NCBI RefSeq assembly: GCF_006345805.1
Contig: NC_042997.1
Span: 194,184,001-194,248,000, forward strand
Source: Octopus sinensis
Taxonomy: Eukaryota
Length of the DNA stretch: 64,000 bases
Direction: 5' to 3'
A model generated the notes under the pieces. That model worked only from the letters and a program-made list of their open reading frames with translations. It ran no database searches and was not told where the DNA came from. Both the position numbers and the translations under genes were made by a program. Positions 1 to 64,000 of the stretch are shown here, piece by piece (position 1 is the first letter of the stretch; every line of letters begins with the position of its first letter).

Positions 1-621
1 CTTCAACCCAAAATTTATGCGTCTTGGTTTCACCGAAGTTCTACACCAAGGATTGGAGTGCACATTCATTAAAGGAGCCACGAATTTAGTAGAAAATGGC
101 CATCATCACTAAGCTATCAAGTATATTTCGGCGATGTTTTATCATTGAAAAATTTTAACGTCTGCTTAAACACTGATAAAACGGTACTTTTCAAGAAAAA
201 TCCTTTGTGACGTTAACTGTCAGGTTTGCTGTATTATAAACCGAATAACATTAAACCGAATTAGTTTCTCTGCTGATAATAGTGAAATCATTGACCTCAT
301 ACCGTGACATGACTTCTCCCTGATGACACTGGAATACATAACCTCATATTGTTATACAACCTCTGACACCATGTCTCCACATACGGTTATATACATTGCA
401 TGATAGTGTATTTTTACAAAATGCGATACAAGCTTCGTTGTAGCACTCCCTCCACTGGAGTTTTAACAGCCAACCTTCTGCCACGTGACGTCACAGCAGA
501 CAATAGAAAAGTCATTTACACACTTCATTCACTTACTAAAACACACGAGCCAACCAATGAACCTCCGCGCGTTCGTTCGGACTACTAGAAACAACAGCCA
601 AATTTCCCTTAAATCACACCC

Positions 622-767
622 TACGTTCTGAGTTTAAATTCTGCTGAGATCGTCTTTGCCTTTCATCCTTTCGAGGGTGATAAAATAAATACCAGTCGGG
701 TATTGGGGATTGATGTAATCGACTTACCCTCTTCACGAAAGTACTGGCCTTATGCTTATTGTAGAAA
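622..767 (+). mobile_element. SINE family B, 5'-truncated, U-type tail running into (TTA)n
   Basis: tacgttctgagtttaaattc..gcctttcatcctttcg..gatgtaatcgact, then ggccttatgcttattgtagaaa and (tta)n. Confidence 0.75.

Positions 768-819
<52 letters not shown>
768..819. repeat. (TTA)n microsatellite; further tracts at 1373-1455, 4063-4182, 4871-4987
   Basis: Direct reading. Confidence 0.98.
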
Positions 820-1372
820 GAGTGAGAGAGCAGTTCATGCCATCAAAGTGACACTGGGGTAAAATATACGAAGCCCAATATACCCATCATGACTACCCGT
901 CTGATAAAGGTACCCAGGCACATGCATCACACCATATGTGCGCGACATGGTGATCTCATATCAAGATAAACAACACATGACCTTGCAGGTGGGGCCCAGT
1001 TAGAATTTTCTTCAGGTTGAGTAGCCCATCCTGCTCAAACGGTCCCTGAATAAGGGTTGCTTTAGGATGTTGAACGAAACACCTATGTTTCCAGAGGTGA
1101 ACCATTCAAACTCCAAAGAATCCCTCTCAACACATGGCCATGATGCTCCCCCACTACTTCTGCTCGTGATCAGAGATGCACATATCGTCAGCCACTAAGG
1201 GACATGCTCAACTGGTTAAGGTCAAACAACTGACAAGCAAACCTGTGGTATTGAGCAGAATATTTGCTGTAGCCCATCTTTTATACCAAGACAAAACAAT
1301 GTACATGATAACACTTCCAGTCAGTTAAGATCAGAAGCCATGAGAGCCACTGCCTGGTACTGCATCAGGGCA
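820..1372 (-). mobile_element. Non-coding ~550-bp (TAA)n-flanked interspersed element X, copy 1
   Basis: Closely related copy at 1456-1999 and a partial inverted copy at 63941-64000; all bounded by (TAA)n; no ORF. Strand inferred from the (AAT)n strand. Confidence 0.75.
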
Positions 1373-1430
<58 letters not shown>

Positions 1431-1455
1431 TATTATTATTATTATTATTATTATT

Positions 1456-1999
1456 GTGTGAGAGAGCAGTGCATGCCATCAAAGTGACACTGGGGTAAAA
1501 TATACGAAGCCCAGTATATCCATAACGACTACCCGTCTGATAAGGGTACGCCAGGCATGTGCATCACAACCGTATGTGCGCGACATAGTGATCTCATATC
1601 AAGATAGCGCATGTCCTTGCAAGTGAGGTCCATTTTCTTCAGGTCGAGTTGCCCATTCCACTCAAATGATTCCTGAATAAGAGTTGTTTAAGGATGTTGA
1701 ACGAAACATCCATATTTCCAAAGGTGAATTATCCAAACCTCAAAGAATTCCTCTCAACACATGACTAGGATGCTCCCCAGCTACTTCTACTCGTGATCAG
1801 GGATGCACATATCGTCAGCCATTAAGGAACATGCTTAACTGGTTATTGTCAAACAACTGACAAGCAAATTTGTGGTATCGAGCAGAATATTTGCTGTAGC
1901 CCATCTTTTATACCAAGACAAAACAATGTACACGATAACATTTCCAATCAGTTAAGATCAGAAGCCATGAGAGTCAGTGCCTGGTACTGCATCAAGGCA
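1456..1999 (-). mobile_element. Element X, copy 2
   Basis: Same ends (gtgagagagcagt.. / ..gcctggtactgcatcaaggcat) as copy 1, moderately diverged. Confidence 0.75.
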
Positions 2000-2015
2000 T
2001 TATTATTATCATTAT

Positions 2016-3150
2016 CAATTTTTATTATGAGAGCCCCTCGAATAGTTCTTAATTTCCGGTTGGTCTTTACTTGAAAGCAGGCAATAGCAAGTCACCAAAG
2101 GTTTCAAGTAGTGCCTTCTCTTATGACTCAAAGCGATAATACTTTCTTTAGAATGTGAGCTGTACTCATCAATGCCTGACAGCAGCTCCAATATTCTTAA
2201 TATGTTTTTCAAAATTCTTGGAAAGTGCTCTTAATGCTCCAATTACCACCGGTATCACAATTATTTCCTCATGCCCCATAACTTTCCTATCTCGTCCCAC
2301 AGCGGCTGGTATTTCTCGAGCTTTTCTGTTTCCCTACATTTCACCCACGAATCGATTAGTATTGCGACATCTATTATCTGTACTTCTTTTTCATCTTTAT
2401 GGATGAGCACGATATCTGGTCGTCTCGCCTCTGTGACTTGGTCGCACTGCATGTTAAAATCTGGGAGTATTTTGTAATGTTCGTTTTCCATTACTCCCTT
2501 TGGCTTGTGTTCATACCATTGTTCGGTTCTCTCGTGGTTTGCTTTACCGCACAACAGACAGTGGATGTATCTGACCACATTGTTGTGTCTCCTTTTGCAT
2601 TCGCGTTGTGCGAGCTTACAGTACTCACTAATAATATGGCTTATACTTTCTCCCTTTTCAGAGCACATCCTACACTGTGGCAAGTCAGTGCTTTTATCAA
2701 TGTGATATTTGGAGTAGTTTGTTCTGAAAGTTCGTTCTTGAGCGCTGCACACTAATGCCTCAGTGAGCCCTTTTTTTGTCTCCTTTTTTCAGCCATTGCC
2801 AAGATCTATTTAATTATTCTTCAAGAACTGACTGTACATTTTCTTGTCCTTTAACCCCACTGTCTTAGTTTCACTATCAGCATTCTCTTTCCCATCCTTC
2901 CGTTCACCGCCGGTCTTACTATCCCCGTCTCTTAATGTTTTCTAGTTCAACTGGGGATAACCAGTCGTTCTTTTTGATGGCTCTAGCTTGGTCACACAGA
3001 TTTTGTTCATTTAATTCAAATAGGCCTCTGTCGCTCCATGTCCTGTGCATTCTTTTCCTATATCCCCTAGCGGGTACTTGCTTATTATTTCTCGGATTAC
3101 CCAGAAAGTAGGAGTCCATTACAGCTGCATTCATTTCTTTCCTTTCGTCC
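2016..3150 (-). mobile_element. R4/Dong-clade REL non-LTR retrotransposon with internal deletion (no RT)
   Basis: N-terminal motif RGYRKRM..EQNLCDQARAIKKNDWLS..ELE (2919-3152) joined to the C-terminus with CRMC..H..C zinc knuckle, RHN, and RRPDIVL..IIDVA..EKLEKY REL endonuclease (2261-2752). Confidence 0.85.
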
Positions 3151-3173
3151 ATATTATTATATTATTATTACTA

Positions 3174-4062
3174 TTTATTGTCTTTGCACAGCTTCTAACG
3201 CTGGAGATGTACTACGGTGTCAGCTGTTCACTATCAGTGAACTAAGGTAACACCCCTTATTTTTCGAGTACCATCCGGACTATTCGAGCGGTCCCAAGCA
3301 GTGCTGTTTTCTGCAAGTGATCCACCCTTATTGCAGCCCCTATTTGTTCCATATACTTCTCAAGACTTTTACTCACTGTTCCCGGGGCTCCGACAATTAT
3401 TGGCACTACAACCACTTTTATTATCGACCACAACTGCTTAACCTCCCACGCTAACCTGTCATATCTCTTGACTTTTCTTTCTTCTTTATTGCAGCTGGGT
3501 ATGCTACATCTGTGATCCAGTATCGTTTGCTTTCTTTCTCAATTAACACTATACCTGGCTTCCTATTCTCTATCTCATGGAAATCGTAAAATCCCATAGG
3601 ATCTTTGCATTATCATTTTCGATGATGCCTTCGGGTTTATATGTTTGTACCACTTCTTTGCTCTGCCAAGTCCATACTTGTTGCAAAGTGTCCAATGGAC
3701 AATCCTTGCTATATTGTCATGACGTCTCTTATATTCTTTCTAGGCTAGTGGCGTACATTGACTGGTAATATGCCGTACGGTTTCACCATTTTCTCCACAG
3801 ATTCTGCACTTATCACTTTCTGATGTGTTGTCTTTTCTGTATTTGATGTAATTCGTTCTTAGTGCTTGCTCTTAGGCAGCACAGATCAGAGCCTCCGTTT
3901 CCGATTTTAAATCACTTTTAGTCATCCACAGCCATCTTTTTTCTCTGTCTGTCTTATCTTCAACATCCCTATGAAATTGTCCATGCATTCTTTTCTTTAC
4001 CCACCTATTTTCAGTTTCAATCATTCTCAAGTTCTTGTACGGTGCTTTATCTTTACAATCTC
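3174..4062 (-). mobile_element. R4/Dong-clade 3' fragment, degraded
   Basis: Translates to KRMHGQF..ETEALICAA..CRICGENGETVRHITSQC..RRHDN..VPIIVGA..LQKTALLGTAR with stops; 3' UTR shared with 56131-56320. Confidence 0.88.
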
Positions 4063-4117
<55 letters not shown>

Positions 4118-4140
4118 GTTATTATTATTATTATTATTAC

Positions 4141-4182
<42 letters not shown>

Positions 4183-4868
4183 CATATGTTTGACTTTTGT
4201 TCTACATTTGTACAAGTTGGCTCCAAGTCTCACCTAGACACCTCAAAAGACAACAAGTTGGAAGTTCATGTTGGTGTTATGCCTAAGGTGCCATATATTT
4301 GGTTTTTTACTTAGTGTTGTACTAGTGAATGTTTAAGAAACCATAAGAAAATTATGTTTGTTTTAAAACTTGAGATTACATAGAAAATATTTTGCGTAGG
4401 ATATGAGCAGTTCCCATGAGTACTATCTTTTGAATTTCTGCCATTTTTGGGTTTCCTGGTATCTGAGTTAAGTAGCAATAAACCCTTTTTGCTATCATTC
4501 CCAGGGCACCTATGACAACAGGTATTGTTTTAGTCTTCAGGTTCCATATTTTGCTAATTTCTATTTCAAGATCTTTATATTTGCTCAGTTTTTGGTAGAT
4601 CTTGACAGATACGTTTATATCGATTGGGACAGTCATATCAATGAGGAGGCATGTTCTTTGTTTGAAGTCTTTCAATATGATGTCTGGCCTATTCGCATCT
4701 ATCATTCTGTCAGTTTGAATGGGGAAGTTCCAGAAGAGTGAGATGTGGTCATTTTCAAGCACTAGGGGTGGTTTGTGTTCCCACCAGTTTTTTTCATGGG
4801 GCAAATCCATGTTTTTGCAGATTACCCAGTGAATATATTGTGCAGCTCTATCATGCCTGTTGAGATAC

Positions 4869-4870
<2 letters not shown>
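4183..4870 (-). mobile_element. R4/Dong-clade 3' fragment with open REL domain
   Basis: RHDRAAQYIHW..RPDIILKD..LIDMTVP..KLSKYKDL..PVVIGALG..LMGTAHILRK, 3' UTR, (TAA)n on both sides. Confidence 0.9.
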
Positions 4871-4966
<96 letters not shown>

Positions 4967-5229
4967 GATTATTATTATTATTATTATTTGTCGTATGGGT
5001 AATCTATAGCGTATTGTATTGCGTCTATGAATTTTGAGGTTATGTTCCATAAGACGAGGACTATAAGAGTTGAAGTCTGCTACGGTATAAACATTGTGTT
5101 TCTGGCATGTCCAAATGGTCTTTCGTTTTTGTTGTTTGCTCGTTGTGCTGGTGGTCTCTGGGTGTGGTTGATGAACAACATTTGTTGACGCATTATGCAC
5201 TGTTTTGTGTTTTGTTTTCTAGTTCATTT

Positions 5230-6665
5230 TCGTTTGTTGTGAAGAGTTTGCTGGCTCAGACAGGACCGATATAAAGTCATGATAGAGCTAATGTATTGCT
5301 TGTCCGCCATTTTTACTGTTGTCTTTCTATTATTGTGGTTAGCTGTGTCTGGTGGATCCAGCTGGACTGACGTAATACATGGTGAATTTAATGTATTTGT
5401 TTGCACGCCAGTTTTGTTTCTTTCTGTTGACCAAATATGGGACCAGTGAAGAAGCCAGGCGTAACTCTGTATGTATCTCGCTTTTCTCGTTTTTCCTGGT
5501 AGTATTGAGTACATTTTCCCTCCATATCCTAAATATCACTTCAACAAGAGTCTGCCACAATGAAGTGAATTTAACGATGTCTTCTCCTTTTGAAAGGTTC
5601 ATATTTGGCTTCTCTTGAATCTCCGTTGTCATTTCGTTTTCGTTAGTATGTCTTCTATATGTATTGTTAGTGTTGCGAAAGAGTTATATGTCCAAATATT
5701 GTTGTCTTCTGGGTGTGTGATATTTTTACGTTGCCGTGTGTGATGGTTGATTTTATTCGGTGTTCTCTAGTATTACTCTTCAGAAAGGAGATGATGAATT
5801 CAGTAGGTGTATTGGGACCAGGTTTCTATGTAATTAATGAAAATTTGAATTAATTGTGCTGCTGAATTTGAAGAACGGTGACAAAATATGAGTACGATGT
5901 TGTTTACGTGTGAAAGAGTAGATACTTGAAGGTCGTGTACGTAAACATTGAAAAGTAGATGAGGAGACCGATCGCCATGGTACTCCATTCAGGAAACGGA
6001 AATTTTTCAATGCATTTTTCTTGTACACTACATAGATCTGACGCCCTGGGAGTTTGCTGGTAAATTTTCTTAAGATGGTGTTGAATATTTTGTGCGTAAA
6101 AGAAGATCAGGAATGAATTCGGAAACTGCTGACGTGACTAATCATTAGAATGTACGTGACCGTTATGTATTCTCTATATTAGGTTTGTGAGTACTGTAGT
6201 GGTTGAACGTATAGGTTTGAATCGGTATTGTGATTTGGAGAGTTGTGTGGGTTAAGGATGTCAAGGATTAACATTTCAAGAATGATTTAGGATGAACACA
6301 GGAAGGGGACAAATCTGTGCGTTGTTACGCTACTTGGGTTTTCGTTGAACTATAAAACTGTTACAGTTTATCCCAGCTTCAAGGTTCTGGAAATTTTATA
6401 GTGTTAGATTAGTTATAGATATTGGTAAGTGCGGTTCTAATCTTTCAGGTTCTAGGAGTTTTAGGTTTGATTGTGATTTTTTTTCTGGTCCTGAGGCTTT
6501 TGAGATTTTAGATTTCCTTATTGCTTTTTAGGTGTCCGACGAATGGAAACGGTCGAAAACGTGCTCTAGGTGGAAGGTGCGTATTTTTCGTTTTGCGTTA
6601 TTTTTTTATGTGGATTTTGGCGGCTGATTTCGGAGAATTGTCCCATCAGGCTCTTTGCTTTAGCG
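5230..6665 (-). mobile_element. Degraded APE-type LINE reverse transcriptase (I/Jockey-like)
   Basis: Across frameshifts: KAIRKSKISKASGP, LTNIYN..FPEP, NGVP..LFNVYVHDL..NNIVL..IETW, corresponding to RT subdomains. Confidence 0.7.
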
Positions 6666-7102
6666 TTGCATGTGGATATACTATTTGAGCTTATCATTGT
6701 CACATGGGTGTTGTTGTTGTTGGTGATGTTACTACTAATTACTCAATATAGTATTTCACTGTTGTCTTTTCGGGAGGTGGTTGTCGTTCATGTTAAAAGC
6801 AGTTTCTCAGCTTTCTATTGTTCTACGGTTTATTTTCCATGTTATTTCTTTGTTTAATGGTTTGATGCCGAGTTTTATTTGTGTAGAATGAGAAGGGGTT
6901 CGCATATTGTACTGTCCTTGGTTTTTATTAGGTTGCTCATTTCTGTTATGTAAATGATGTTGTATTTTTATGTTGCTTTATGGGATACGTTTTTCGAGAG
7001 TATTTTACAAGTATTTTGTTGAATGCATGTCCTGCAAGATAATGTTTGCATTTGTGGAGTTTTTATTGTGTTTCATTATAGAATTCATTAATTTTTTTTT
7101 AA

Positions 7103-7491
7103 CTAGCAGTATAGCCCAGCGTTGCTCGGGCTTGTTTTCTCTTCGACGCTTTAGAATTGGAATTTTTGAAAAGTAAAAATTTTGCATTACGTAGCTTGTT
7201 ATTCTCTTTAAGTGAATATTTTTCTGGTTGAAATACACCGAAAAATGGTGACACAGCAGTAAAAAAAAAGGGAGGTTTTCATAGAAAAAAAGCACCTTTT
7301 TGATGTAAATAATTTTTTTGTGTTCACATGGTCCGATTTGAATTTTTTCTTCTACGGAAGGAAGAGCAAGCCTTCTTCTATCATACTCTCAATTTTGGTC
7401 AACTTGCGCCGCAGGGTCTCGGAGGAGATAGTGTTAGTTGAAGGCTACCAAACCTGCCACACACAGACAACTTCAGCTTTATATATATAGA
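7103..7491 (-). mobile_element. Non-autonomous mini-Helitron
   Basis: On - strand: A|TC start (tctatatatataaagc), subterminal hairpin cccgagcaacgctggg, CTAG|T end; second copy at 54399-54770. Confidence 0.8.
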
Positions 7492-7780
7492 TTACTTTTG
7501 CTTCCTTGATGTGTGAATGTGTTAGTGTGGCTTGTTTAAGATACAAAGGAAGGCTAGTTGTGATGGTGTTATTTTAACTCTTGTGTTATCTGTACAGTTT
7601 GAAAACCAGGATGCAATGAGTTCACTGAATTCTCTCTCAATATTAATGGTATTTGGAAAGGTGTGTGAAGAGCGTAAACTAGTCAGTGACGGCGTTTGTG
7701 TATTTGCGCGTGTATGCGCGCGTGCGTACGTGTGTGTTCATCCATATAGGTGTATGTGTTATACTAGGTGCTGGTCTTGT

Positions 7781-8112
7781 GAAGGCACATGGCTCAGTGG
7801 TTAGAGTGTCGTGCTTATGATCGTGAGGTTGTGAGTTCGAATCCCGGACCGGGCTGCGTGATGTGCTCTTGAGCAAGACACTTTATTTCACGTTGCTCCA
7901 GTTCACTCGCTGTAGAAATGAGTTGCGACGTCACTGGTGCCAAGCTGTATCAGCCTTTGCCTTTCCCTTGGATAAAATCGGTGGTGTGGAAAGGGGAGGC
8001 TGGTATGCATGGGAGACTTTTGGTCTTCCATAAAACAACCTTGCCCGGACTTGTGCCTGGGAGGGTAAATTTCTAAGTGCAATCATATGGTCAGTTATGA
8101 CCGAAGGGGGTC
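7781..8112 (+). mobile_element. tRNA-derived SINE family C
   Basis: A box TGGCTCAGTGG, B box GAGTTCGAATCCC, CORE-like cttgagcaagacact segment, non-tRNA tail. Confidence 0.75.
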
Positions 8113-8298
8113 GTATTTAGAATGCTTGCATTTCGAATGTATTGTCGCCTTCTGTCAGTTTTCAAACGTCTTTTGTAGTATCTATATACTGAATGCAAGA
8201 TATTTTGTGTGCTATGAGGTCTCCTCTGTTGCAACAGAGTATTTCTGACTTCATCTGAGTGTAATTAAGAATATTAAGTGTCCTGTGTTCTCGTTACC

Positions 8299-8672
8299 CT
8301 TTTACTTGTTTCAGTCATTTGACTGCAGCCATGCCGGAGCATCGCCTTAATGAGCAAATCGAACCCAGAACTTATTCTTTGGAAGCCTAGTACTTATTCT
8401 ATCGGTCTCTTTTGCCGAACCGCTAAGTTACGGGGATGTAAACACACCACCATCGGTTGTCAAGCGATGCTGGGTGGACAAACACAGACACACATACATA
8501 CATATATAGGGCGGGCTTCTTTCAGTTTCTGTCTACCAAATCCACTCACAAGGATTTGGTCGGCCCGAGGCTATAGAAGAAGACACTTGCCCAAGGTGCC
8601 ACGCAGTGGGAATGAACCCGGAACCATGTGGCTGGTAAACAAGCTACTTACCACACAGCCACTCCTGCGCCT
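8299..8672 (-). mobile_element. tRNA-derived CORE-type SINE family A
   Basis: Head aggcgcaggagtggctgtgtggtaagtagc, CORE-like ccttgggcaagtgtctt, internal (TA/TG)n, tail gactgaaacaagtaaaag; many copies in the window. Confidence 0.9.
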
Positions 8673-8906
8673 GTAAAATTTAATATTGCTAATTTAATAA
8701 AAGTATTTTGTAGGCTGTTAATGTAATATTGCAACGTTTTAAAATTTTTGTATGATGTTTATGTTTTATTTCTGTGCGTGAAAGATGGTATTAAATATTT
8801 TTATAGCGCCATCTTGCGGCATTGTGAAGAGAGAAGATACTTAGCTTTTATCGTAACTTTGTTGTTAGCGTTATAATTATTGTTTCTGTAATGACGATTT
8901 TATATA

Positions 8907-10032
8907 TGAGGAGGTACCCAAAAGAAACTAGAATTTTGCAATATTATTTTAAACGCTTAGTTTTACATCTTTACACTTTTATCGCCTTCAAAGTATTCTC
9001 CATTTAAAGCAAAGCTTCGGTCCAGATGCGTTTTCCACTGTTCGAAGCGGTACTAGAACTCTTGCAAAATGATGCCTTTTAACGCCTCCGTCGGTTTTTT
9101 TTTTTCACCTCTTCTACATCTGCAAATTCCGAAGCACCAGCTTTCGTCGCCTTCGAAAAAAGATCCGGATCAACTTCCAGCTTTTCTTTCAGCTCACGGC
9201 ATGTATTCAGTTGTGACTGCTTTTGATCTTCCGTGCATCTCTTTTCATTCGCAATTCCTCGCTCGAAATTCGTTGGCAGGAGCTCCAGGACACAACAGTC
9301 ATATCAATAAGTTCGTCAATTGTTCGGTGACGGTCCTCTAAAATCAGTTCATGAATATTCATGATTTTTTTTATTCGTTCGGGAGGTCGACAATCGCCTT
9401 GAACAAAGTTGGTCTTCAAGTGACAAGTGACCGTTCCTAAAGCGTGAAAACCACTCGTAAACTTGTGTTTTGCTCATGGCAGCATCCTTGTAAGCTGTTA
9501 GAAGCATAACAATTGTTTCGGTCGCCGTTTTCGCCAGCATACAACAAAATTTCACGGAAGCACGCTGTTCCTTCGTTTCAGCCATCGCAAAAATCGATGA
9601 ACAGGGGAGAAGCACTGCAAAACAAAGACGCACCATGTGACAGTATGACTGTTACAGACAACACTGGTCGGCAGACTGGTGCCTGAGGGTCGCATCAAGT
9701 TGTTTCTAGCGGCGGAAGCCTGAACTACATATTTCTTTACTACCCACAAGGGGCTAAACACAGAGAAGACAAACAAGGACAGACAAACGGATTAAGTCGA
9801 TTACATCGACCCCAGTGTGTATCTGGTACTTATTTAATCGAGCCCGAAAGGATGAAAGGCAAAGTCAACCTCAGCGGAATTTGAACTCAGAACGTAACGG
9901 CAGACGAAATACAGCTAAGCATTTCGACCGGCCTGCTAACGTTTCTGCCAGCTCGCCGCCTTCGTGGAAGCCTGAACTACCACGAGCTTGTCCCACAGAG
10001 ACCGTTTCCAGTTACTTTTGGTTGCCCTCTCG
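8907..10032 (-). mobile_element. Internally deleted mariner transposon
   Basis: Imperfect ~28-bp TIRs, TA at 8905-6 and 10033-4; N-terminal HTH EQRASVKFC..SKTQVYEWFSRFRNG..IHELILEDR; most of the DDD domain absent; SINE-B nested inside. Confidence 0.85.
9730..9960 (-). mobile_element. SINE family B, full length, T-type tail, 15-bp TSD
   Basis: TSD ggaagcctgaactac at 9714-9728 and 9966-9980; A box TGGCAGAAACG, B box GAGTTCAAATTCC. Confidence 0.92.
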
Positions 10033-10089
10033 TATGTGGAGATTTCGTAGATTGTTTTTGTTTGTATTTGGGCAAGTAGTTTGGAAAAC

Positions 10090-10263
10090 ACCGTATTTGA
10101 TAATATGAAAAACACTCGGGCATATTAGACACATCCCAATTTCAGGAGTGCATATTCAGGACAAAAATATTTTGAATGCATTGAAGCATAGAGGATCCAA
10201 GGTGATTTTTTGAGACACGTTTTGGAAAAAGAAAAGTATGTCTTGTATGCCGTCAAATATGGT
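10090..10263. mobile_element. Small Tc1/pogo-like MITE relic
   Basis: Degenerate inverted ends accgtatttga / tcaaatatggt. Confidence 0.45.
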
Positions 10264-11108
10264 AAGTTTTCGGGACTTACAGTTTGTTTCGTGCAAATAA
10301 ATTGGTTCTGACGTATTCGGGCGGCGTCCACATTTGCATAAATATTTCACTGTATCTAACCTAAATGGTTCAATCGACAAGCCAGGCGTGACTATCTCGT
10401 TTTATTTTCTCACATTATTATATACAGGATTGCTCCTCTACTTTTGGGGATATAGCATCAGATTTAAAGGAAATTTAACGGCAGTTTTGGCCGAACGAGG
10501 GACTGCCTGGAGTTCATCTGCTCGTTTGTCTGTTGGTCATTAATGGTCAGTTACCTTGCAAGAGATTGATGACCGATGCTTATGTCTGTGATATTTTTTT
10601 TTCATGCTGATAGCGCCTGTACGAGAACACGAAATAGTATTCTTTTGATTGGATGGCCTGGTACTTTATCGACACGGCCAGCTGCGACGTTTTGAAAAAT
10701 GTTAACATTCCGATGGTGTATGTGAAATCGTTGTTGATGTTTATTATCTTTGTAGTTATTGTTATTGTTATTGTTATTGTCGTTGCTGTCGTCTTAGCAT
10801 GAAATATGTGTGAATGAAGCAGAAAGAGAGGACAAATATGTGGTATTTTATTTCTATGTGAAAAAAAATAAAGTCCTGAAGAAGAAATGAAAAAAAACAG
10901 ATAAGAAGAATATGGGATTGAGATTCCATATCACAATACATATGTTAGGATCTTCGGTGAAAGTGAAGCGCGCGCGCGTATGTGTGTGTGTGTGTCTGTG
11001 TGTGTATGTATGTGTGTGTGTGTGTGCGCGGGCGTGTGCGATTGATTAAGATAAAGAGATATAGAGCAGGGTGAAAAAGTATGGGAACGTGTTAGGAGGA
11101 GACAAAAA

Positions 11109-11201
11109 TCATATATATATATACACATATATATATATATCATATCATTCATACATATACGTATATAAGTGTGTGTGTGTGTGTGAATACATATATTTGT
11201 G

Positions 11202-11289
<88 letters not shown>

Positions 11290-11306
11290 ATATGAGTGCA
11301 TGTATT

Positions 11307-11337
<31 letters not shown>

Positions 11338-11359
11338 ATATATGTATATATATATATAT

Positions 11360-11447
<88 letters not shown>

Positions 11448-11450
11448 AGT
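11109..11450. repeat. Compound (TA)n/(TG)n microsatellite
   Basis: Direct reading. Confidence 0.95.
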
Positions 11451-11586
11451 GTGAGAGAAAGAAGGGAGAGAGCAGGGGGACTATGGACAAACAAACAAAA
11501 AAGGCGTGATGGAATAGAATAACAGAGTCACGACGGAAGGGAAATATGGAGTGGGCGAGAGAGGCCGAATAGAGAGAAGTATATAG

Positions 11587-11618
<32 letters not shown>

Positions 11619-12188
11619 TAAATAATAGAAATAGAGTAGGAGAAAAATGAAATGAAGAAAAGAGCTTATAATGAGAAAAAGTGGGGGAATAGAGGGAAAG
11701 AAAAGGAGATTGGGAAAATGTGAGGTGGGGAGGCCAAGGAGGGAGAGACTTTGAGGACAATGTGCCTCTGTTAATCGTGTCACAATAAGTGAGAGTTAAA
11801 TATATGAGACATCACGACTTTAAGCTAAAAGGACTTTATGTAAAAAGGAACAAAATTCCTTCTTTTTTTTTCTTTTTTTTTTCATATCAATATATCTGTA
11901 TTCTGTACACCCGGGGGTCACCTTCACTACCGCCATTACCATCACCGCCATTTTTTTTTTCCTTGTCTGTCTTTCCATTTTTTTTCTTGCTATTTTTGTT
12001 TTGTTTTTTGTTTTTTTTTTACACTCTCAGCATGTCAGTGTTATTAAGAAGTCTACAATTCCAAACCTGGTAGGAAACAAAAACATCTCTTGTGGTATTC
12101 TTTGAAGAATTTGTTACATTGTGAACACAGTTTTGTTTGTATGTTTGTATGTTGAACATTAGTGTAGGCTTAAAGCTATCTCTACGTG

Positions 12189-12594
12189 TATGTATGTATG
12201 TATGTATGTATGTATGTATGTATGTATGTATGTATGTATGTATATATGTATGCATGCATATATGTATGTATCTATATATGTACGTAAGTATATAATGTAT
12301 GAATGTATATATGTGCAGACGTATGTATGTAATGTGTGCGTGTCTGTGTATACGTACGTATGTATATAATGTATATATGCATGCATGCATGTATGTATGT
12401 ACATATGCATGTAATGTATGTATGTATGTATGTATGTAAGTACATATGTAATGCATGTATGAATGTACATATGTATGTAATGTATGTATGTATGTAAGTA
12501 CATATGTAATGTATGTATGTATTTATGTATATACATATGTATGTAATGTGTATATGTTTGTATGTACATATGTATGTAATGTGTATATATATAT

Positions 12595-12639
<45 letters not shown>

Positions 12640-12720
12640 AGTATGTATATATGTGTGTGCATATGTATGTAATGTATGCACGTACATATGTATGTAATGT
12701 AATGAATGTATATATGCATG
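12189..12720. repeat. Degenerate (TATG)n/(TA)n satellite
   Basis: Direct reading. Confidence 0.95.
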
Positions 12721-13337
12721 CCTGTAGAGAAGCATGCCATTGCTTGTGTGAATCTCTATACTTTGAAATATACTCGTATATGCGTGCGCACAAAAGCATT
12801 TGCATGTCAGTCCGTTTGTATGTGTTGTATACATAGATATTACATACTCCAGGCTGAACATCGGAATGTTTCGCATATTTCTTTCGCTTCCATTAATGGC
12901 TTCTGATTGTGATTTTCTAATTAACTGTATCTTCTTAGTTTCGTAAAACCCTGCTTTTCAAGACTGGGGCTTGGGGGCAGTTACTTACATACCCAAGTTA
13001 CATAACCAATAATCACAGGTGTAGCAAACAGGGGGACATTTTTGCTATTTCATAGCATTAACAAATAAAATGCACATTGTTTTTAAATGTCATTTAAAAA
13101 ATCACACCGAATCCCATATGCGAAGTTATGCCTCCCATAAGCTTTCATGCACTAAAAGCATTTTTTTTCGTCTCCTGCGTATGTAATAGAGAAATTGTGG
13201 GGAGGAGCATCTAATATGAACTTTGGTATTTTATGCCATCAAATTTCGTAAGATATTGTTTAGCTTAAAATTCCGAGAAAATGTACTTTATAATTTCGAT
13301 TTTTTGTAATTCTACAGCTAATAAAAGAAAGAAATAT

Positions 13338-13723
13338 AGGTGTAGGATTGGCTGTGTTGTAAGTAGCTTGCTTACCAACTACATGGTTCTGGGTTCGGTC
13401 CCACTGCGTGGAACCTTGGGCAAGTGTATTCTACTATAGCCTCGGGCCGACCAAGGCCTTGTGAGTGGATTTGGCAGACGGAAACTGAAAGAAGCCTGTC
13501 GTATATATGTATATTTATGTGTATGTGTGTGTGTGTTTGTGTGTCTGTGTCCCCCCCCAACCTCGCTTGACAACTGATGGTGGTGTGTTTACTTAGCGGT
13601 TCGGCAAAAGACACCGATAGAATAAGTACTAGGCTTACAAAGAATAAGTCCTGAGGTCGATTTGCTCGACTAAAGGCGGTGCTCCAGCATGGCCACAGTC
13701 AAGTGACTGAAACAAGTAAAAGA
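13338..13723 (+). mobile_element. SINE family A
   Basis: Head to tail match with 8299-8672. Confidence 0.9.
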
Positions 13724-13822
13724 AATGGAAAAAAGAATAAAATGGACCAGTTACGCACTGGGGTCGATCTAATCGACTGGCCCCCTCCTGTGCCTAGAGT
13801 TGAAGAGAATATACCAAACTTT

Positions 13823-14043
13823 AAGGCGATGAGCTGGCAGAATCTTTTGCATGCCGGGCAAAATGTTTAGCGGCGTTTCGTCCTTCTTAATGTTTTGAGT
13901 TCAAATTCCGCTGCGGTTGACTTTGCCTTTCACTCTTCCGGGTATCGATAAAGTAAGTACCAGTTGATCACTGGGGTCGATATAATCGACTTAGCCCTCC
14001 CCCGATAATGCTGACCTTGTGTCAAAACTGGAAACCATTATTA
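13823..14043 (+). mobile_element. SINE family B, U-type tail
   Basis: aaggcgatgagctggcag head; tail gaccttgtgtcaaaactggaaaccattatta. Confidence 0.8.
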
Positions 14044-14148
14044 GAATACCAATTCCATTGTATAGAACTTCTTAGTAACATTCTACCGGTACGTGACCCA
14101 AAGTTTTGCGTGGATCACTATTTCATGCAACTTATGCTCTATTTTTCT

Positions 14149-14319
14149 GAGTGGCTGTGTAGTAAGTAGCTTGGTAACCAACCACATGGTTCCGGGTTCA
14201 GTCCCACTGCGTGGCATCTTGGGCAAGTCTCTTCTGCTATAGCCCCGGGCCGACCAATGCCTTGTGAGTGGATTTGGTAGGCGGAAACTGAAAGAAGCCT
14301 GTCGTATGTATGTATATAT

Positions 14320-14385
<66 letters not shown>

Positions 14386-14606
14386 ATAAGTGTGTGTGTA
14401 TATGTTTGTGTGTCTGTGTTTGTCCCCCTAGCATTGCTTGACAACCGATGCCGGTGTGTTTACGTCCCCGTCACTTAGCGGTTCGGCAAAAGAGACCGAT
14501 AGAATAAGTACTGGGCTTACAAAGAATAAGTTCCGGGGTCGATTTGCTCGACTAAAGGCGGTGCTCCAGCATGGCCGCAGTCAAATGACTGAAACAAGTA
14601 GAAGAG
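14149..14606 (+). mobile_element. SINE family A
   Basis: Family match with expanded internal (TA)n. Confidence 0.9.
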
Positions 14607-14799
14607 TAACTTGCACCAACTATTCCATATGGTCCTATATTTCAGGGACTTCCACCTTCTTTTAAATCCCTTCTTATCACCTGTTTCTCATCATCAGCGC
14701 ATTAACTAAAACATTTTACACACAACACTCTAACCATCTGAACTACAAAGTTCCCCGTTGTTTGTGGATAGAGCGAATGGTGAGGAATTTTTTATATAT

Positions 14800-15215
14800 A
14801 GGCACAGGAGTGGTTGTGTGGTAAGTAGCTTGCTTACCAACCACATGGTTCCGGGTTCAGTCCCACTGCATGGTACCTTGGGCAAGTGTCTTCTACCATA
14901 GCCTCGGGCCGACCAAAGTCTTGTGAGTGGACATTATAGACGGAAACTTAAAGAATCCCGTCGTATATATATGTGTGTGTATGTGTGTGTCTGTGTTTCT
15001 GTGTTTGTCCCCGCAGCATCGCTTGACAACCGATGTTGGTGTGTTCACGTCCCCGTAACTTAGCGGTTCGGCAAAAGCGACCGATAGAATAAGTACTAGG
15101 CTTACAAAGAATAAGTCCTGGAGTCGATTTGCTCGACTAAAGGACTAAAGGCGATGCTCCAGCATGGCCGCAGTCAAATGACTGAAACAAATAAATTAAA
15201 AGAAAAGAAAGAATA
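14800..15215 (+). mobile_element. SINE family A
   Basis: Family match. Confidence 0.9.
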
Positions 15216-15514
15216 AAAGGGACGTGATGCCGCTATGTATTTCCGTCGGCATGCTTAATGATTCTGCCAGCTCACCGCTTCGTAAATATATTAAGACATT
15301 ATTGCACAGAAGAAAATAGTACTAAATCAACAGGAAAACATAATTACATTAATCGTGGAATGTATAATTATAAGTATTAAAGCAACAAGTTAAAATGTAA
15401 TCTGACCTTTTAATGTCTTTTTATTTTGCTTTTTTGCATTAAGAATACCAGAATAAATATTTATAATGTTATTAATTTATTTTGGAAGAAGACTAGCGAT
15501 TTTGAATTGGAGCG

Positions 15515-16098
15515 GGTGGGGTCGTTTACATCAAGAGTCTTTCTGGTACTTTATTTTATTGATCCCGAAAGAATAAAAACGCAAAGTTGACCTCGGCGGG
15601 ATGTGAACTCAGAACGTAAGAAGCCGGAAGAAATATCGCTAAGTGTTTTGTCTGACACGCTCACGATTCTTATTTCATTATTGCCCACAAGGGGCTAAAC
15701 ATAGAAGGGACAAACAAGGACAGACAAGGGGTTTAAGTCGATTACATCGACCCCAGTGCGTAACTGGTACTTAATTTATCGATTCCGAAAGAAAGAAAGG
15801 TAAAGTCGACCTCGGCGGAATTTGAACTCAGAACGTAAAGACAGACGAAATACCTACTTCTTTACTACCCACAAGGGTAGTAAAGAGAGGACAAACATAG
15901 AGAGGACAAACAAGGACAGACAAACAGATTAAGTCGATTAGATCGACCCCAGTGCGTAACTGGTACTTATTTAATCGACCCCGAAAGGATGAAAGGCGAA
16001 GTCGACCTCGGCGGAATTCGAACTCAGAACGTAACGGCAGACGAAATACCGCAAAGCATTTCGTCCGGCGTGCTAACGATTCTACCAGCTCGTTGCCT
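15515..16098 (-). mobile_element. Head-to-tail SINE-B trimer
   Basis: Full copy, then units starting at ggtatttcg and at agaatcgt; two T tails. Confidence 0.85.
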
Positions 16099-16149
16099 GA
16101 AGTAATGTAATTAATTAAAAATGCCATTTTGAATGTAAAATTCAAACTC

Positions 16150-16590
16150 CTTCTAGAATCTCTACATCAATCGTTTTTGCCTTGGACATAAAGATATACT
16201 AGTGTATCGAGTCTTCGTTTTGCAACACTCTTCAGTGAACTTGTGAACTTACGCCAATGCAAGCTGAATCCATTAAACTGTCTCCTATCTTGTTCGTCCG
16301 TCAGAGCGACGAGAACCATGTAGTCATCCTAGGACCACTGATGACCTGTATGATTATTTTTGTTTAGAATGAAAAATTAGTTGCCCACAGTCAACCATAC
16401 CCTCTCGTCCGTGACCATCCAATTGCAAGACCAGGTCAAGAAGACTGGAAACGGAAGTGGATGCAGTGAGTGATCGAGACGTCGTACTTGTCTCGTTTTA
16501 CTCACTGCAGTCCACAATACTTTGGTGTAGCCGTCTTCTTCTCCGTTGAAACTTGAAGATTTCTCTGTAGAATCCACCGGATCCTGTCTT
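16150..16590 (-). mobile_element. Possible Penelope-like RT relic
   Basis: ATPKYCGLQ*VKR..GLAIGW..DSLMDSACIGVSS loosely follows the PLE pattern P-x-x-YGLPK-x-HK..LA-x-W..SFDV; many stops. Confidence 0.35.
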
Positions 16591-16600
16591 CACATGTATA

Positions 16601-16829
16601 TATTTCTTTACTGCCCACAAGGAGCTATACACAGAGGAGACAAACAAGGACAGACGGATTAAGTCGATTATATCGACCCCATTGCGTAACTGGTACTTAA
16701 TTTATCGTCCCCGAAAGGATGAAAGGCAAAGTCGACCTCAGCGGAATTTGAACTCAGAACGTAACGACAGGCGAAATACGGCTACGCATTTCGCCCGGCG
16801 TGCTAACGTTTCTGCCAGCTCGCCGCCTT
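16601..16829 (-). mobile_element. SINE family B, full length, T tail, 15-bp TSD
   Basis: TSD gtcttcacatgtata at 16586-16600 and 16833-16847. Confidence 0.92.
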
Positions 16830-18061
16830 TCAGTCTTCACATGTATAGGTAGCCAAACCCTAATATGCTAATTAACTCATAGCTGAAAACACTAGTGGTT
16901 AAGAAATGGTTGGTTCCAAACTCTTCATAACCATGCAACTCCCGAACCAGGGACCCTCTACAGTTTAAATTTATAGCTAGGAGGACATACTGTCTTCTAT
17001 ACCATCGCTACATCCTTAACTTTTCTAACGATGTTGACTATAGCTTTTCTGAAAAGAAGATTTATTCGATATAGTCACCGTTCTCCAGCAATTACTCCTA
17101 CTCTGACACGACTAGGACTCCTCTAATCTCCAGAACTGTTAATAATCGTCGTTTTATTATGCAAATTCCCAGTCTTTGTGAATTTAAAACATTAACAGTT
17201 GTCTTGTATCCTTACTTCTTCAACCAAAAGAGTTTAAAAGTACAGCGAACCCGCCTCAGAATTAAGTAATAAAAAAAGAAGTATAACCTTTTTGCTAAAA
17301 GATATAGTATTCGATTCGCTACGAAATAGCCTTAATTCTCTCGCTTTTTTGTTGAACATTGTAAGAAAAATATTTTTAAACCAGACAGTCAGTAAAAGGC
17401 TATAGTACTTTTATTATCTATTTCTGAAAAGGAGACACCGTGCTTTTAAACTTATCTATAAAGCAAGATTCGTTCTGCATCAAGTAGAATTTCAAACCGG
17501 CCATTTTGTGTAACTAGAATTCTGTTTATGTTACGCAGCGAAAATATGTGACTAAATGTGTTTGTTTAGTTCTAAATTTGCGCGTAGAGTTGCTTCTTTC
17601 AGCTTATAGATACTTTTGTTAGTATATTATTCAAAGTTGAATTATTTTCTTTCGGTTTTTATCTTTGATTGACATTTATACTTATTGTGTTGTTTGCGGG
17701 GATTTTTCTGTGTATTTTATTGCATGTTTCGGCTATGTTTATTTATGTTTATTTATTTGTGTATGTTTAGGTTAATTATTTAGATTTGAACGACTTTCTT
17801 CAGTCTCGTATTATTTCTGACGTGGAAAATCGGATTGACTCTTGCCTGTTGAATTTTCTTTTTAATTTTCGTTGCTTAGTTTTCAGGCCAGGGGTAGCCA
17901 ACAGTCGATAGTTGCGCAATCCTATTATGAAAGACATTCTAGCCGTGACCATTCACTAATGTCAGATATGTGTTCTTTTTTTAAAAAAAAAGTGAGGTAG
18001 GTTTGATAGCAAATCAAAGATTTGATAGCAAATCAATCAATAACATAGAGGCTTGATGATA

Positions 18062-18092
<31 letters not shown>

Positions 18093-19332
18093 CGACGACG
18101 ACAGAGATGGCGGTGGCAACGGTGATGACAATGAAGATGATTTATAATTGTTCCCGTAGCGTAATTGGTGGTGGTGGTGGTGAGGAGAGAAGGGCTAATC
18201 CGCTCCGAGCGGCGTTTTAATGGGGGCAGCACTTTTTTGGGGTCTACTGTATAACTTTTATAGGGAGCAAAAAAGGGTGCACAGCTAATTCAAGAGTTGT
18301 CCCCGAGTGGCACACCCTCTAGCTTCTCCACTTCCCAATTTAGTCCGAATCTCAAATCCAAAGTGTTCCAATCGTGATCACTATATCTTTTTTTTTCTTT
18401 CAGCCATAGTATATCTAGGACTACAATATCTAGTGTGTCCTGTATCCTTTCTTTCTAAACAGTAATAAAATGTAATTCACGAAGAAGCTCCTTCGTCGAA
18501 AGAGAATTGGGTGTTGGGTAGAGTGATGATAAAATAGTTATTGTGGTAACTGGCTTTGAATTAGCATCGAGAATCCGATCAATTTCACGGTTTATAGGCG
18601 TCGAATGTAATTGACAGTCTTTCACGGTAATAATGGGGTCAACAAACCATTTAAAGCACGTACCTTGTGTATGTGTGTTCGATGTTGTTTAAATCCCTCG
18701 AACTGCTATATTTGAATTTTTTTCCGTGGTATGAAATATTGGAACATACGGACAGATGGTCCTTACACCATTTTTTTTTTTTTTTTGTAACTGTAGACAG
18801 CGATTTAGCTTACATCTGGCCTTGTTTCGGCTACAAGTCACAAAAATGACAAAACATCGACGTCTGTCGCTCCTGAATGGGACCAGATGCGAGTTATCTC
18901 GCTTGTCTATGACTTTCAGGTGTTTTAACACCAGGCGAATTGATGAGAATATATTCTCTTACGCCTACAAGCGTAGCCTGCCCACAAACACCAGCAAATC
19001 ACGTATATGTGTGTGTGTGAGTAAATGTATGTATTTACATATCTGTATGTATAGTGAAGACCAAGATGATTGGGACTTAAAGTTTCGCCTAACAGTTTGT
19101 TCAGCCAATCTGACTGAATTATGAGTATAAAAATACACCAGCAGCTCATGCTCAAACGCTCAATTCTTATTTCAATAATCGTTTAAAATATTATTTTCAT
19201 ACAAACACACATGCGCATGCGCGCACGCATATAAGTATGTTCATATCTATCAATCTATCTATCTGCCTATCTATCTATCTATCTCTTACCTGTGTGTCTA
19301 TCTATCTATCTGCCTATCTATTTATCTCTTAC

Positions 19333-19363
<31 letters not shown>

Positions 19364-19380
19364 TGATGGCAGAGTATGAT

Positions 19381-19713
19381 TTGAGGTAAGTTGGCTGCTA
19401 TTTCTAAACATGCCGAGAAACTACAAAAACCTCCCTGTGTATGCATGCCAGAACGTGAAACCCTGAGTAGCAGTTTTTTTTTTTTTTGTAATATTTTCGT
19501 GATGTTTTTGCAGTTTTAATAATGAAGCATTTTACTCTACCTTCGGTATTCGAGGACTATTTTTTCCCACCTTGTTTCACATTTATGTGCTACTCGGGTC
19601 ACGAAAATATTACAAAAAAACTGCTACTTAGGGTTTCACGTTCTGGCATGCATACACATGAAGGTTTTTGTAGCTTCTCGGCATGCTTAGAAATAGCAGC
19701 CAACTTACCTCAA
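19381..19713. repeat. Inverted repeat, ~120-bp arms
   Basis: 19381-19502 is the reverse complement of 19599-19713 apart from about five substitutions and poly-T length. Confidence 0.92.
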
Positions 19714-20931
19714 CATATATATATATATATATATATAATATGAATCTAACGATTCTGCCAGCTCGCTGATTCAATAAGTAAAATAATGATTCTTTTATAT
19801 TAGAAACAAAGCCTAAATTTTTAGAGGGTGGAACCAGTCGATGTAATCAACTCCGGCGCTTGACTGGTACTTATTTTATCGACCCCGAAAGGATGAAAAG
19901 CAAAGTCGATTTCGGCAGAATTCGAACTTAGAACGTAAAAACAGACGAAATGTCACTAAGTCTTTTTGCCCTGCGTGCAACCGATTCTGCCAGTTCGCTG
20001 CCTTAATAAGTAAAACTTTTCAGACTCAGATAATATACATTAATATATAGTGTATGGGTGACTGCAAGAATGTATAATGCGCATTTTTAAAGACACGCAC
20101 ACACACACACACACACACATTTATACACTTATGTAGCTATCTACACTCACACGTACGTATATGCGCACAAACATACAAATACGAAAATGTCCTATAAACA
20201 ATTTGTGGAATGTTTTATCCGCACCAACACTTATATGTACAGCGTCAGGGGACAGATTAGTCTGGAAAAGACAAGAGCCAGGGAAATGAATGGGCTTAAT
20301 CGGATAGCGAACATGTATCGCCGGCTCGGCTCACTGAGGGCTTACTTCCTATGTACAGTACTCACGCGATCCATTGTATGGAGCTTCCCCGTGATCGATC
20401 GGCCTTATGAAAATAGAAATAGTAACCAAATCTCATTCAAATTTCTTCTTTTTTTTTATTCTAAAGAGGGAAGGAATAATTGGATTATGTAGTCCTGGAA
20501 GTACGCTGTATAAAAATTTTTTTAAAAAAACGGAATGATCCGGTTTCCCACCCTCTCCTGATCCTGGGCCTGCTTTACCAGGACTTATCTCGAGTTAAAC
20601 AACAACTATAGCTTGTATGTATACACGCGGAGGTTTAGATAGCTTCTCGGCATGTTTAGAAATAGCAGCCAGCTTGCCTCAAACTGTCAAGTAAGTAGGG
20701 AAGGCAATGCCTATGACCCTTTTCAGAGCCTTCGGGACTTCTGGGCCAGGGAGAAGAAGGAAAGGTATACTCAAACCGGCAAACCCGAATGCTTGCAAAT
20801 TGAGCGAACAACCAAAGACCATGTTGGGGTGTCTTAAAACAGGCGACGAGTTATGTCAACATCCCTAACTTTGAAAACCACTTAAAATAATAGTTTTAAA
20901 AACGGATAACAGTTTCTAATATTCTTTCCAG

Positions 20932-21345
20932 AGGTGTAGGAGTGGCTGTGGGGTAAGTAGCTTGCTTACGAACCACATGGTCCCGGTTTCAGTCCCACAG
21001 TGTGGCACCTTGGGCAAGTGTCTTCTACTATAGCCTCGGGCTGACCAAAGCGTTGTGAATGGATTTGGTGGGCGGAAACTGAAAGAAGCCCGTCGTATTT
21101 ATGTATATATATGTATGTGTGTGTGTATATGTTAGTGTGCCTGTGTTTGTGCCCCCCCCCACCAACATCGCTTGATAACCGATGCTGGTGTGTTTACGTC
21201 CCCGTAATTTAGCAGTTCGGCAAAAGAGACCGATAGAATAAGTACTAGGCTTACAAAAAATAAGTCCTGGGATCGATTTGCTCGACTAAAAAGGCGGTGC
21301 TCCAGCATGGCCACAGTCAAATGACTGAAACAAGTAAAAGAGTGA
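20932..21345 (+). mobile_element. SINE family A, followed by a U-tailed SINE-B on - strand (21361-21555)
   Basis: Family matches. Confidence 0.88.
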
Positions 21346-21643
21346 AAGAATATAAGCAGAAGGCCTGAAATTTTGGGGGTAAAGACTCGTCGCTTTCACC
21401 GACACCTGGGCTCGACTGATATTTATTTTATTGATCCCAAAAGGATGAAAGGCAAATTCGACCTCGGTGGAATTTGAACTCAGAACGTAAAGAAGGAAGA
21501 AATGTCGCTAAGTAATTTTGTCCGGCGTGCAAAACGATTCTACAAGCCCGCCATCTTCATATAGTCTCTGATATACAAACAAACGAGATGATCAGATTAG
21601 ATTTTCTTGGTCAGAATTGACCCAGGACTAAGCAACACCAGCA

Positions 21644-22026
21644 GTGGAGGCGCAATGGCCCAGTGGTTAGGGCAGCGGACTCGCGGTCGGAGGATCGCGG
21701 TTTCGATTCCCAGACCAGGCGTTGTGTGTGTTTATTCAGCAAAAACACCTAAAGCTCCACAGGCTCCGGCAGGGGGTGGTGGCGACCCCTGTTGTACTCT
21801 TTCGCTCCAACTTTCTCTCACTCTTCTTCCTGTTTCTTGTCCCCGACTTCCTACGCAACCGCTGAACCTGGATGCGCATTCATCCATCCGTCGATGCTCT
21901 CGGTGTCGGGGGTTTGACCTGCTTTCTCTTCTGCGGGTCTTACGAATAGCAAAAGGACCACGTTTCGGACTTCTCCCACTCTGGGACGAAGACCGCTTCG
22001 CTCAACAAACAAACAAATAAACAAAC
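21644..22026 (+). mobile_element. tRNA-derived SINE family D, (AAAC)n tail
   Basis: Head ggaggcgcaatggcccagtggttagg..ggtttcgattccc; copies at 31141-31451 (-) and 61527-61932 (+). Confidence 0.88.
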
Positions 22027-23287
22027 CAGCAACATCAACATCAACGATAATAGATAAAAATTCACATTTAAATTACTGTCACACACAGACACACACACAG
22101 ATATACACACACACGCACGCACGACATTTTTTCCATTATAAAAACAGCGAACAAGCTTTGCTTCACGCAGCAGGATTATCTTACAGGTCGAAAGAAAGTG
22201 ACACCACCATATCAGACGATATACCAACTAATTTGGTATTTTACATATTTATTTATTGTTAGATTTCATAGCTTTAGTAATGGCCGATTTTCGCTAATCT
22301 TTTATTTGTTTATTCTTCTTGTTCATAATAAATGTTTATACGTTAAAAGTTTCCTTTTTTATATTTTTCGTTTTATACTCTCTTTTTTTTCTGATTTATT
22401 ACTTCAACGCTGTCATATCTGAAGATTCAATTATAATTGTAGCAAAATATTTGGCAAAAGATATTTCATTCAATTAAATGAGGGTAGTTGTTGGGTGGCT
22501 TTGAGACACTACAAGCATTGTGCCTAGACAACATAATTCATTTAAACATCCTAATCCGTCTTATAAACTTTGAATGACGTGTAAGTGATAAGGTGAAAGG
22601 CATGAAGTTCTTAACGAAGAAAATCTGTCGGCGTTTCAACTCAGTGGCGTGTCACATACGGTATTTATTATTCTCTCGGTTGTAGGCATGAACTGTTAAT
22701 CTTCCAGTTGCTATTATCCTTTTAACACTGATGTCCACTTGAGTAATCCTTGTTGTAAAATAACTTGTCTCAAGCTTAATGTCTGGAATTTGAGAAGACT
22801 GATGATGTGCTTCGTCGATAACAATTAATCTCTTAAAAGAAATTAATAAAAGTGTTTGCTAAGTTCCTTAGAGAACAACATATCTCACGTTTCGAACCTT
22901 TGCACTTTATCAAGAATGAGACAGAGAGAGAGACAGAGAATATGGTGTTGTCACTTTGGCCGTAAGCTAACGAAAATTCTCCTATCTTACAATCAAATCG
23001 ACAATACTCTTTCTTCCTCTCCCCTCCCCGCTCTCTCTCTCTATCTTTCTTTTTACCCACTCTCACACGAGCGATATAATCTGAAACGTTAAATTCTCTA
23101 AGTGATTTCTTACATTGGTACACGGCCATATGTAGCAGTTGATAACCAATTAAATTTACTCCATTTTACGACTAGTATTTATTTATTTATTGACTGTAGA
23201 GAGCAAATGCCAGTTTGACTCTGGCAGTCATTTGAACTCTGGGAACTCTAGTATTCTATCGTTACTAACACTCCACTCTCTTCTGTA

Positions 23288-23337
23288 GCGGTGGTGGCAG
23301 TGGTGGTGATGATGGTGATAGTGGTGGTGGTGGTAGC

Positions 23338-23380
<43 letters not shown>

Positions 23381-23643
23381 ACAGTGATGGTGGTGGCGGC
23401 GGCGGTGGTGGTGGTTGTGGTGGTGGTGGTAACGGCGGCGGTAGTGGTGGTTGTGGTGGTGTTGGTGGTGGTGACGGAAGCGGCGGCGGCGGGGGCGGCG
23501 GCAGCGGCGGCAGCGACGGCAGCAGAGATGGTGGCAGTTGCGGTGGCGGCGGCGGCGGCGTGGTGGCGGTTGTGGTGGCGGCGGCAGCGGTGGTGGCGCC
23601 AGTGGCGGCAGCGGTGGTGGTTGTGGTGGTGGTGATGATGGTG
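23288..23643. repeat. GC-rich (GGC/GGT)n compound trinucleotide tract
   Basis: Direct reading; source of the poly-Ala/Pro ORFs. Confidence 0.95.
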
Positions 23644-24002
23644 TTTAGCCCCAAATAAGTACTGACCGAGCAAATGCATAATTAAATGTGTTCTCGCCAT
23701 GGCTACTCCACCATTTTCTTTTAAAAGCGTGCAGAGTTACATGTTACATTACGTCATTTAACCTTTCTTATTTTGAGACGGAAGCTGTTAATTGAAGGGC
23801 AATTTGGTTGTTATTTCAAATTTCAAAAAATATTGTTGAAGCAGACAAATATCCCTCAAAACTTCAACTCAACACCGGTCAAGCAGATTTCTGATCAACT
23901 ACAAGGTGTCTAGGTCTACATTAACTAATGCATGTCCTTCAAGATGGATTAGGATTTGAGGAAGACTTGGCTGCAGTTTCTATCCGGCTGTGCAACCAAA
24001 TA

Positions 24003-24486
24003 CAGTGATCCCTCGTTTATCGCGGTAGATTGGTTCCGAGACCAGCCGCGATAACTGAATTTCCGCGAAGTATGGACACCATATTTACAGTATTTATTTA
24101 ACGTGTATTTGGACTTTTAAAACCCTCCCTGTGCTGTTAACAATCCACCCATTACAGTAGTCTATTAACAAGGACAACTGTTAAGCAATAACACTTTTAT
24201 TTAAAAAAGATAAAGATTGTTAGTTACACTGGCCAGATTACAAAATAGAAAGCTGTGATTCGTCGTCTCTCTCCATTGCACCAATAACAGCCCGTCTTAA
24301 GTTTAAATACCCCTGTATATGCTATTTTACGCTTGTTTTGTTGTTCCTAGACTTGGAAATAATATTTATTATTAATGTTTTAATGGATTTAATGAAAAAT
24401 TTTAGGTGTTCATATATATATATATTTAAAATCCGCGAAGTTGTGAATCCGCGATAGTTGAACCGCGAAGTAGCGAGGAATCACTG
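24003..24486. mobile_element. Tigger/pogo-type MITE
   Basis: TA|CAGTGATCCCTCG .. CGAGGAATCACTG|TA with subterminal ccgcga repeats at both ends. Confidence 0.85.
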
Positions 24487-24918
24487 TAGTCTCTTTCGTT
24501 GTTTCGTAGAAAGTAGGAGTAGTGAGAAATGATAGGGCGTTAGTATTTATTTTATACTTTCTTCAAGGAATTAACTTTATGACCGATAAATTAATCCCTA
24601 CTATAGGCTTATCGATTATACCTCTTCATTGTGAAAATCAATTCTACCTGGTCGCTGTAGGTATTAAGGGCCCTTGAACGAAGCAATACATTGACTAATC
24701 TAGAATTTATTATGAAAACTTGGTTTTTGTATTTGGTTTGCAAGATCCGTGTGTTGAAACAAATTTTGTTGTGTCATAGGATAATGATTACCCCAGTAAT
24801 ATTATTGGCGTAATGACTCTCTCAAGATACGAGTTACGAGCAATATATCGATTAGACTTACAAATCAACAATCCTCGATTTCCAGGAAATGATTAACGGG
24901 AGGTAACTGCCGTTTGGT

Positions 24919-25490
24919 GAAGGCGCCTGGCTTAGTGGTTAGGGTGTTGCACTCACGATTACTGGACCTGGTGGTGCGCGTTCGTGAGCAAAACATCTCC
25001 CTTCCTGTTGCTCCAGGCCACTCAGCTGTGCATGAGTGACCCTTCGACGGACTGGCGTCCTGCTCAGGGAAAACGCTGAAATCGAGGTCAGTTAAACGCC
25101 ATGGAAACAAGGTATCTGCCTCTCTGAGTCATGTGAAGGCGGGGTTTTACACTCACGACACAAGACTGTGATTTCGATCCCCGAACAAAACATCTCACTT
25201 CTTGTTGCTCCAGGCCACTCAGCTGTGCATGAATGACCCTTCGACGGAAGGACGTCCTGTTCAGGGAAAACGCTGAAATCAAGGTTAGTTAAACGCCATG
25301 GAAACAAGGTATCTGCCTCTCTGAGTCATGTGAAGGCGGAGTTTTAGACTCACGACACAAGAGCGTGGTTTCGATCCCCGGACCGGGCGGTGCGTTGTAT
25401 TTTGATCACAAAACTTCATTTCACAGTGCTCCAATCCGCTCAGCATTAGATCTAAGCCTGCGACAGACTGGCGTCCCGTTCAAAGGGAAT
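24919..25490 (+). mobile_element. Tandem trimer of a SINE-C-related unit, ~197-bp period
   Basis: caaaacatctc recurs at 24989 and 25186; A-box-like tggcttagtgg in unit 1, B-box-like ggtttcgatccc in unit 3. Confidence 0.7.
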
Positions 25491-25802
25491 GTTGTGATTT
25501 TAGTCACTTATACGGCCCTCTGGGTCCAACGACTCGATACAGTACTTACATAATTGTCGTTTGCGCTTAGGGATTATTTCCAATCTGTTCTTTGCATATC
25601 ACATACTTTACATTTTCTTTAGTGCGTGTATAGCTTTCTTCAACTGTCCACAGTTAAAAATAGATAAGTGAAACTTCTTGCAGAACAGATTATATGCTAA
25701 ATATACTTCACTGTGATGATGATGATAATAATAATAATTAATAATAATAAAATAATAATAATAATAATAATAATAATAATCACGAATAGTCAAGAAGGAA
25801 GA

Positions 25803-25805
<3 letters not shown>

Positions 25806-25855
<50 letters not shown>

Positions 25856-25873
25856 CGGATGGATGGATGGATG

Positions 25874-25960
<87 letters not shown>

Positions 25961-26007
25961 GGATGGATGGATGGATGGATGGATGGATGAATAGATAGAT
26001 AGATGGA
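25806..26007. repeat. (GATA)n/(GGAT)n microsatellite
   Basis: Direct reading. Confidence 0.97.
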
Positions 26008-26320
26008 TAGAGACAACCGTCTTAAGTACGAAATAGCCCGACTATGGAAAATGAAGAAGGTGAAGACAGTGCCAATTATTGTTGGGTCCTTGGGAATAGT
26101 ATCCAAAGGCATCAAGAGGGATATAAAGGAAATTGAAATAAAGTGCCCTGTAGAACTGTTACAAAAGGTTTTGCCCCCCTTGGCACGGCCAGAATAAACA
26201 GGAAAGAATTGGCTAGCTGAAAAGGACGGATAGCATGGCACCGTAGGCTGCAGGTAGTAATAAGCCCGCTACACATGCAAAATTCCAGGACCTCCAGCAA
26301 AACCTGTGATAAAGAGAAAA
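26008..26320 (+). mobile_element. R4/Dong-clade 3' end fragment
   Basis: [33 protein letters not shown], distinct 3' UTR, ends in (AAT)n. Confidence 0.85.
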
Positions 26321-26339
26321 TAATAATAATATAATAATA

Positions 26340-26381
<42 letters not shown>

Positions 26382-26398
26382 ATTATTATTATTATATT

Positions 26399-26452
<54 letters not shown>

Positions 26453-26654
26453 TTATTGTTATTATATTATATTTTCTACTGGAAGCACAAGGCCTCAATT
26501 TTGGGAGAAGGGCTTAAGTCAATTACATCGATCCCAGTGTCTAACTCAGAATTTGAACTCAGAACGTAGCAGCAGACAATATATCGCTAAGCATTTTCGT
26601 CCAGCGCGCTAACGATTCTGCCAGCTTGCCACCTTAATAATAATACTTTCTACT

Positions 26655-27924
26655 ATAGGCGTGGTTGTGGTTAAGAAGCTTGCTTCCCAACCACATGGTT
26701 CCAGGTTCAGTCCTACTACGTGACACCTTGGGCAAGTGTCTTCTACTGTAGCCTTGGGCCGACCAAAGCCTTGTGAGTGGATTTGGTAGACTGAAACTGA
26801 AAGAAACCCGTCGTGTATATAATGTATATATATATAATATATATATATATACTAAGCATAAGGGTCAGCAACGAATTGCCTTACCACATACCGAATTTAG
26901 AAATAGCAGTCAAAGGGTTATGCTATTTCTTCTACTAAAAAGGGAGATCTCAGTAAAAAACGCAATTGGAAGGCTGACACAAACAGGTAAGAGAGATGAA
27001 TTAACCGCAATCTATCAAACATTTTTAAAGTTATCCACGGACGTACGTTTCGAAATCAAGTTTTAGGAAAGCATAAGAATTAAATATTTAATATTAAATA
27101 ATTCTACTTACCCGAAACTTCTTTTCTCTTCAGCGTGGATACTATCATCATAATGATTATATTTAATTTTGAGATACTAGGAGGTACCAACTCAACTCAG
27201 TATCAGAGCGAGCTAGAATCCTCAACTAGTATCACACGAATTCAAATTTGTGAATGAAACGATTGTGTCAACAGCCCCTTCCCACCCGCGTGTAGCCAAA
27301 ACAAGATGCTGTAGTCATCTACTGAGATAAAATAATGGGTTATCCGTAATAATGAGGGTGAAATTAATTAATTTGGAATAATTATCAATTACCCAAGTAT
27401 CTTTCGGCATGTAAAAGCCTCATTTGAGAAAATTTAAGTAATACTAAGCAATAAGGTTCAGCAACGAATTGCCTTACCACATACCGAATTTAGAAATAGC
27501 AGTCAAAGGGTATAGCTATTTCTTCTACTAAAAAGGGAGATCTCAGTAAAAACATCAATTGGAAGGCTGACACAACAGGTAAGAGAGAATGAATTAACCG
27601 CAATCTATCAAACATTTTTAAAGTTATCCACGGACGTACGTTTCGAAATCAAGTTTTAGGAAAGCATAAGAATTAAAATATTAAATATTAAATAATTCTA
27701 TCTTACCGAACTTCTTTTCTCTTCAGCGTGGAATACTATAATCATAATGATTATATATTGAATTTTGAGATACTAGGAGGTACCAACTCAACTCAGTATC
27801 AGAGCGAGCTAGAATCCTCAACTAGTATCACCGAATTCAAATTTGTGAATGAAACGATTGTGTCAACAGCCCCTTCCCACCCGCGTATATATATATATAT
27901 AAAGAAACCCATCGTATATATATA

Positions 27925-27955
<31 letters not shown>

Positions 27956-28192
27956 ATATCTATATGTCCGTATGTGCGTATGTATTTGCGTTTGTTTGTC
28001 CCCCACCACCACCAGCCCCATCGCTTGACAACCGATGTTGATCTGTTTACGTCCCCGTAAAGTGGTTCGGCAAACGTGACCGATAGAATAAGTGCTAGGC
28101 TTACAAAGAATAAGTCCTGGGGTCGATTCGTTCGACGAAAGGCGGTGCTCCAGCATGGCCATAGTCAAATGACAGAAACAAGTAAAAGAGTA
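26655..28192 (+). mobile_element. SINE family A split at its (TA)n by a ~1035-bp insert
   Basis: Head 26655-26850 and tail 27886-28192 share the variant aagaaaccc. Confidence 0.7.
26851..27885. repeat. Direct duplication: 26851-27292 and 27442-27885
   Basis: Near-identical ~440-bp copies differing mainly by 1-bp indels, with a 150-bp spacer. Confidence 0.92.
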
Positions 28193-29279
28193 TAGGAACA
28201 AGGCCTGAAACTTGGGGGAGGGGATAGAAGAATACATCGATCCCCCTGTGTTTCACTGGTACTTAATTTATCGAACCCCGAAAGAATGAAAATCTAAATG
28301 GGCCTCAGCGGAATTTGAACTCAGAACGTAGCACCGGGTGGAAAAACCACTGAGCATTTCGTCCAGCTCGCTAACGATTCTTATTTCTTTATTGCCCACA
28401 AGGGGCTAAACACAGAGAGGACAAGCAAGGACAGGCAAACGGATTAAGTCGATTATATCGACCCCAGTTAAGAAATCGAGCTGGCAGAACCGTTAGCACG
28501 CTGGGCGAAATGCGTAGTCGTATTTCGTCTGCCGCTACGTTCTGAGTTCAAATTCCGCCGAGGTCGACTTTGCCTTTCATCCTTTCGGGGTCGATAAATT
28601 AAGTACCAGTTACATTCTTTCGGATGTAATCGTCTTAATCCGTTTGTCTGTACTTGTTTGTCCCCTCTGTGTTTAGCCCCTTGTGGGTAGTAAAGAAACA
28701 TATATCGACCCCAGTGCGTAACTGGTACTTATTTAATCGACCCCGTAAGAATGAAAGGCAAAGTCGGCCTCAGCTGAATTTGAACTCAGAACGTAGCATC
28801 GGGTGGAAAAACCGCTGAGCATTTCGTCCAGCTTGCTAACGATTCTTATTTCTTTATTGCCCACAAGGGGCTAAACACAGAGAGGACAAGCAAGGACAGA
28901 CAAACGGATTAAGTCGATTATATCGACCCCATTGCGTAACTGGTACTTATTTAATCAACCCCGAAATGATGAAAGGCAAAGTCTACCCCATTGCGTAACT
29001 GGTACTTATTTAATCAACCCCGAAATGATGAAAGGCAAAGTCGACCTCGGCGGAATTTGAACTCAGAACGTACCGGCAGACGAAATACCTATTTCAAACA
29101 AGGACAGACAAACGGATTAAGTTGATTACATCGACTCCAGTGCGTAACTGGTACTTAATTTATCGACCCCGAAATGATGAAAGGCAAAGTCGACCTCGGC
29201 GGAATTTGAACTCAGAACGTAGCGGCAGACGAAATACCGCTAAGTATTTCGCCCGGCGTGCTAACGACTCTGCCAGCTC
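28193..29279 (-). mobile_element. SINE-B multimer with an inverted copy nested at ~28470-28700
   Basis: Repeated T tails, recurrent junctions, terminal U tail. Confidence 0.85.
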
Positions 29280-29297
29280 GACAACTTCGCCATCTTA

Positions 29298-29357
<60 letters not shown>

Positions 29358-29519
29358 CGTTGTGTGGTATGTAAGGAGAAAACAATGAAGTAGAGAAGAG
29401 CGTTACAAGTGAGAAGATGACAGTTGGTGTCTGATGAAAAAACCCCACAGCAACAGACTGGCCTGCTGCGATGGATTTCACGCAAATATGATATATAGAG
29501 TCACTCGGTACACTTGTGC

Positions 29520-30691
29520 GCGCGCGCTAGTGTGTGTGTGAGAGAGAGATAGAGAGCAGAGTTTCAGTATGAGAGTGTTTGTGTGCGCATGAATGTGTGT
29601 GTGTGCGTGTGTGTGTGTGTGTGTGTGTGCCGGTGTGTGTGTGTGTGTGCCGGTGTGTGTGTGTGTGCCTGTGTGTGAGAAAGAGAGAAGGAGAGCCAGT
29701 ACGTGTGTGTGTGTATTTGTGAGTGTGCCTGTGTGTGTTTACCTGTGAGTGTGTATGTGTATGTGTGTGTATGTGTATGTGTGAGTGTGTGTTTGCTTGT
29801 GTGTGAGAAAGGGAGAAGGAGAGCCAGTACGTGTGTGTGTGTGTGTGTGTGTGTTTGCCTGTGTGTGAGAAAGAGAGAAGGAGAGCCAGTACGTGTGTGT
29901 GTGTGTGTGTTGTGTGTATTTGTGAGTGTGTGCCTCTGTGTGTTTTCCTGTGAGTGTGTATGTGTGTATGTGTATGTGTTTGCTTGTGTGTGAGAGAGCA
30001 GGAGAGGCAGTACGTGTGTGTGTGTGTATGTGTGTGTGTGCCTGTGTGTGAGAAAGAGAGAAGGAGAGCCAGTACGTGTGTGTGTGTTATTTGTGAGTGT
30101 GTGCCTGTGTGTGTTTACCTGTGAGTGTGTATGTGTATGTGTGTGTATGTGTCTGCTTGTGTGTGAGAAAGAGAGAAGGAGAGCCAGTACGTGTGTGTGT
30201 GTGTGTGTATTCGTGAGTGTGTGCCTGTGTGTCTTTACCTGTGAGTGTGTATGTGTGTATGTGTATCTGTGTGTATGTGTTTGCCTGTGTCTGAGAAAGA
30301 GAGAAGGAGAGCCAGTACGTGTGTGTGTATGTGTATGTGTGTGTGTGCCTCTGTGTGTATGTGTGTGTGTGCCTCTGTGTGTATGTGCATATGTTGCTGT
30401 ATGTGTTTGTACGTTTGTCCGTGAGTGCGTGTGTCAGACAAGAAGAATTGGTGTGCGCGTGTGTGTATGCGTTAGTATGAGTGTATGTGTGTCTGTATGT
30501 ATGTGTATGCGTGTCCGTGTTATGTCTGTGTGCCTGACCGTGTTTGTATGTGTGTGTGTGTGTGGCGTATGTCTTTCAATGTGTCTGCGTGTGCAAACAG
30601 TGTGTGTGTGTGTGTGCGTGCGTATGTCTGTCAATGTGTCTGCGGTTGCAAACAGTGTGTGTGTGTATGTGTGCGTGTGTGCGTGTGTGTG

Positions 30692-30747
<56 letters not shown>

Positions 30748-30750
30748 TGT
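29520..30750. repeat. (GT)n-rich minisatellite with recurring gagaaagagagaaggagagccagtac anchor
   Basis: Anchor repeated about seven times at 29675-30320, then grades into pure (GT)n. Confidence 0.92.
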
Positions 30751-31140
30751 GTGCAAACCTGATGAAACTTGAATCCCGTTCTTGATTTCATTATAAATAA
30801 CACCACAGACGATTGTAGCTGATATTTGTTGTCTGGTTTAAAAGCAGCACTGATCGAGTAGACATATGATCAAAGGCCTTCCAATCGTGGCTGACCTTGT
30901 CTATTTTCAGACATAGTGTGGTGTATCTAGAACCACATTAACCAACGTTCTTTATTTTTAAAACGGCAGGGAGTCATTTGAGGGATATTTAGTTGCTATT
31001 TCTAGAAACTCGAGCAAACCACATACAGGCTCTTTGATTTATTTTGAGACGGGTGGGGTTGTTGGTGGTGATGCTGAGGCTGTTGTTGTTGTTGATGATG
31101 ATGTTGTTGTTTTTGTTGTTGCTGCTGCTGCTGCTGCTAG

Positions 31141-31451
31141 TTTGTTTGTTTGTTGAGCAAAGCAGTCTTCTGTAGTGGGAGAAGTCCGAAACGTGGTCCT
31201 TTGCTATTCGTAAGACCCGCAGAAGAGAAAGCAGGTCAACCACCGACACCGAGACCATCGACGGATGGATGAAGTCGGGGACAAGAAACAGGAAGAAAGA
31301 GTGAGAGACAGTTGGAGCGAAACAGTACAACAGGGGTCGCCACCACTCCCTGCCGGAGCCTCGTGGAGTTTTAGGTGTTTTCGCTCAATAAACACACACA
31401 ACGCCCGGTCTAGGAATCGAAACCGCAATCTGGGCCATTGCGCCTCCACTG
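31141..31451 (-). mobile_element. SINE family D with internal deletions
   Basis: Reverse-complement match to 21644-22026. Confidence 0.85.
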
Positions 31452-31731
31452 TTGTTGCTAGTGGTATTGGTGGTAAGAGAGGTTGCGACGGCAGCGGCGT
31501 CGTAGGTGGGGAACGATAGGACTGGTGATTACGGAAAAGGTTTGTTGGCCGTTGTTTTACTCACGATTTACAATGGCGATGTAGTTTTGAGAAAGAGAGA
31601 GAGGGGGAGGCAGTGCGTGTGTGTGTGTATGTGTGTGTGTGAGTGTGTGTGTGTGTCTCAAGGCTGACTACTCGGTAGGGCAGACAGGGTTGTGTGCCCT
31701 AAGGCTTCATGTTTGACCTGAGGGTTGCTTT

Positions 31732-32991
31732 ATGAATAATGTTTTAAATGACTGAAATTAGGCTTCGTGAACGTCAAACTGAACCGACCAAGTAACTTAC
31801 AAAACATCATCAGTCAAGTCAGACTCTACTCTGGCATCTTATATTACATTTAGTGGGCGAGTGTAGAGAAAACGCGTAGGCTGATGGTGAAGGGATGAAC
31901 TCGCCATCATAAAATCGTGAATTCGATTCTTGGCTCGGGTGATGCTTTGAGCCTTTAAATAAGGCGCTTCAACTCACATTGTTCCTGTCCCCTCCGCAAT
32001 GCCAACCTGGTACTGGTGCAGATGTCACATTCTCCAGATGTCACACTCTCCATATGTCACATTATCCAGATGTCCCATTCTCCAGATGTCACACTCTCCA
32101 GATGTCACACTATCCAGATGACACATTCTCCAGATGTCACCCTCTCCAGATGTCCCATTCTCCAGATGTCACATTCTCCAGATGTCATTCTCCAGATGTC
32201 ACTCTCCAGATGTCACACTCTCCAGATGTCATATTTTTTATGTTCAGCTGGGTCAGGAGTAGGAAGGTCATGCGGATGTCTATTTTTGCTCGCGAATACA
32301 CAGGCATCTAAAAAAAATTAGTGAAAGTATGGTACTTACTACCAGATCATACTCGCTTGCAAGTGACGGCTGTAGTCTTCTTCTTCTTCCAATCAGGACT
32401 CATGCCATGAATAATGTTTTAAATGACTGAAATTAGGCTTCGAGAATGTTCAAACTGAACCGACCAAGTAACTTACAAAACATCATCAGGCAAGTCAGAC
32501 TCCACTCTGGCATCTTATATTACGTTTAATGAGTGAGTGTAGAGAAAACGCGTAGGCTGATGGTGAAGGGGTTCAACTCGCCCTCATAAAATCGTGAATT
32601 CGATTCTTGGCTCAGGTGATGCTTTGAGCCTTTAAATAAGGTGCTTCAACTCACATTGTTCCTGTCCCCTCCGCAATGCCAACCTGGTACTGGTGCATAT
32701 GTCACATTCTCCAGATGTCACACTCTCCAGATGTCACACTCTCCAGATGTCACACTATCCAGATGTCACACTATCCAGATGTCACACTATCCAGATGTCA
32801 CACTCTCCAGATGTCACATTTTTTATGTTCAGCTGGGTCAGGAGTAGGAAAGTCATGCGGATGTCTATTTTTGCTCGCGAATACACAGGCATCTAAAAAC
32901 AATTAGTGAAAGCATGGTACTTACTACCAGATCATACTCGCTTGCAAGTGACGGCTGTGGTCTTCTTCTTCTTCCAATCAGGACTCATGCC
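31732..32991. repeat. Tandem duplication (31732-32406, 32407-32991), each with a ccagatgtcacact minisatellite
   Basis: Same flanks; arrays of ~210 and ~120 bp; 32 bp from the N gap. Confidence 0.92.
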
Positions 32992-33023
32992 ATTAGCCAC
33001 AAAGAATAATCGCTAATTCGAGC

Positions 33024-33123
33024 NNNNNNNNNNNNNNNNNNNNNNNNNNNNNNNNNNNNNNNNNNNNNNNNNNNNNNNNNNNNNNNNNNNNNNNNNNNNN
33101 NNNNNNNNNNNNNNNNNNNNNNN
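33024..33123. other. Assembly gap, 100 N
   Basis: Direct reading. Confidence 1.
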
Positions 33124-33289
33124 TTGGTTGGCCTGGGGCTATAGCAGAAGACACTTGCCCAAGATGCCACGCAGTGGGACTGAACCCGGAACCATGTGGT
33201 TGTTTAGCAAGCTACTTACCACACAGCCACTCCTGCGCCTATATGTTTTATTATTTTAATTATTCATTTATTTAATTGTTTCGTTTCAG

Positions 33290-33387
33290 AATTGCACAGC
33301 GACCCAAATACAGAAAGGTGTATCGAGTTAGGAAGGAACTGGCTTGGAAATGCTGTCCTGGTTTTAACGGCAACAATTGTGAAAATG
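33290..33387 (+). CDS. COL26A1-like: Exon of EMI-domain collagen (COL26A1/EMID1-like): EMI domain C-terminal half
   Basis: Acceptor ttgtttcgtttcAG, donor G|GTAACG; 98 nt, phase 2 to 1; encodes (R)IAQRPKYRKVYRVRKELAWKCCPGFNGNNCEN, matching the EMI signature RPxY..Y..W-x-CCPG-x-x-G-x-x-C. Confidence 0.9.
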
Positions 33388-34059
33388 GTAACGACTAAAT
33401 TCTTTCACTTCATATTATTCTTACTGATTTATGTAGAAAACCAGCAATTTTGAGGGAGGTGAGGTTAACTGACATCATTGAGGGAGGTGGGGTTAGTTAA
33501 ATGCAGAACAAATACAGCCAGACATTTTATCTGCCGTTCAAGAATTTGGACCTGGAGATCTCCATTTCCAGTGACTTCGAGGGCCACCTCCCAGTGGTGT
33601 CGGGGGTCAACGAAGAGCCCTCGACTACAACAAGACGACCAAAGTTTTTCTTTTTTTTTTCCCCCCAGTCTGGGGTCGCCCGCCCCTAAGCCCTAGACCA
33701 TCACCTAATCACCCTTACCCGTCTTGTTCCTTAACAACAACAACAACGACATTTTATCCGACGCTTTAACGATTCTAGCATAGTCCTGGGTACACTGACC
33801 CTGGGTTAAAAGAAAAAAAAGAGGGATAGTAAATGCTTCGACACCTTTTAACACCTTTAATCATAAGTGTGCTCAATCATTGATGTCCTAGGGGTAAACA
33901 ACAGCAGCAAAAACAACAACAAAAAAATACCGTTAAAAACGGGTCAATGACACTTCTACTTCCGCTTAAGAAGTCAGTATCGTAGCCGCTCACTAATTCA
34001 CCTTATCATCAACATAGCTAAATAGACTTCATAAAAAGTTGTTGTTATTGTTGTTGTTG

Positions 34060-34120
<61 letters not shown>

Positions 34121-34444
34121 CCAACAAACATTTCTTATTCTTAGCAACAATTTTGTCGAGAAGCTAGTTATTCTAAATTCATTGTACTTTACCGTACTTC
34201 TATTTCCGGTCTTAAAATTACTTTCATCGTTCCCGTAATTGCTGTTGAATGACAAATAAAAATCTAATATTTCTTGTTTGCTGTGGGGTTTTTTTTTTTT
34301 TGTCATTTTCTTTTTGCTTTTCTTATGCATTTTTTTTTTGGTGGGGTGGAGGGCTCAGTTTTGCTTTCGTTAAACATTACAGATTTTGTGCTTTTTAAAT
34401 TTTTTTTAATCTTTACTTTTTTTTTTTCTCTCGTTTCATTCCAG

Positions 34445-34506
34445 AATGTTTTAATTGCACAGTTCTGGAAACTATGCAGAACCAAATAAAGCAGTTAGAG
34501 ACACGA
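34445..34506 (+). CDS. COL26A1-like: Exon of COL26A1/EMID1-like gene: CxxC motif plus coiled coil
   Basis: Long pyrimidine tract ending ttccAG, donor CGA|GTAAGT; 62 nt, phase 1 to 0; encodes ECFNCTVLETMQNQIKQLETR, resembling the segment after the EMI domain in vertebrate COL26A1 as I recall it (ECMNCT..LTTLEAK). Confidence 0.9.
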
Positions 34507-35111
34507 GTAAGTATTAAGAATCTCTTATGTTTTTCCCATCTTTTACTTGTTTCAGTTCGTAGACTGCGACCATGCTGGGGCATCATCTGAGAGGTTTTTT
34601 TAGTCGAATGGATCACCCTAGTATTTATTTCTTTTAAAAGCCTGGTACATTGATTGGTTGAAATTGCCGAAATGCAAGAAATTAAAGACCAAATATCTTA
34701 CAAACTATAGAATTTTCTCAATAAAGCCAAGAGAAAAAGATGTTTTATAAACACATTCTACCAGTATACGAAGTTTAAAAGTGTTTAGTTACATAGAAAT
34801 TATTTTAAAAAACTGCCGTTCAAACCGAAAAGATCCCTTATTCTATCGGATCTCTATCACCGAATGGCTAAGTTACGTGGACGTAAACGCACCAATATCG
34901 GTTGTGCATCGATGGTAGGAGTGGGCACACACAAATACACATACACACACATGCGCGCGCATATATATAGTTCACAGATGAGATCCAGATATTCTCTGAT
35001 TAGAATTCACTTTGAAGTGCCCAAAAATTTCAAACTTAGACTCCGATATATGTATATATATATAGAGAGAGAGAGGGAGAGAGAGAAAGAGAGAGAGAGA
35101 GGGAGAGATAG

Positions 35112-35145
<34 letters not shown>

Positions 35146-35511
35146 AGCTATACATCCATATGTTAAATAAATATATATTTAGTCTCGTTGGGAAATTAAG
35201 TACCGGGGATTTACCACAAGGTTTTTGACAGCTTGGAATGTCGACCCGAGTTAGCAAGTCGTCTGTGTTCGCTTGCCTCAAACTAATCCTTTCTACTTAT
35301 AGGTACAAGGCATAAAATTTTGCGTGAGGGGGCGAGTCGATTATATAGACCCCAGTGTTCAACTGCTACTTATTTTATTGACCCCCGAAAGCATGAAAGG
35401 CAATGTCGACTTCGGCGGGATTTGAACTCAGAACTTAAAACCGAAAGAAATGCCGCTGGGCATTTTGTCCGGCGCGCTAACCATTTTGCAATTCACTGCC
35501 TTTCTCCCTCA

Positions 35512-35947
35512 CTCTTTTACTCTTTTTCTTGCTTCAGTCATTTCACTGTGGCCATGCTGGAGCATCACATTTTAGTCGAGCAAATCGACCCCAGGAATTA
35601 TTCTTTGTAAGCCTACTACTTATTCTATTGGTGTCTTTTGCCGAACCGCTAGCTTACGGGGACGTAAACACACCAGCATCGGTTGTCAAGCGATGTTGGG
35701 GGAACAAACACAGACACATAAACATACACACACACACACACGCACACACACACACACATACACACACACACACATACGTATATACGACGGGCTTCTTTCA
35801 GTTTCCGTCTACCAAATCCACTCACAAGGCTTTGGTCGGCCCGAGGCTATAGTAGAAGACACTTGCCCAAGATTCCACACAGTGGGACTGAACCCGGAAC
35901 CATGTGGTTGGTAAGCAAGCTACTTACCACACAGCCACTCCTACGCC
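35512..35947 (-). mobile_element. SINE family A
   Basis: Family match. Confidence 0.9.
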
Positions 35948-36294
35948 CTTGCAAAATAATGGCTTCAACTTTTAGCTCAGCATATTTTGAAGCGAGAAGG
36001 AAGTCGATTGCATCGACCTCAGTACTTAATTTATCGATCCCGAAAGGACGAAAAGGCAAGTCGAGCTCGGCGGAATTTGAACCCAGAACGTAAAGACAGA
36101 CGAAATGCCGCTAAGCATTTTGTCCGGCTTGCTAACGATTCTGCCAGCTGACTGCCTAATTTAAAAGACAGTTGGCCTCGGTGGAATTTGAATATGGAAC
36201 GTAAAGAGAGAAGAAATGCTGCTATACATGTAGTCCGGCATACTAATAATTCTGCCTGCCCGTCACCTTCATCGCCTCCATAATATTCACAGCC

Positions 36295-36860
36295 ACAAGG
36301 TGGCGAGCTGGCAGAAACGTTAGCACGCCGGGCGAAATGCGTAGCCGTATTTCGTCTGTCGTTACGTTCTGAGTTCAAATTCCGCTGAGGTCGACTTTGC
36401 CTTTCATCCTTTCGGGGTCGATAAATTAAGTACCAGTACGTACGTACTGGGTCGATGTAATCGACCTGAACCTATGTCTGTCCTTGTTTGTCCCCTCTGT
36501 CTTTGGCCCCTTGTGGGTAATAAAGAAATAGGTATTTCGTCTGCCGCTACGTTCTGAGTTCAAATTCCGCCGAGGTCGTCTTCGCCTTTCATTTTTTCGA
36601 GGTCGATAAATTAAGTACCAGTTACGCACTCGGATCGATGTAATCGACTTAATCCATTTGTCTGTCCTTGTTTGTCCTCTCTGTGTTTAGCCCCTGTGGG
36701 TAGTAAAGAAATAGGTATTTCGTCTGTATTCATGTTCTGAAAGGCAAAGCTCGACCTTGCCTTTCATCTTTTCGAGGTCGATAAATTAAGTACCAGTTGC
36801 ATACTCGGTCGATCTAACCGAGTGGGCTCGTCCCCCAAAATTTCGGGCATTGTGCCCGCC
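36295..36860 (+). mobile_element. Head-to-tail SINE-B trimer (T, T, U tails)
   Basis: gaaata|ggtatttcg junctions at 36530 and 36713. Confidence 0.88.
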
Positions 36861-36899
36861 AGAACCTCCAAAAAGAAAAGAAGAAAAAAGGAATAACAT

Positions 36900-37312
36900 A
36901 GGCGTAGGAGTGGCTGTGTGGTAAGTAGCTTGTTTACCAACTACATGGTTCCGGGTTCAGTCACACTGCGTGGCACCTTGGGCAAGTCTCTTCTACTATA
37001 ACCTCGGGCCGACCAAAGCCTTGTGAGTGGACTTTTTGGGCGGAAACTGAAAGAAGCCCGTCATATATATGTATATATATATATGTGTGTGTATATGTTT
37101 GTGTGTCTGTGTTTGTCCCCCAACATCACTTGACAACCGATGCTGGTGTGTTGACGTCCCCGTAACTTAGCGGTTCGGCAAAAGAGACCGATAGAATAAG
37201 TACTAGGCTTACAAAGAATAAGTCCTGGGGTTGATTTGCTCGACTAAAGGCGGTGCTCCAGCATGGCCGCAGTCAAATGACTGAAACAAGTAAAAGAGTA
37301 AAAGAGTAAAGA
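36900..37312 (+). mobile_element. SINE family A
   Basis: Family match. Confidence 0.9.
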
Positions 37313-37560
37313 GTATACTTCATATATTTGATGTGTTTAATTTACTTATCCCCACATTTGCTTCTCTAACTATCCCCTAACCCCGCTCAACCTGATCCCT
37401 CTTACCTTTGGAATGATCCCCCTACAAGACATATATATATACACACACCACCCACACATACATGTATAATATATATCTATATATATGTATGTGTATGTAT
37501 GTATGTATGTATGTATGTATATATATATATTAAAGATATAATATATATATATATAATATA

Positions 37561-37603
<43 letters not shown>

Positions 37604-38205
37604 ACTACATCTGTTTCCAATTCACACATCAATGAGTTCCGGCGTTGTTTTTTTCCTTTCCTGTTTATGTAAATATTTTCTTCCCCCGTTGCACCTGTAC
37701 TTAACGACACGAGATTTTCCTCAAGTAATTAGCCAACCCAATCAATTATTTTAAACACAATATTAACTAAAATAAAGATCTGCAGTTCTAGAGTTAATTC
37801 CCCCATAAAGTCACGTTGCCATGATCAGCAGACGATTCTTATCGCCAATGTTTCCTAACCTGCCTTATCTCGTCCTTCCAATTGCAATGGGTTTTTTATT
37901 TCCAGCATTTATCTTAAAGGGCTTCCAGGTTTATAACTTTACTTAAATTTTATAATCCCTCGCCCCCTTCTTTAAAGATTTCATAAAAGAAATACTTATT
38001 TTGCTAAAAATATAGTTTTATCGTTAGATTTTAATTAAATATATATTTTAATGTTGTTTTTTATCACTTTAAACGTCTCTAAATTTCCCAGTATTATCAA
38101 TTCCTGTTTGCGCTATATTAATATTTCTGTTTCACTAGAAACAGCTGCAATGGCAGCAAAATCGTGTAAGCCAGACTAAAATACCGCGTGGTATTTTGTT
38201 ACTTA

Positions 38206-38959
38206 AAGGCAGCGAACTGGCAGAAACGTTAGCACGCCGGGCGAAATGCTTAGCGGTATTTCGTCTGCCGAAGGCGGCGAGCTGGCAGAAACGTTAGCAC
38301 GCCGAGCAAAATGCTTAGCGGTATTTCGTCTGCCGAAGGCGGCGAGCTGGCAGAAACGTTAGGCACGCTGGGCGAAATGCTTAGCGGTATTCGTCTGCCG
38401 TTACGTTATGAGTTCAAATTCCGTTCCGCCGAGGTCGACTTTGTCTTTCACATCCTTTCGGGTCGATTAAATAAGTACCAGTTACGCACTGGGGGTCGAT
38501 AATAATCGACTTAATCCGTTTTCTGTCCTTGTTTGTCCCCTCTGTGTTTAGCCCCCTTGTGGGTAAGTAAAGAAATAGGTATTTCGTCTGCCGTTACGTT
38601 GTGAGTTCGAATTCCGCCGAGGTCGACTTTGTCTTTCATCCTTTCGGGGTCGATTAAATAAGTCCCAGTTACGCACTGGGGTCGATATAATCGACTTAAT
38701 CCGTTTGTCTGTCCTTGTTTGTCCCCTCTGTGTTTAGCTAGCCCCTGTGGGTAATAAAGAAATAGGTATTTCATCTGCCGTTGCGTTCTGGGTTCAAATT
38801 CCGTCCGCCCAGGAGGGTCGACTTTGTCTTTTCATAAATCCTTTCGGGGTCGATTAAATAAGTACCAGTTACACTGGGGTCGATATAATCGACTTAATCC
38901 GTTTGTCTGTCCTTGTTTGTCCCCTCTATGTTAAGCCCGCTGTGGGTAGTAAAGAAATA
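38206..38959 (+). mobile_element. Doubly self-nested SINE-B
   Basis: Two 65-bp head stubs, one full copy, two 3' remainders; inner TSD ggtatttcgtctgccg; outer TSD ggtattttgt(t/a)actta at 38190-38205 and 38960-38975. Confidence 0.92.
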
Positions 38960-39377
38960 GGTATTTTGTAACTTATTTCATAGTCTGGGTTGAAGTTCCA
39001 TCAAGGTCAAAACTGTGCCTTTCATCCTAACGAGAATAAAATAAAGTACAGGAATTGGTTTAACACTTTGCCTAACTGGTGACTCCTGCAGTTACAGAAC
39101 GAATATTATATTCGTTCAGCACCGCAGAAGTCACAGGTGGTATCCATGCTATAAATTAATATGATAATCTATGTAGTGAACTAGAACATATATATGGTGA
39201 AAATAATTTTTAATGCAGAATTTATGACGATATTAAATCGTCGGTGCAAAAAAAGTATGGCACAAAATGAACTTGGTTGGCCATTTTGTGTTGATATTCC
39301 TAAAGGTAATTGTAATTATCAGAAGAAGACTTTGCCTTTCATCCTTCCTGGAGGCCGATAAAATAAAGTACTGGTTA

Positions 39378-39780
39378 TAGGCGCAGGAGTGGCTGCGTTG
39401 TAAGTAGCTTGCTTACCAACCACATGGTTCCGGATTCAGTCCCACTGCGTGGTACCTTGGACAAGTGTCTTCTACTATAGCCTCGGACTGACCAATGCCT
39501 TGTGAGTGGATTTGGTAGGCGGAAACTGAAAGAAGCCCGTCGTATATATATATATTCTTTTGTTCTTTTATTTGTTTCAAATCAAGTACTTATTCTATCG
39601 GTCTCTCTTGCCGAACCGCTAAGTGACGGGGGGATTCTTTCAGTTACCGTCTACCAAATCCACTCACAAGGCTTTGGTCGGCCCGATGCTATAGTAGAAG
39701 ACACTTGCCCAAGGTGCCATGCAGTGGGACTGAACCCGGAACCATGTGGTTGGTAAGCAAGCTACTTACCACACAGCCAC
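39378..39780. mobile_element. Two SINE-A pieces in inverted orientation (39378-39545 +, 39588-39780 -)
   Basis: Both contain the tRNA/CORE-like head. Confidence 0.8.
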
Positions 39781-40744
39781 ATATGTATGTATACATGTGT
39801 CTATGTATATATATACACATATATATATATATATGTATATATATATAAATGTATTTATGTATGTATGTATGTATGTATGTATGTATGTATGTATGTATGT
39901 ATGTATGTATGTATGTGTGTGTCTGTGTCCTCCCTGAACATCGGTTCGGCAAAAAGTGACCGATAGAATAAGTACTGAGGCGGTTTAATAGTCCTAAAGG
40001 TGACTGGAATTATAAGAGAAGAAAACCTTGCCTTTCCTCCTCCTGGTGTTGATAAAATAAATATCATTTTGTACTAGGGTTGATTTACTCGACTCTATCC
40101 AAGCCACAAAACAATGCAAAGCGAAGCCTATAAGAACTAATATGCAGATTTTCTCCTAAAAACGAAAGTGAAACTAAATTGCGCTGAAAATGATGCCTGT
40201 GAAGCTCCATTATTTACATTAACTGAATGGCTTCACCATGCAATGTATATTCTCGTGGTATCTTAAGTATTTCATGAAAAAAAGCTAAGGTACACCACTT
40301 CAATAGATTCTATTCAGAAAGAACATCACTGAAAAGGAAATTCCGTGATGAGCATCACAGCACATGATAGCCAACACGGTTACATGAGACTGACGTAATA
40401 ATCCTTCACAGCTAATGAGTTATATATAAAGAATCGCTGGGAAATGGTGGCGTTGTTCTTTTACACACACACAGACACACACACACATACGTATATATAT
40501 ATATATATATATATATATGGATCGGTGAATCAGTGATCGTTTATATATAGGAGTGGCTGTGTGGTAAGTAACTTGCTTACCAACCACATGGTTCCGGGTG
40601 GGCAAGTGTCTTCTACTATAGCCTTGGGCCGACCAAAGCCTTCTGTGTGGATATGGTAGACGGAAACTGAAAGAAGCCCCTCGTATATATATATGTGTGT
40701 GTGTGTACACACACATACATATAATATGCGCGCACTCACAAGAC

Positions 40745-40924
40745 ATAGCAAAGCAGAGAAAGAAAGAAAGAAAAAAAGAGGGAAGGGGGAAGGAAGGAAA
40801 GAAGCATAGAAGGAAAGCAGGAAAGAAAGAAAGAAGGAAAGAAAGAAAGAAAGAAAGAAAGAAAGAAAAGAAAGAAAAGAAAGAAAAGAAAGAAGAAAGA
40901 AGAAAAAAGGAAAAAAAAAAGAAG

Positions 40925-40971
<47 letters not shown>

Positions 40972-40972
40972 G
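40745..40972. repeat. (GAAA)n-rich purine tract
   Basis: Direct reading. Confidence 0.95.
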
Positions 40973-41297
40973 ACGGATAGACAGACACAAAAAGAGCGAG
41001 CAAATTGATAGAGAGAGAGTAGGGATGAAAATAAAATGTATCTTTTGAAACTTGATCTTGTTCAAATAAGTTTATTCAATCACTAATAAACACAGTAACC
41101 TACAACTTGAAAGAAAGGCTTTTGGGCCCCCGTAGTGTTCATCTAGAGTCTATTAGGGTATTTACATTCCACGTAAAGTTCAGCTTTTAGTACATTCCTG
41201 TGTCTTCCCTTTGCTTTTATAGAAAGTATATATAACCATCTTGAAGTTTCCTTCATATGGTTTTCCCATTATGCCAGTTCATTACGTATGTGTAGAA

Positions 41298-41332
<35 letters not shown>

Positions 41333-41508
41333 AGTGCGTGTGTGTATGTGTGTGTGTGTGTGTGTGTGTGTATTTGTATGTGTGTGTGTATGTGTATTTG
41401 TGCTCTGTAAATTAAAAACCAAAATTTTCTCGCCTTATGCGTTCTGTTTTGACGAACTTTTAGAAAAGGTATTTAACAAAAATGCAATTGTTGTTGTTAT
41501 TATTATCC

Positions 41509-41540
<32 letters not shown>

Positions 41541-41808
41541 ACTCCAAGCCAGCACCAATCGAGCAGACATCCCTCAAAGTCATTCCGTCATTTCATACAT
41601 CTGCTACTATATCATCCAATGTGCCCTTCTTTTTTTTTAAGACTGTAGGATTTGATTAAAGGGAGATTTGACAAACATTTCTCGCATACTGAATGACCAC
41701 ATTTGAGGCTTAACCCTCGTGAATGTGTTGCGCGAGATGTTGAGAGGTAGAGAGAACGAACGGGGGAACAGCGAGGGTGTGTGCCACCCGGGGCAGTCCT
41801 TGAGCTTT

Positions 41809-41868
<60 letters not shown>

Positions 41869-42017
41869 GCCTCTCCGCACTCAGTACAAGCTTATACAGC
41901 AGACCCAAAAGTGCGCCCGTATAAAAGTGTCACCAAGAGCTGTTTGCCCCCATCGCATTCACCTAGTTATGCTACTGGCAAGGAATTCCAAAGGAACCAC
42001 GATATACGGAGAGAAGA

Positions 42018-42581
42018 CGTATTTTCTGACATACAAGTCAACGTAGTATATAAGTCGAGGTAGACCTTCCAGTCAGAAAATCAATGTTTAAGTCTATATT
42101 AATCGTATTGGTCGACTCCTTTTCAGATTTGATTTTAAATATTTGCTTTTATTTATGGTTATAACTGTACTTCAATATGAACACAAAGTTTCGTCTGTCT
42201 TCACATTCTGAGTTCAAATTCTGCCGAGGTAGACTTTGCCTTTCATCCCTTCGAAGTCACTAAAATAAGTACCAGTCGAGCACTGGGGTCGATGTAATCG
42301 ACTTACCCTTTCTCCGAAACTGCTGGCTTCATGTCAAAGTTTGGAATCAATATGAATGCAAATTAAGTAGAAAGGAAATTAGCAGGTAATTAAAATTTTT
42401 TGCTATATGCTGTCATGATGCACATGAAGTGTTTCAAACAACGTAAATATCTTTCCAAATCCTGCTGCATTTCACGTGGAATTTACGGTCCTACAAAATC
42501 CTTTTGGAGCATAAGTCGACCGACCGTTTTTGACAGTAAATTTTAGTTTGAAAAATTCGACTTATATGCCGAGCAATACAG
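42018..42581. mobile_element. pogo/Tigger-like MITE with a SINE-B fragment inside
   Basis: Ends cgtattttctgacatacaagtc / gacttatatgccgagcaatacag|ta; internal ataagtcga repeats. Confidence 0.55.
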
Positions 42582-42599
42582 TAGTGTGGTAATTATTAT

Positions 42600-42960
42600 T
42601 GGGGTCCTAGGGATCACAATATGAACGACGAGTTGATGAGAGGCGAGTGAGCCTTTCGTGCCTGAGATGAGTGAAGGTAGATTCGAAAAGCAGAGGCCGC
42701 TGTAGTAGCGGTGGAAAAAGGCAAAGACAGGACACAGCACGACTCTGGTCCGGAGCTTGGAATGCATCGACGAGCGTCTTCGTGCCAATTAGTCGAATGC
42801 CCCTTTTCTTTAAATGCAGTGTAGGATTTCTGTCTATGTAACGGCAGCACCTGTCCCAGGCGTGGGAGCAGTAAGTACTCCATTGTGGGTCTCCCTCGAG
42901 CGTTGTAAAGAGTTTGTAGTTGTTGTGGTCTGAAACATTCTCAGCCCCTTAAGAGGAATT
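42600..42960 (-). mobile_element. CR1/Jockey-group LINE ORF2 C-terminal relic
   Basis: FRPQQLQTLYNARGRPTMEY..IRLIG..RAVSCLCLF..RYYSGLC across frameshifts. Confidence 0.7.
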
Positions 42961-43630
42961 CCAGTTTTCCTTCTTTTAGCTCATTTATTAATATCTCAAT
43001 GTTTCAGTTATCCCCTTGGACCTTGTTGTTATTGTTGTTGTTTTTGTTGCTGCTGCTGTTGTTGTTGTTATTGTTGTTGTTGCTATTGTTGTTGTTGTTG
43101 CTGATGATGATGATGTTGTTGTTTTCATATGCTTGTTTATTCTAAAGTAATTATATCTATGGAAAAACAGTCACTTTCTCTACTTGCGTGCTTTCCACTG
43201 ACAAACCGAAGACTATTCATTTATCTACTTAAAAAGATAGATAAACATCTGAGCTAGCAACCAAATCTCCTTTAAATTAGGCATGGCTGTGTGGTAAGAA
43301 GCTTGCTTCCCAATCACATGGTTCCAAGTTCTGTCCCGTTGCGTGGCACCTTGGACAAGTGTCTTCTACTTCCGGCGGCCCCCGACATTTTTCCCGCTAT
43401 AAATATAATAACTTTTTCTTTAACTGACTTATGTTTTACTTTTTTTTAGCGGCCCCCGGCCCCTTCATAAATTCAAGGTTTTGGATCTGACCCGAATATT
43501 AAAAAGGTTGAGAATTACTGACCGAAACTATACATTTAACTTTCAACACCAGTCCGCCAAGCTGTAAATAGATACAAGAAGGGGTACAGTAGTTGGAGCA
43601 CTATGTAATTACTGTGTGTATGCATTCATA

Positions 43631-43860
43631 TATTTCTTTATTGCCCACAAGGGGCTAAACATAGAGGGGACAAACAAGGACAGACAAGCGGATTAAGTCG
43701 ATTACATCGACCCCAGTGTGTAACTGGTACTAATTTAATCGACCCCGAAAGGATGAAAGGCAAAGTCGACCTCGGCGGAATTTGAACTCAGAACGTAGCG
43801 GCAGGCGAAATACTGCTAAGCATTTCGCCCAGCGCGCTCACGTTTCTGCCAGCTCGCCGT
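43631..43860 (-). mobile_element. SINE family B, full length, T tail
   Basis: TSD actgtgtgtatgcat on both sides. Confidence 0.9.
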
Positions 43861-44001
43861 CTTATGCATACTGTGTGTATGCATATATAGCCAAAGTGAT
43901 ACAGTGGCTATATATGCACAGAGCTCTATAATGCAATGCTATGTTGTTTATTTAAAATCCTTCAAAATCTAATGCAAATTTCTGTTTCTGTTTCATTACA
44001 G

Positions 44002-44434
44002 CTCACAACGAACCACAGATCAAGGGACTGCAAAGGGTGTTCAAAAGATTTTGTAAACGAACGGTCTTATTACAGAGTGAAAGGTGAGCGAGGAGAACCA
44101 GGGCTGCCAGGAAAAGATGGGCGCCCTGGATTGGCGGGCAGACCTGGGCCTAAAGGAGAACGAGGTCCCACCGGTCCTGTCGGAATGCCAGGACGTCCTG
44201 GAGATACAATAAACAGAAGAAAAGACAGAAAACCATATCGTGTGGCCGGTCCACCTGGGCCCCCGGGTTTACCAGGACCTCCCGGACCACCGGGCCCACG
44301 TGGACCGACTGGGTTATCAGGTATCCCTGGATTACCAGGGGTAAATGCTGTTGAGAAAACAGATTCAGTTGGACATTCGGAAGGACCTGGATTACATGGC
44401 AGGTTTAGCAAAGCTGGCTCTGATGATATACGAG
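44002..44434 (+). CDS. COL26A1-like: Exon of COL26A1/EMID1-like gene: two interrupted collagen segments
   Basis: Acceptor ttctgtttcattacAG, donor CGAG|GTATGA; 433 nt, phase 0 to 1; [13 protein letters not shown].. then 14 Gly-X-Y triplets, a basic linker, and 11 triplets. ORF 43936..44487 overruns both splice sites. Confidence 0.92.
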
Positions 44435-45144
44435 GTATGAAACCAAATCTCTTTTTTTCTTTCTCTGTCTCTTTAATACCATTATAATTATGGATTAATC
44501 AGATCCACAAGAGAGTCCAACTTGCGACCTCAGTGGCATTGATCAGTACTGTGTTAATAACAGCAGCTTTGCGTGCATGTATGTATGTATTTAATTTTCA
44601 ATACTTTGTAGGACATATACGCATTTCATCAAAATGCCGAAATAATTACATAACACTTGTAGAAATAGTACGCGATCATGCACCTAACCTCATCAGTGTC
44701 CGGCAGCAAATACATTCATCCATAAATATAGTGACAACTTATCATTTGATGAATAACTTCGAATTCACAGCTTGTACCTGACATAAGATATATCTAACAT
44801 ACACGGGTTACTATACTCTTCACTGGTCACTTTGTTAGCCGTGTCCATTACATGGAGTACTTACTAAGATATTCGCCTGGATTTCTTTAATCCCTATTTT
44901 CTATCGCTATATAATAAATACATACATACATACATACATACATGCATATATACATACATACACACATACATACATATGTGAATAAATATTCATATATGTA
45001 TGTATACATGTACAAAGGTATGCATATGTATATATATTTATGTGTGTGTGTGTGTGTGTGTGTAATTGTATGCATGTATATACACACACATACATATAAA
45101 TAAACACACATATACACACTACACACACGCATAATTATATATAC

Positions 45145-45528
45145 GTTTCTACTCTAGGCACAAGGCCTGAAATTTTAGGGGAGGGGTCTAGTCGATTAGA
45201 TCGATCCCAGTACGCAACTGGTACTTAATTTATCGACCCCCGAAAGGATGAAAGGCAAAGTCAACCTCGGCGGAATTTGAACTCAGAACGTAAAGACAGA
45301 CAAAATACCTATTTCTTTACTACCCACAAGGGGCTAAACAAGGACAGACAAAGGGGTCGAGTCAATTACATTCTTCCCATTGCGTTACTGGTACTTATTT
45401 AATCGACCCCGAAAGGATAAAAAGCAAAGTCGACCTCGGCGGAATTTGAACTCAGGACATAGCGGCAGACGAAATACCGCTAAGTATTTCGCGCGGCGTG
45501 CTAACGATTCTGCCAGCTTGCTGCCTTC
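45145..45528 (-). mobile_element. SINE-B dimer (T-tailed copy joined into a U-tailed copy)
   Basis: Junction caaaatacc|tatttc near 45309. Confidence 0.85.
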
Positions 45529-45892
45529 AACGCCAGAAACATAGCAACAAAAGTGTTAAATAAAGGTTTTGAGATTAAAGTTTTCTCAAAATAAGCTGCG
45601 TGGTTAAGAAACATGCTTTCCAACCGCGTGGTTACGGGGTCAGTCGCACTCTCCAGCACATTGGACAAGTGCCTTCTACTATTACCTGGGACCAATCAAT
45701 ACCTTGCATGTGAATTTGGTAGACGGAAACGGAATCGAAACCCGACGTGAGTGTGTGTTTGTGTTTGTCCACCTCTCAGCACTTGGCAACCGGCGATGGT
45801 TTGTTTATGCCCCTGTAACTTAGCATTTCGGCAAAAGATACCAACAGGATTAGTACTAAACTTTTCAATAATGTCGATTTGTTCGACTAAAC

Positions 45893-46518
45893 AAGTGGTT
45901 CTCAACTTATATGGATCCCCAAGGACCATATAGCCCTTGGGGGTCCATATAAGATTTTGTTGTTAAAATTTATCTGAAATAAATTGGTTATTCTTAGGCG
46001 TAGGAGTGGCTGTTTGGTAAGTAGCTTGCTTACCAACCACATGGTTCTGGGTTCAGTCCCATTGCGTGGCACCGTGGGCGGATTTGGTAGACGGAAACTG
46101 AAAGAAGCCCGTCGTATGTATGTATATATATGTTTGTGTATGTGTATATATGTTTGTGTGTCTGTGTTTGTCCCCCCAACATCGCTTGTCAACCGATGCT
46201 GGTGTGTGTTTACGTCCCCGTAACTTAGCGGTTCGGCAAAAGAGACCGATAGAATAAGTACTAGGCTTACAAAGAATAAGTCCTGGGGTCGATTTGCTCG
46301 ACTAAAAGCGGTGCTCCAGCATGGCCGCAGTCAAATGAGTGAAACAAGTAAAAGAGTAAAAGAGTAATACACAAAATATTCTAACAATTTTTTTTTATAT
46401 AATTTTTCATAATATTTACTTATAAAAGGATTTTTAAACATCAAATGGCTACGGGGCTCCATCCTAGTTAAACAGGAATCAAAGGGGTCCACAGGTAAAA
46501 AATGCTTGAGAACCACTG
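45893..46518. mobile_element. hAT (Charlie-like) MITE inside a SINE-A and containing another SINE-A (45996-46366)
   Basis: TIR (c/a)agtggttctcaa; 8-bp TSD gactaaac / gattaaac; related left end at ~47901. Confidence 0.8.
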
Positions 46519-47151
46519 GATTAAACCCTTCAAGATGGTGCTCCAGCATGGCCGCTCTCTAATGACTAAAACAAGTAAAAGATAAAAGCTAAACGATATA
46601 ATCCTTTCTACTATAGACACAAGGTCTGAAATTGTTGGGAAGGGGACTAGTCGATGACATTGACCCTAGTGTTTTACTGCTACTTAATTTATCGACCCCG
46701 AAAGAATGAAAGGCAAAGTCGACCTCGACAGAATTTGAACTCAGAACGTAAGGACGGGTGCTAAAAGATATAATATGGACGATATAACGTAATTAATCAT
46801 AGAAAGGTGCGCTGTATAATGAAAATATTTGGAGTTCTAAAATAGAAGGTTAAATGTTTGTGGGGTGAAAGGTGGGGCTGAGAAGGAAAAGGAAAAATCC
46901 CTATTGAATTCTTTGAGGTCATAAAGAGATAGGAAAGAATTTTAAAGCACGTGTGCTTGTGTGTTTGTGGGTGGATGCATGCGCACGCGTATTAAATGAG
47001 CTTTTTGTACGATTTTTAGAAAATATGCGATGGTATAAATATAGCAATTGATAAAAAGATTAAAGTTTAAAGCTTATGGAGGTATGTGATTTATAGTGTG
47101 TAGTTTATCATTTTAAGTATTCATCGGTATATAATTGAGCAGTTGAGATAA

Positions 47152-47186
<35 letters not shown>

Positions 47187-47430
47187 CACACACACATATA
47201 TATATATAAGTATGTTTACATGTATAGAATAAGCAGAGCAAGAGCACACACGAAGACGGTAAGTGTCGGTGAGGAGGTCACAGGTGTGTGACGAAAGATC
47301 TCCGGACGCGGGACATGAGTTAGAATAAGAACAGCAATAAACGAGTGACGAACGAATATATATATTGCGTGTGATTATTTGAAAAAAAAAAGACTGTCCC
47401 AAAATATAACAATATAACAATATATATATA

Positions 47431-47617
47431 GGGAGAATTCACAAGAAAAAACAAAAGACGAAGACAGGAGGTGTAGACAACAAACAGATGTATTAGTATA
47501 ACGCTCGGGAAGTGAAAAAGTCTTTAACGTTTCGAGCCTACGCTCTTCCACAGAAAGGAACACAGAAAGAAACAAGGAGAGAAAATAAAGCATGTGTAGT
47601 GGCTAGCAATCTATCAT
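47431..47617 (-). mobile_element. Penelope-LTR-like short element with hammerhead-like motif, copy 1
   Basis: Reverse complement of ctgtggaagagcgtaggctcgaaacgtt; TA-rich flanks; copies at 49922-50049 and 53046-53206. Confidence 0.65.
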
Positions 47618-48142
47618 AGCGAAGGGTGTATACATATATATATATACATAATGTATGTATGTACACACACATAAGTTGGAAAGAAAGTTCTGATGCATTT
47701 CAAGTTGAGGAAAGAAACAACTGCGTCTTCGATCTTAACTGATATATTTAAATATACTTAATCAAGATAATATTCCACCGCGTTATTAATAAAATAATTC
47801 CATTTCTCTGGAAATCGTTGATTCTTCGGACATGAAATTCTTCAGGTTTCGAACGATATTCTAAGCTTTTTACAATTACTAAACTGTTTTCCCTCTAAAT
47901 CAGTGATTCTCAACCATTTTTCCCTATGGAACCCTTTCATCCTTATTTCACTCAGTGGACCCTCGTAGTCATTCGATATCTTTTTTTTAATCCCACTATG
48001 TCTTAATAATTAAATATTAAGAATTGTATAAAAAAATTGCTGAAATATTTTATTTATTGTAGAAATATAACCAATTCCTTCTTTTCTACTCTTGGCACAA
48101 GGCCCGCCATTACTTATAATATCGACATATACTAAATAGCTT

Positions 48143-49504
48143 ATAGTCACATATTTACTTAACTATGAAAATACTTATGTATGCCAAAAAAATTATTTTT
48201 TCAAATAGTTAAACACATAAATAAAGGCGATCAAACGAAAGGGAAGAGAAAAAGGAAGATTAAAGGAGAGTATAAGAATATAAAAATAAAATCAAATAGA
48301 TATCTGGTCTGTCTTTACGTTCTGAGTTCAAATTCCGCCGAGGTGGACCCTTTCATCCTTTCGGGGTTTGTAATCAGGTTATTTACACAGCTACGTCCCC
48401 CAAAATTTCTGGCTTTGTGCCTAGAGTAGGAAAGAATAAAGATAGAATCAGCTGAAAAGCTTTTACTAATTGTGAAGTCGAACTTGTATGTCTATCGCCG
48501 ATTATTTCTGCTTCATTCATCACTGACTCGAGGTAACTGAGTACACTGATTGTGAACTGTGTTACGCTTATCACGAATTGATCTGTAATAACATGGGTCG
48601 GTGATCAAAGTTTCTGCTTGGGCCGCAAAAGTGAGCCCCAACGACCATCCACAATGCTCAAAACAACTTAGTGTTACGGAACAAAAACTATTTTTCCTAT
48701 ACCTTCTATTATTCGTTTGTCATTGATTCAATAAAGTGTTTTGAGAATGAAAATCATACGTGATATACGAGGATATATGTATTATGTAAGTTGTACTGAA
48801 ATGGCTGTGTAAATATCTTTTTCTACTCTTGGCACAAGGCCTGAAATTTTGAGTGCGGGAGCTAGTCCTTTAGATCTACCCCAGTACGCAACTGGTACTT
48901 AATTTATCGACCCCGAAAGCGGTAGACGAAATACTGTTAAGCATTTCGTGCGGCGTACTAACGGTTCTGCCAACTTGCCGCCTTACAAGTACCAATAATA
49001 GTCCTTTCTACTATAGGCACAAGGCTTGGAATTTGTGGGGGAGAGGACAGTCGATTACATCGACCCCAGTACTTGACCAGTTCTTAATTTATTGATCCCG
49101 AAAGGTTGAAAGGCAAAGTCGACCTCGGCGGAATTTGAACTCAGAACGTAAAGACAGACTTGGCTGTGTAAATATACTTTACTACTCTTGGCACAAGGCC
49201 CGAAATTCCATTAGATCGACTCCAGTACGCAACTGGTACTTAATTTATCGACCCCAAAAGGATGTAAGGCAAAATCGACCTCGGCGGAATTTGAACACAG
49301 AACATAAAGACAGACGAAATGATTCCATCTTTATTACATCAAAGATATCTATTTGATTAAATTTTTATATTCTTATATTCTCCTTTAATCTTCCTTTTTC
49401 TTTTCCCTTTCGTTTGATCGCCTTTATTTATGTGTTTAACTATTTAAAAAAATAATTTTTTGGCATACATAAGTATTTTTATAGTTAAGTAAATATGGGA
49501 CTAT
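48143..49504. repeat. Inverted duplication, ~162-bp AT-rich arms (48143-48305, 49343-49504)
   Basis: Arms are near-perfect reverse complements; inner sides continue into oppositely oriented SINE-B pieces. Confidence 0.88.
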
Positions 49505-49836
49505 GTATAAATAACCTGATTACAAACGATTAAAAATTGCCTAAAATAATTTTTAAAAATACATGATAAGATTTAGTTTTTAAAATGAACACGATCGTAC
49601 GTAAAGCATACAGAGATATGCAAATATAGTAAAACCATCTTTTACTTGCTTCAGTCACTAGACTGAGGCCATACTGGGGCATCGCCTTGAAGAATTTATA
49701 AGTCAAATGAATCGACCTGAGTACTTTGTTTTTTTTCTAAAGCCTGTTACTTATTCTATCGGTCTCTTTTTGCCGAATCGCTTTGTCACCGGGACATAAT
49801 AAACCAACACCGGTCGTCAAGCAGTGGGGTGGTTAT

Positions 49837-49921
<85 letters not shown>

Positions 49922-49924
<3 letters not shown>

Positions 49925-50046
49925 CTTCCTGTGGAAGAGCGTAGGCTCGAAACGTTAAACACTTTTTCACTTCCCGAGCGGTATACTAGTACATCTGTTT
50001 GTTGTCTACACCACCTGTCTTCGTCTTTTATTATTTTGTGAATTCT

Positions 50047-50049
<3 letters not shown>
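49922..50049 (+). mobile_element. Penelope-LTR-like element, copy 2, inside the (TA)n of a SINE-A
   Basis: Long (TA)n on both sides; ends gtgaattctccc. Confidence 0.65.
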
Positions 50050-50119
<70 letters not shown>

Positions 50120-51659
50120 CATACATACATACATACATACATACATACATACATACATACATACATACATACATACATACGACGAGCTTCTTTCAGTTTC
50201 CGTCTACCAAATCCACTCACAAGGCTTTGATCGGTCCATGGCTATAGTAGAAGACACTTGCCTAAGGTGCCACGCAAGGGGACTGAACCCAGAACCACGT
50301 GGCTGAGAAGCAAACTTCTTACCACACATCCACACTTCACCCTAGCCACGCCGCCGCCTAGACATCCCTGCGCCTAGTCATAAATATCTAGATTCAAACA
50401 TAATGAACGCAATAGAAACTCACGAATGCACATACCTGTACACACGAGTGCACGCAATGTTTTTTTTTTTAAGTGTTTTTTTTATATTAATTGCAGAATC
50501 ATTCAATAGTTTTCAATAGAGTATCATATTTTATTTTTATAAAGAAAACATTGACAATTACTTTGAAGTTTTGCCTTAGTCGCCTTCGTGGTCGAAGAAG
50601 GCAACTAAACCGAGTCTTTGCAGTACATTCCTAGTATTTGGGTGTGCGTATGTGCATGTTCGTATGCATGTACGTACATATGTATGTATGTATGTGTATA
50701 TGTATCTACAACCTCGTTTAGGCTTAGCAACCCTTCCTGTTTGTTTTTACTGTCCTGTTTGTGTTACCTATTTTGACCCTCCGCAAAATCTCAAATTTTA
50801 TTTAATTTGCTTTGCGGGAGCAACTGTTTTATCGAAAGCGTATATTGTTGTTAAATGCTCGAAATAAGAGACTAGAGAAACAGCCAACGACTGATGAAGG
50901 ATCACTCTTTATGTTGTTTGTTTTGTTTTCCATTTGTGTCTTTCGTAGTTCGAAAGAATAATTCATGTTCCATGTACTCGTGCTGCGTACTTTTTGTGTT
51001 ACACGTTTCATGACGTCCTGTGCCCACATATGCATATATTATTTATATTATTATATGTATGTATACACAGACTTGCACACAGGCAACCTCTGAGAAACTT
51101 TTATCCACTTGAAATTGGAGTTTTAAGTTTCAAATAGCGCTGAAATCTTCAGTTAAATCTTTTTAAAAAACGATTAATGATAAAACGTGAAAAATATTTA
51201 ACTTTTAGTGTACCCAGCTTTGACGATTGAAAAAACTATTAATTAATATATCACAGATTATATCGTGCTGACGATTTCTAAAAAGAAAGAAATAGTGCTA
51301 AACTTGATCACCACTGCCTAAAAAATAAGTACTTCGTAATCAGTAAGCAAAAGCAAAGGTTAATGAAATGGTTTTTCTGTTTGTTTGCTTTTTTCTTAAT
51401 CTGCAAAATTTCGAAACAAAACTACCAAAGTTACTTATACAGAAGAAAAAAAATATTTACACCCCTGAAACCTAGATATACTGACCAAGAAACCTCACCT
51501 CAAGCCAGTTGCAGCGTATCCGTCTCAGTGACTAGGTCACAGTTAGCAAGACGGAAGTTTTGACTCTAAATATTAAATAAGAGAAGTTAACAGGTTTTTG
51601 TATGTTCTTGAAAGACTAATATATTTCTTTCATACTGTAATTGCTTTACTTTCAACTCA

Positions 51660-52700
51660 CGGTCTCAGATCGAATCACTTGCCTAACAAGTACCTCTCCC
51701 AAATATCAAAAAGAATTTATCTGACAATGGTTTCAGTATTCAGTCTTGCTAAGTCAACAAGTCGGGTTTGAGACATGATTAAACTTCAAAACATTTTTGA
51801 TATCTTTTCATTTTTTGTTAAAAGTTCTTTCTGTTGATACTATTACACGGGGAATTCTCAAGCAAACACAAACATTTGGAAATATCTCTGAAAGTTTGTA
51901 GTCGCTTAACAGATTTAGAAATTCTAAAATGCTCAATTCTGGTTTTCCGTAATTTGTTTTATCTACTAATACTAAATATTTCCTTTCTGTTACAAAATCT
52001 TCGTCGTTAATATATAGGTGTTCTAACATTTTCGCTTTTTTATTATTATTTTCTAGCTTACATCCAAGCATTGTGGGATATTTCCACAAAGCATAAGAAT
52101 TTTCATTCAACTATTATCATTAAAACGTAATTAATCTGAAATAAAATTGTCAATCAAAACATAAAACGCAAATTTGCTGGAGTAGGTTTCTTAGCGAGTC
52201 ATTTATCTATTCGACAAGGGGTGTTAAGCCATCGTGTACCCCTCTCTTCCTATTCACGTTTCCATACCGTTACGAGAGTTTGATTTCCATCTTAAGATCT
52301 GACGCCACCTCCTTGGCCTCCTTCCAGTTGTTTTGTAACTTCAAATAATCTACAAGGAGAGTTTTAATGTTAGATAACTCCTTATCCAATATGGCATCTC
52401 TAGCTTCAATGACCTTGCTACAAATATCTATCGGAGCCAACATGTTTATACCACACAACAGACATTATCACACAAAAATTTTACGTATGATAATGCTCTA
52501 ATCACTTAATTCTTTGTATTGGTTGGTAATCTCCGAAAAATCTTGCAATACTAACTGAATTCTGGTTAGGGGAAATGCAAGAGGTTTGATACTTTTAAGC
52601 CTATCAGACCACCCGCTTTTTTTCACATGGCGTGTAAAGAATAACCGATTCTGTTAAGTGATTTCCATCGTTTAGAACTGATGCTGCTATTACAAGAGAA
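51660..52700 (-). mobile_element. Degraded hAT transposase
   Basis: LSEIFPNVCVCLRIP..STERTF..SQTRLVDLARLNTE matches the hAT C-terminal dimerisation domain; upstream helical segment SKVIEARD..IKTL. Confidence 0.72.
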
Positions 52701-53045
52701 ATTCGTTTTACATAATTAAAACACAGAATTCACTGTACACCAATATAATGGGGCTTTCAAAAAATATATAATAAACTCCAAAGACCTTTCCGTCTCTTCC
52801 AATTCAGATTGCAAATCAAAAATGACGCCGTAAATCTATGTGAAAGCATAAGAAAGAAAACTAAACACAAGCGCAGACATGTTTGTGTGGTAAAGAAGTT
52901 TACTTTACAACCATGTGGTTTCGGGTTCGGTCCCATTGCGCCGCTGTACCTTGCGCTTCTAGAAGGCTGACCGATGCCTTCTGAGTGTATCTGGTAGACG
53001 AAAACAGGGTGGAAGCCCGTTGTATATATGTATATATATATATAC

Positions 53046-53206
53046 ATGATAGATCGCTAGCCACTACACATTCTTTATTTTCTCTCCTTGTTTCTTTCTG
53101 TGTTCCTTTCTGTGGAAGAGCGTAGGCTCGAAACGTTAAAGACTTTTCACTTCCCAAGCGTTATACTAATACATCTGTTTGTTGTCTACACCACCTGTCT
53201 TTATCT
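53046..53206 (+). mobile_element. Penelope-LTR-like element, copy 3, inside the (TA)n of SINE-A 52865-53535
   Basis: Hammerhead-like motif at 53110-53138. Confidence 0.65.
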
Positions 53207-53252
53207 TTTTTTTTGGGGGGGGGGGTTGGATAGATAGATAGATTGACAGATT

Positions 53253-53325
<73 letters not shown>

Positions 53326-53826
53326 TTAGATGTGTGTGTGTGTTTTCCACCTCTTCTTGATAACCGACATTTGTTTTGCGTACGTCCCTGTAACATAGCA
53401 GTTCGGTAAAAGAAAATGATAGAATAAGTACCACTTAAAACGTATAAATACTGGGGTCAATTTGCTCGACTAAAACCCTTCAAAGTCGGTGCTCCAGTAT
53501 GGCCGCAGTCCAGTGACTGAAATAAATAAAAGATATGTTTAAACGTACCTCTTGTAATAACTGTAATTCACTCGCCTTAATGAGAAGACACGCGGTGGCC
53601 TGATGATTAGGGTTAAGGTCGTGATCCCAGTTTCCAGGCTGGGTGCTGTGTTGTATCCTTGGTTAAGGAACTTTATTTCACATCGCTCCAGTCCGCTCAG
53701 CATGTAGAAAATAAGTTTTGAGCCTTGGCTGAACGCAGTAGTGTTAACGAGTCATTGATATGGCCCCCAAAACCTTCAGTTACGAAGAGGGACACATTCA
53801 GAGGTAGAGTGCAATATTCCTATGTA

Positions 53827-54059
53827 AAGGTGGCGAGCTGGCAGAACTGTTAGCACGCCGGGCGAAATTCGTAGCCGTATTTCGTCTGCCGTTACGTTCC
53901 GGGTTCAAATTCAGCCGAGGTCAACTTTGCCTTTCATCCTTTCAGGGTCGATTAAATTAAGTACCAGTTACGCACTGGGATCGAAGTAATCGACTTAATT
54001 CGTTTGTCTGTCCTTGTTTGTCTCCTCTATGTTTAGCCCCTTGTGGGTAATAAAGAAAC
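53827..54059 (+). mobile_element. SINE family B, full length, T tail
   Basis: TSD aatattcctat on both sides. Confidence 0.9.
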
Positions 54060-54398
54060 AAATATTCCTATCTTCACACTTTTTTTTATTAGCGGTCGAT
54101 ATATGGAATATAAAAAGTAGATAGGCGACATATGGACGACGGCTTGGGTATACCTGATCTTTATCAAGAATGTTCAAGCAGTAGAGTAAACAGCAGAAGA
54201 CTTGGAAGTCTTTAACAGTCTTATTATAACGCGTCCATTAGCGAAAAATACGAATATCTTTGCATGCGATTTCTTAAGAGAAAAAAAAACCTTGTTTAGA
54301 GAATGACCGAGAATAAATTTGTAAATTTGTCTTGTCATTGTTTCATTTTTGCATTTGATCTGCAAGTTTCCTGATGTGAACTCGAGTGTTGAGACATA

Positions 54399-54770
54399 TC
54401 TCTCTATATATATAAAGCTGAAGTTGTCTGTGTATGGCAGGTTTGGTAGCCTTCAACTAACACTATCTCCTCCGAGACCCTGAGAATATGATAGAAGAAG
54501 GCTTGCTCTTCCTTCCATAGAAGAAAAAATTCAAATCGGACCATGTTAATACCAAAAATTATTTACATCAAAAAGGTGCTTTTTTTCTATGAAAATCCCT
54601 ATTTTTTACGATTTTTTTACTGCTGTGTCGCCATTTTTCGGTGTATTTCAACCAGAAAAATGTTCACTTAAAGAGAATAACAAGCTACATAATGCAAAAT
54701 TTTTACTTTTCAAAAATTCCAATTCTAAAGGGTCGAAACAAACCCGAGCAACGTTGGGCGATACTGCTAA
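54399..54770 (+). mobile_element. Mini-Helitron, copy 2
   Basis: A|TC start, hairpin cccgagcaacgttggg, CTAA|T end; small internal deletion relative to 7103-7491. Confidence 0.78.
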
Positions 54771-55415
54771 TTTCCTGATATCGCGGAAGAGGCATTATAC
54801 GAATAATAACCATGCACTTGTTCTATTTCAGTTCTCTAAGTATATTTATCGATTGGTTAAGCATTTAACAATTAATTAATCGGTTGTTTGGTTAATCGTT
54901 CCGAAAAATTAGCTAATCAGCTAAGTTTTTGTGATCTTGTCAAAGACATGTCCGCTCTCCTCCAGATCCGCTTCAAGTTTGTCTGTCTACACGTCCTAAT
55001 GCGTTGATTTCAGACAATGAATCGTGGCAAAGAATTACGCTGACTTTTGTCGGTGATGAAGGGTTGAATTACGATGATCGCTGCCATTTCCTCTCCTCTC
55101 TGCATAACTGTTTTTAGTTAGTATGCCCTCTGCATTAAATATCTTAACATTAACTTAACACAATGCTGTATCTATGGTCTATTACTGAGATGTCATAGTT
55201 AGAATATTTATTATAATGTTATTTACATATTTGACTTATATTTACGATAAGTATTTGAAAATAACTACACTTTGATCTTTACTAACAAAATGAAATAGAG
55301 ATAGTCTATTGTTTTATTAGGGCCCAGGGTGACCTTGTAAATAACATTAAACAAAAAAATAATAAATGTTGAGTTGGTTTTTTTTCTGAAGAAAAGTTCA
55401 TGTTTTTACTTTCAG

Positions 55416-55462
55416 GAGAAAACGATGCACAAACTGTTACAGAAATAGAAGAAAAGCTGAAA
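55416..55462 (+). CDS. COL26A1-like: Exon of COL26A1/EMID1-like gene: start of C-terminal coiled coil
   Basis: Acceptor tttttactttcAG, donor AAA|GTAAGT; 47 nt, phase 1 to 0; (G)ENDAQTVTEIEEKLK, in frame with both neighbouring exons. Confidence 0.82.
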
Positions 55463-55527
55463 GTAAGTCTCTTCATATATATTGATTTCAATCATAACAA
55501 CAACAACAACAATAATAATAATGATAA

Positions 55528-56128
55528 TTCGTTCGTTTATTGACCACAAGGGCTAACAAAAATCAATTAAAACATAAAGGGACAAAACACAGGACGAAAG
55601 TTACAAAGGGTTTTGTCTGTTTGAAAAAGTCTGTGTACAAAAGCAAGATGACAACGAAATACATGTAACAATTAAAACTCCCAATAGGGTGAGGCGCTTC
55701 GAAAGGTTACTCGTGGAAAAACCCATAAAAGCCACGGGAGCCTGGTCAAAAGGGGGGTAGAGAGCCCCTTTCTCCTTTTATATTTCCTTTTAATTTTTCA
55801 CAGATGTATCCTCAGAATTGGTCCGTTCATACTGGCCATTCTTGCGACATTCACCCACCTTTCAATAAACTTGCTACCAGACATCACTTCCCTCTCTACT
55901 CTCATCTTCCTTTTCAAGTGAAACTTGAAAAAGTTGATGAGGCCTTGGCCGAAGAGGAAAGTGTCTGCCCTTAGCCCTTTCAAACGGGTCCATTATATCA
56001 CCTCTTTCGCTACAGCCACTAGGCAAACTGCCTTGCTCTCCCGGTTAAAGGAGGTCGGTGGGGCAATCCTCACTATGGATTCAGCTGATAGCCGGATCCG
56101 TCCTATACGCGACAGTAGCTGTTCGAAT
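55528..56128 (-). mobile_element. L1/Tx1-like LINE 3' fragment
   Basis: VAVAKEVI*WTRLKGL..FFKFHLKRKMRVER..FIERW resembles Tx1-type ORF2 C-termini (W-x-x-R..F..W); T-rich 3' UTR; clade call from memory. Confidence 0.55.
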
Positions 56129-56130
56129 AT

Positions 56131-56320
56131 CTCGAGAAGTACGTGGAACAAATAGGGGCTGCAATAAGGGTGGAGCACTTGCAGAAAACAGCACTGCTTG
56201 GAACCGCTCGAATACTCCGGAAGGTGCTCGAAAATTAAGAGGTGTTACCTTAGTTCGCTGGTAATGAACAGCTGACACTGTATTACATCTCCAGCGTTAG
56301 AAGCTGTGCAAAGGCAATAA
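56131..56320 (+). mobile_element. R4/Dong-clade 3' end
   Basis: LEKYVEQIGAAIRVEHLQKTALLGTARILRKVLEN*, same UTR as 3174-3270, ends in (AAT)n. Confidence 0.88.
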
Positions 56321-56338
56321 ATAATAATAATAATAATA

Positions 56339-56374
<36 letters not shown>

Positions 56375-56684
56375 GTGGTGGTGGTGGTGGTGGTGACGAC
56401 GACGACGAGGAGGAGGGGGAGGACTGATGGTGGGCTAAGCGCTAATATCAACCAACATGGGAGTGTCCGCATTTCGTGCGATTCACTGAAGGAAGGGAAA
56501 AAAATAAAGAAAAAGGGGGAAAAAAACATGAATGAAATATGGTTAGGGTGAGAGAAAAAGAATCCTGAAGCGAATGACGCTACCGTGAGATGAATAATTA
56601 ACCAGGTTATGGAAGACGACATGCCCCGTCACACCTAAGCAGTCGGTTGTCTACTTGGCTTCGCTGTCGTCTGCCGCTTCCATT

Positions 56685-56749
<65 letters not shown>

Positions 56750-57565
56750 TTGTTACTCTCTCTCACTCTCTATTACTCTCTCTCACGCTCTATCTCTCTC
56801 TGTTACTCTCTCTCCCTCTGCCTCTCTCCATCTCTCTCTCTCTCTCTCTCTCTTATTCTCTCACTTTTTCTCTTTCACTCACTCTAGCTTTCTCCCCTTC
56901 ACTCATTCTCTCACTCTTACTCTCTTATAGCTATCCGCTTGTTGTCTACTCGATTTCACTGTCGTCTGCTTCTTCCAATTCCCCCTTTCTCCATTACCTT
57001 CTCACTCTGTCTTCTTTCTCCCCTCTTACTCTTTCTCTCACGCGCGCGTGATTTCTCTGTCGTCTAATCTCTTCCTTTAACCTCCCTTTCTACCCTTCCC
57101 TCACTCACTCTCTCCCAATCTCTCACCCTCCCTCTCACTTTCTCACTTTCACTCCCCCTCTCTCTATCACTCTATCTCTATCTATCTCCTCCCTACACAT
57201 TAACTTGGCTGGGTTAATCGGGTGCATTAAAATGTCGTCTGCTCTTAGCATTGTGTCCAGTTAGTTCCTTTGATGAAAATATATTCATAGCATTTCCCGG
57301 TGACACGTTTTCTAAATTATTTCCTTACTCGTTATTCTATTCGACGACTTTAAACAAACAATAACTTAACATGTTGCCATTTATAACTAGGCCAACCATT
57401 TCTTTTCCTTTCTATTTTTTTTTTACTTCCATATAATCTTTTTTCCCAGACACCACTGGAGAATTTGTAAAGGTATGAATATGTCTGTCGTCATTCTGTT
57501 AAAAGTCGATATAATATCTTCACACAATAATTCATAAAAAATATTCATATTTTCATTGTGTATGC

Positions 57566-57632
<67 letters not shown>

Positions 57633-57869
57633 CGCACGCACACACACGTACACACACATTCTTTTATTTAGTCATTTTGCTGCGGCCATGCTAGAGCACC
57701 ACCTTGTTGGGTTTAGTCGAATAAACCGACGCCAGTAATTATTCTAAGTTGCAGACGTCTTCTATTGGACTCTTTGGCTAAATCGCTAACTTTGGGGACG
57801 TAAACAAACCGACACCTGTTGTTGCTGCTGAGACAAACTCAAAGACACGTACACATACACTTATTGATT

Positions 57870-58421
57870 TCAAATTTTGAAACAAGGCCAACAATTTCGG
57901 AGAGGGGGATAAGTCGATTACAGCGACCCCAGTGCTCAACTGACACTTGTATAATCGATCCCGGCGGCATTTGAACTCAGAAAGTCACAAGAAATGCCGC
58001 TAAGCATTTTTTTCCGGCCGGTAACGATTCTTTTCTACTCAAGGACCGAAATTTTGAGGGAGGGGCCCAGTTCGATTAGATCAACCTCAGTACACAACTG
58101 GTACTTAATTTATCGACCCCGAAAGGATGAAGGGCAAAGTCGACCTCGGCGGAATTTGAACGCAGAACGTAGCGGCAGACGAAATACCTATTTCTTTACT
58201 TACCCACAAGGGGCTAAACAAAGAGGGGACAAACAAGGACAGACAAACGGATTAAGTCGATTATATCGACCCCAGTGCGTAACTGGTACTTAATTTATCG
58301 ACCCCGGAAGGATGAAAGGCAAAGTCGACCTCGGCGGAATTTGAACTCACAACGTAACGCAGACGAAATACCGCTTAGCATTTCGCCCGGCATGCTAACG
58401 TTTCTGCCAGCCATCCGCCTT
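57870..58421 (-). mobile_element. SINE-B multimer
   Basis: gaaatacc|tatttc junction near 58188; U tail joined at aacgattct near 58030. Confidence 0.82.
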
Positions 58422-58687
58422 CACGCACATGTATGCTAATGTTTGTTTTTATGTTATGATAAAAACAATTTTACATTAAATTGAAGGATTACTCAATACA
58501 TTTGGTAGAGCATAAATTTATTATTCTTTTGCTTATTATTCTTTTGGTGGTGACAGCGTCGGCGGCTACGGTGGTGGTGGCGATGATTTGGCGGGGGAGA
58601 GGGTGTTGAAGCCGGTGGTAATGGTGTCCGTTTTTGGTGTTCGGTATTGCTGGTGGTAGTCATGGTTGTCCTGATAGTGATTTGCAT

Positions 58688-58920
58688 TGATGGTGGTAGA
58701 GGTGGTGGTGTTGGTGGTGGTGGTGCGGCGGCGGTGATGGTGGTGGTGGTAGTGGTCCTGGTGGTCCTGGTGGTGGTCCTGGTGGTGGTCCTGGTGGTCC
58801 TGGTGGTGGTCCTGGTGGTGGTCCTGGCGGTGGTCCTGGTGGTGGTCCTGGTGGTGGTGGTGGTGCTGCTGATGGTGGTGGTGATGGTGGTGCTGGTGGT
58901 GGTGGAGGCGGCGGTGGCGA
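58688..58920. repeat. (GGT)n / (GGTGGTCCT)n tract
   Basis: Direct reading. Confidence 0.95.
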
Positions 58921-60735
58921 CAGTTAGCTTCAGGCCTGAGGTTTTAAAAAAAAAATATACAGCAGTATATGATTTGAGGAAGATTAAGCATCTATTTCTA
59001 CCAGGTCGAGCACACTATTTATAAAAGTATTTTCTCTTTGGCTGGATCGGTGGGATTAGCTGTTTATACATAAAGTGATGTGTAAAACTCGAGTCTTGAC
59101 ATAACTAAGTCAAAAAACAACCCCAAAATAACAATGGTATTTAATAACACCTTTACTTTATTTTATGAATTGTTTCCTACAATGGAACCCACACGACATT
59201 TAGAATATTCGAGTCATTAATAAAAAAAATGATGTTCCTATAAAATACGAGACAGTTAATTAGATATTATAGTCGCCAGAATTTGGAGTCTTGGAAGCCT
59301 CAATAACCACAATCTTACTACTGTTTCGGTTGTTTAAAAAAAAAGAGAAAAAAACAATGGGTTACAACAATTAACCCTCTTGTTGACCCCTTTTCTTCTT
59401 GATGTTGTTTCTGACAGACAAGCGGTGATGACACAAACAAAGACGAGAATGTGTAAACGGATAAGTCACGTGTTGTCATAAGACTGTTGAGGTGTCGGCA
59501 AGTCCGTAATGGCGCCTGCAAACTCACTGGTGTGAATCTGAAGAAAGACTTTCGACAAAGCTAGACGAATATGCCCAAAAGTTTAAATAAGCACGTCTAT
59601 ACCGACATATAAATCGCAAGCATTTTTTTATTCGTTTCTTGTTTAAGGTACTACCGCCACCCCCAACATTCTCTCAGACGATTATAAACTGAATCCATTT
59701 CAATGGCGACAAATTACGGAAGCAACAGAAATATATATTTATTGCAGTAGTTATTATTGTATTTGTATTTATTGTTATTGCATTATTTGTTCGAAATGTC
59801 CCCCTTTAACCTGACAGCTAAACTAAACGATGTTTATAAGCGGAGTGGGTGTATATGAAGAAGGAGTAGGATGGTAATGAATTAACCAACAGAAAAGTTA
59901 AGTTCGGCCATTTTGTTTTTTTTTTATAAAAAAAGAAAAATAGAAAAAGGAAATACCAAGTAACACCAACTTTTGTGCTTTCATGTTTACCTCTGACTTC
60001 CCATGTTGCAAAAGTAGGTGGAATAACCGAAGTCTCATTAAGTTATAGATTATATATAGTGTGTAACAGGCCGTTATTACCACATTTGCATATAAGGTAC
60101 ACTTTTTCCTCAAAAAAATGTCTCCAAAAAATATCCCTGAGTCCTCCTATATGCGAGGTTGACGGCCAATATTACATACTTTAATGCACTAAAAATTTTT
60201 TTGGTGAATATGTGCTACTGAATTAGGGATGCATCTAATGTACCCGTGTGTCCCCAGTTAGCTTCGGTCGAGAATACCTATAAGTCAGACGGATGTGATT
60301 TGTGGGAGATTTTGGCTGTTAGTTTTACCTTGTAGATCAGTGGGTCTCAACCTTTTGTTGTTTAGTGACTCCTTTCACAAAATGGCGTTTTACAAACGCC
60401 TCTGCCCTGTTTTCTATAAACGAAAAACGAAAAACAGCAGATCGTCTTAATCAAACAGAAGTTAATTTTGCAGAATGGTTTTATATCTACATATTATATG
60501 TTTTAAACCAGCGAGTACCATCTTTTGGATATTTCTCTCTTCTACCATTTACTTGTTTTAGTCATTGGATTGCAGCCATATTAGGGCACCATCTTAGAGA
60601 ATTTGGTCGAGCAAATCGACCGTAGAACATATTTTTAGTCTTCTACTTATTCTATCCGTCTTTTGCCGCATCGCCAAGTTACATAGACTTAAACAAATCA
60701 AAGTGAGTTATCAAGCGGTGGGAGGGCAAACACAC

Positions 60736-60781
<46 letters not shown>

Positions 60782-60852
60782 TACATACAACAATAACAAT
60801 ATTCATACATACAACACACACACATACATATATACAGGCATACATACACTTC

Positions 60853-61032
60853 CTAAAGGAACATTACTAAAATCCACACAGAAAGATCAAATACATATAT
60901 TCATATATTCATTTATATCTACAGAACAGATAAAAAGTCCGACGATTAAAAATATAATAATAATATAAATGAATATATGAATATATTTATGTATTTGATC
61001 TTTCTGTGTGGATTTTAGTAGTGTTCCTTTAG
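60853..61032. repeat. Inverted repeat hairpin, 66/70-bp arms, 44-bp loop
   Basis: 60853-60918 versus 60963-61032: one mismatch and one 4-bp indel. Confidence 0.92.
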
Positions 61033-61048
61033 TTACTGCTCGCATTTA

Positions 61049-61280
61049 TATTTCTTTATTGCCCACAGGGGTCTGAACATAGAGGGGACAAACAAGAACG
61101 AACAAAGGGATTAAGTCGATTACATCGACCCCAGTGTGTAACTGGTACTTATTTAATCGACCCCGAAAGGATGAAAGGCAAAGTCGACCTCGGCGGAATT
61201 TGAACTCAGAACGTAGCGGCAGACGAAATACTGCTAAGTATTTCGCCTGGCGTGCTAACGATTCTGCCAGCTCACCGCCT
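61049..61280 (-). mobile_element. SINE family B, full length, T tail, 18-bp TSD
   Basis: TSD ttagttactgctcgcatt at 61029-61046 and 61288-61305. Confidence 0.92.
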
Positions 61281-61485
61281 TAGTTACTTAGTTACTGCTC
61301 GCATTGCCTCCGCTCAGATTAAGAAATGGAACATAGCTCATTTGGAGCACTACAACTCCAGTCTGTTTTATATTTGGAGTATTGTTATTACTAGCGATCT
61401 CTAGATATAATTGTGTATTTTGTATTTCATGCATACATACATACATACATACATACATACATACATACATACATACATACATACA

Positions 61486-61517
<32 letters not shown>

Positions 61518-61526
61518 GCAACAACA

Positions 61527-61932
61527 GTGGAGGCGCAATGGCCGATTGATAACGCAGCGGACTCGCGGTCGGAGGATCGCGGTTTCGATTCCCAGACCGG
61601 GCGTTGTGTGGGTTTATTGAGCGAAAACACCTAAAAGTTCCACGAGGCTCCGGCAGGGAGTGGTGGCGACCCCTGTTGTACTCTTTCGCTCCAACTTTCT
61701 CTCACTCTTTCTTCCTGTTTCTTGTCCCCGACTTCCTACGCAACTGCTGAGCCTGGATGCGCATTCATCCATCCGTCGATGCTCTTGGTGTTGGGGGTTG
61801 ACCTGCTTTCTCTTCTGCGGGTTTTACGAATAGCAAAGGACCACGTTTCGGATTTCTCCCACTACAGAGGCGCTGTCTTGCGAGCTCTGGGACGAAGACC
61901 GCTTCACTCAACAAACAAACAAACAAACAAAC
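61527..61932 (+). mobile_element. SINE family D
   Basis: Match to 21644-22026; TSD agcaacaaca. Confidence 0.88.
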
Positions 61933-62029
61933 AGCAACAACAACTCCAAGTCTTAATATTTCTCCGTTCCAACCAAATTAACACCACGTATACATAGTCA
62001 CCACGTAAGAAAATTTCTCGAATTACTCT

Positions 62030-62900
62030 AAACCAACAAAGTAACAGACCCAAGCGATATTCTTCTCTATACTTATAGAGTTAACTCCTGTTTTCGTCAC
62101 ACGGCTCAGTAATTCCGTCTATACTTAGATTTATCTAAGTCTATCGATACACATGAGAAAAGCCTTTATGATCCTACTAAGTACCGTACTGTCGCGCTTA
62201 CGTTCAACAATACTCCTTCCCTCCTTAGCAACCATCAGTGAAGTTTCACCAGAGCTAAGCTAAAAGAGATTCTTCTTCTGTATATGTCACTGGTGACCAC
62301 TCGCCTTTTTATTCTTATTTTTACTTTGTTGGGCTTTGGTGAACTTATGAGCAATAAAGTCTTCGGCCACATCTGACATCCAAAGCTCTTAGTTAAGTCG
62401 CTTAAATCCGACCTATCTAGTAAACCTTAATTGAGAGGTGTTTTTTCCATCAGACTCGTCAAAAACAGCTTGTGATGTCGGATTTCTTTCTGACCCATAT
62501 TCTATCAACTCAGCAATTATTCAAAGTTCTGTTCTGAGCTCCACACTCTTCATTCTGTGAACAGCATCCCAAACAAGCCATTCGGCTGTTTGATTAAGGA
62601 TCATTCACAAACCGGCCAAGATCACTGATCTTGAAACATGTAGAACCTTCTCTTCGACCTTACAACTACCAATAGTTTCAAACTCTTCTGAACTGTCAAG
62701 TTACCACTACAATCCTTCAGTCTCTTAACATCTCATCATTCATTCTGTATTTTATCTCTCCCCCAACACGATCTCAAGTCCCCGCGAAATCTCTCAGCCA
62801 ACGTTCTCGCTTAGCCCCTCTCAAGTCCTCAACAAACATCACAGCCTGTTTTGTTGAGCTTCAGACCATTTCTTATCAAATAGACCAATAATCGAAAGCT
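62030..62900 (+). mobile_element. Degraded CR1/Jockey-group RT
   Basis: DPTKYRTVALT, a SKxF..HPKLLVK-like segment and SINSAIIQSSVLSSTLFIL (GVPQGS region). Confidence 0.65.
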
Positions 62901-63036
62901 TTCCATCCGTGACCATCATTTTTCAACCCCACCAGTATTTATTTAGAAGTCCGTTTGTATTCCTATATATTCTACATGTATGTGTATATGTGAGTATATA
63001 TGTTTTTATGCATAACTTTTTCTATATACTTTTCAG

Positions 63037-63154
63037 TTTCTACAAGACCAAGTCAGTCACCTACAGGGTGAAATGCTGGATATTAAGAACACATATAGTG
63101 AAGTGAGTTTGCTACGAGATAGGCTTACCTTATTGGAAAAACTTGTAATTAAAG
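63037..63154 (+). CDS. COL26A1-like: Exon of COL26A1/EMID1-like gene: C-terminal coiled coil
   Basis: Acceptor tatacttttcAG, donor AAAG|GTAAGA; 118 nt, phase 0 to 1; FLQDQVSHLQGEMLDIKNTYSEVSLLRDRLTLLEKLVIK with heptad periodicity; LRDRLTLLEKLV resembles the LAERVLILE motif of EMU proteins. The gene continues beyond the window. Confidence 0.85.
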
Positions 63155-63503
63155 GTAAGATAATTCCATTAATATTATTTGCCAATGAAATACCAAAATA
63201 TTTATTTAAATTTAAATGACTTTATTGTTACCAGAATAAACATCAGTGTATATATATATATCATATTCATTATCAGCAGTATCCGTTCAAAATAGTATTT
63301 TGTATATCTAAGTTAATGTGGATATACTATAAAAGGCCAACAATATTCGATATTCTTCTCGAGAAAGCATCTCGTATAAAAACGTATAGTGCTAAAAGGC
63401 ACAGAATTATATCAGCAGCAGACGAAAAACGCCCATCATCAGCAGTGGAATTACTAAATCTAGATTTCTGCTTCTTTGGGCGTCATCAGCAGCCAGTATC
63501 CAC

Positions 63504-63590
<87 letters not shown>

Positions 63591-63860
63591 TTCTGACTTA
63601 GGCCCAAGACTGACAATTTTTATTGGTGGTGGGAGGGATTAAAAAATACCATGGGTCACCGCACGTTGACTGGTACTTAGACCGGTATTTCATTTTATTG
63701 GCCATGAAGGGAGGAAAACCAAAGTTGACCTTGGAAGTTTTGTGACGTTCTCAGTCCAAAAGTCACCGAGGTCAACTTTGCTGTTAATCCTTTTGCGGTC
63801 GAAACTAGTCAGGCACTGGGACCAATGGTATTTGCTAACAGTTGGCCTAAATCAGAAACC

Positions 63861-63903
<43 letters not shown>

Positions 63904-63940
63904 TTAATAATAATAATAAAAACAATGATAATGATAATAA

Positions 63941-64000
63941 ATGCCTGGTGCAGTATCTGGCAGTGGCTCTCATGGCTTCTGACCCTAACTGATTGGAAAT
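63941..64000 (+). mobile_element. Element X, copy 3, cut by the window edge
   Basis: Reverse complement of 1313-1372; preceded by (AAT)n at 63861-63940. Confidence 0.8.

What the first reader, a model, noticed from the sequence alone, without database searches (positions are those of the whole stretch)
33290..63154. Hidden EMI-collagen-coiled-coil (COL26A1/EMID1-like) gene in a probable cephalopod
Five exons join without a frame break (phases 2-1, 1-0, 0-1, 1-0, 0-1) into WKCCPGFNGNNCENECFNCT..LETR, collagen x2, ..LRDRLTLLEKLV. Four of them are absent from the ORF track. This domain order and the C-x-NCT motif are those of vertebrate EMU proteins. Invertebrate EMI domains are best known from CED-1/Draper/Nimrod-type proteins, so a lophotrochozoan EMU-type collagen would argue for a pre-vertebrate origin (inference). 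About 760 bp of coding sequence is spread over 30 kb.
Basis: partly seen in the sequence, partly recalled or inferred. Interest (0 to 1): 0.72.

Follow-up and report, generated by a model that had tools for sequence, protein, structure and literature searches.

The report
Octopus collagen XXVI gene, already annotated
The five exons are real and encode part of an octopus matrix protein of the EMI-collagen (collagen XXVI/EMID) family, but RefSeq already annotates this exact gene in two octopus species, so the finding is correct and not new.

Summary
Five + strand exons (33290-33387, 34445-34506, 44002-44434, 55416-55462, 63037-63154) total 758 nt. They have canonical AG/GT sites and phases 2-1, 1-0, 0-1, 1-0, 0-1, and splice into an open 252-aa peptide. 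Pfam finds Collagen and the C-terminal third of an EMI domain. The peptide is 100% identical to residues 134-385 of Octopus sinensis XP_036363975.1, "collagen alpha-1(XXVI) chain-like isoform X3". It differs at 9 of 252 residues from O. bimaculoides XP_052829110.1. The first 118 and last 16 residues lie outside the window. A second cephalopod-like genomic contig has the same exons and phases, and spliced ~1.8 kb transcripts from a related species cross the same junctions. The pre-vertebrate origin is not news: collagen XXVI homologues are published for echinoderms, and proteins of this family are annotated in gastropods, a nemertean, arachnids, springtails and amphioxus. Verdict: real, ordinary, already known.

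The parts
6532..6576 (+). Exon e0: a 45-nt in-frame cassette exon (phase 2->2) encoding (K)CPTNGNGRKRALGG(R). It is used in RefSeq isoform X3 and inserts 15 residues, including a Cys, into the EMI domain.
   Evidence: tblastn of P0248 and P0177; splice sites ttgctttttag| and |gtgcgt; Pfam EMI scores 39.3 bits with it and 51.7 without it; absent from the related cephalopod cDNA.
33290..33387 (+). Exon e1: C-terminal third of the EMI domain (IAQRPKYRKVYRVRKELAWKCCPGFNGNNCEN), phase 2->1.
   Evidence: Pfam EMI 25.9-26.3 bits on profile positions 45-69 of 69; ortholog in L001 at 81% identity with the same boundaries.
34445..34506 (+). Exon e2: (E)CFNCTVLETMQNQIKQLETR, holding the family-specific EC-x-NCT motif (an N-x-T sequon) and a heptad linker, phase 1->0.
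   Evidence: same 62-nt length and phases in L001; C-x-NC(T/S) conserved in the 14-sequence alignment; heptad pattern reached by 21 of 2000 shuffles.
44002..44434 (+). Exon e3: a Cys-containing spacer, collagen run 1 (44083-44208, 14 G-X-Y triplets), a 15-residue interruption, collagen run 2 (44248-44346, 11 triplets) and a non-collagen tail, phase 0->1.
   Evidence: Pfam Collagen 46.5-51.9 bits against a cut-off of 27.2.
55416..55462 (+). Exon e4: a 47-nt micro-exon encoding (G)ENDAQTVTEIEEKLK, the start of the C-terminal heptad helix, phase 1->0.
   Evidence: Exon scan; ortholog NRTETVSEIEEKLK in L001 with the same phases; present in the cDNA of a related species.
63037..63154 (+). Exon e5: FLQDQVSHLQGEMLDIKNTYSEVSLLRDRLTLLEKLVIK, the conserved C-terminal EMU helix, phase 0->1. 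The last exon (DITDKNREMESSHYRT) lies beyond the window.
   Evidence: alignment across phyla; heptad pattern in e4+e5 reached by 5 of 2000 shuffles; no terminal exon in 63155-64000.
33024..33123 (.). A 100-N assembly gap inside the 26.7-kb intron between e0 and e1, 167 bp upstream of e1.

Best explanation
The window is a piece of the Octopus sinensis genome, or of a near-identical member of the O. vulgaris complex. It carries the middle six exons (residues 119-385 of 401) of the single octopus gene of the EMU family, whose vertebrate members are EMID1 and collagen XXVI (EMID2). RefSeq already annotates it as collagen alpha-1(XXVI) chain-like. Shown here: the exon structure, its identity to the RefSeq protein, the domain content, conservation of exons and phases in a second cephalopod-like genome, and spliced transcripts in a related species. 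Inferred from vertebrate EMU proteins: the product is a secreted matrix glycoprotein. A signal peptide and the first two-thirds of the EMI domain would be encoded upstream of the window. The Cys-rich EMI domain would mediate protein-protein contacts and disulfide-linked multimers. The heptad stretches after the EC-x-NCT motif and at the C-terminus would bring three chains into register. The two short G-X-Y runs (14 and 11 triplets) would then fold into an interrupted, flexible triple helix.
For: Splice sites, phases and an open 252-aa frame. 252 of 252 identity to XP_036363975.1 of O. sinensis and 243 of 252 to XP_052829110.1 of O. bimaculoides, both named collagen alpha-1(XXVI). Pfam EMI and Collagen are above their cut-offs, with a complete EMI domain (1-69 of 69) in the full-length protein. 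A collagen-free 80-aa query recovers 77 proteins at E<=1e-3; the 20 looked up by name include COL26A1 or EMID-like proteins from scorpions, springtails, a nemertean, gastropods, amphioxus, a bird and a lizard. The second genomic locus L001 has e1-e4 in the same order with the same phases. Apart from repeat and low-complexity matches, only e1, e2, e3 and e4 match collinearly in tblastx between the two loci. Intronless ~1.8 kb contigs from Logan assemblies of SRA runs (11 contigs; 4 runs shown) encode the full 419-aa ortholog and map onto L001 in four abutting blocks at the predicted junctions. The family signature WC..C..Y..W-CCPG-G-C..C-NC(T/S) and the C-terminal L-x-x-R-(V/I/L)-x-(L/I)-LE helix are conserved from octopus to mammals. 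Heptad periodicity is significant. The vertebrate EMU definition and biochemistry come from PMC13051103.
Against: No octopus RNA-seq reads were examined here, so expression of this particular copy rests on the RefSeq model and on cross-species evidence. Both ends of the gene (signal peptide, N-terminal EMI, last exon) are outside the window. Secretion, trimerisation and matrix binding are extrapolated from mouse and human proteins that share only about 30-50% identity in the non-collagen parts. The word-indexed protein search failed to return the octopus proteins, and the O. sinensis protein could not be located on a contig, so the species assignment rests on protein identity alone.
Confidence: 0.95

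Rival explanations
1. The exons are a decaying pseudogene or a gene-prediction artefact: exon-like ORFs that are no longer, or never were, spliced into a functional mRNA in octopus.
For: The related genomic contig L001 has a one-base frame shift at a G5 homopolymer inside its collagen exon.
Against: All six exons in the window are open, with canonical splice sites and compatible phases. Two octopus species keep the protein at 243 of 252 identity. A related cephalopod expresses a full-length spliced mRNA in several sequencing runs. Apart from repeat matches, exons but not introns are conserved between the window and L001. The L001 shift sits in a homopolymer, where assembly errors are common, and the related cDNA reads straight through that point.
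Confidence: 0.03
2. It belongs to another EMI or collagen family (EMILIN/multimerin, CED-1/Draper/Nimrod, CCBE1, multiplexin) and only superficially resembles EMU proteins.
For: The EMI match on the window-encoded part is only just above the Pfam cut-off (25.9-26.3 bits against 25). Some longer hits of about 900-1040 aa also share the EMI C-terminal motif.
Against: The full-length octopus protein is 401 aa and contains only EMI and Collagen. It has no C1q, EGF, TSPN or endostatin domain. The EC-x-NCT motif and the C-terminal helix are shared specifically with COL26A1-type proteins. Among the 20 collagen-free hits looked up by name, the best-scoring ones are COL26A1 or EMID-like.
Confidence: 0.02

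Closest known systems
Octopus sinensis XP_036363975.1 and O. bimaculoides XP_052829110.1, collagen alpha-1(XXVI) chain(-like) isoform X3 (RefSeq predictions)
   Same: This is the same gene. The window's five-exon peptide equals residues 134-385 of the O. sinensis protein with no mismatch, and has 9 mismatches to O. bimaculoides. Exon e0 accounts for residues 119-133.
   Different: Nothing differs at the protein level for O. sinensis. The window lacks the exons for residues 1-118 and 386-401.
Vertebrate EMU family: EMID1 (Emu1) and collagen XXVI / EMID2 (Emu2)
   Same: The order is the same: signal peptide, EMI domain, interrupted collagen, conserved C-terminal region (definition in PMC13051103). 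The W-CCPG-G-C..EC-x-NCT motif and the C-terminal L-x-x-R-V-x-I-LE helix align.
   Different: Non-collagen identity is about 40-50% over the EMI end and linker. The octopus collagen runs are short (14 and 11 triplets). The octopus has an optional 15-residue insert inside the EMI domain. Whether the invertebrate gene is co-orthologous to both vertebrate paralogues was not tested.
Echinoderm collagens XXVI (PMC10381214, 2023)
   Same: [quoted passage not shown] The crinoid Antedon protein was the best hit of the first search.
   Different: They are deuterostome, not lophotrochozoan, and share only 37% identity with the octopus peptide.
Gastropod 'collagen alpha-1(XXVI) chain-like' proteins (Gigantopelta, Haliotis, Pomacea) and the unnamed or 'EMI domain-containing' proteins of Lottia and Littorina
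   Same: They share the architecture, the ECFNCT motif and the C-terminal helix.
   Different: Gastropods have a reduced N-terminal EMI half with fewer cysteines, at or below the Pfam EMI cut-off. The cephalopods keep the full Cys pattern.

Membership tests
EMU family (EMID1 / collagen XXVI) | N-terminal signal peptide | tested here: inconclusive
   It is not encoded in the window. The identical RefSeq protein has a hydrophobic stretch, ILLLLLLWGCVYTVHA, at residues 54-69 just before the EMI domain. No signal-peptide predictor was available.
EMU family (EMID1 / collagen XXVI) | EMI domain directly after the signal peptide | tested here: met
   The window-encoded part gives Pfam EMI 25.9-26.3 bits (cut-off 25) on profile positions 45-69 of 69. 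The full-length O. sinensis protein gives positions 1-69 of 69 at 39.3 bits, or 51.7 bits without e0.
EMU family (EMID1 / collagen XXVI) | Interrupted collagen (G-X-Y) domain | tested here: met
   There are two runs of 14 and 11 triplets separated by 15 residues. Pfam Collagen scores 46.5-51.9 bits against a cut-off of 27.2.
EMU family (EMID1 / collagen XXVI) | Conserved C-terminal region | tested here: met
   SLLRDRLTLLEKLV aligns with vertebrate LKILAERVLILEHMI, gastropod ILEARIVLLEEIF and arachnid LEARVTILEELL. The e5 region matches Haliotis in tblastn at E=0.005.
EMU family (EMID1 / collagen XXVI) | Nearest relatives are EMU proteins when collagen is left out of the query | tested here: met
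   The 80-aa collagen-free query gave 77 hits at E<=1e-3. The 20 looked up by name include COL26A1 or EMID1-like proteins.
EMU family (EMID1 / collagen XXVI) | Secreted, matrix-bound, disulfide-linked homo- or heterotrimers | not testable with these tools
   This is a biochemical property of the mouse proteins (PMC13051103).
EMILIN / multimerin | C-terminal gC1q domain and long coiled coils (about 1000 aa) | tested here: not met
   The 401-aa octopus protein has only EMI and Collagen in Pfam. PMC3342094 reports no invertebrate matches for that family.
CED-1 / Draper / Nimrod | EMI-like domain followed by EGF repeats and a transmembrane segment | tested here: not met
   There is no EGF match in Pfam for the full-length octopus protein.
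   Pfam finds none of these domains in the full-length octopus protein, and EMI is present instead.

The most novel reading that the evidence does not exclude
The 45-nt exon e0 (6532-6576) may be a real, regulated, octopus-lineage cassette exon. It would drop a 15-residue, Cys-containing, basic loop (CPTNGNGRKRALGGR) into the middle of the EMI domain and so switch the protein's disulfide pattern or binding partners. Separately, no paper in the searchable library describes protostome EMU collagens, so a formal account of the family's bilaterian origin, including the apparently reduced EMI domain in gastropods and the apparently collagen-less springtail members, may still be unwritten.
Probability: 0.3. 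Interest if true: 0.25.

Novelty: already known. Interest (0 to 1): 0.08.

Why it matters
It matters little beyond quality control. It shows that a reader working from raw sequence can reconstruct a five-exon metazoan gene spread over 30 kb and name its family correctly. It also shows that a gene missing from an ORF list can still be publicly annotated. Biologically, the locus adds nothing to what RefSeq already holds. That the EMU (EMID1/collagen XXVI) family predates vertebrates is already published for echinoderms and is plain from existing annotations of molluscs, a nemertean, arthropods and amphioxus.

Tried and rejected
(1) I looked for a second, separate collagen exon between e3 and e5 and found none. 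The only other G-X-Y-like runs are translations of (TGG)n-type microsatellites at about 23.3-23.6 kb and 58.7-58.9 kb. 'Collagen x2' therefore means two runs inside e3.

(2) I considered a shorter e3 ending at 44340 (GGG|gtaaat, phase 0) spliced directly to e5. It is in frame, but the RefSeq protein, the e4 ortholog in L001 and the related cDNA all use the long form plus e4, so I rejected it.

(3) I searched for the N-terminal EMI and signal-peptide exons in 1-33289 with an HMM, with Cys-pattern regular expressions, with an enumeration of phase-2 donors, and with 7-mers of the RefSeq N-terminus. They are not in the window. The same holds for the last exon in 63155-64000.

(4) A raw tblastn of distant homologs against the whole window was swamped by low-complexity hits.

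(5) Both word-indexed searches failed to return the 100%-identical octopus RefSeq proteins, which for a time suggested that the gene was unannotated. The exhaustive HMMER search found them. Absence from the indexed search is not evidence of absence.

(6) Contig look-ups for the Haliotis and O. sinensis proteins returned nothing, so I could not compare intron positions with a gastropod or locate the window on its chromosome.

(7) Literature searches for mollusc or cephalopod collagen XXVI or EMID found no dedicated paper.

Full report
**What is in the sequence**

Reading the DNA around them gives five exons, each with a polypyrimidine tract and AG acceptor and a GT donor:

| Exon | Coordinates | Length | Phase |
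|---|---|---|---|
| e1 | 33290-33387 | 98 nt | 2->1 |
| e2 | 34445-34506 | 62 nt | 1->0 |
| e3 | 44002-44434 | 433 nt | 0->1 |
| e4 | 55416-55462 | 47 nt | 1->0 |
| e5 | 63037-63154 | 118 nt | 0->1 |

They splice into an open 252-aa peptide across introns of 1057, 9495, 10981 and 7574 bp.

The only other G-X-Y-like stretches in the window are translated microsatellites.

Only e3 sits in a long ORF (183 aa). The other four exons lie in ORFs of 38-48 aa. This explains why they were missing from an ORF listing.

**What it encodes**

Pfam finds Collagen (46.5-51.9 bits, cut-off 27.2) and EMI (25.9-26.3 bits, cut-off 25). The EMI match covers only profile positions 45-69 of 69, so the first two-thirds of the domain must be encoded elsewhere.

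The stretch after the EC-F-NCT motif, and the e4+e5 stretch, show heptad periodicity. That periodicity was reached by 21 and 5 of 2000 shuffles respectively.

**Whose genome it is**

A retroelement ORF remnant at 4376-5200 (- strand) is 82% identical to an Octopus bimaculoides protein and 63% or less to everything else.

An exhaustive HMMER search with a collagen-free 80-aa query (e1 + e2 + the start of e3) found a 401-aa protein that is 99% identical across both splice junctions. Its cluster holds two proteins:
- XP_052829110.1, 'collagen alpha-1(XXVI) chain isoform X3 [Octopus bimaculoides]'
- XP_036363975.1, 'collagen alpha-1(XXVI) chain-like isoform X3 [Octopus sinensis]'

The window's 252-aa peptide equals residues 134-385 of the O. 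sinensis protein with no mismatch, and differs from O. bimaculoides at 9 positions.

The RefSeq isoform also uses a 45-nt exon at 6532-6576. It has the sites ttgctttttag| and |gtgcgt, is phase 2->2, and encodes CPTNGNGRKRALGG. It lies 26.7 kb upstream of e1.

Residues 1-118 (hydrophobic leader and N-terminal EMI) and residues 386-401 are not in the window. The gene therefore overruns both ends of the 64 kb.

This small exon inserts 15 residues, including a cysteine, into the EMI domain. The Pfam EMI score of the full protein is 39.3 bits with it and 51.7 bits without it. A related cephalopod transcript lacks it.

**Independent support for the exon model**

- *A second genomic locus.* A collagen-free search also hit an ORF on an ENA contig (ERZ21867824 ctg87816l, locus L001). 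L001 carries orthologs of e1 (81% identity), e2, e3 and e4 in the same order. The phases are the same, and e2 has the same 62-nt length.
- *Conservation confined to exons.* In a tblastx comparison of L001 with the window, apart from repeat and low-complexity matches, only e1, e2, e3 and e4 match collinearly.
- *Spliced transcripts.* A 419-aa ortholog (P0178/P0249) is encoded as one uninterrupted ORF on ~1.8 kb contigs from Logan assemblies of SRA runs: 11 contigs in all, with 4 runs shown. These are spliced transcripts. One of them maps onto genomic L001 in four abutting blocks at the predicted exon boundaries.
- *One blemish in L001.* L001 has a one-base frame shift at a G5 homopolymer in its collagen exon. 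The related cDNA reads through that point, so an assembly error is the simplest explanation.

**Family placement**

The collagen-free query gave 77 hits at E<=1e-3. The 20 I looked up by name include:
- collagen XXVI of a bird and a lizard
- 'collagen alpha-1(XXVI)-like' proteins of scorpions, a springtail and amphioxus
- 'EMI domain-containing protein 1-like' of a nemertean
- EMI-domain proteins of Lottia and Littorina

The first search had already shown 'collagen alpha-1(XXVI)-like' proteins in Gigantopelta, Haliotis and Pomacea, and relatives in a crinoid, in spiders and in a centipede.

An alignment of 14 sequences from octopus to mammals shows two conserved elements: the core WC..C..Y..W-CCPG-G-C..C-NC(T/S), and the C-terminal L-x-x-R-(V/I/L)-x-(L/I)-LE helix.

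The full-length octopus protein has no C1q, EGF, TSPN or endostatin domain. That excludes EMILIN/multimerin, Draper-type proteins, CCBE1 and multiplexin.

[quoted passage not shown] The features testable here are met.

**How it most likely works**

This part is inferred from vertebrate EMU proteins and not shown here. The protein is secreted into the extracellular matrix. The EMI domain makes protein-protein contacts and disulfide links. The heptad segments align three chains. The two short G-X-Y runs then form an interrupted, flexible triple helix.

**Novelty**

None at the level of the gene, because it is already in RefSeq for two octopus species.

The evolutionary point is sound but not new. 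A 2023 review reports collagen XXVI homologues (EMI plus one or two triple helices) in echinoderms that group with human collagen XXVI, in a tree that also includes a hemichordate (PMC10381214). Many protostome members are already annotated. The 2012 statement that no invertebrate matches exist concerns the EMILIN/multimerin subfamily, not the EMU proteins (PMC3342094).

I found no paper devoted to mollusc or cephalopod EMU collagens. A descriptive gap may therefore remain, but it is a small one.

**Caveats**

- No octopus RNA-seq reads were examined.
- The species call rests on protein identity alone.
- Whether the invertebrate gene predates the EMID1/COL26A1 split was not tested.
- The word-indexed protein searches missed the identical octopus proteins, which is a warning against reading absence from that tool as absence of annotation.

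Noticed in passing
window 6532-6576 (+): A 45-nt in-frame cassette exon used by RefSeq isoform X3 inserts CPTNGNGRKRALGGR, with an extra Cys, into the middle of the EMI domain. It lowers the Pfam EMI score from 51.7 to 39.3 bits. It is absent from the related cephalopod transcript and was not found in the 10 kb upstream of e1 in L001.
   Followed up: partly
L001 about 14700-14705: The orthologous collagen exon in the ENA contig changes frame by one base at a GGGGG homopolymer. A related species' cDNA reads through in one frame. This is probably an assembly indel, but a real lesion is not excluded.
   Followed up: partly
window 2261-2752 (-) and 4376-5200 (-): Two remnants of the C-terminal part of a retroelement protein. 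The second is interrupted by a long poly-Ile run from a (TAT/ATA)n repeat. Its best hit is an uncharacterised O. bimaculoides protein at 82% identity, and relatives are widespread in corals, tunicates and holothurians.
   Followed up: partly
window 15697-16050, 28923-29046, 38206-38966 and other scattered copies: A repeat of about 190 bp, possibly a SINE, has a core like TCGACCCCAGTGCGTAACTGGTACTTA..ATCGACCCCGAAAG and occurs many times on both strands, sometimes in tandem. Its translation (..YCPQGAKHRGDKQGQT..LSRLHRPQC..) keeps appearing as false exon candidates.
   Followed up: no
window 23290-23640 and 58691-58917: GGN/TGG-type microsatellites translate into Gly- or Pro-rich runs that mimic collagen (G-X-Y) and draw spurious collagen hits in tblastn.
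   Followed up: yes
window 32019-32235 and 32699-32818, next to the 100-N gap at 33024-33123: Two arrays of a 16-bp tandem repeat (CAGATGTCACATTCTC-like) lie just upstream of an assembly gap that is only 167 bp from exon e1. The repeat may be the reason the assembly breaks there.
   Followed up: no
proteins P0180 (Allacma fusca) and P0184 (Orchesella cincta): The springtail family members, one of them named 'Collagen alpha-1(XXVI) chain', show the EMI domain, the ECFNC(S/T) motif and coiled-coil-like sequence but no visible G-X-Y run. This suggests the collagen part was lost in Collembola.
   Followed up: no
proteins P0002, P0004, P0012, P0191 (gastropods): Gastropod members have a shortened N-terminal EMI half with fewer cysteines and fall at or below the Pfam EMI cut-off. 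Cephalopods keep the full cysteine pattern.
   Followed up: partly
tool behaviour: The word-indexed homology search did not return the 100%-identical octopus RefSeq proteins, even with the full 205-aa query. The exhaustive representative search did.
   Followed up: yes

What the first reader, a model, noticed from the sequence alone, without database searches (positions are those of the whole stretch)
38190..38975. Self-targeting SINE: a two-step nest with every TSD still readable
Seen: outer TSD GGTATTTtgttactta, head stub (38206-38270), head stub (38271-38335), full copy (38336-38577), 3' remainder (38578-38764), 3' remainder (38765-38959), outer TSD. Stubs end and remainders begin with the same 16-mer GGTATTTcgtctgccg, as expected from two successive TPRT insertions into the same site of the SINE's own head; the original genomic target also starts GGTATTT. 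The same tail|GGTATTT junction recurs at ~15853, 29089, 36530, 36713, 45309 and 58188, and a second one (tail|AGAATCG, in the A box) at ~15670, 28381, 28846 and 58030. Inference: the SINE carries a preferred site for its partner endonuclease and builds arrays on itself, destroying the older promoter. Solo-copy TSDs start with varied sequence, so this is a preference, not strict specificity.
Basis: partly seen in the sequence, partly recalled or inferred. Interest (0 to 1): 0.8.

Follow-up and report, generated by a model that had tools for sequence, protein, structure and literature searches.

The report
Octopus SINE nested into its own hotspot
A short mobile element of the octopus genome has jumped three times in a row into the same spot of its own sequence, and the same spot is hit in about a quarter of the copies in this window, which extends a behaviour known from human Alu elements to a mollusc and shows how such elements build tandem arrays.

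Summary
The described structure is real and deeper than reported. 38206-38959 is stub(1-65), stub(1-65), full copy, remainder(50-233), remainder(50-233) of a 233-bp tRNA-derived Octopus SINE. The "outer genomic TSD" is the same 16-bp segment (positions 50-65) of an older, ~26% diverged SINE: removing the nest restores one contiguous old copy (z=15-18). So three nested insertions hit the same site, each with a 16-bp TSD. The hotspot is real: 9 tail|50 and 4 tail|17 junctions in 64 kb, all in sense orientation (P~1e-20 under uniform placement). About 26% of copies are hit, roughly 500-fold over background.

The interpretation needs correcting. The five other arrays have no head stubs, so they are not classical nests. 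In arrays A and G the first 16 nt of the 5' copy are old (22% vs 4% divergence), so the new copy was joined in register to the old head (homology-guided 5' resolution). Bare GGTATTT outside SINEs is never occupied (0/16). Unequal crossing-over has also reshaped the arrays. No multimeric master copy is supported.

The closest precedent is the Alu self-insertion hotspot (Levy et al. 2010). I rate this a new variant of a known kind, of moderate interest. All evidence comes from one 64-kb window.

The parts
38150..38205 (+). H0: head remnant of the oldest SINE copy (~26% diverged over its remainder). It ends in its own version of the hotspot 16-mer, GGTATTTTGTTACTTA (38190-38205).
   Evidence: Aligns in register to consensus 13-59 (z=4.5). 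Joined to 38976 onward it forms one contiguous SINE through the join (z=15-18).
38206..38270 (+). H1: head stub (consensus 1-65) of the first young insertion, ending in GGTATTTCGTCTGCCG.
   Evidence: 96.9% to consensus.
38271..38335 (+). H2: head stub (1-65) of the second young insertion, ending in the same 16-mer.
38336..38577 (+). F3: innermost complete copy (1-233, with several small indels). It is the only unit in D with the A-box and B-box regions contiguous.
38578..38764 (+). T2: 3' remainder (50-233) belonging to H2.
   Evidence: 94.7%. Starts with the exact 16-mer directly after the tail AAGAAATA.
38765..38959 (+). T1: 3' remainder (50-233) belonging to H1.
   Evidence: 87.8% including indels. 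Its 16-mer carries one CpG-type change.
38960..39049 (+). T0: 3' remainder of the oldest copy, starting at consensus position 50 with GGTATTTTGTAACTTA.
   Evidence: z=11.6, alignment starts exactly at position 50.
15478..16098 (-). Array A: full copy (16098-15855) | remainder 50-233 (15854-15671) | older remainder 17-end (15670-~15478). No stub. The whole array is flanked by the TSD AATTAAT[T/A]ACATTA plus 4-nt filler.
   Evidence: Divergence is 3.2 < 7.4 < 14.4%. The first 16 nt of the 5' copy have 4/16 differences.
28195..29296 (-). Array B: 9-nt mini-stub | copy 1-193 | remainder 50-233 (with an internal 59-bp duplication) | 17-233 unit interrupted by an antisense copy (28477-28698, 15-bp TSD) | 17-end unit. 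Unit 3 is the head of unit 4 plus the tail of unit 2, i.e. an unequal crossover product.
   Evidence: The full copy and its remainder share a private C>A at position 113.
36297..36850 (+). Array C: full copy | remainder 50-233 | older family-2 remainder 50-end. No stub.
   Evidence: 3.2 < 10.5 < 12.8%.
45152..45527 (-). Array E: full copy | family-2 remainder 50-end. No stub. The divergence order is reversed (11.6% vs 2.1%).
57857..58421 (-). Array G: full copy | family-2 remainder 50-end | older family-3 remainder 17-end. No stub. The first 16 nt of the 5' copy have 3/16 differences, including an 'ATG' variant that also occurs one base upstream in family-3 copy 13823.

Best explanation
The element is a ~233-bp tRNA-derived SINE of Octopus. 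It has a CORE-like body and a fixed, non-poly(A) tail ending ...GTAAAGAAATA, and it moves by LINE-driven target-primed reverse transcription.

Its own head contains a very strongly preferred insertion site. The first (bottom-strand) nick falls between positions 49 and 50, so the new copy's tail abuts GGTATTT. In the canonical outcome the second (top-strand) nick falls between 65 and 66, which duplicates the 16 bp at positions 50-65. That 16-mer corresponds to what looks like the anticodon arm of the parental tRNA, with loop TTTCGTC. An older hotspot lies at 16/17 (tail|AGAATCG).

At 38150-39049 this happened three times in succession. A young copy entered an old, diverged copy. A second copy then entered the first, and a third entered the second, each at the same site. 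The result is H0 H1 H2 [full] T2 T1 T0, in which only the innermost copy keeps an unsplit promoter region.

At the other five loci the same first nick was resolved differently. The new cDNA is homologous to the target upstream of the nick, so the 5' junction formed in register. This is homology or microhomology-guided second-strand priming, SDSA-like. The product is old-head + new-body + old-remainder, with no stub and no visible TSD, still flanked by the old copy's own TSD. Once arrays exist, unequal crossing-over between units adds or reshuffles units.

Shown: the anatomy, the TSDs, the restored empty site, the position clustering, the sense bias, the old 5' heads and the crossover product.

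Inferred: the nick positions and their order, the homology-guided resolution, and the cause of the site preference. That cause may be a longer recognition motif such as GGTATTTYGT, or a requirement for SINE context.
For: - Structure and periodicities.
- Solo copies have 11-18 bp TSDs, so the element moves by TPRT.
- The outer 16-mers share 6 private differences, and the joined flanks form one contiguous old SINE, z=15-18 (z=11.6).
- There are 9 tail|50 and 4 tail|17 junctions and no other sense junction in the window, P~1e-20. Sense versus antisense is 12:1, p=0.003. Occupancy is 9/34 copies, about 500-fold over background.
- The five stub-less arrays.
- Array A is flanked as a whole by a 14-bp TSD with 4-nt filler, like a solo insertion.
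- The first 16 nt of the 5' copy in arrays with a 17-type unit show 10/48 differences, against 13/285 in their bodies (p=0.0004) and 3/80 in solo copies (p=0.004). Without locus B the counts are 7/32 vs 8/190, p=0.002.
- Divergence rises from 5' to 3' in A, B, C and G.
- Stub-less arrays outnumber the reciprocal form 5:0. That argues against loss of stubs by recombination, which should favour the longer 184-bp repeats.
- Precedents: the Alu sense self-insertion hotspot (PMC2836564), and cDNA pairing with nearby homologous DNA in an SDSA-like process for L1 (bioRxiv 10.1101/2024.08.27.596794).
Against: - Only one 64-kb window was available, and no genome-wide sample could be obtained.
- The three canonical events all sit in one array (p=1/84). 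They have exactly 16-bp TSDs and no filler, unlike solo insertions (p=0.012). Events 2 and 3 hit near-identical young copies, where in-register joining should have been easy.
- Array E has the reverse age order.
- Full copies and their 50-type remainders have similar CpG retention (37/40 vs 35/40), so 'remainder older than new body' is not shown for the tail|50 events.
- The hybrid-head test rests on 32-48 nucleotides.
- The cause of the site preference is unknown. The bare 7-mer is not enough (0/16 outside SINEs), and the hairpin is weak and absent in the old site that was hit.
- The partner LINE was not identified.
- The one external contig (L002) shows a junction at about position 118, not at 50 or 17.
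Confidence: 0.6

Rival explanations
1. Reverse-transcriptase template jumping. During a single retrotransposition event the RT stops at position 50 (or 17) of one SINE RNA, for example at a processed 5' end or a modified tRNA-like base. It then jumps to the 3' end of another SINE RNA, producing [full][50-end][17-end] concatemers at a fresh genomic site, flanked by one TSD.
For: - The stub-less arrays have precise tail|50 and tail|17 junctions, and array A is flanked by a single TSD.
- Full copies and 50-type remainders have similar CpG retention.
- 5'-truncated solo copies start in a cluster at positions ~50-66.
- Template switching is the mechanism usually invoked for SINE module exchange (PMC4758252).
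Against: - It cannot produce the stubs and TSDs of D, where DNA-level staggered nicks at 49/50 and 65/66 are demonstrated.
- It predicts a complete, uniformly young 5' copy, but the first 16 nt are old in A and G.
- It predicts no age order, yet 17-type units are always the most 3' and the most diverged.
- There is no microhomology between the switch point and the tail.
Confidence: 0.15
2. Local DNA duplication. After one or two real nesting events, unequal sister-chromatid exchange or replication slippage between the 65-bp head units and between the 184-bp body units added the further units in D. It would also have produced or trimmed the other arrays.
For: - Array B contains a clear crossover product: unit 3 is the head of unit 4 plus the tail of unit 2.
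- The D units share one private substitution, and D_F3 and D_T1 have D_T2 as their nearest neighbour.
- The D junctions are unusually uniform, with 16-bp TSDs and no filler.
Against: - It cannot create junctions that coincide exactly with both SINE termini, so at least the first two D events must be insertions.
- It needs two independent exchanges that happened to give equal numbers of stubs and remainders.
- No pair of head units shares a private change.
- Units in A, C, E and G belong to different subfamilies.
- Deletion by recombination should give head-head-body forms at least as often as head-body-body forms, but the count is 0 vs 5.
Confidence: 0.15
3. Multimeric master copy. A dimeric or trimeric SINE (full copy plus remainder) is itself transcribed by read-through and retrotransposes as a unit.
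For: - The consensus has no T4 terminator, so read-through of arrays is conceivable (direct reading of the consensus).
- Array A is flanked by one TSD.
Against: - Arrays differ in unit composition: family 1 + family 1 + family 3, family 1 + family 2, and so on.
- They share no private mutations across loci.
- The hybrid old heads fit sequential build-up better.
Confidence: 0.03

Closest known systems
Alu self-insertion hotspot in the human genome (Levy, Schwartz & Ast 2010, NAR; PMC2836564)
   Same: A SINE inserts into older copies of itself, overwhelmingly in sense orientation and at essentially one position of the consensus, which is not the canonical endonuclease motif. That paper reports ~16,000-19,000 cases.
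   Different: - The Alu hotspot lies next to the A-rich linker and is explained by poly(A)/poly(T) priming. Here the SINE has a fixed non-poly(A) tail and the site is a GC|GGTATTTCG segment of the tRNA-derived head.
- The duplication here is a uniform 16 bp.
- There are two hotspots of different age.
- Most events here are resolved in register, without a stub.
- Up to three successive hits occurred at one locus.
Homology-guided (SDSA-like) 5' resolution of LINE-1 insertions, giving chimeric L1s (Gilbert et al. 2002/2005 from my own knowledge; summarised in bioRxiv 10.1101/2024.08.27.596794). R2 5'-end integration by homologous recombination (Fujimoto et al. 2004) is also from my own knowledge.
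   Same: The nascent cDNA pairs with homologous DNA at or near the target, so the 5' junction forms in register with a resident copy instead of by end-joining.
   Different: Those cases come from cell-culture or tumour data, usually involve deletions, and concern LINEs. Here the mechanism is inferred for a SINE entering its own family at a fixed site, and it yields head-sharing tandem arrays.
Site-specific non-LTR retrotransposons (R1/R2, R4/Dong, Tx1-clade elements that target small-RNA genes or other transposons; my own knowledge). Dong-R4 and L1-Tx1 LINEs are reported as recently active in O. vulgaris (PMC13282606).
   Same: Repeated insertion at one exact phosphodiester bond, with a constant target duplication, in a multicopy sequence derived from an RNA gene.
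   Different: Solo copies of this SINE sit at unrelated sequences with variable TSDs, so the machinery is not strictly site-specific. The partner LINE is unknown.
Octopus tRNA-derived CORE-type SINEs (OR1/OR2; Ohshima & Okada 1994, as cited in PMC4824008 and PMC4758252)
   Same: An octopus host, a tRNA-like head with an Arg-type (TCG) anticodon-loop remnant, and a body that resembles the CORE domain (my reading).
   Different: I could not compare against the published OR1/OR2 sequences, so family identity is a lead, not a tested result.

Membership tests
LINE-mobilised (TPRT) tRNA-derived SINE | Short dispersed multicopy element flanked by variable-length target-site duplications | tested here: met
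   About 45 fragments fall in the 64-kb window, covering 11.9% of it. Five solo copies and one antisense nest have TSDs of 11-18 bp.
LINE-mobilised (TPRT) tRNA-derived SINE | tRNA-derived head with internal pol III A and B boxes | tested here: inconclusive
   A B-box-like GAGTTCAAATTCC (75-87), an A-box-like TGGCAGAA[A/T]CG (13-23) and an anticodon-arm-like 49-65 are visible by eye. However, ARAGORN and Rfam give no hit, and the MFE fold is not significant (z=-1.5).
LINE-mobilised (TPRT) tRNA-derived SINE | 3' tail shared with a partner LINE | not testable with these tools
   No LINE 3' end matching either SINE tail occurs in the window, and no octopus genome or repeat library was available.
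Nested transposon insertion (TE in TE) | Removing the insert and one TSD copy restores a contiguous host element | tested here: met
   The joined flanks of D align as one SINE, consensus 13-137, through the join, z=15-18. The same logic holds by construction for the two inner levels.
Nested transposon insertion (TE in TE) | Both TSD copies carry the host element's private mutations | tested here: met
   GGTATTTTGTTACTTA and GGTATTTTGTAACTTA share 6 differences from the consensus 16-mer. For the inner levels the 16-mers equal the consensus, so they are uninformative.
Nested transposon insertion (TE in TE) | Inner copies are younger than outer copies | tested here: inconclusive
   The oldest level is 25.9% diverged against 3-5% for the three young levels. 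The three young levels cannot be ordered (3.2, 5.3 and 4.3%).
Nested transposon insertion, applied to arrays A, B, C, E and G | One head stub for every 3' remainder | tested here: not met
   There are 0 stubs against 10 remainders. B has only a 9-nt mini-stub. These arrays are therefore not classical nests.
SINE self-insertion hotspot (Alu type, Levy et al. 2010) | Sense-orientation insertions concentrated at one or a few consensus positions, beyond expectation | tested here: met
   Twelve independent sense junctions fall on 2 positions, P~1e-20. Sense versus antisense is 12:1, p=0.003.
SINE self-insertion hotspot (Alu type, Levy et al. 2010) | Hotspot explained by an A-rich tract that primes on the poly(A) tail | tested here: not met
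   The tail is a fixed ...AAGAAATA and the site is GC|GGTATTTCG, with no A-tract. The 17-site, AGAATCG, shares only AGAA with the tails.
Strictly site-specific non-LTR retrotransposition (R2/Tx1 type) | Essentially all copies sit in the same target sequence | tested here: not met
   Solo TSDs start GTAGTTC, TATACAT, ATGCATA, AATATTC, AATGCGA and TATATCG.
Multimeric master SINE | The same composite with the same diagnostic mutations at several loci | tested here: not met
   Arrays combine different subfamilies, and no private state is shared across loci.
Tandem array grown by unequal crossing-over | A hybrid unit whose two halves match its two neighbours | tested here: met
   This holds only for units 3 and 4 of array B. 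It was not seen in D, where no two head units share a private change.

The most novel reading that the evidence does not exclude
The self-targeting is not a mere endonuclease sequence preference. In this reading the SINE, or its partner LINE, is guided to resident SINE copies in one of three ways: by a site-specific enzyme that originally targeted the anticodon-arm region of a tRNA-Arg gene, by RNA-DNA homology, or by pol III-open chromatin. An active copy would then preferentially re-insert into itself in cis, producing rapid multi-level nests from one source lineage and seeding tandem arrays. The D units share a private substitution, and so do the full copy and remainder of B.
Probability: 0.15. 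Interest if true: 0.7.

Novelty: new variant of a known kind. Interest (0 to 1): 0.45.

Why it matters
If the pattern holds genome-wide, about a quarter of the copies of a family that makes up roughly a tenth of the octopus genome have served as landing pads for their own kind, at one exact bond.

That would give a concrete, testable route from dispersed SINEs to tandem arrays and satellite-like DNA. It would show a natural case where one first nick yields two outcomes, a canonical TSD or in-register homology-guided joining. It would also provide a sharp target sequence for finding and testing the unknown partner LINE endonuclease in cephalopods.

There is a practical point for repeat annotation as well. 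In-register arrays look like '5'-truncated copies next to full copies', so insertion counts and ages would be misread.

Tried and rejected
- **More octopus sequence via protein handles.** The open +2 frame of the SINE gave one O. vulgaris 'hypothetical protein', whose 20-kb locus holds only one full copy and one weak fragment. A frame spanning the tail|50 junction gave one 543-bp ENA contig.
- **Orthologous locus.** The collagen-repeat ORF near D found no annotated orthologue at E<=1e-10 (the cut-off was strict, but a true orthologue would have passed).
- **Exact ORF look-ups.** ORFs in and near D are not on record.
- **Contig scans.** Exact scans of metagenome and prokaryote genome contigs for the SINE core gave 0 hits.
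- **Literature search by sequence strings.** Nothing relevant. No held paper on octopus repeats mentions nesting or arrays.
- **ARAGORN and Rfam.** No hits.
- **Hairpin or cruciform at the hotspot.** Rejected as the cause. The DNA hairpin is -1.9 kcal/mol with z=0.26, and it is absent in the old site that was nevertheless hit.
- **The bare 7-mer GGTATTT as a sufficient target.** Rejected (0/16 outside SINEs; the doubtful site at 41468 is unique DNA).
- **Remainders as independent 5'-truncated insertions later hit at their 5' edge.** Rejected, because no 16-bp duplicate lies upstream of the full copies.
- **RT block at a modified G26-like base.** This would place the stop one base away from the observed junction and cannot explain D. 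I kept it only as part of the template-jump rival.
- **TSDs around arrays B, C, E and G.** Not detectable.
Full report
**What is there.** The window is eukaryotic, AT-rich and full of one SINE superfamily (11.9% of bases). A translated frame of the element is 96% identical to an Octopus vulgaris 'hypothetical predicted protein' on chromosome OX597819.1, so the host is an octopus. That is consistent with the 11.6% SINE content and the SINE/LINE burst at JC~0.065 reported for O. vulgaris (PMC13282606).

From 12 copies I built a 233-bp consensus. It runs AAGGCGGCGAGCTGGCAGAAACG...GAGTTCAAATTCCGCCGAGGTCGAC...GGGTAGTAAAGAAATA. Five solo copies have clean TSDs of 11-18 bp, with 3-6 nt of filler before the 5' end, so the element moves by target-primed reverse transcription. 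A second family shares positions 1-~168 but has another 3' module, and older families exist as well.

**The observation.** It is confirmed in full. The units are 38206-38270 = 1-65, 38271-38335 = 1-65, 38336-38577 = 1-233, 38578-38764 = 50-233 and 38765-38959 = 50-233. Stubs end and remainders begin with GGTATTTCGTCTGCCG (positions 50-65).

The junctions at both ends of each inserted unit coincide exactly with the SINE's 5' end and its tail. Arbitrary tandem duplication would not do this. An insertion with a 16-bp target duplication predicts it.

**A correction that strengthens the nest.** The 'outer genomic TSD' is not unique DNA. The sequence from 38960 aligns to consensus 50-137 starting exactly at position 50 (z=11.6). 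The sequence before 38205 aligns to 13-59. When the nest and one 16-mer are removed, the joined flanks align as one contiguous old SINE straight through the join (z=15-18).

This oldest copy is ~26% diverged. Its two 16-mers, GGTATTTTGTTACTTA and GGTATTTTGTAACTTA, share six private differences from the consensus. That proves they are duplicates of one mutated target. The locus is therefore a three-step, four-level nest, H0 H1 H2 [F3] T2 T1 T0, and all three hits fell at 49/50 with a 16-bp duplication.

**The hotspot.** In element orientation the window holds nine tail|50 junctions: three in D, two in C, and one each in A, B, E and G. It holds four tail|17 junctions: A, G and two in B, of which one is a duplicate. 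No other sense junction inside a SINE body exists. There is one antisense nest, at consensus 147-161 with a 15-bp TSD.

| Measure | Result |
|---|---|
| 12 independent events on 2 of ~215 positions | P~1e-20 |
| Sense vs antisense | 12:1, p=0.003 |
| Copies hit at 49/50 | 9 of 34, about 500-fold over background density |
| Exact GGTATTT sites occupied | 9/15 at SINE position 50 vs 0/16 outside SINEs, p=0.0002 |

So either a longer motif is read (the sites that were hit share about GGTATTTYGT), or SINE context itself matters. Positions 49-65 look like the anticodon arm of the parental tRNA, with stem CGGTA/TGCCG and loop TTTCGTC (TCG = Arg). As DNA the hairpin is weak (z=0.26), and it is absent from the old site that was hit, so structure is not the cause.

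**The other arrays are not classical nests.** A, B, C, E and G are [full copy][50-end]([17-end]) with unique DNA upstream. They hold no stubs against ten remainders.

Loss of stubs by recombination is unlikely. The longer 184-bp repeats should recombine more often and give head-head-body forms, but the count is 0 against 5.

Two findings point to in-register joining:
- Array A as a whole is flanked by a 14-bp TSD plus 4-nt filler, like a solo insertion.
- In the arrays that end in a 17-type unit, the first 16 nt of the 5' copy are far more diverged than the rest of that copy. The counts are 10/48 vs 13/285 (p=0.0004), against 3/80 in solo copies (p=0.004). Without B, which has a 9-nt mini-stub, they are 7/32 vs 8/190 (p=0.002).

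In G those 16 nt also carry an 'ATG' variant that occurs, one base upstream, in a family-3 copy. The old head was therefore kept and the new copy joined to it in register. Divergence rises from 5' to 3' in A, B, C and G, while E is reversed.

The simplest single account is the same first nick followed by homology-guided second-strand priming, because the cDNA is homologous to the target upstream of the nick. This is akin to the SDSA-like pairing described for L1.

RT template jumping remains possible for the tail|50 events, where full copies and remainders have similar CpG retention. It cannot make D, and it predicts uniformly young 5' copies.

**Secondary processes.** In B, unit 3 shares the private head variants of unit 4 and the private tail variants of unit 2. 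That is an unequal crossover product.

The D units share one private substitution (position 104 C>T in 3/3 units and 0/14 elsewhere). The full copy and remainder of B share another, at position 113. So each of these arrays was built from one rare source lineage, possibly the locus itself. This cannot be settled in 64 kb.

The D units differ from each other by 6-12%. The nest is therefore old, roughly the age of the family's main burst, and probably fixed.

**Open problems.**
- All canonical events sit in D (p=1/84).
- They have identical 16-bp TSDs and no filler, unlike solo insertions (p=0.012).
- Events 2 and 3 hit near-identical copies, yet kept their stubs.
- Array E has the reverse age order.
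- The one external contig shows a junction near position 118.

**Comparison with what is known.** The closest precedent is the sense-oriented, single-position Alu self-insertion hotspot (PMC2836564). Here the tail is not poly(A), the site is not A-rich, two hotspots of different age exist, and most events are resolved in register.

The behaviour resembles site-specific non-LTR elements in its precision. It fails their defining feature, because solo copies lie at unrelated sites.

I found no description of this behaviour for octopus SINEs in the held literature.

**Verdict.** This is a real, well-preserved three-step self-nest at a genuine hotspot. It is a new variant of a known kind, of moderate interest, limited by the single-window sample.

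Noticed in passing
window 28477-28698 (+) inside the (-) copy 28382-28846: An antisense nest of a family-1 copy in another SINE, at consensus 147-161, with a 15-bp TSD (TATATCGACCCCAGT). It is the only SINE-in-SINE insertion in the window that is not at position 50 or 17.
   Followed up: partly
window 28230-28933 (-): Unit 3 of array B shares private head variants with unit 4 and private tail variants with unit 2. That marks a ~465-bp tandem duplication by unequal crossing-over. The 50-type unit also has an internal 59-bp tandem duplication (about 28950-29066).
   Followed up: partly
window 48864-48984 (-): A copy reading [1-65] joined to [~111-168]. The left deletion breakpoint falls exactly at 65/66, the inferred top-strand nick site of the hotspot.
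   Followed up: no
window 13735-13823, 26635-26660, 48984-49010: Three full copies begin 10-20 bp after the tail of an older same-orientation SINE. Tail-adjacent insertion may be a third preferred context.
   Followed up: no
window 13680, 14562, 15155, 21298, 28146, 35550, 37254, 46312, 46539: A second abundant repeat (...TTTTACTTGTTTCAGTCATTTGACTGCGGCCATGCTGGAGCACCGCC...) has nine copies. Several directly abut the 3' end of family-2 SINEs, so it may be part of a longer composite element.
   Followed up: no
window 14818, 20952, 33207, 35915, 39757, 46016; also L002: A third, tRNA-like repeat family (...GTGGTAAGTAGCTTGCTTACCAACCACATGGTTCCGGGTTCAGTCCC...) is interspersed with the SINEs.
   Followed up: no
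window 43936-44487 (+): A 183-aa ORF with collagen triple-helix repeats (PF01391, E=1.6e-12), probably a real exon about 5 kb from the nest. No annotated orthologue was found at E<=1e-10.
   Followed up: partly
window 2261-2752 (-) and 4376-5200 (-): Two paralogous ORFs that look like the C-terminal region of a retroelement protein (shared ...EHKP...RPDI...ID...KY...W motifs). Neither has a significant Pfam hit, and microsatellites lie next to them. They were not linked to the SINE tails.
   Followed up: partly
window 33024-33123: A 100-N assembly gap. It is not near any of the arrays.
   Followed up: yes
L002 (ENA metagenome scaffold, 543 bp): Octopus-like host DNA in a metagenome assembly. 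It holds a full family-1 copy followed by a family-2 remainder that starts near position 118, so this sense junction lies outside the two hotspots.
   Followed up: partly
window 48301-48367 (+) and 49204-49360 (-): Two 5'-truncated family-2 copies share the same upstream flank (AATCAAATAGATATCT) in opposite orientation. This suggests a local inverted segmental duplication.
   Followed up: no
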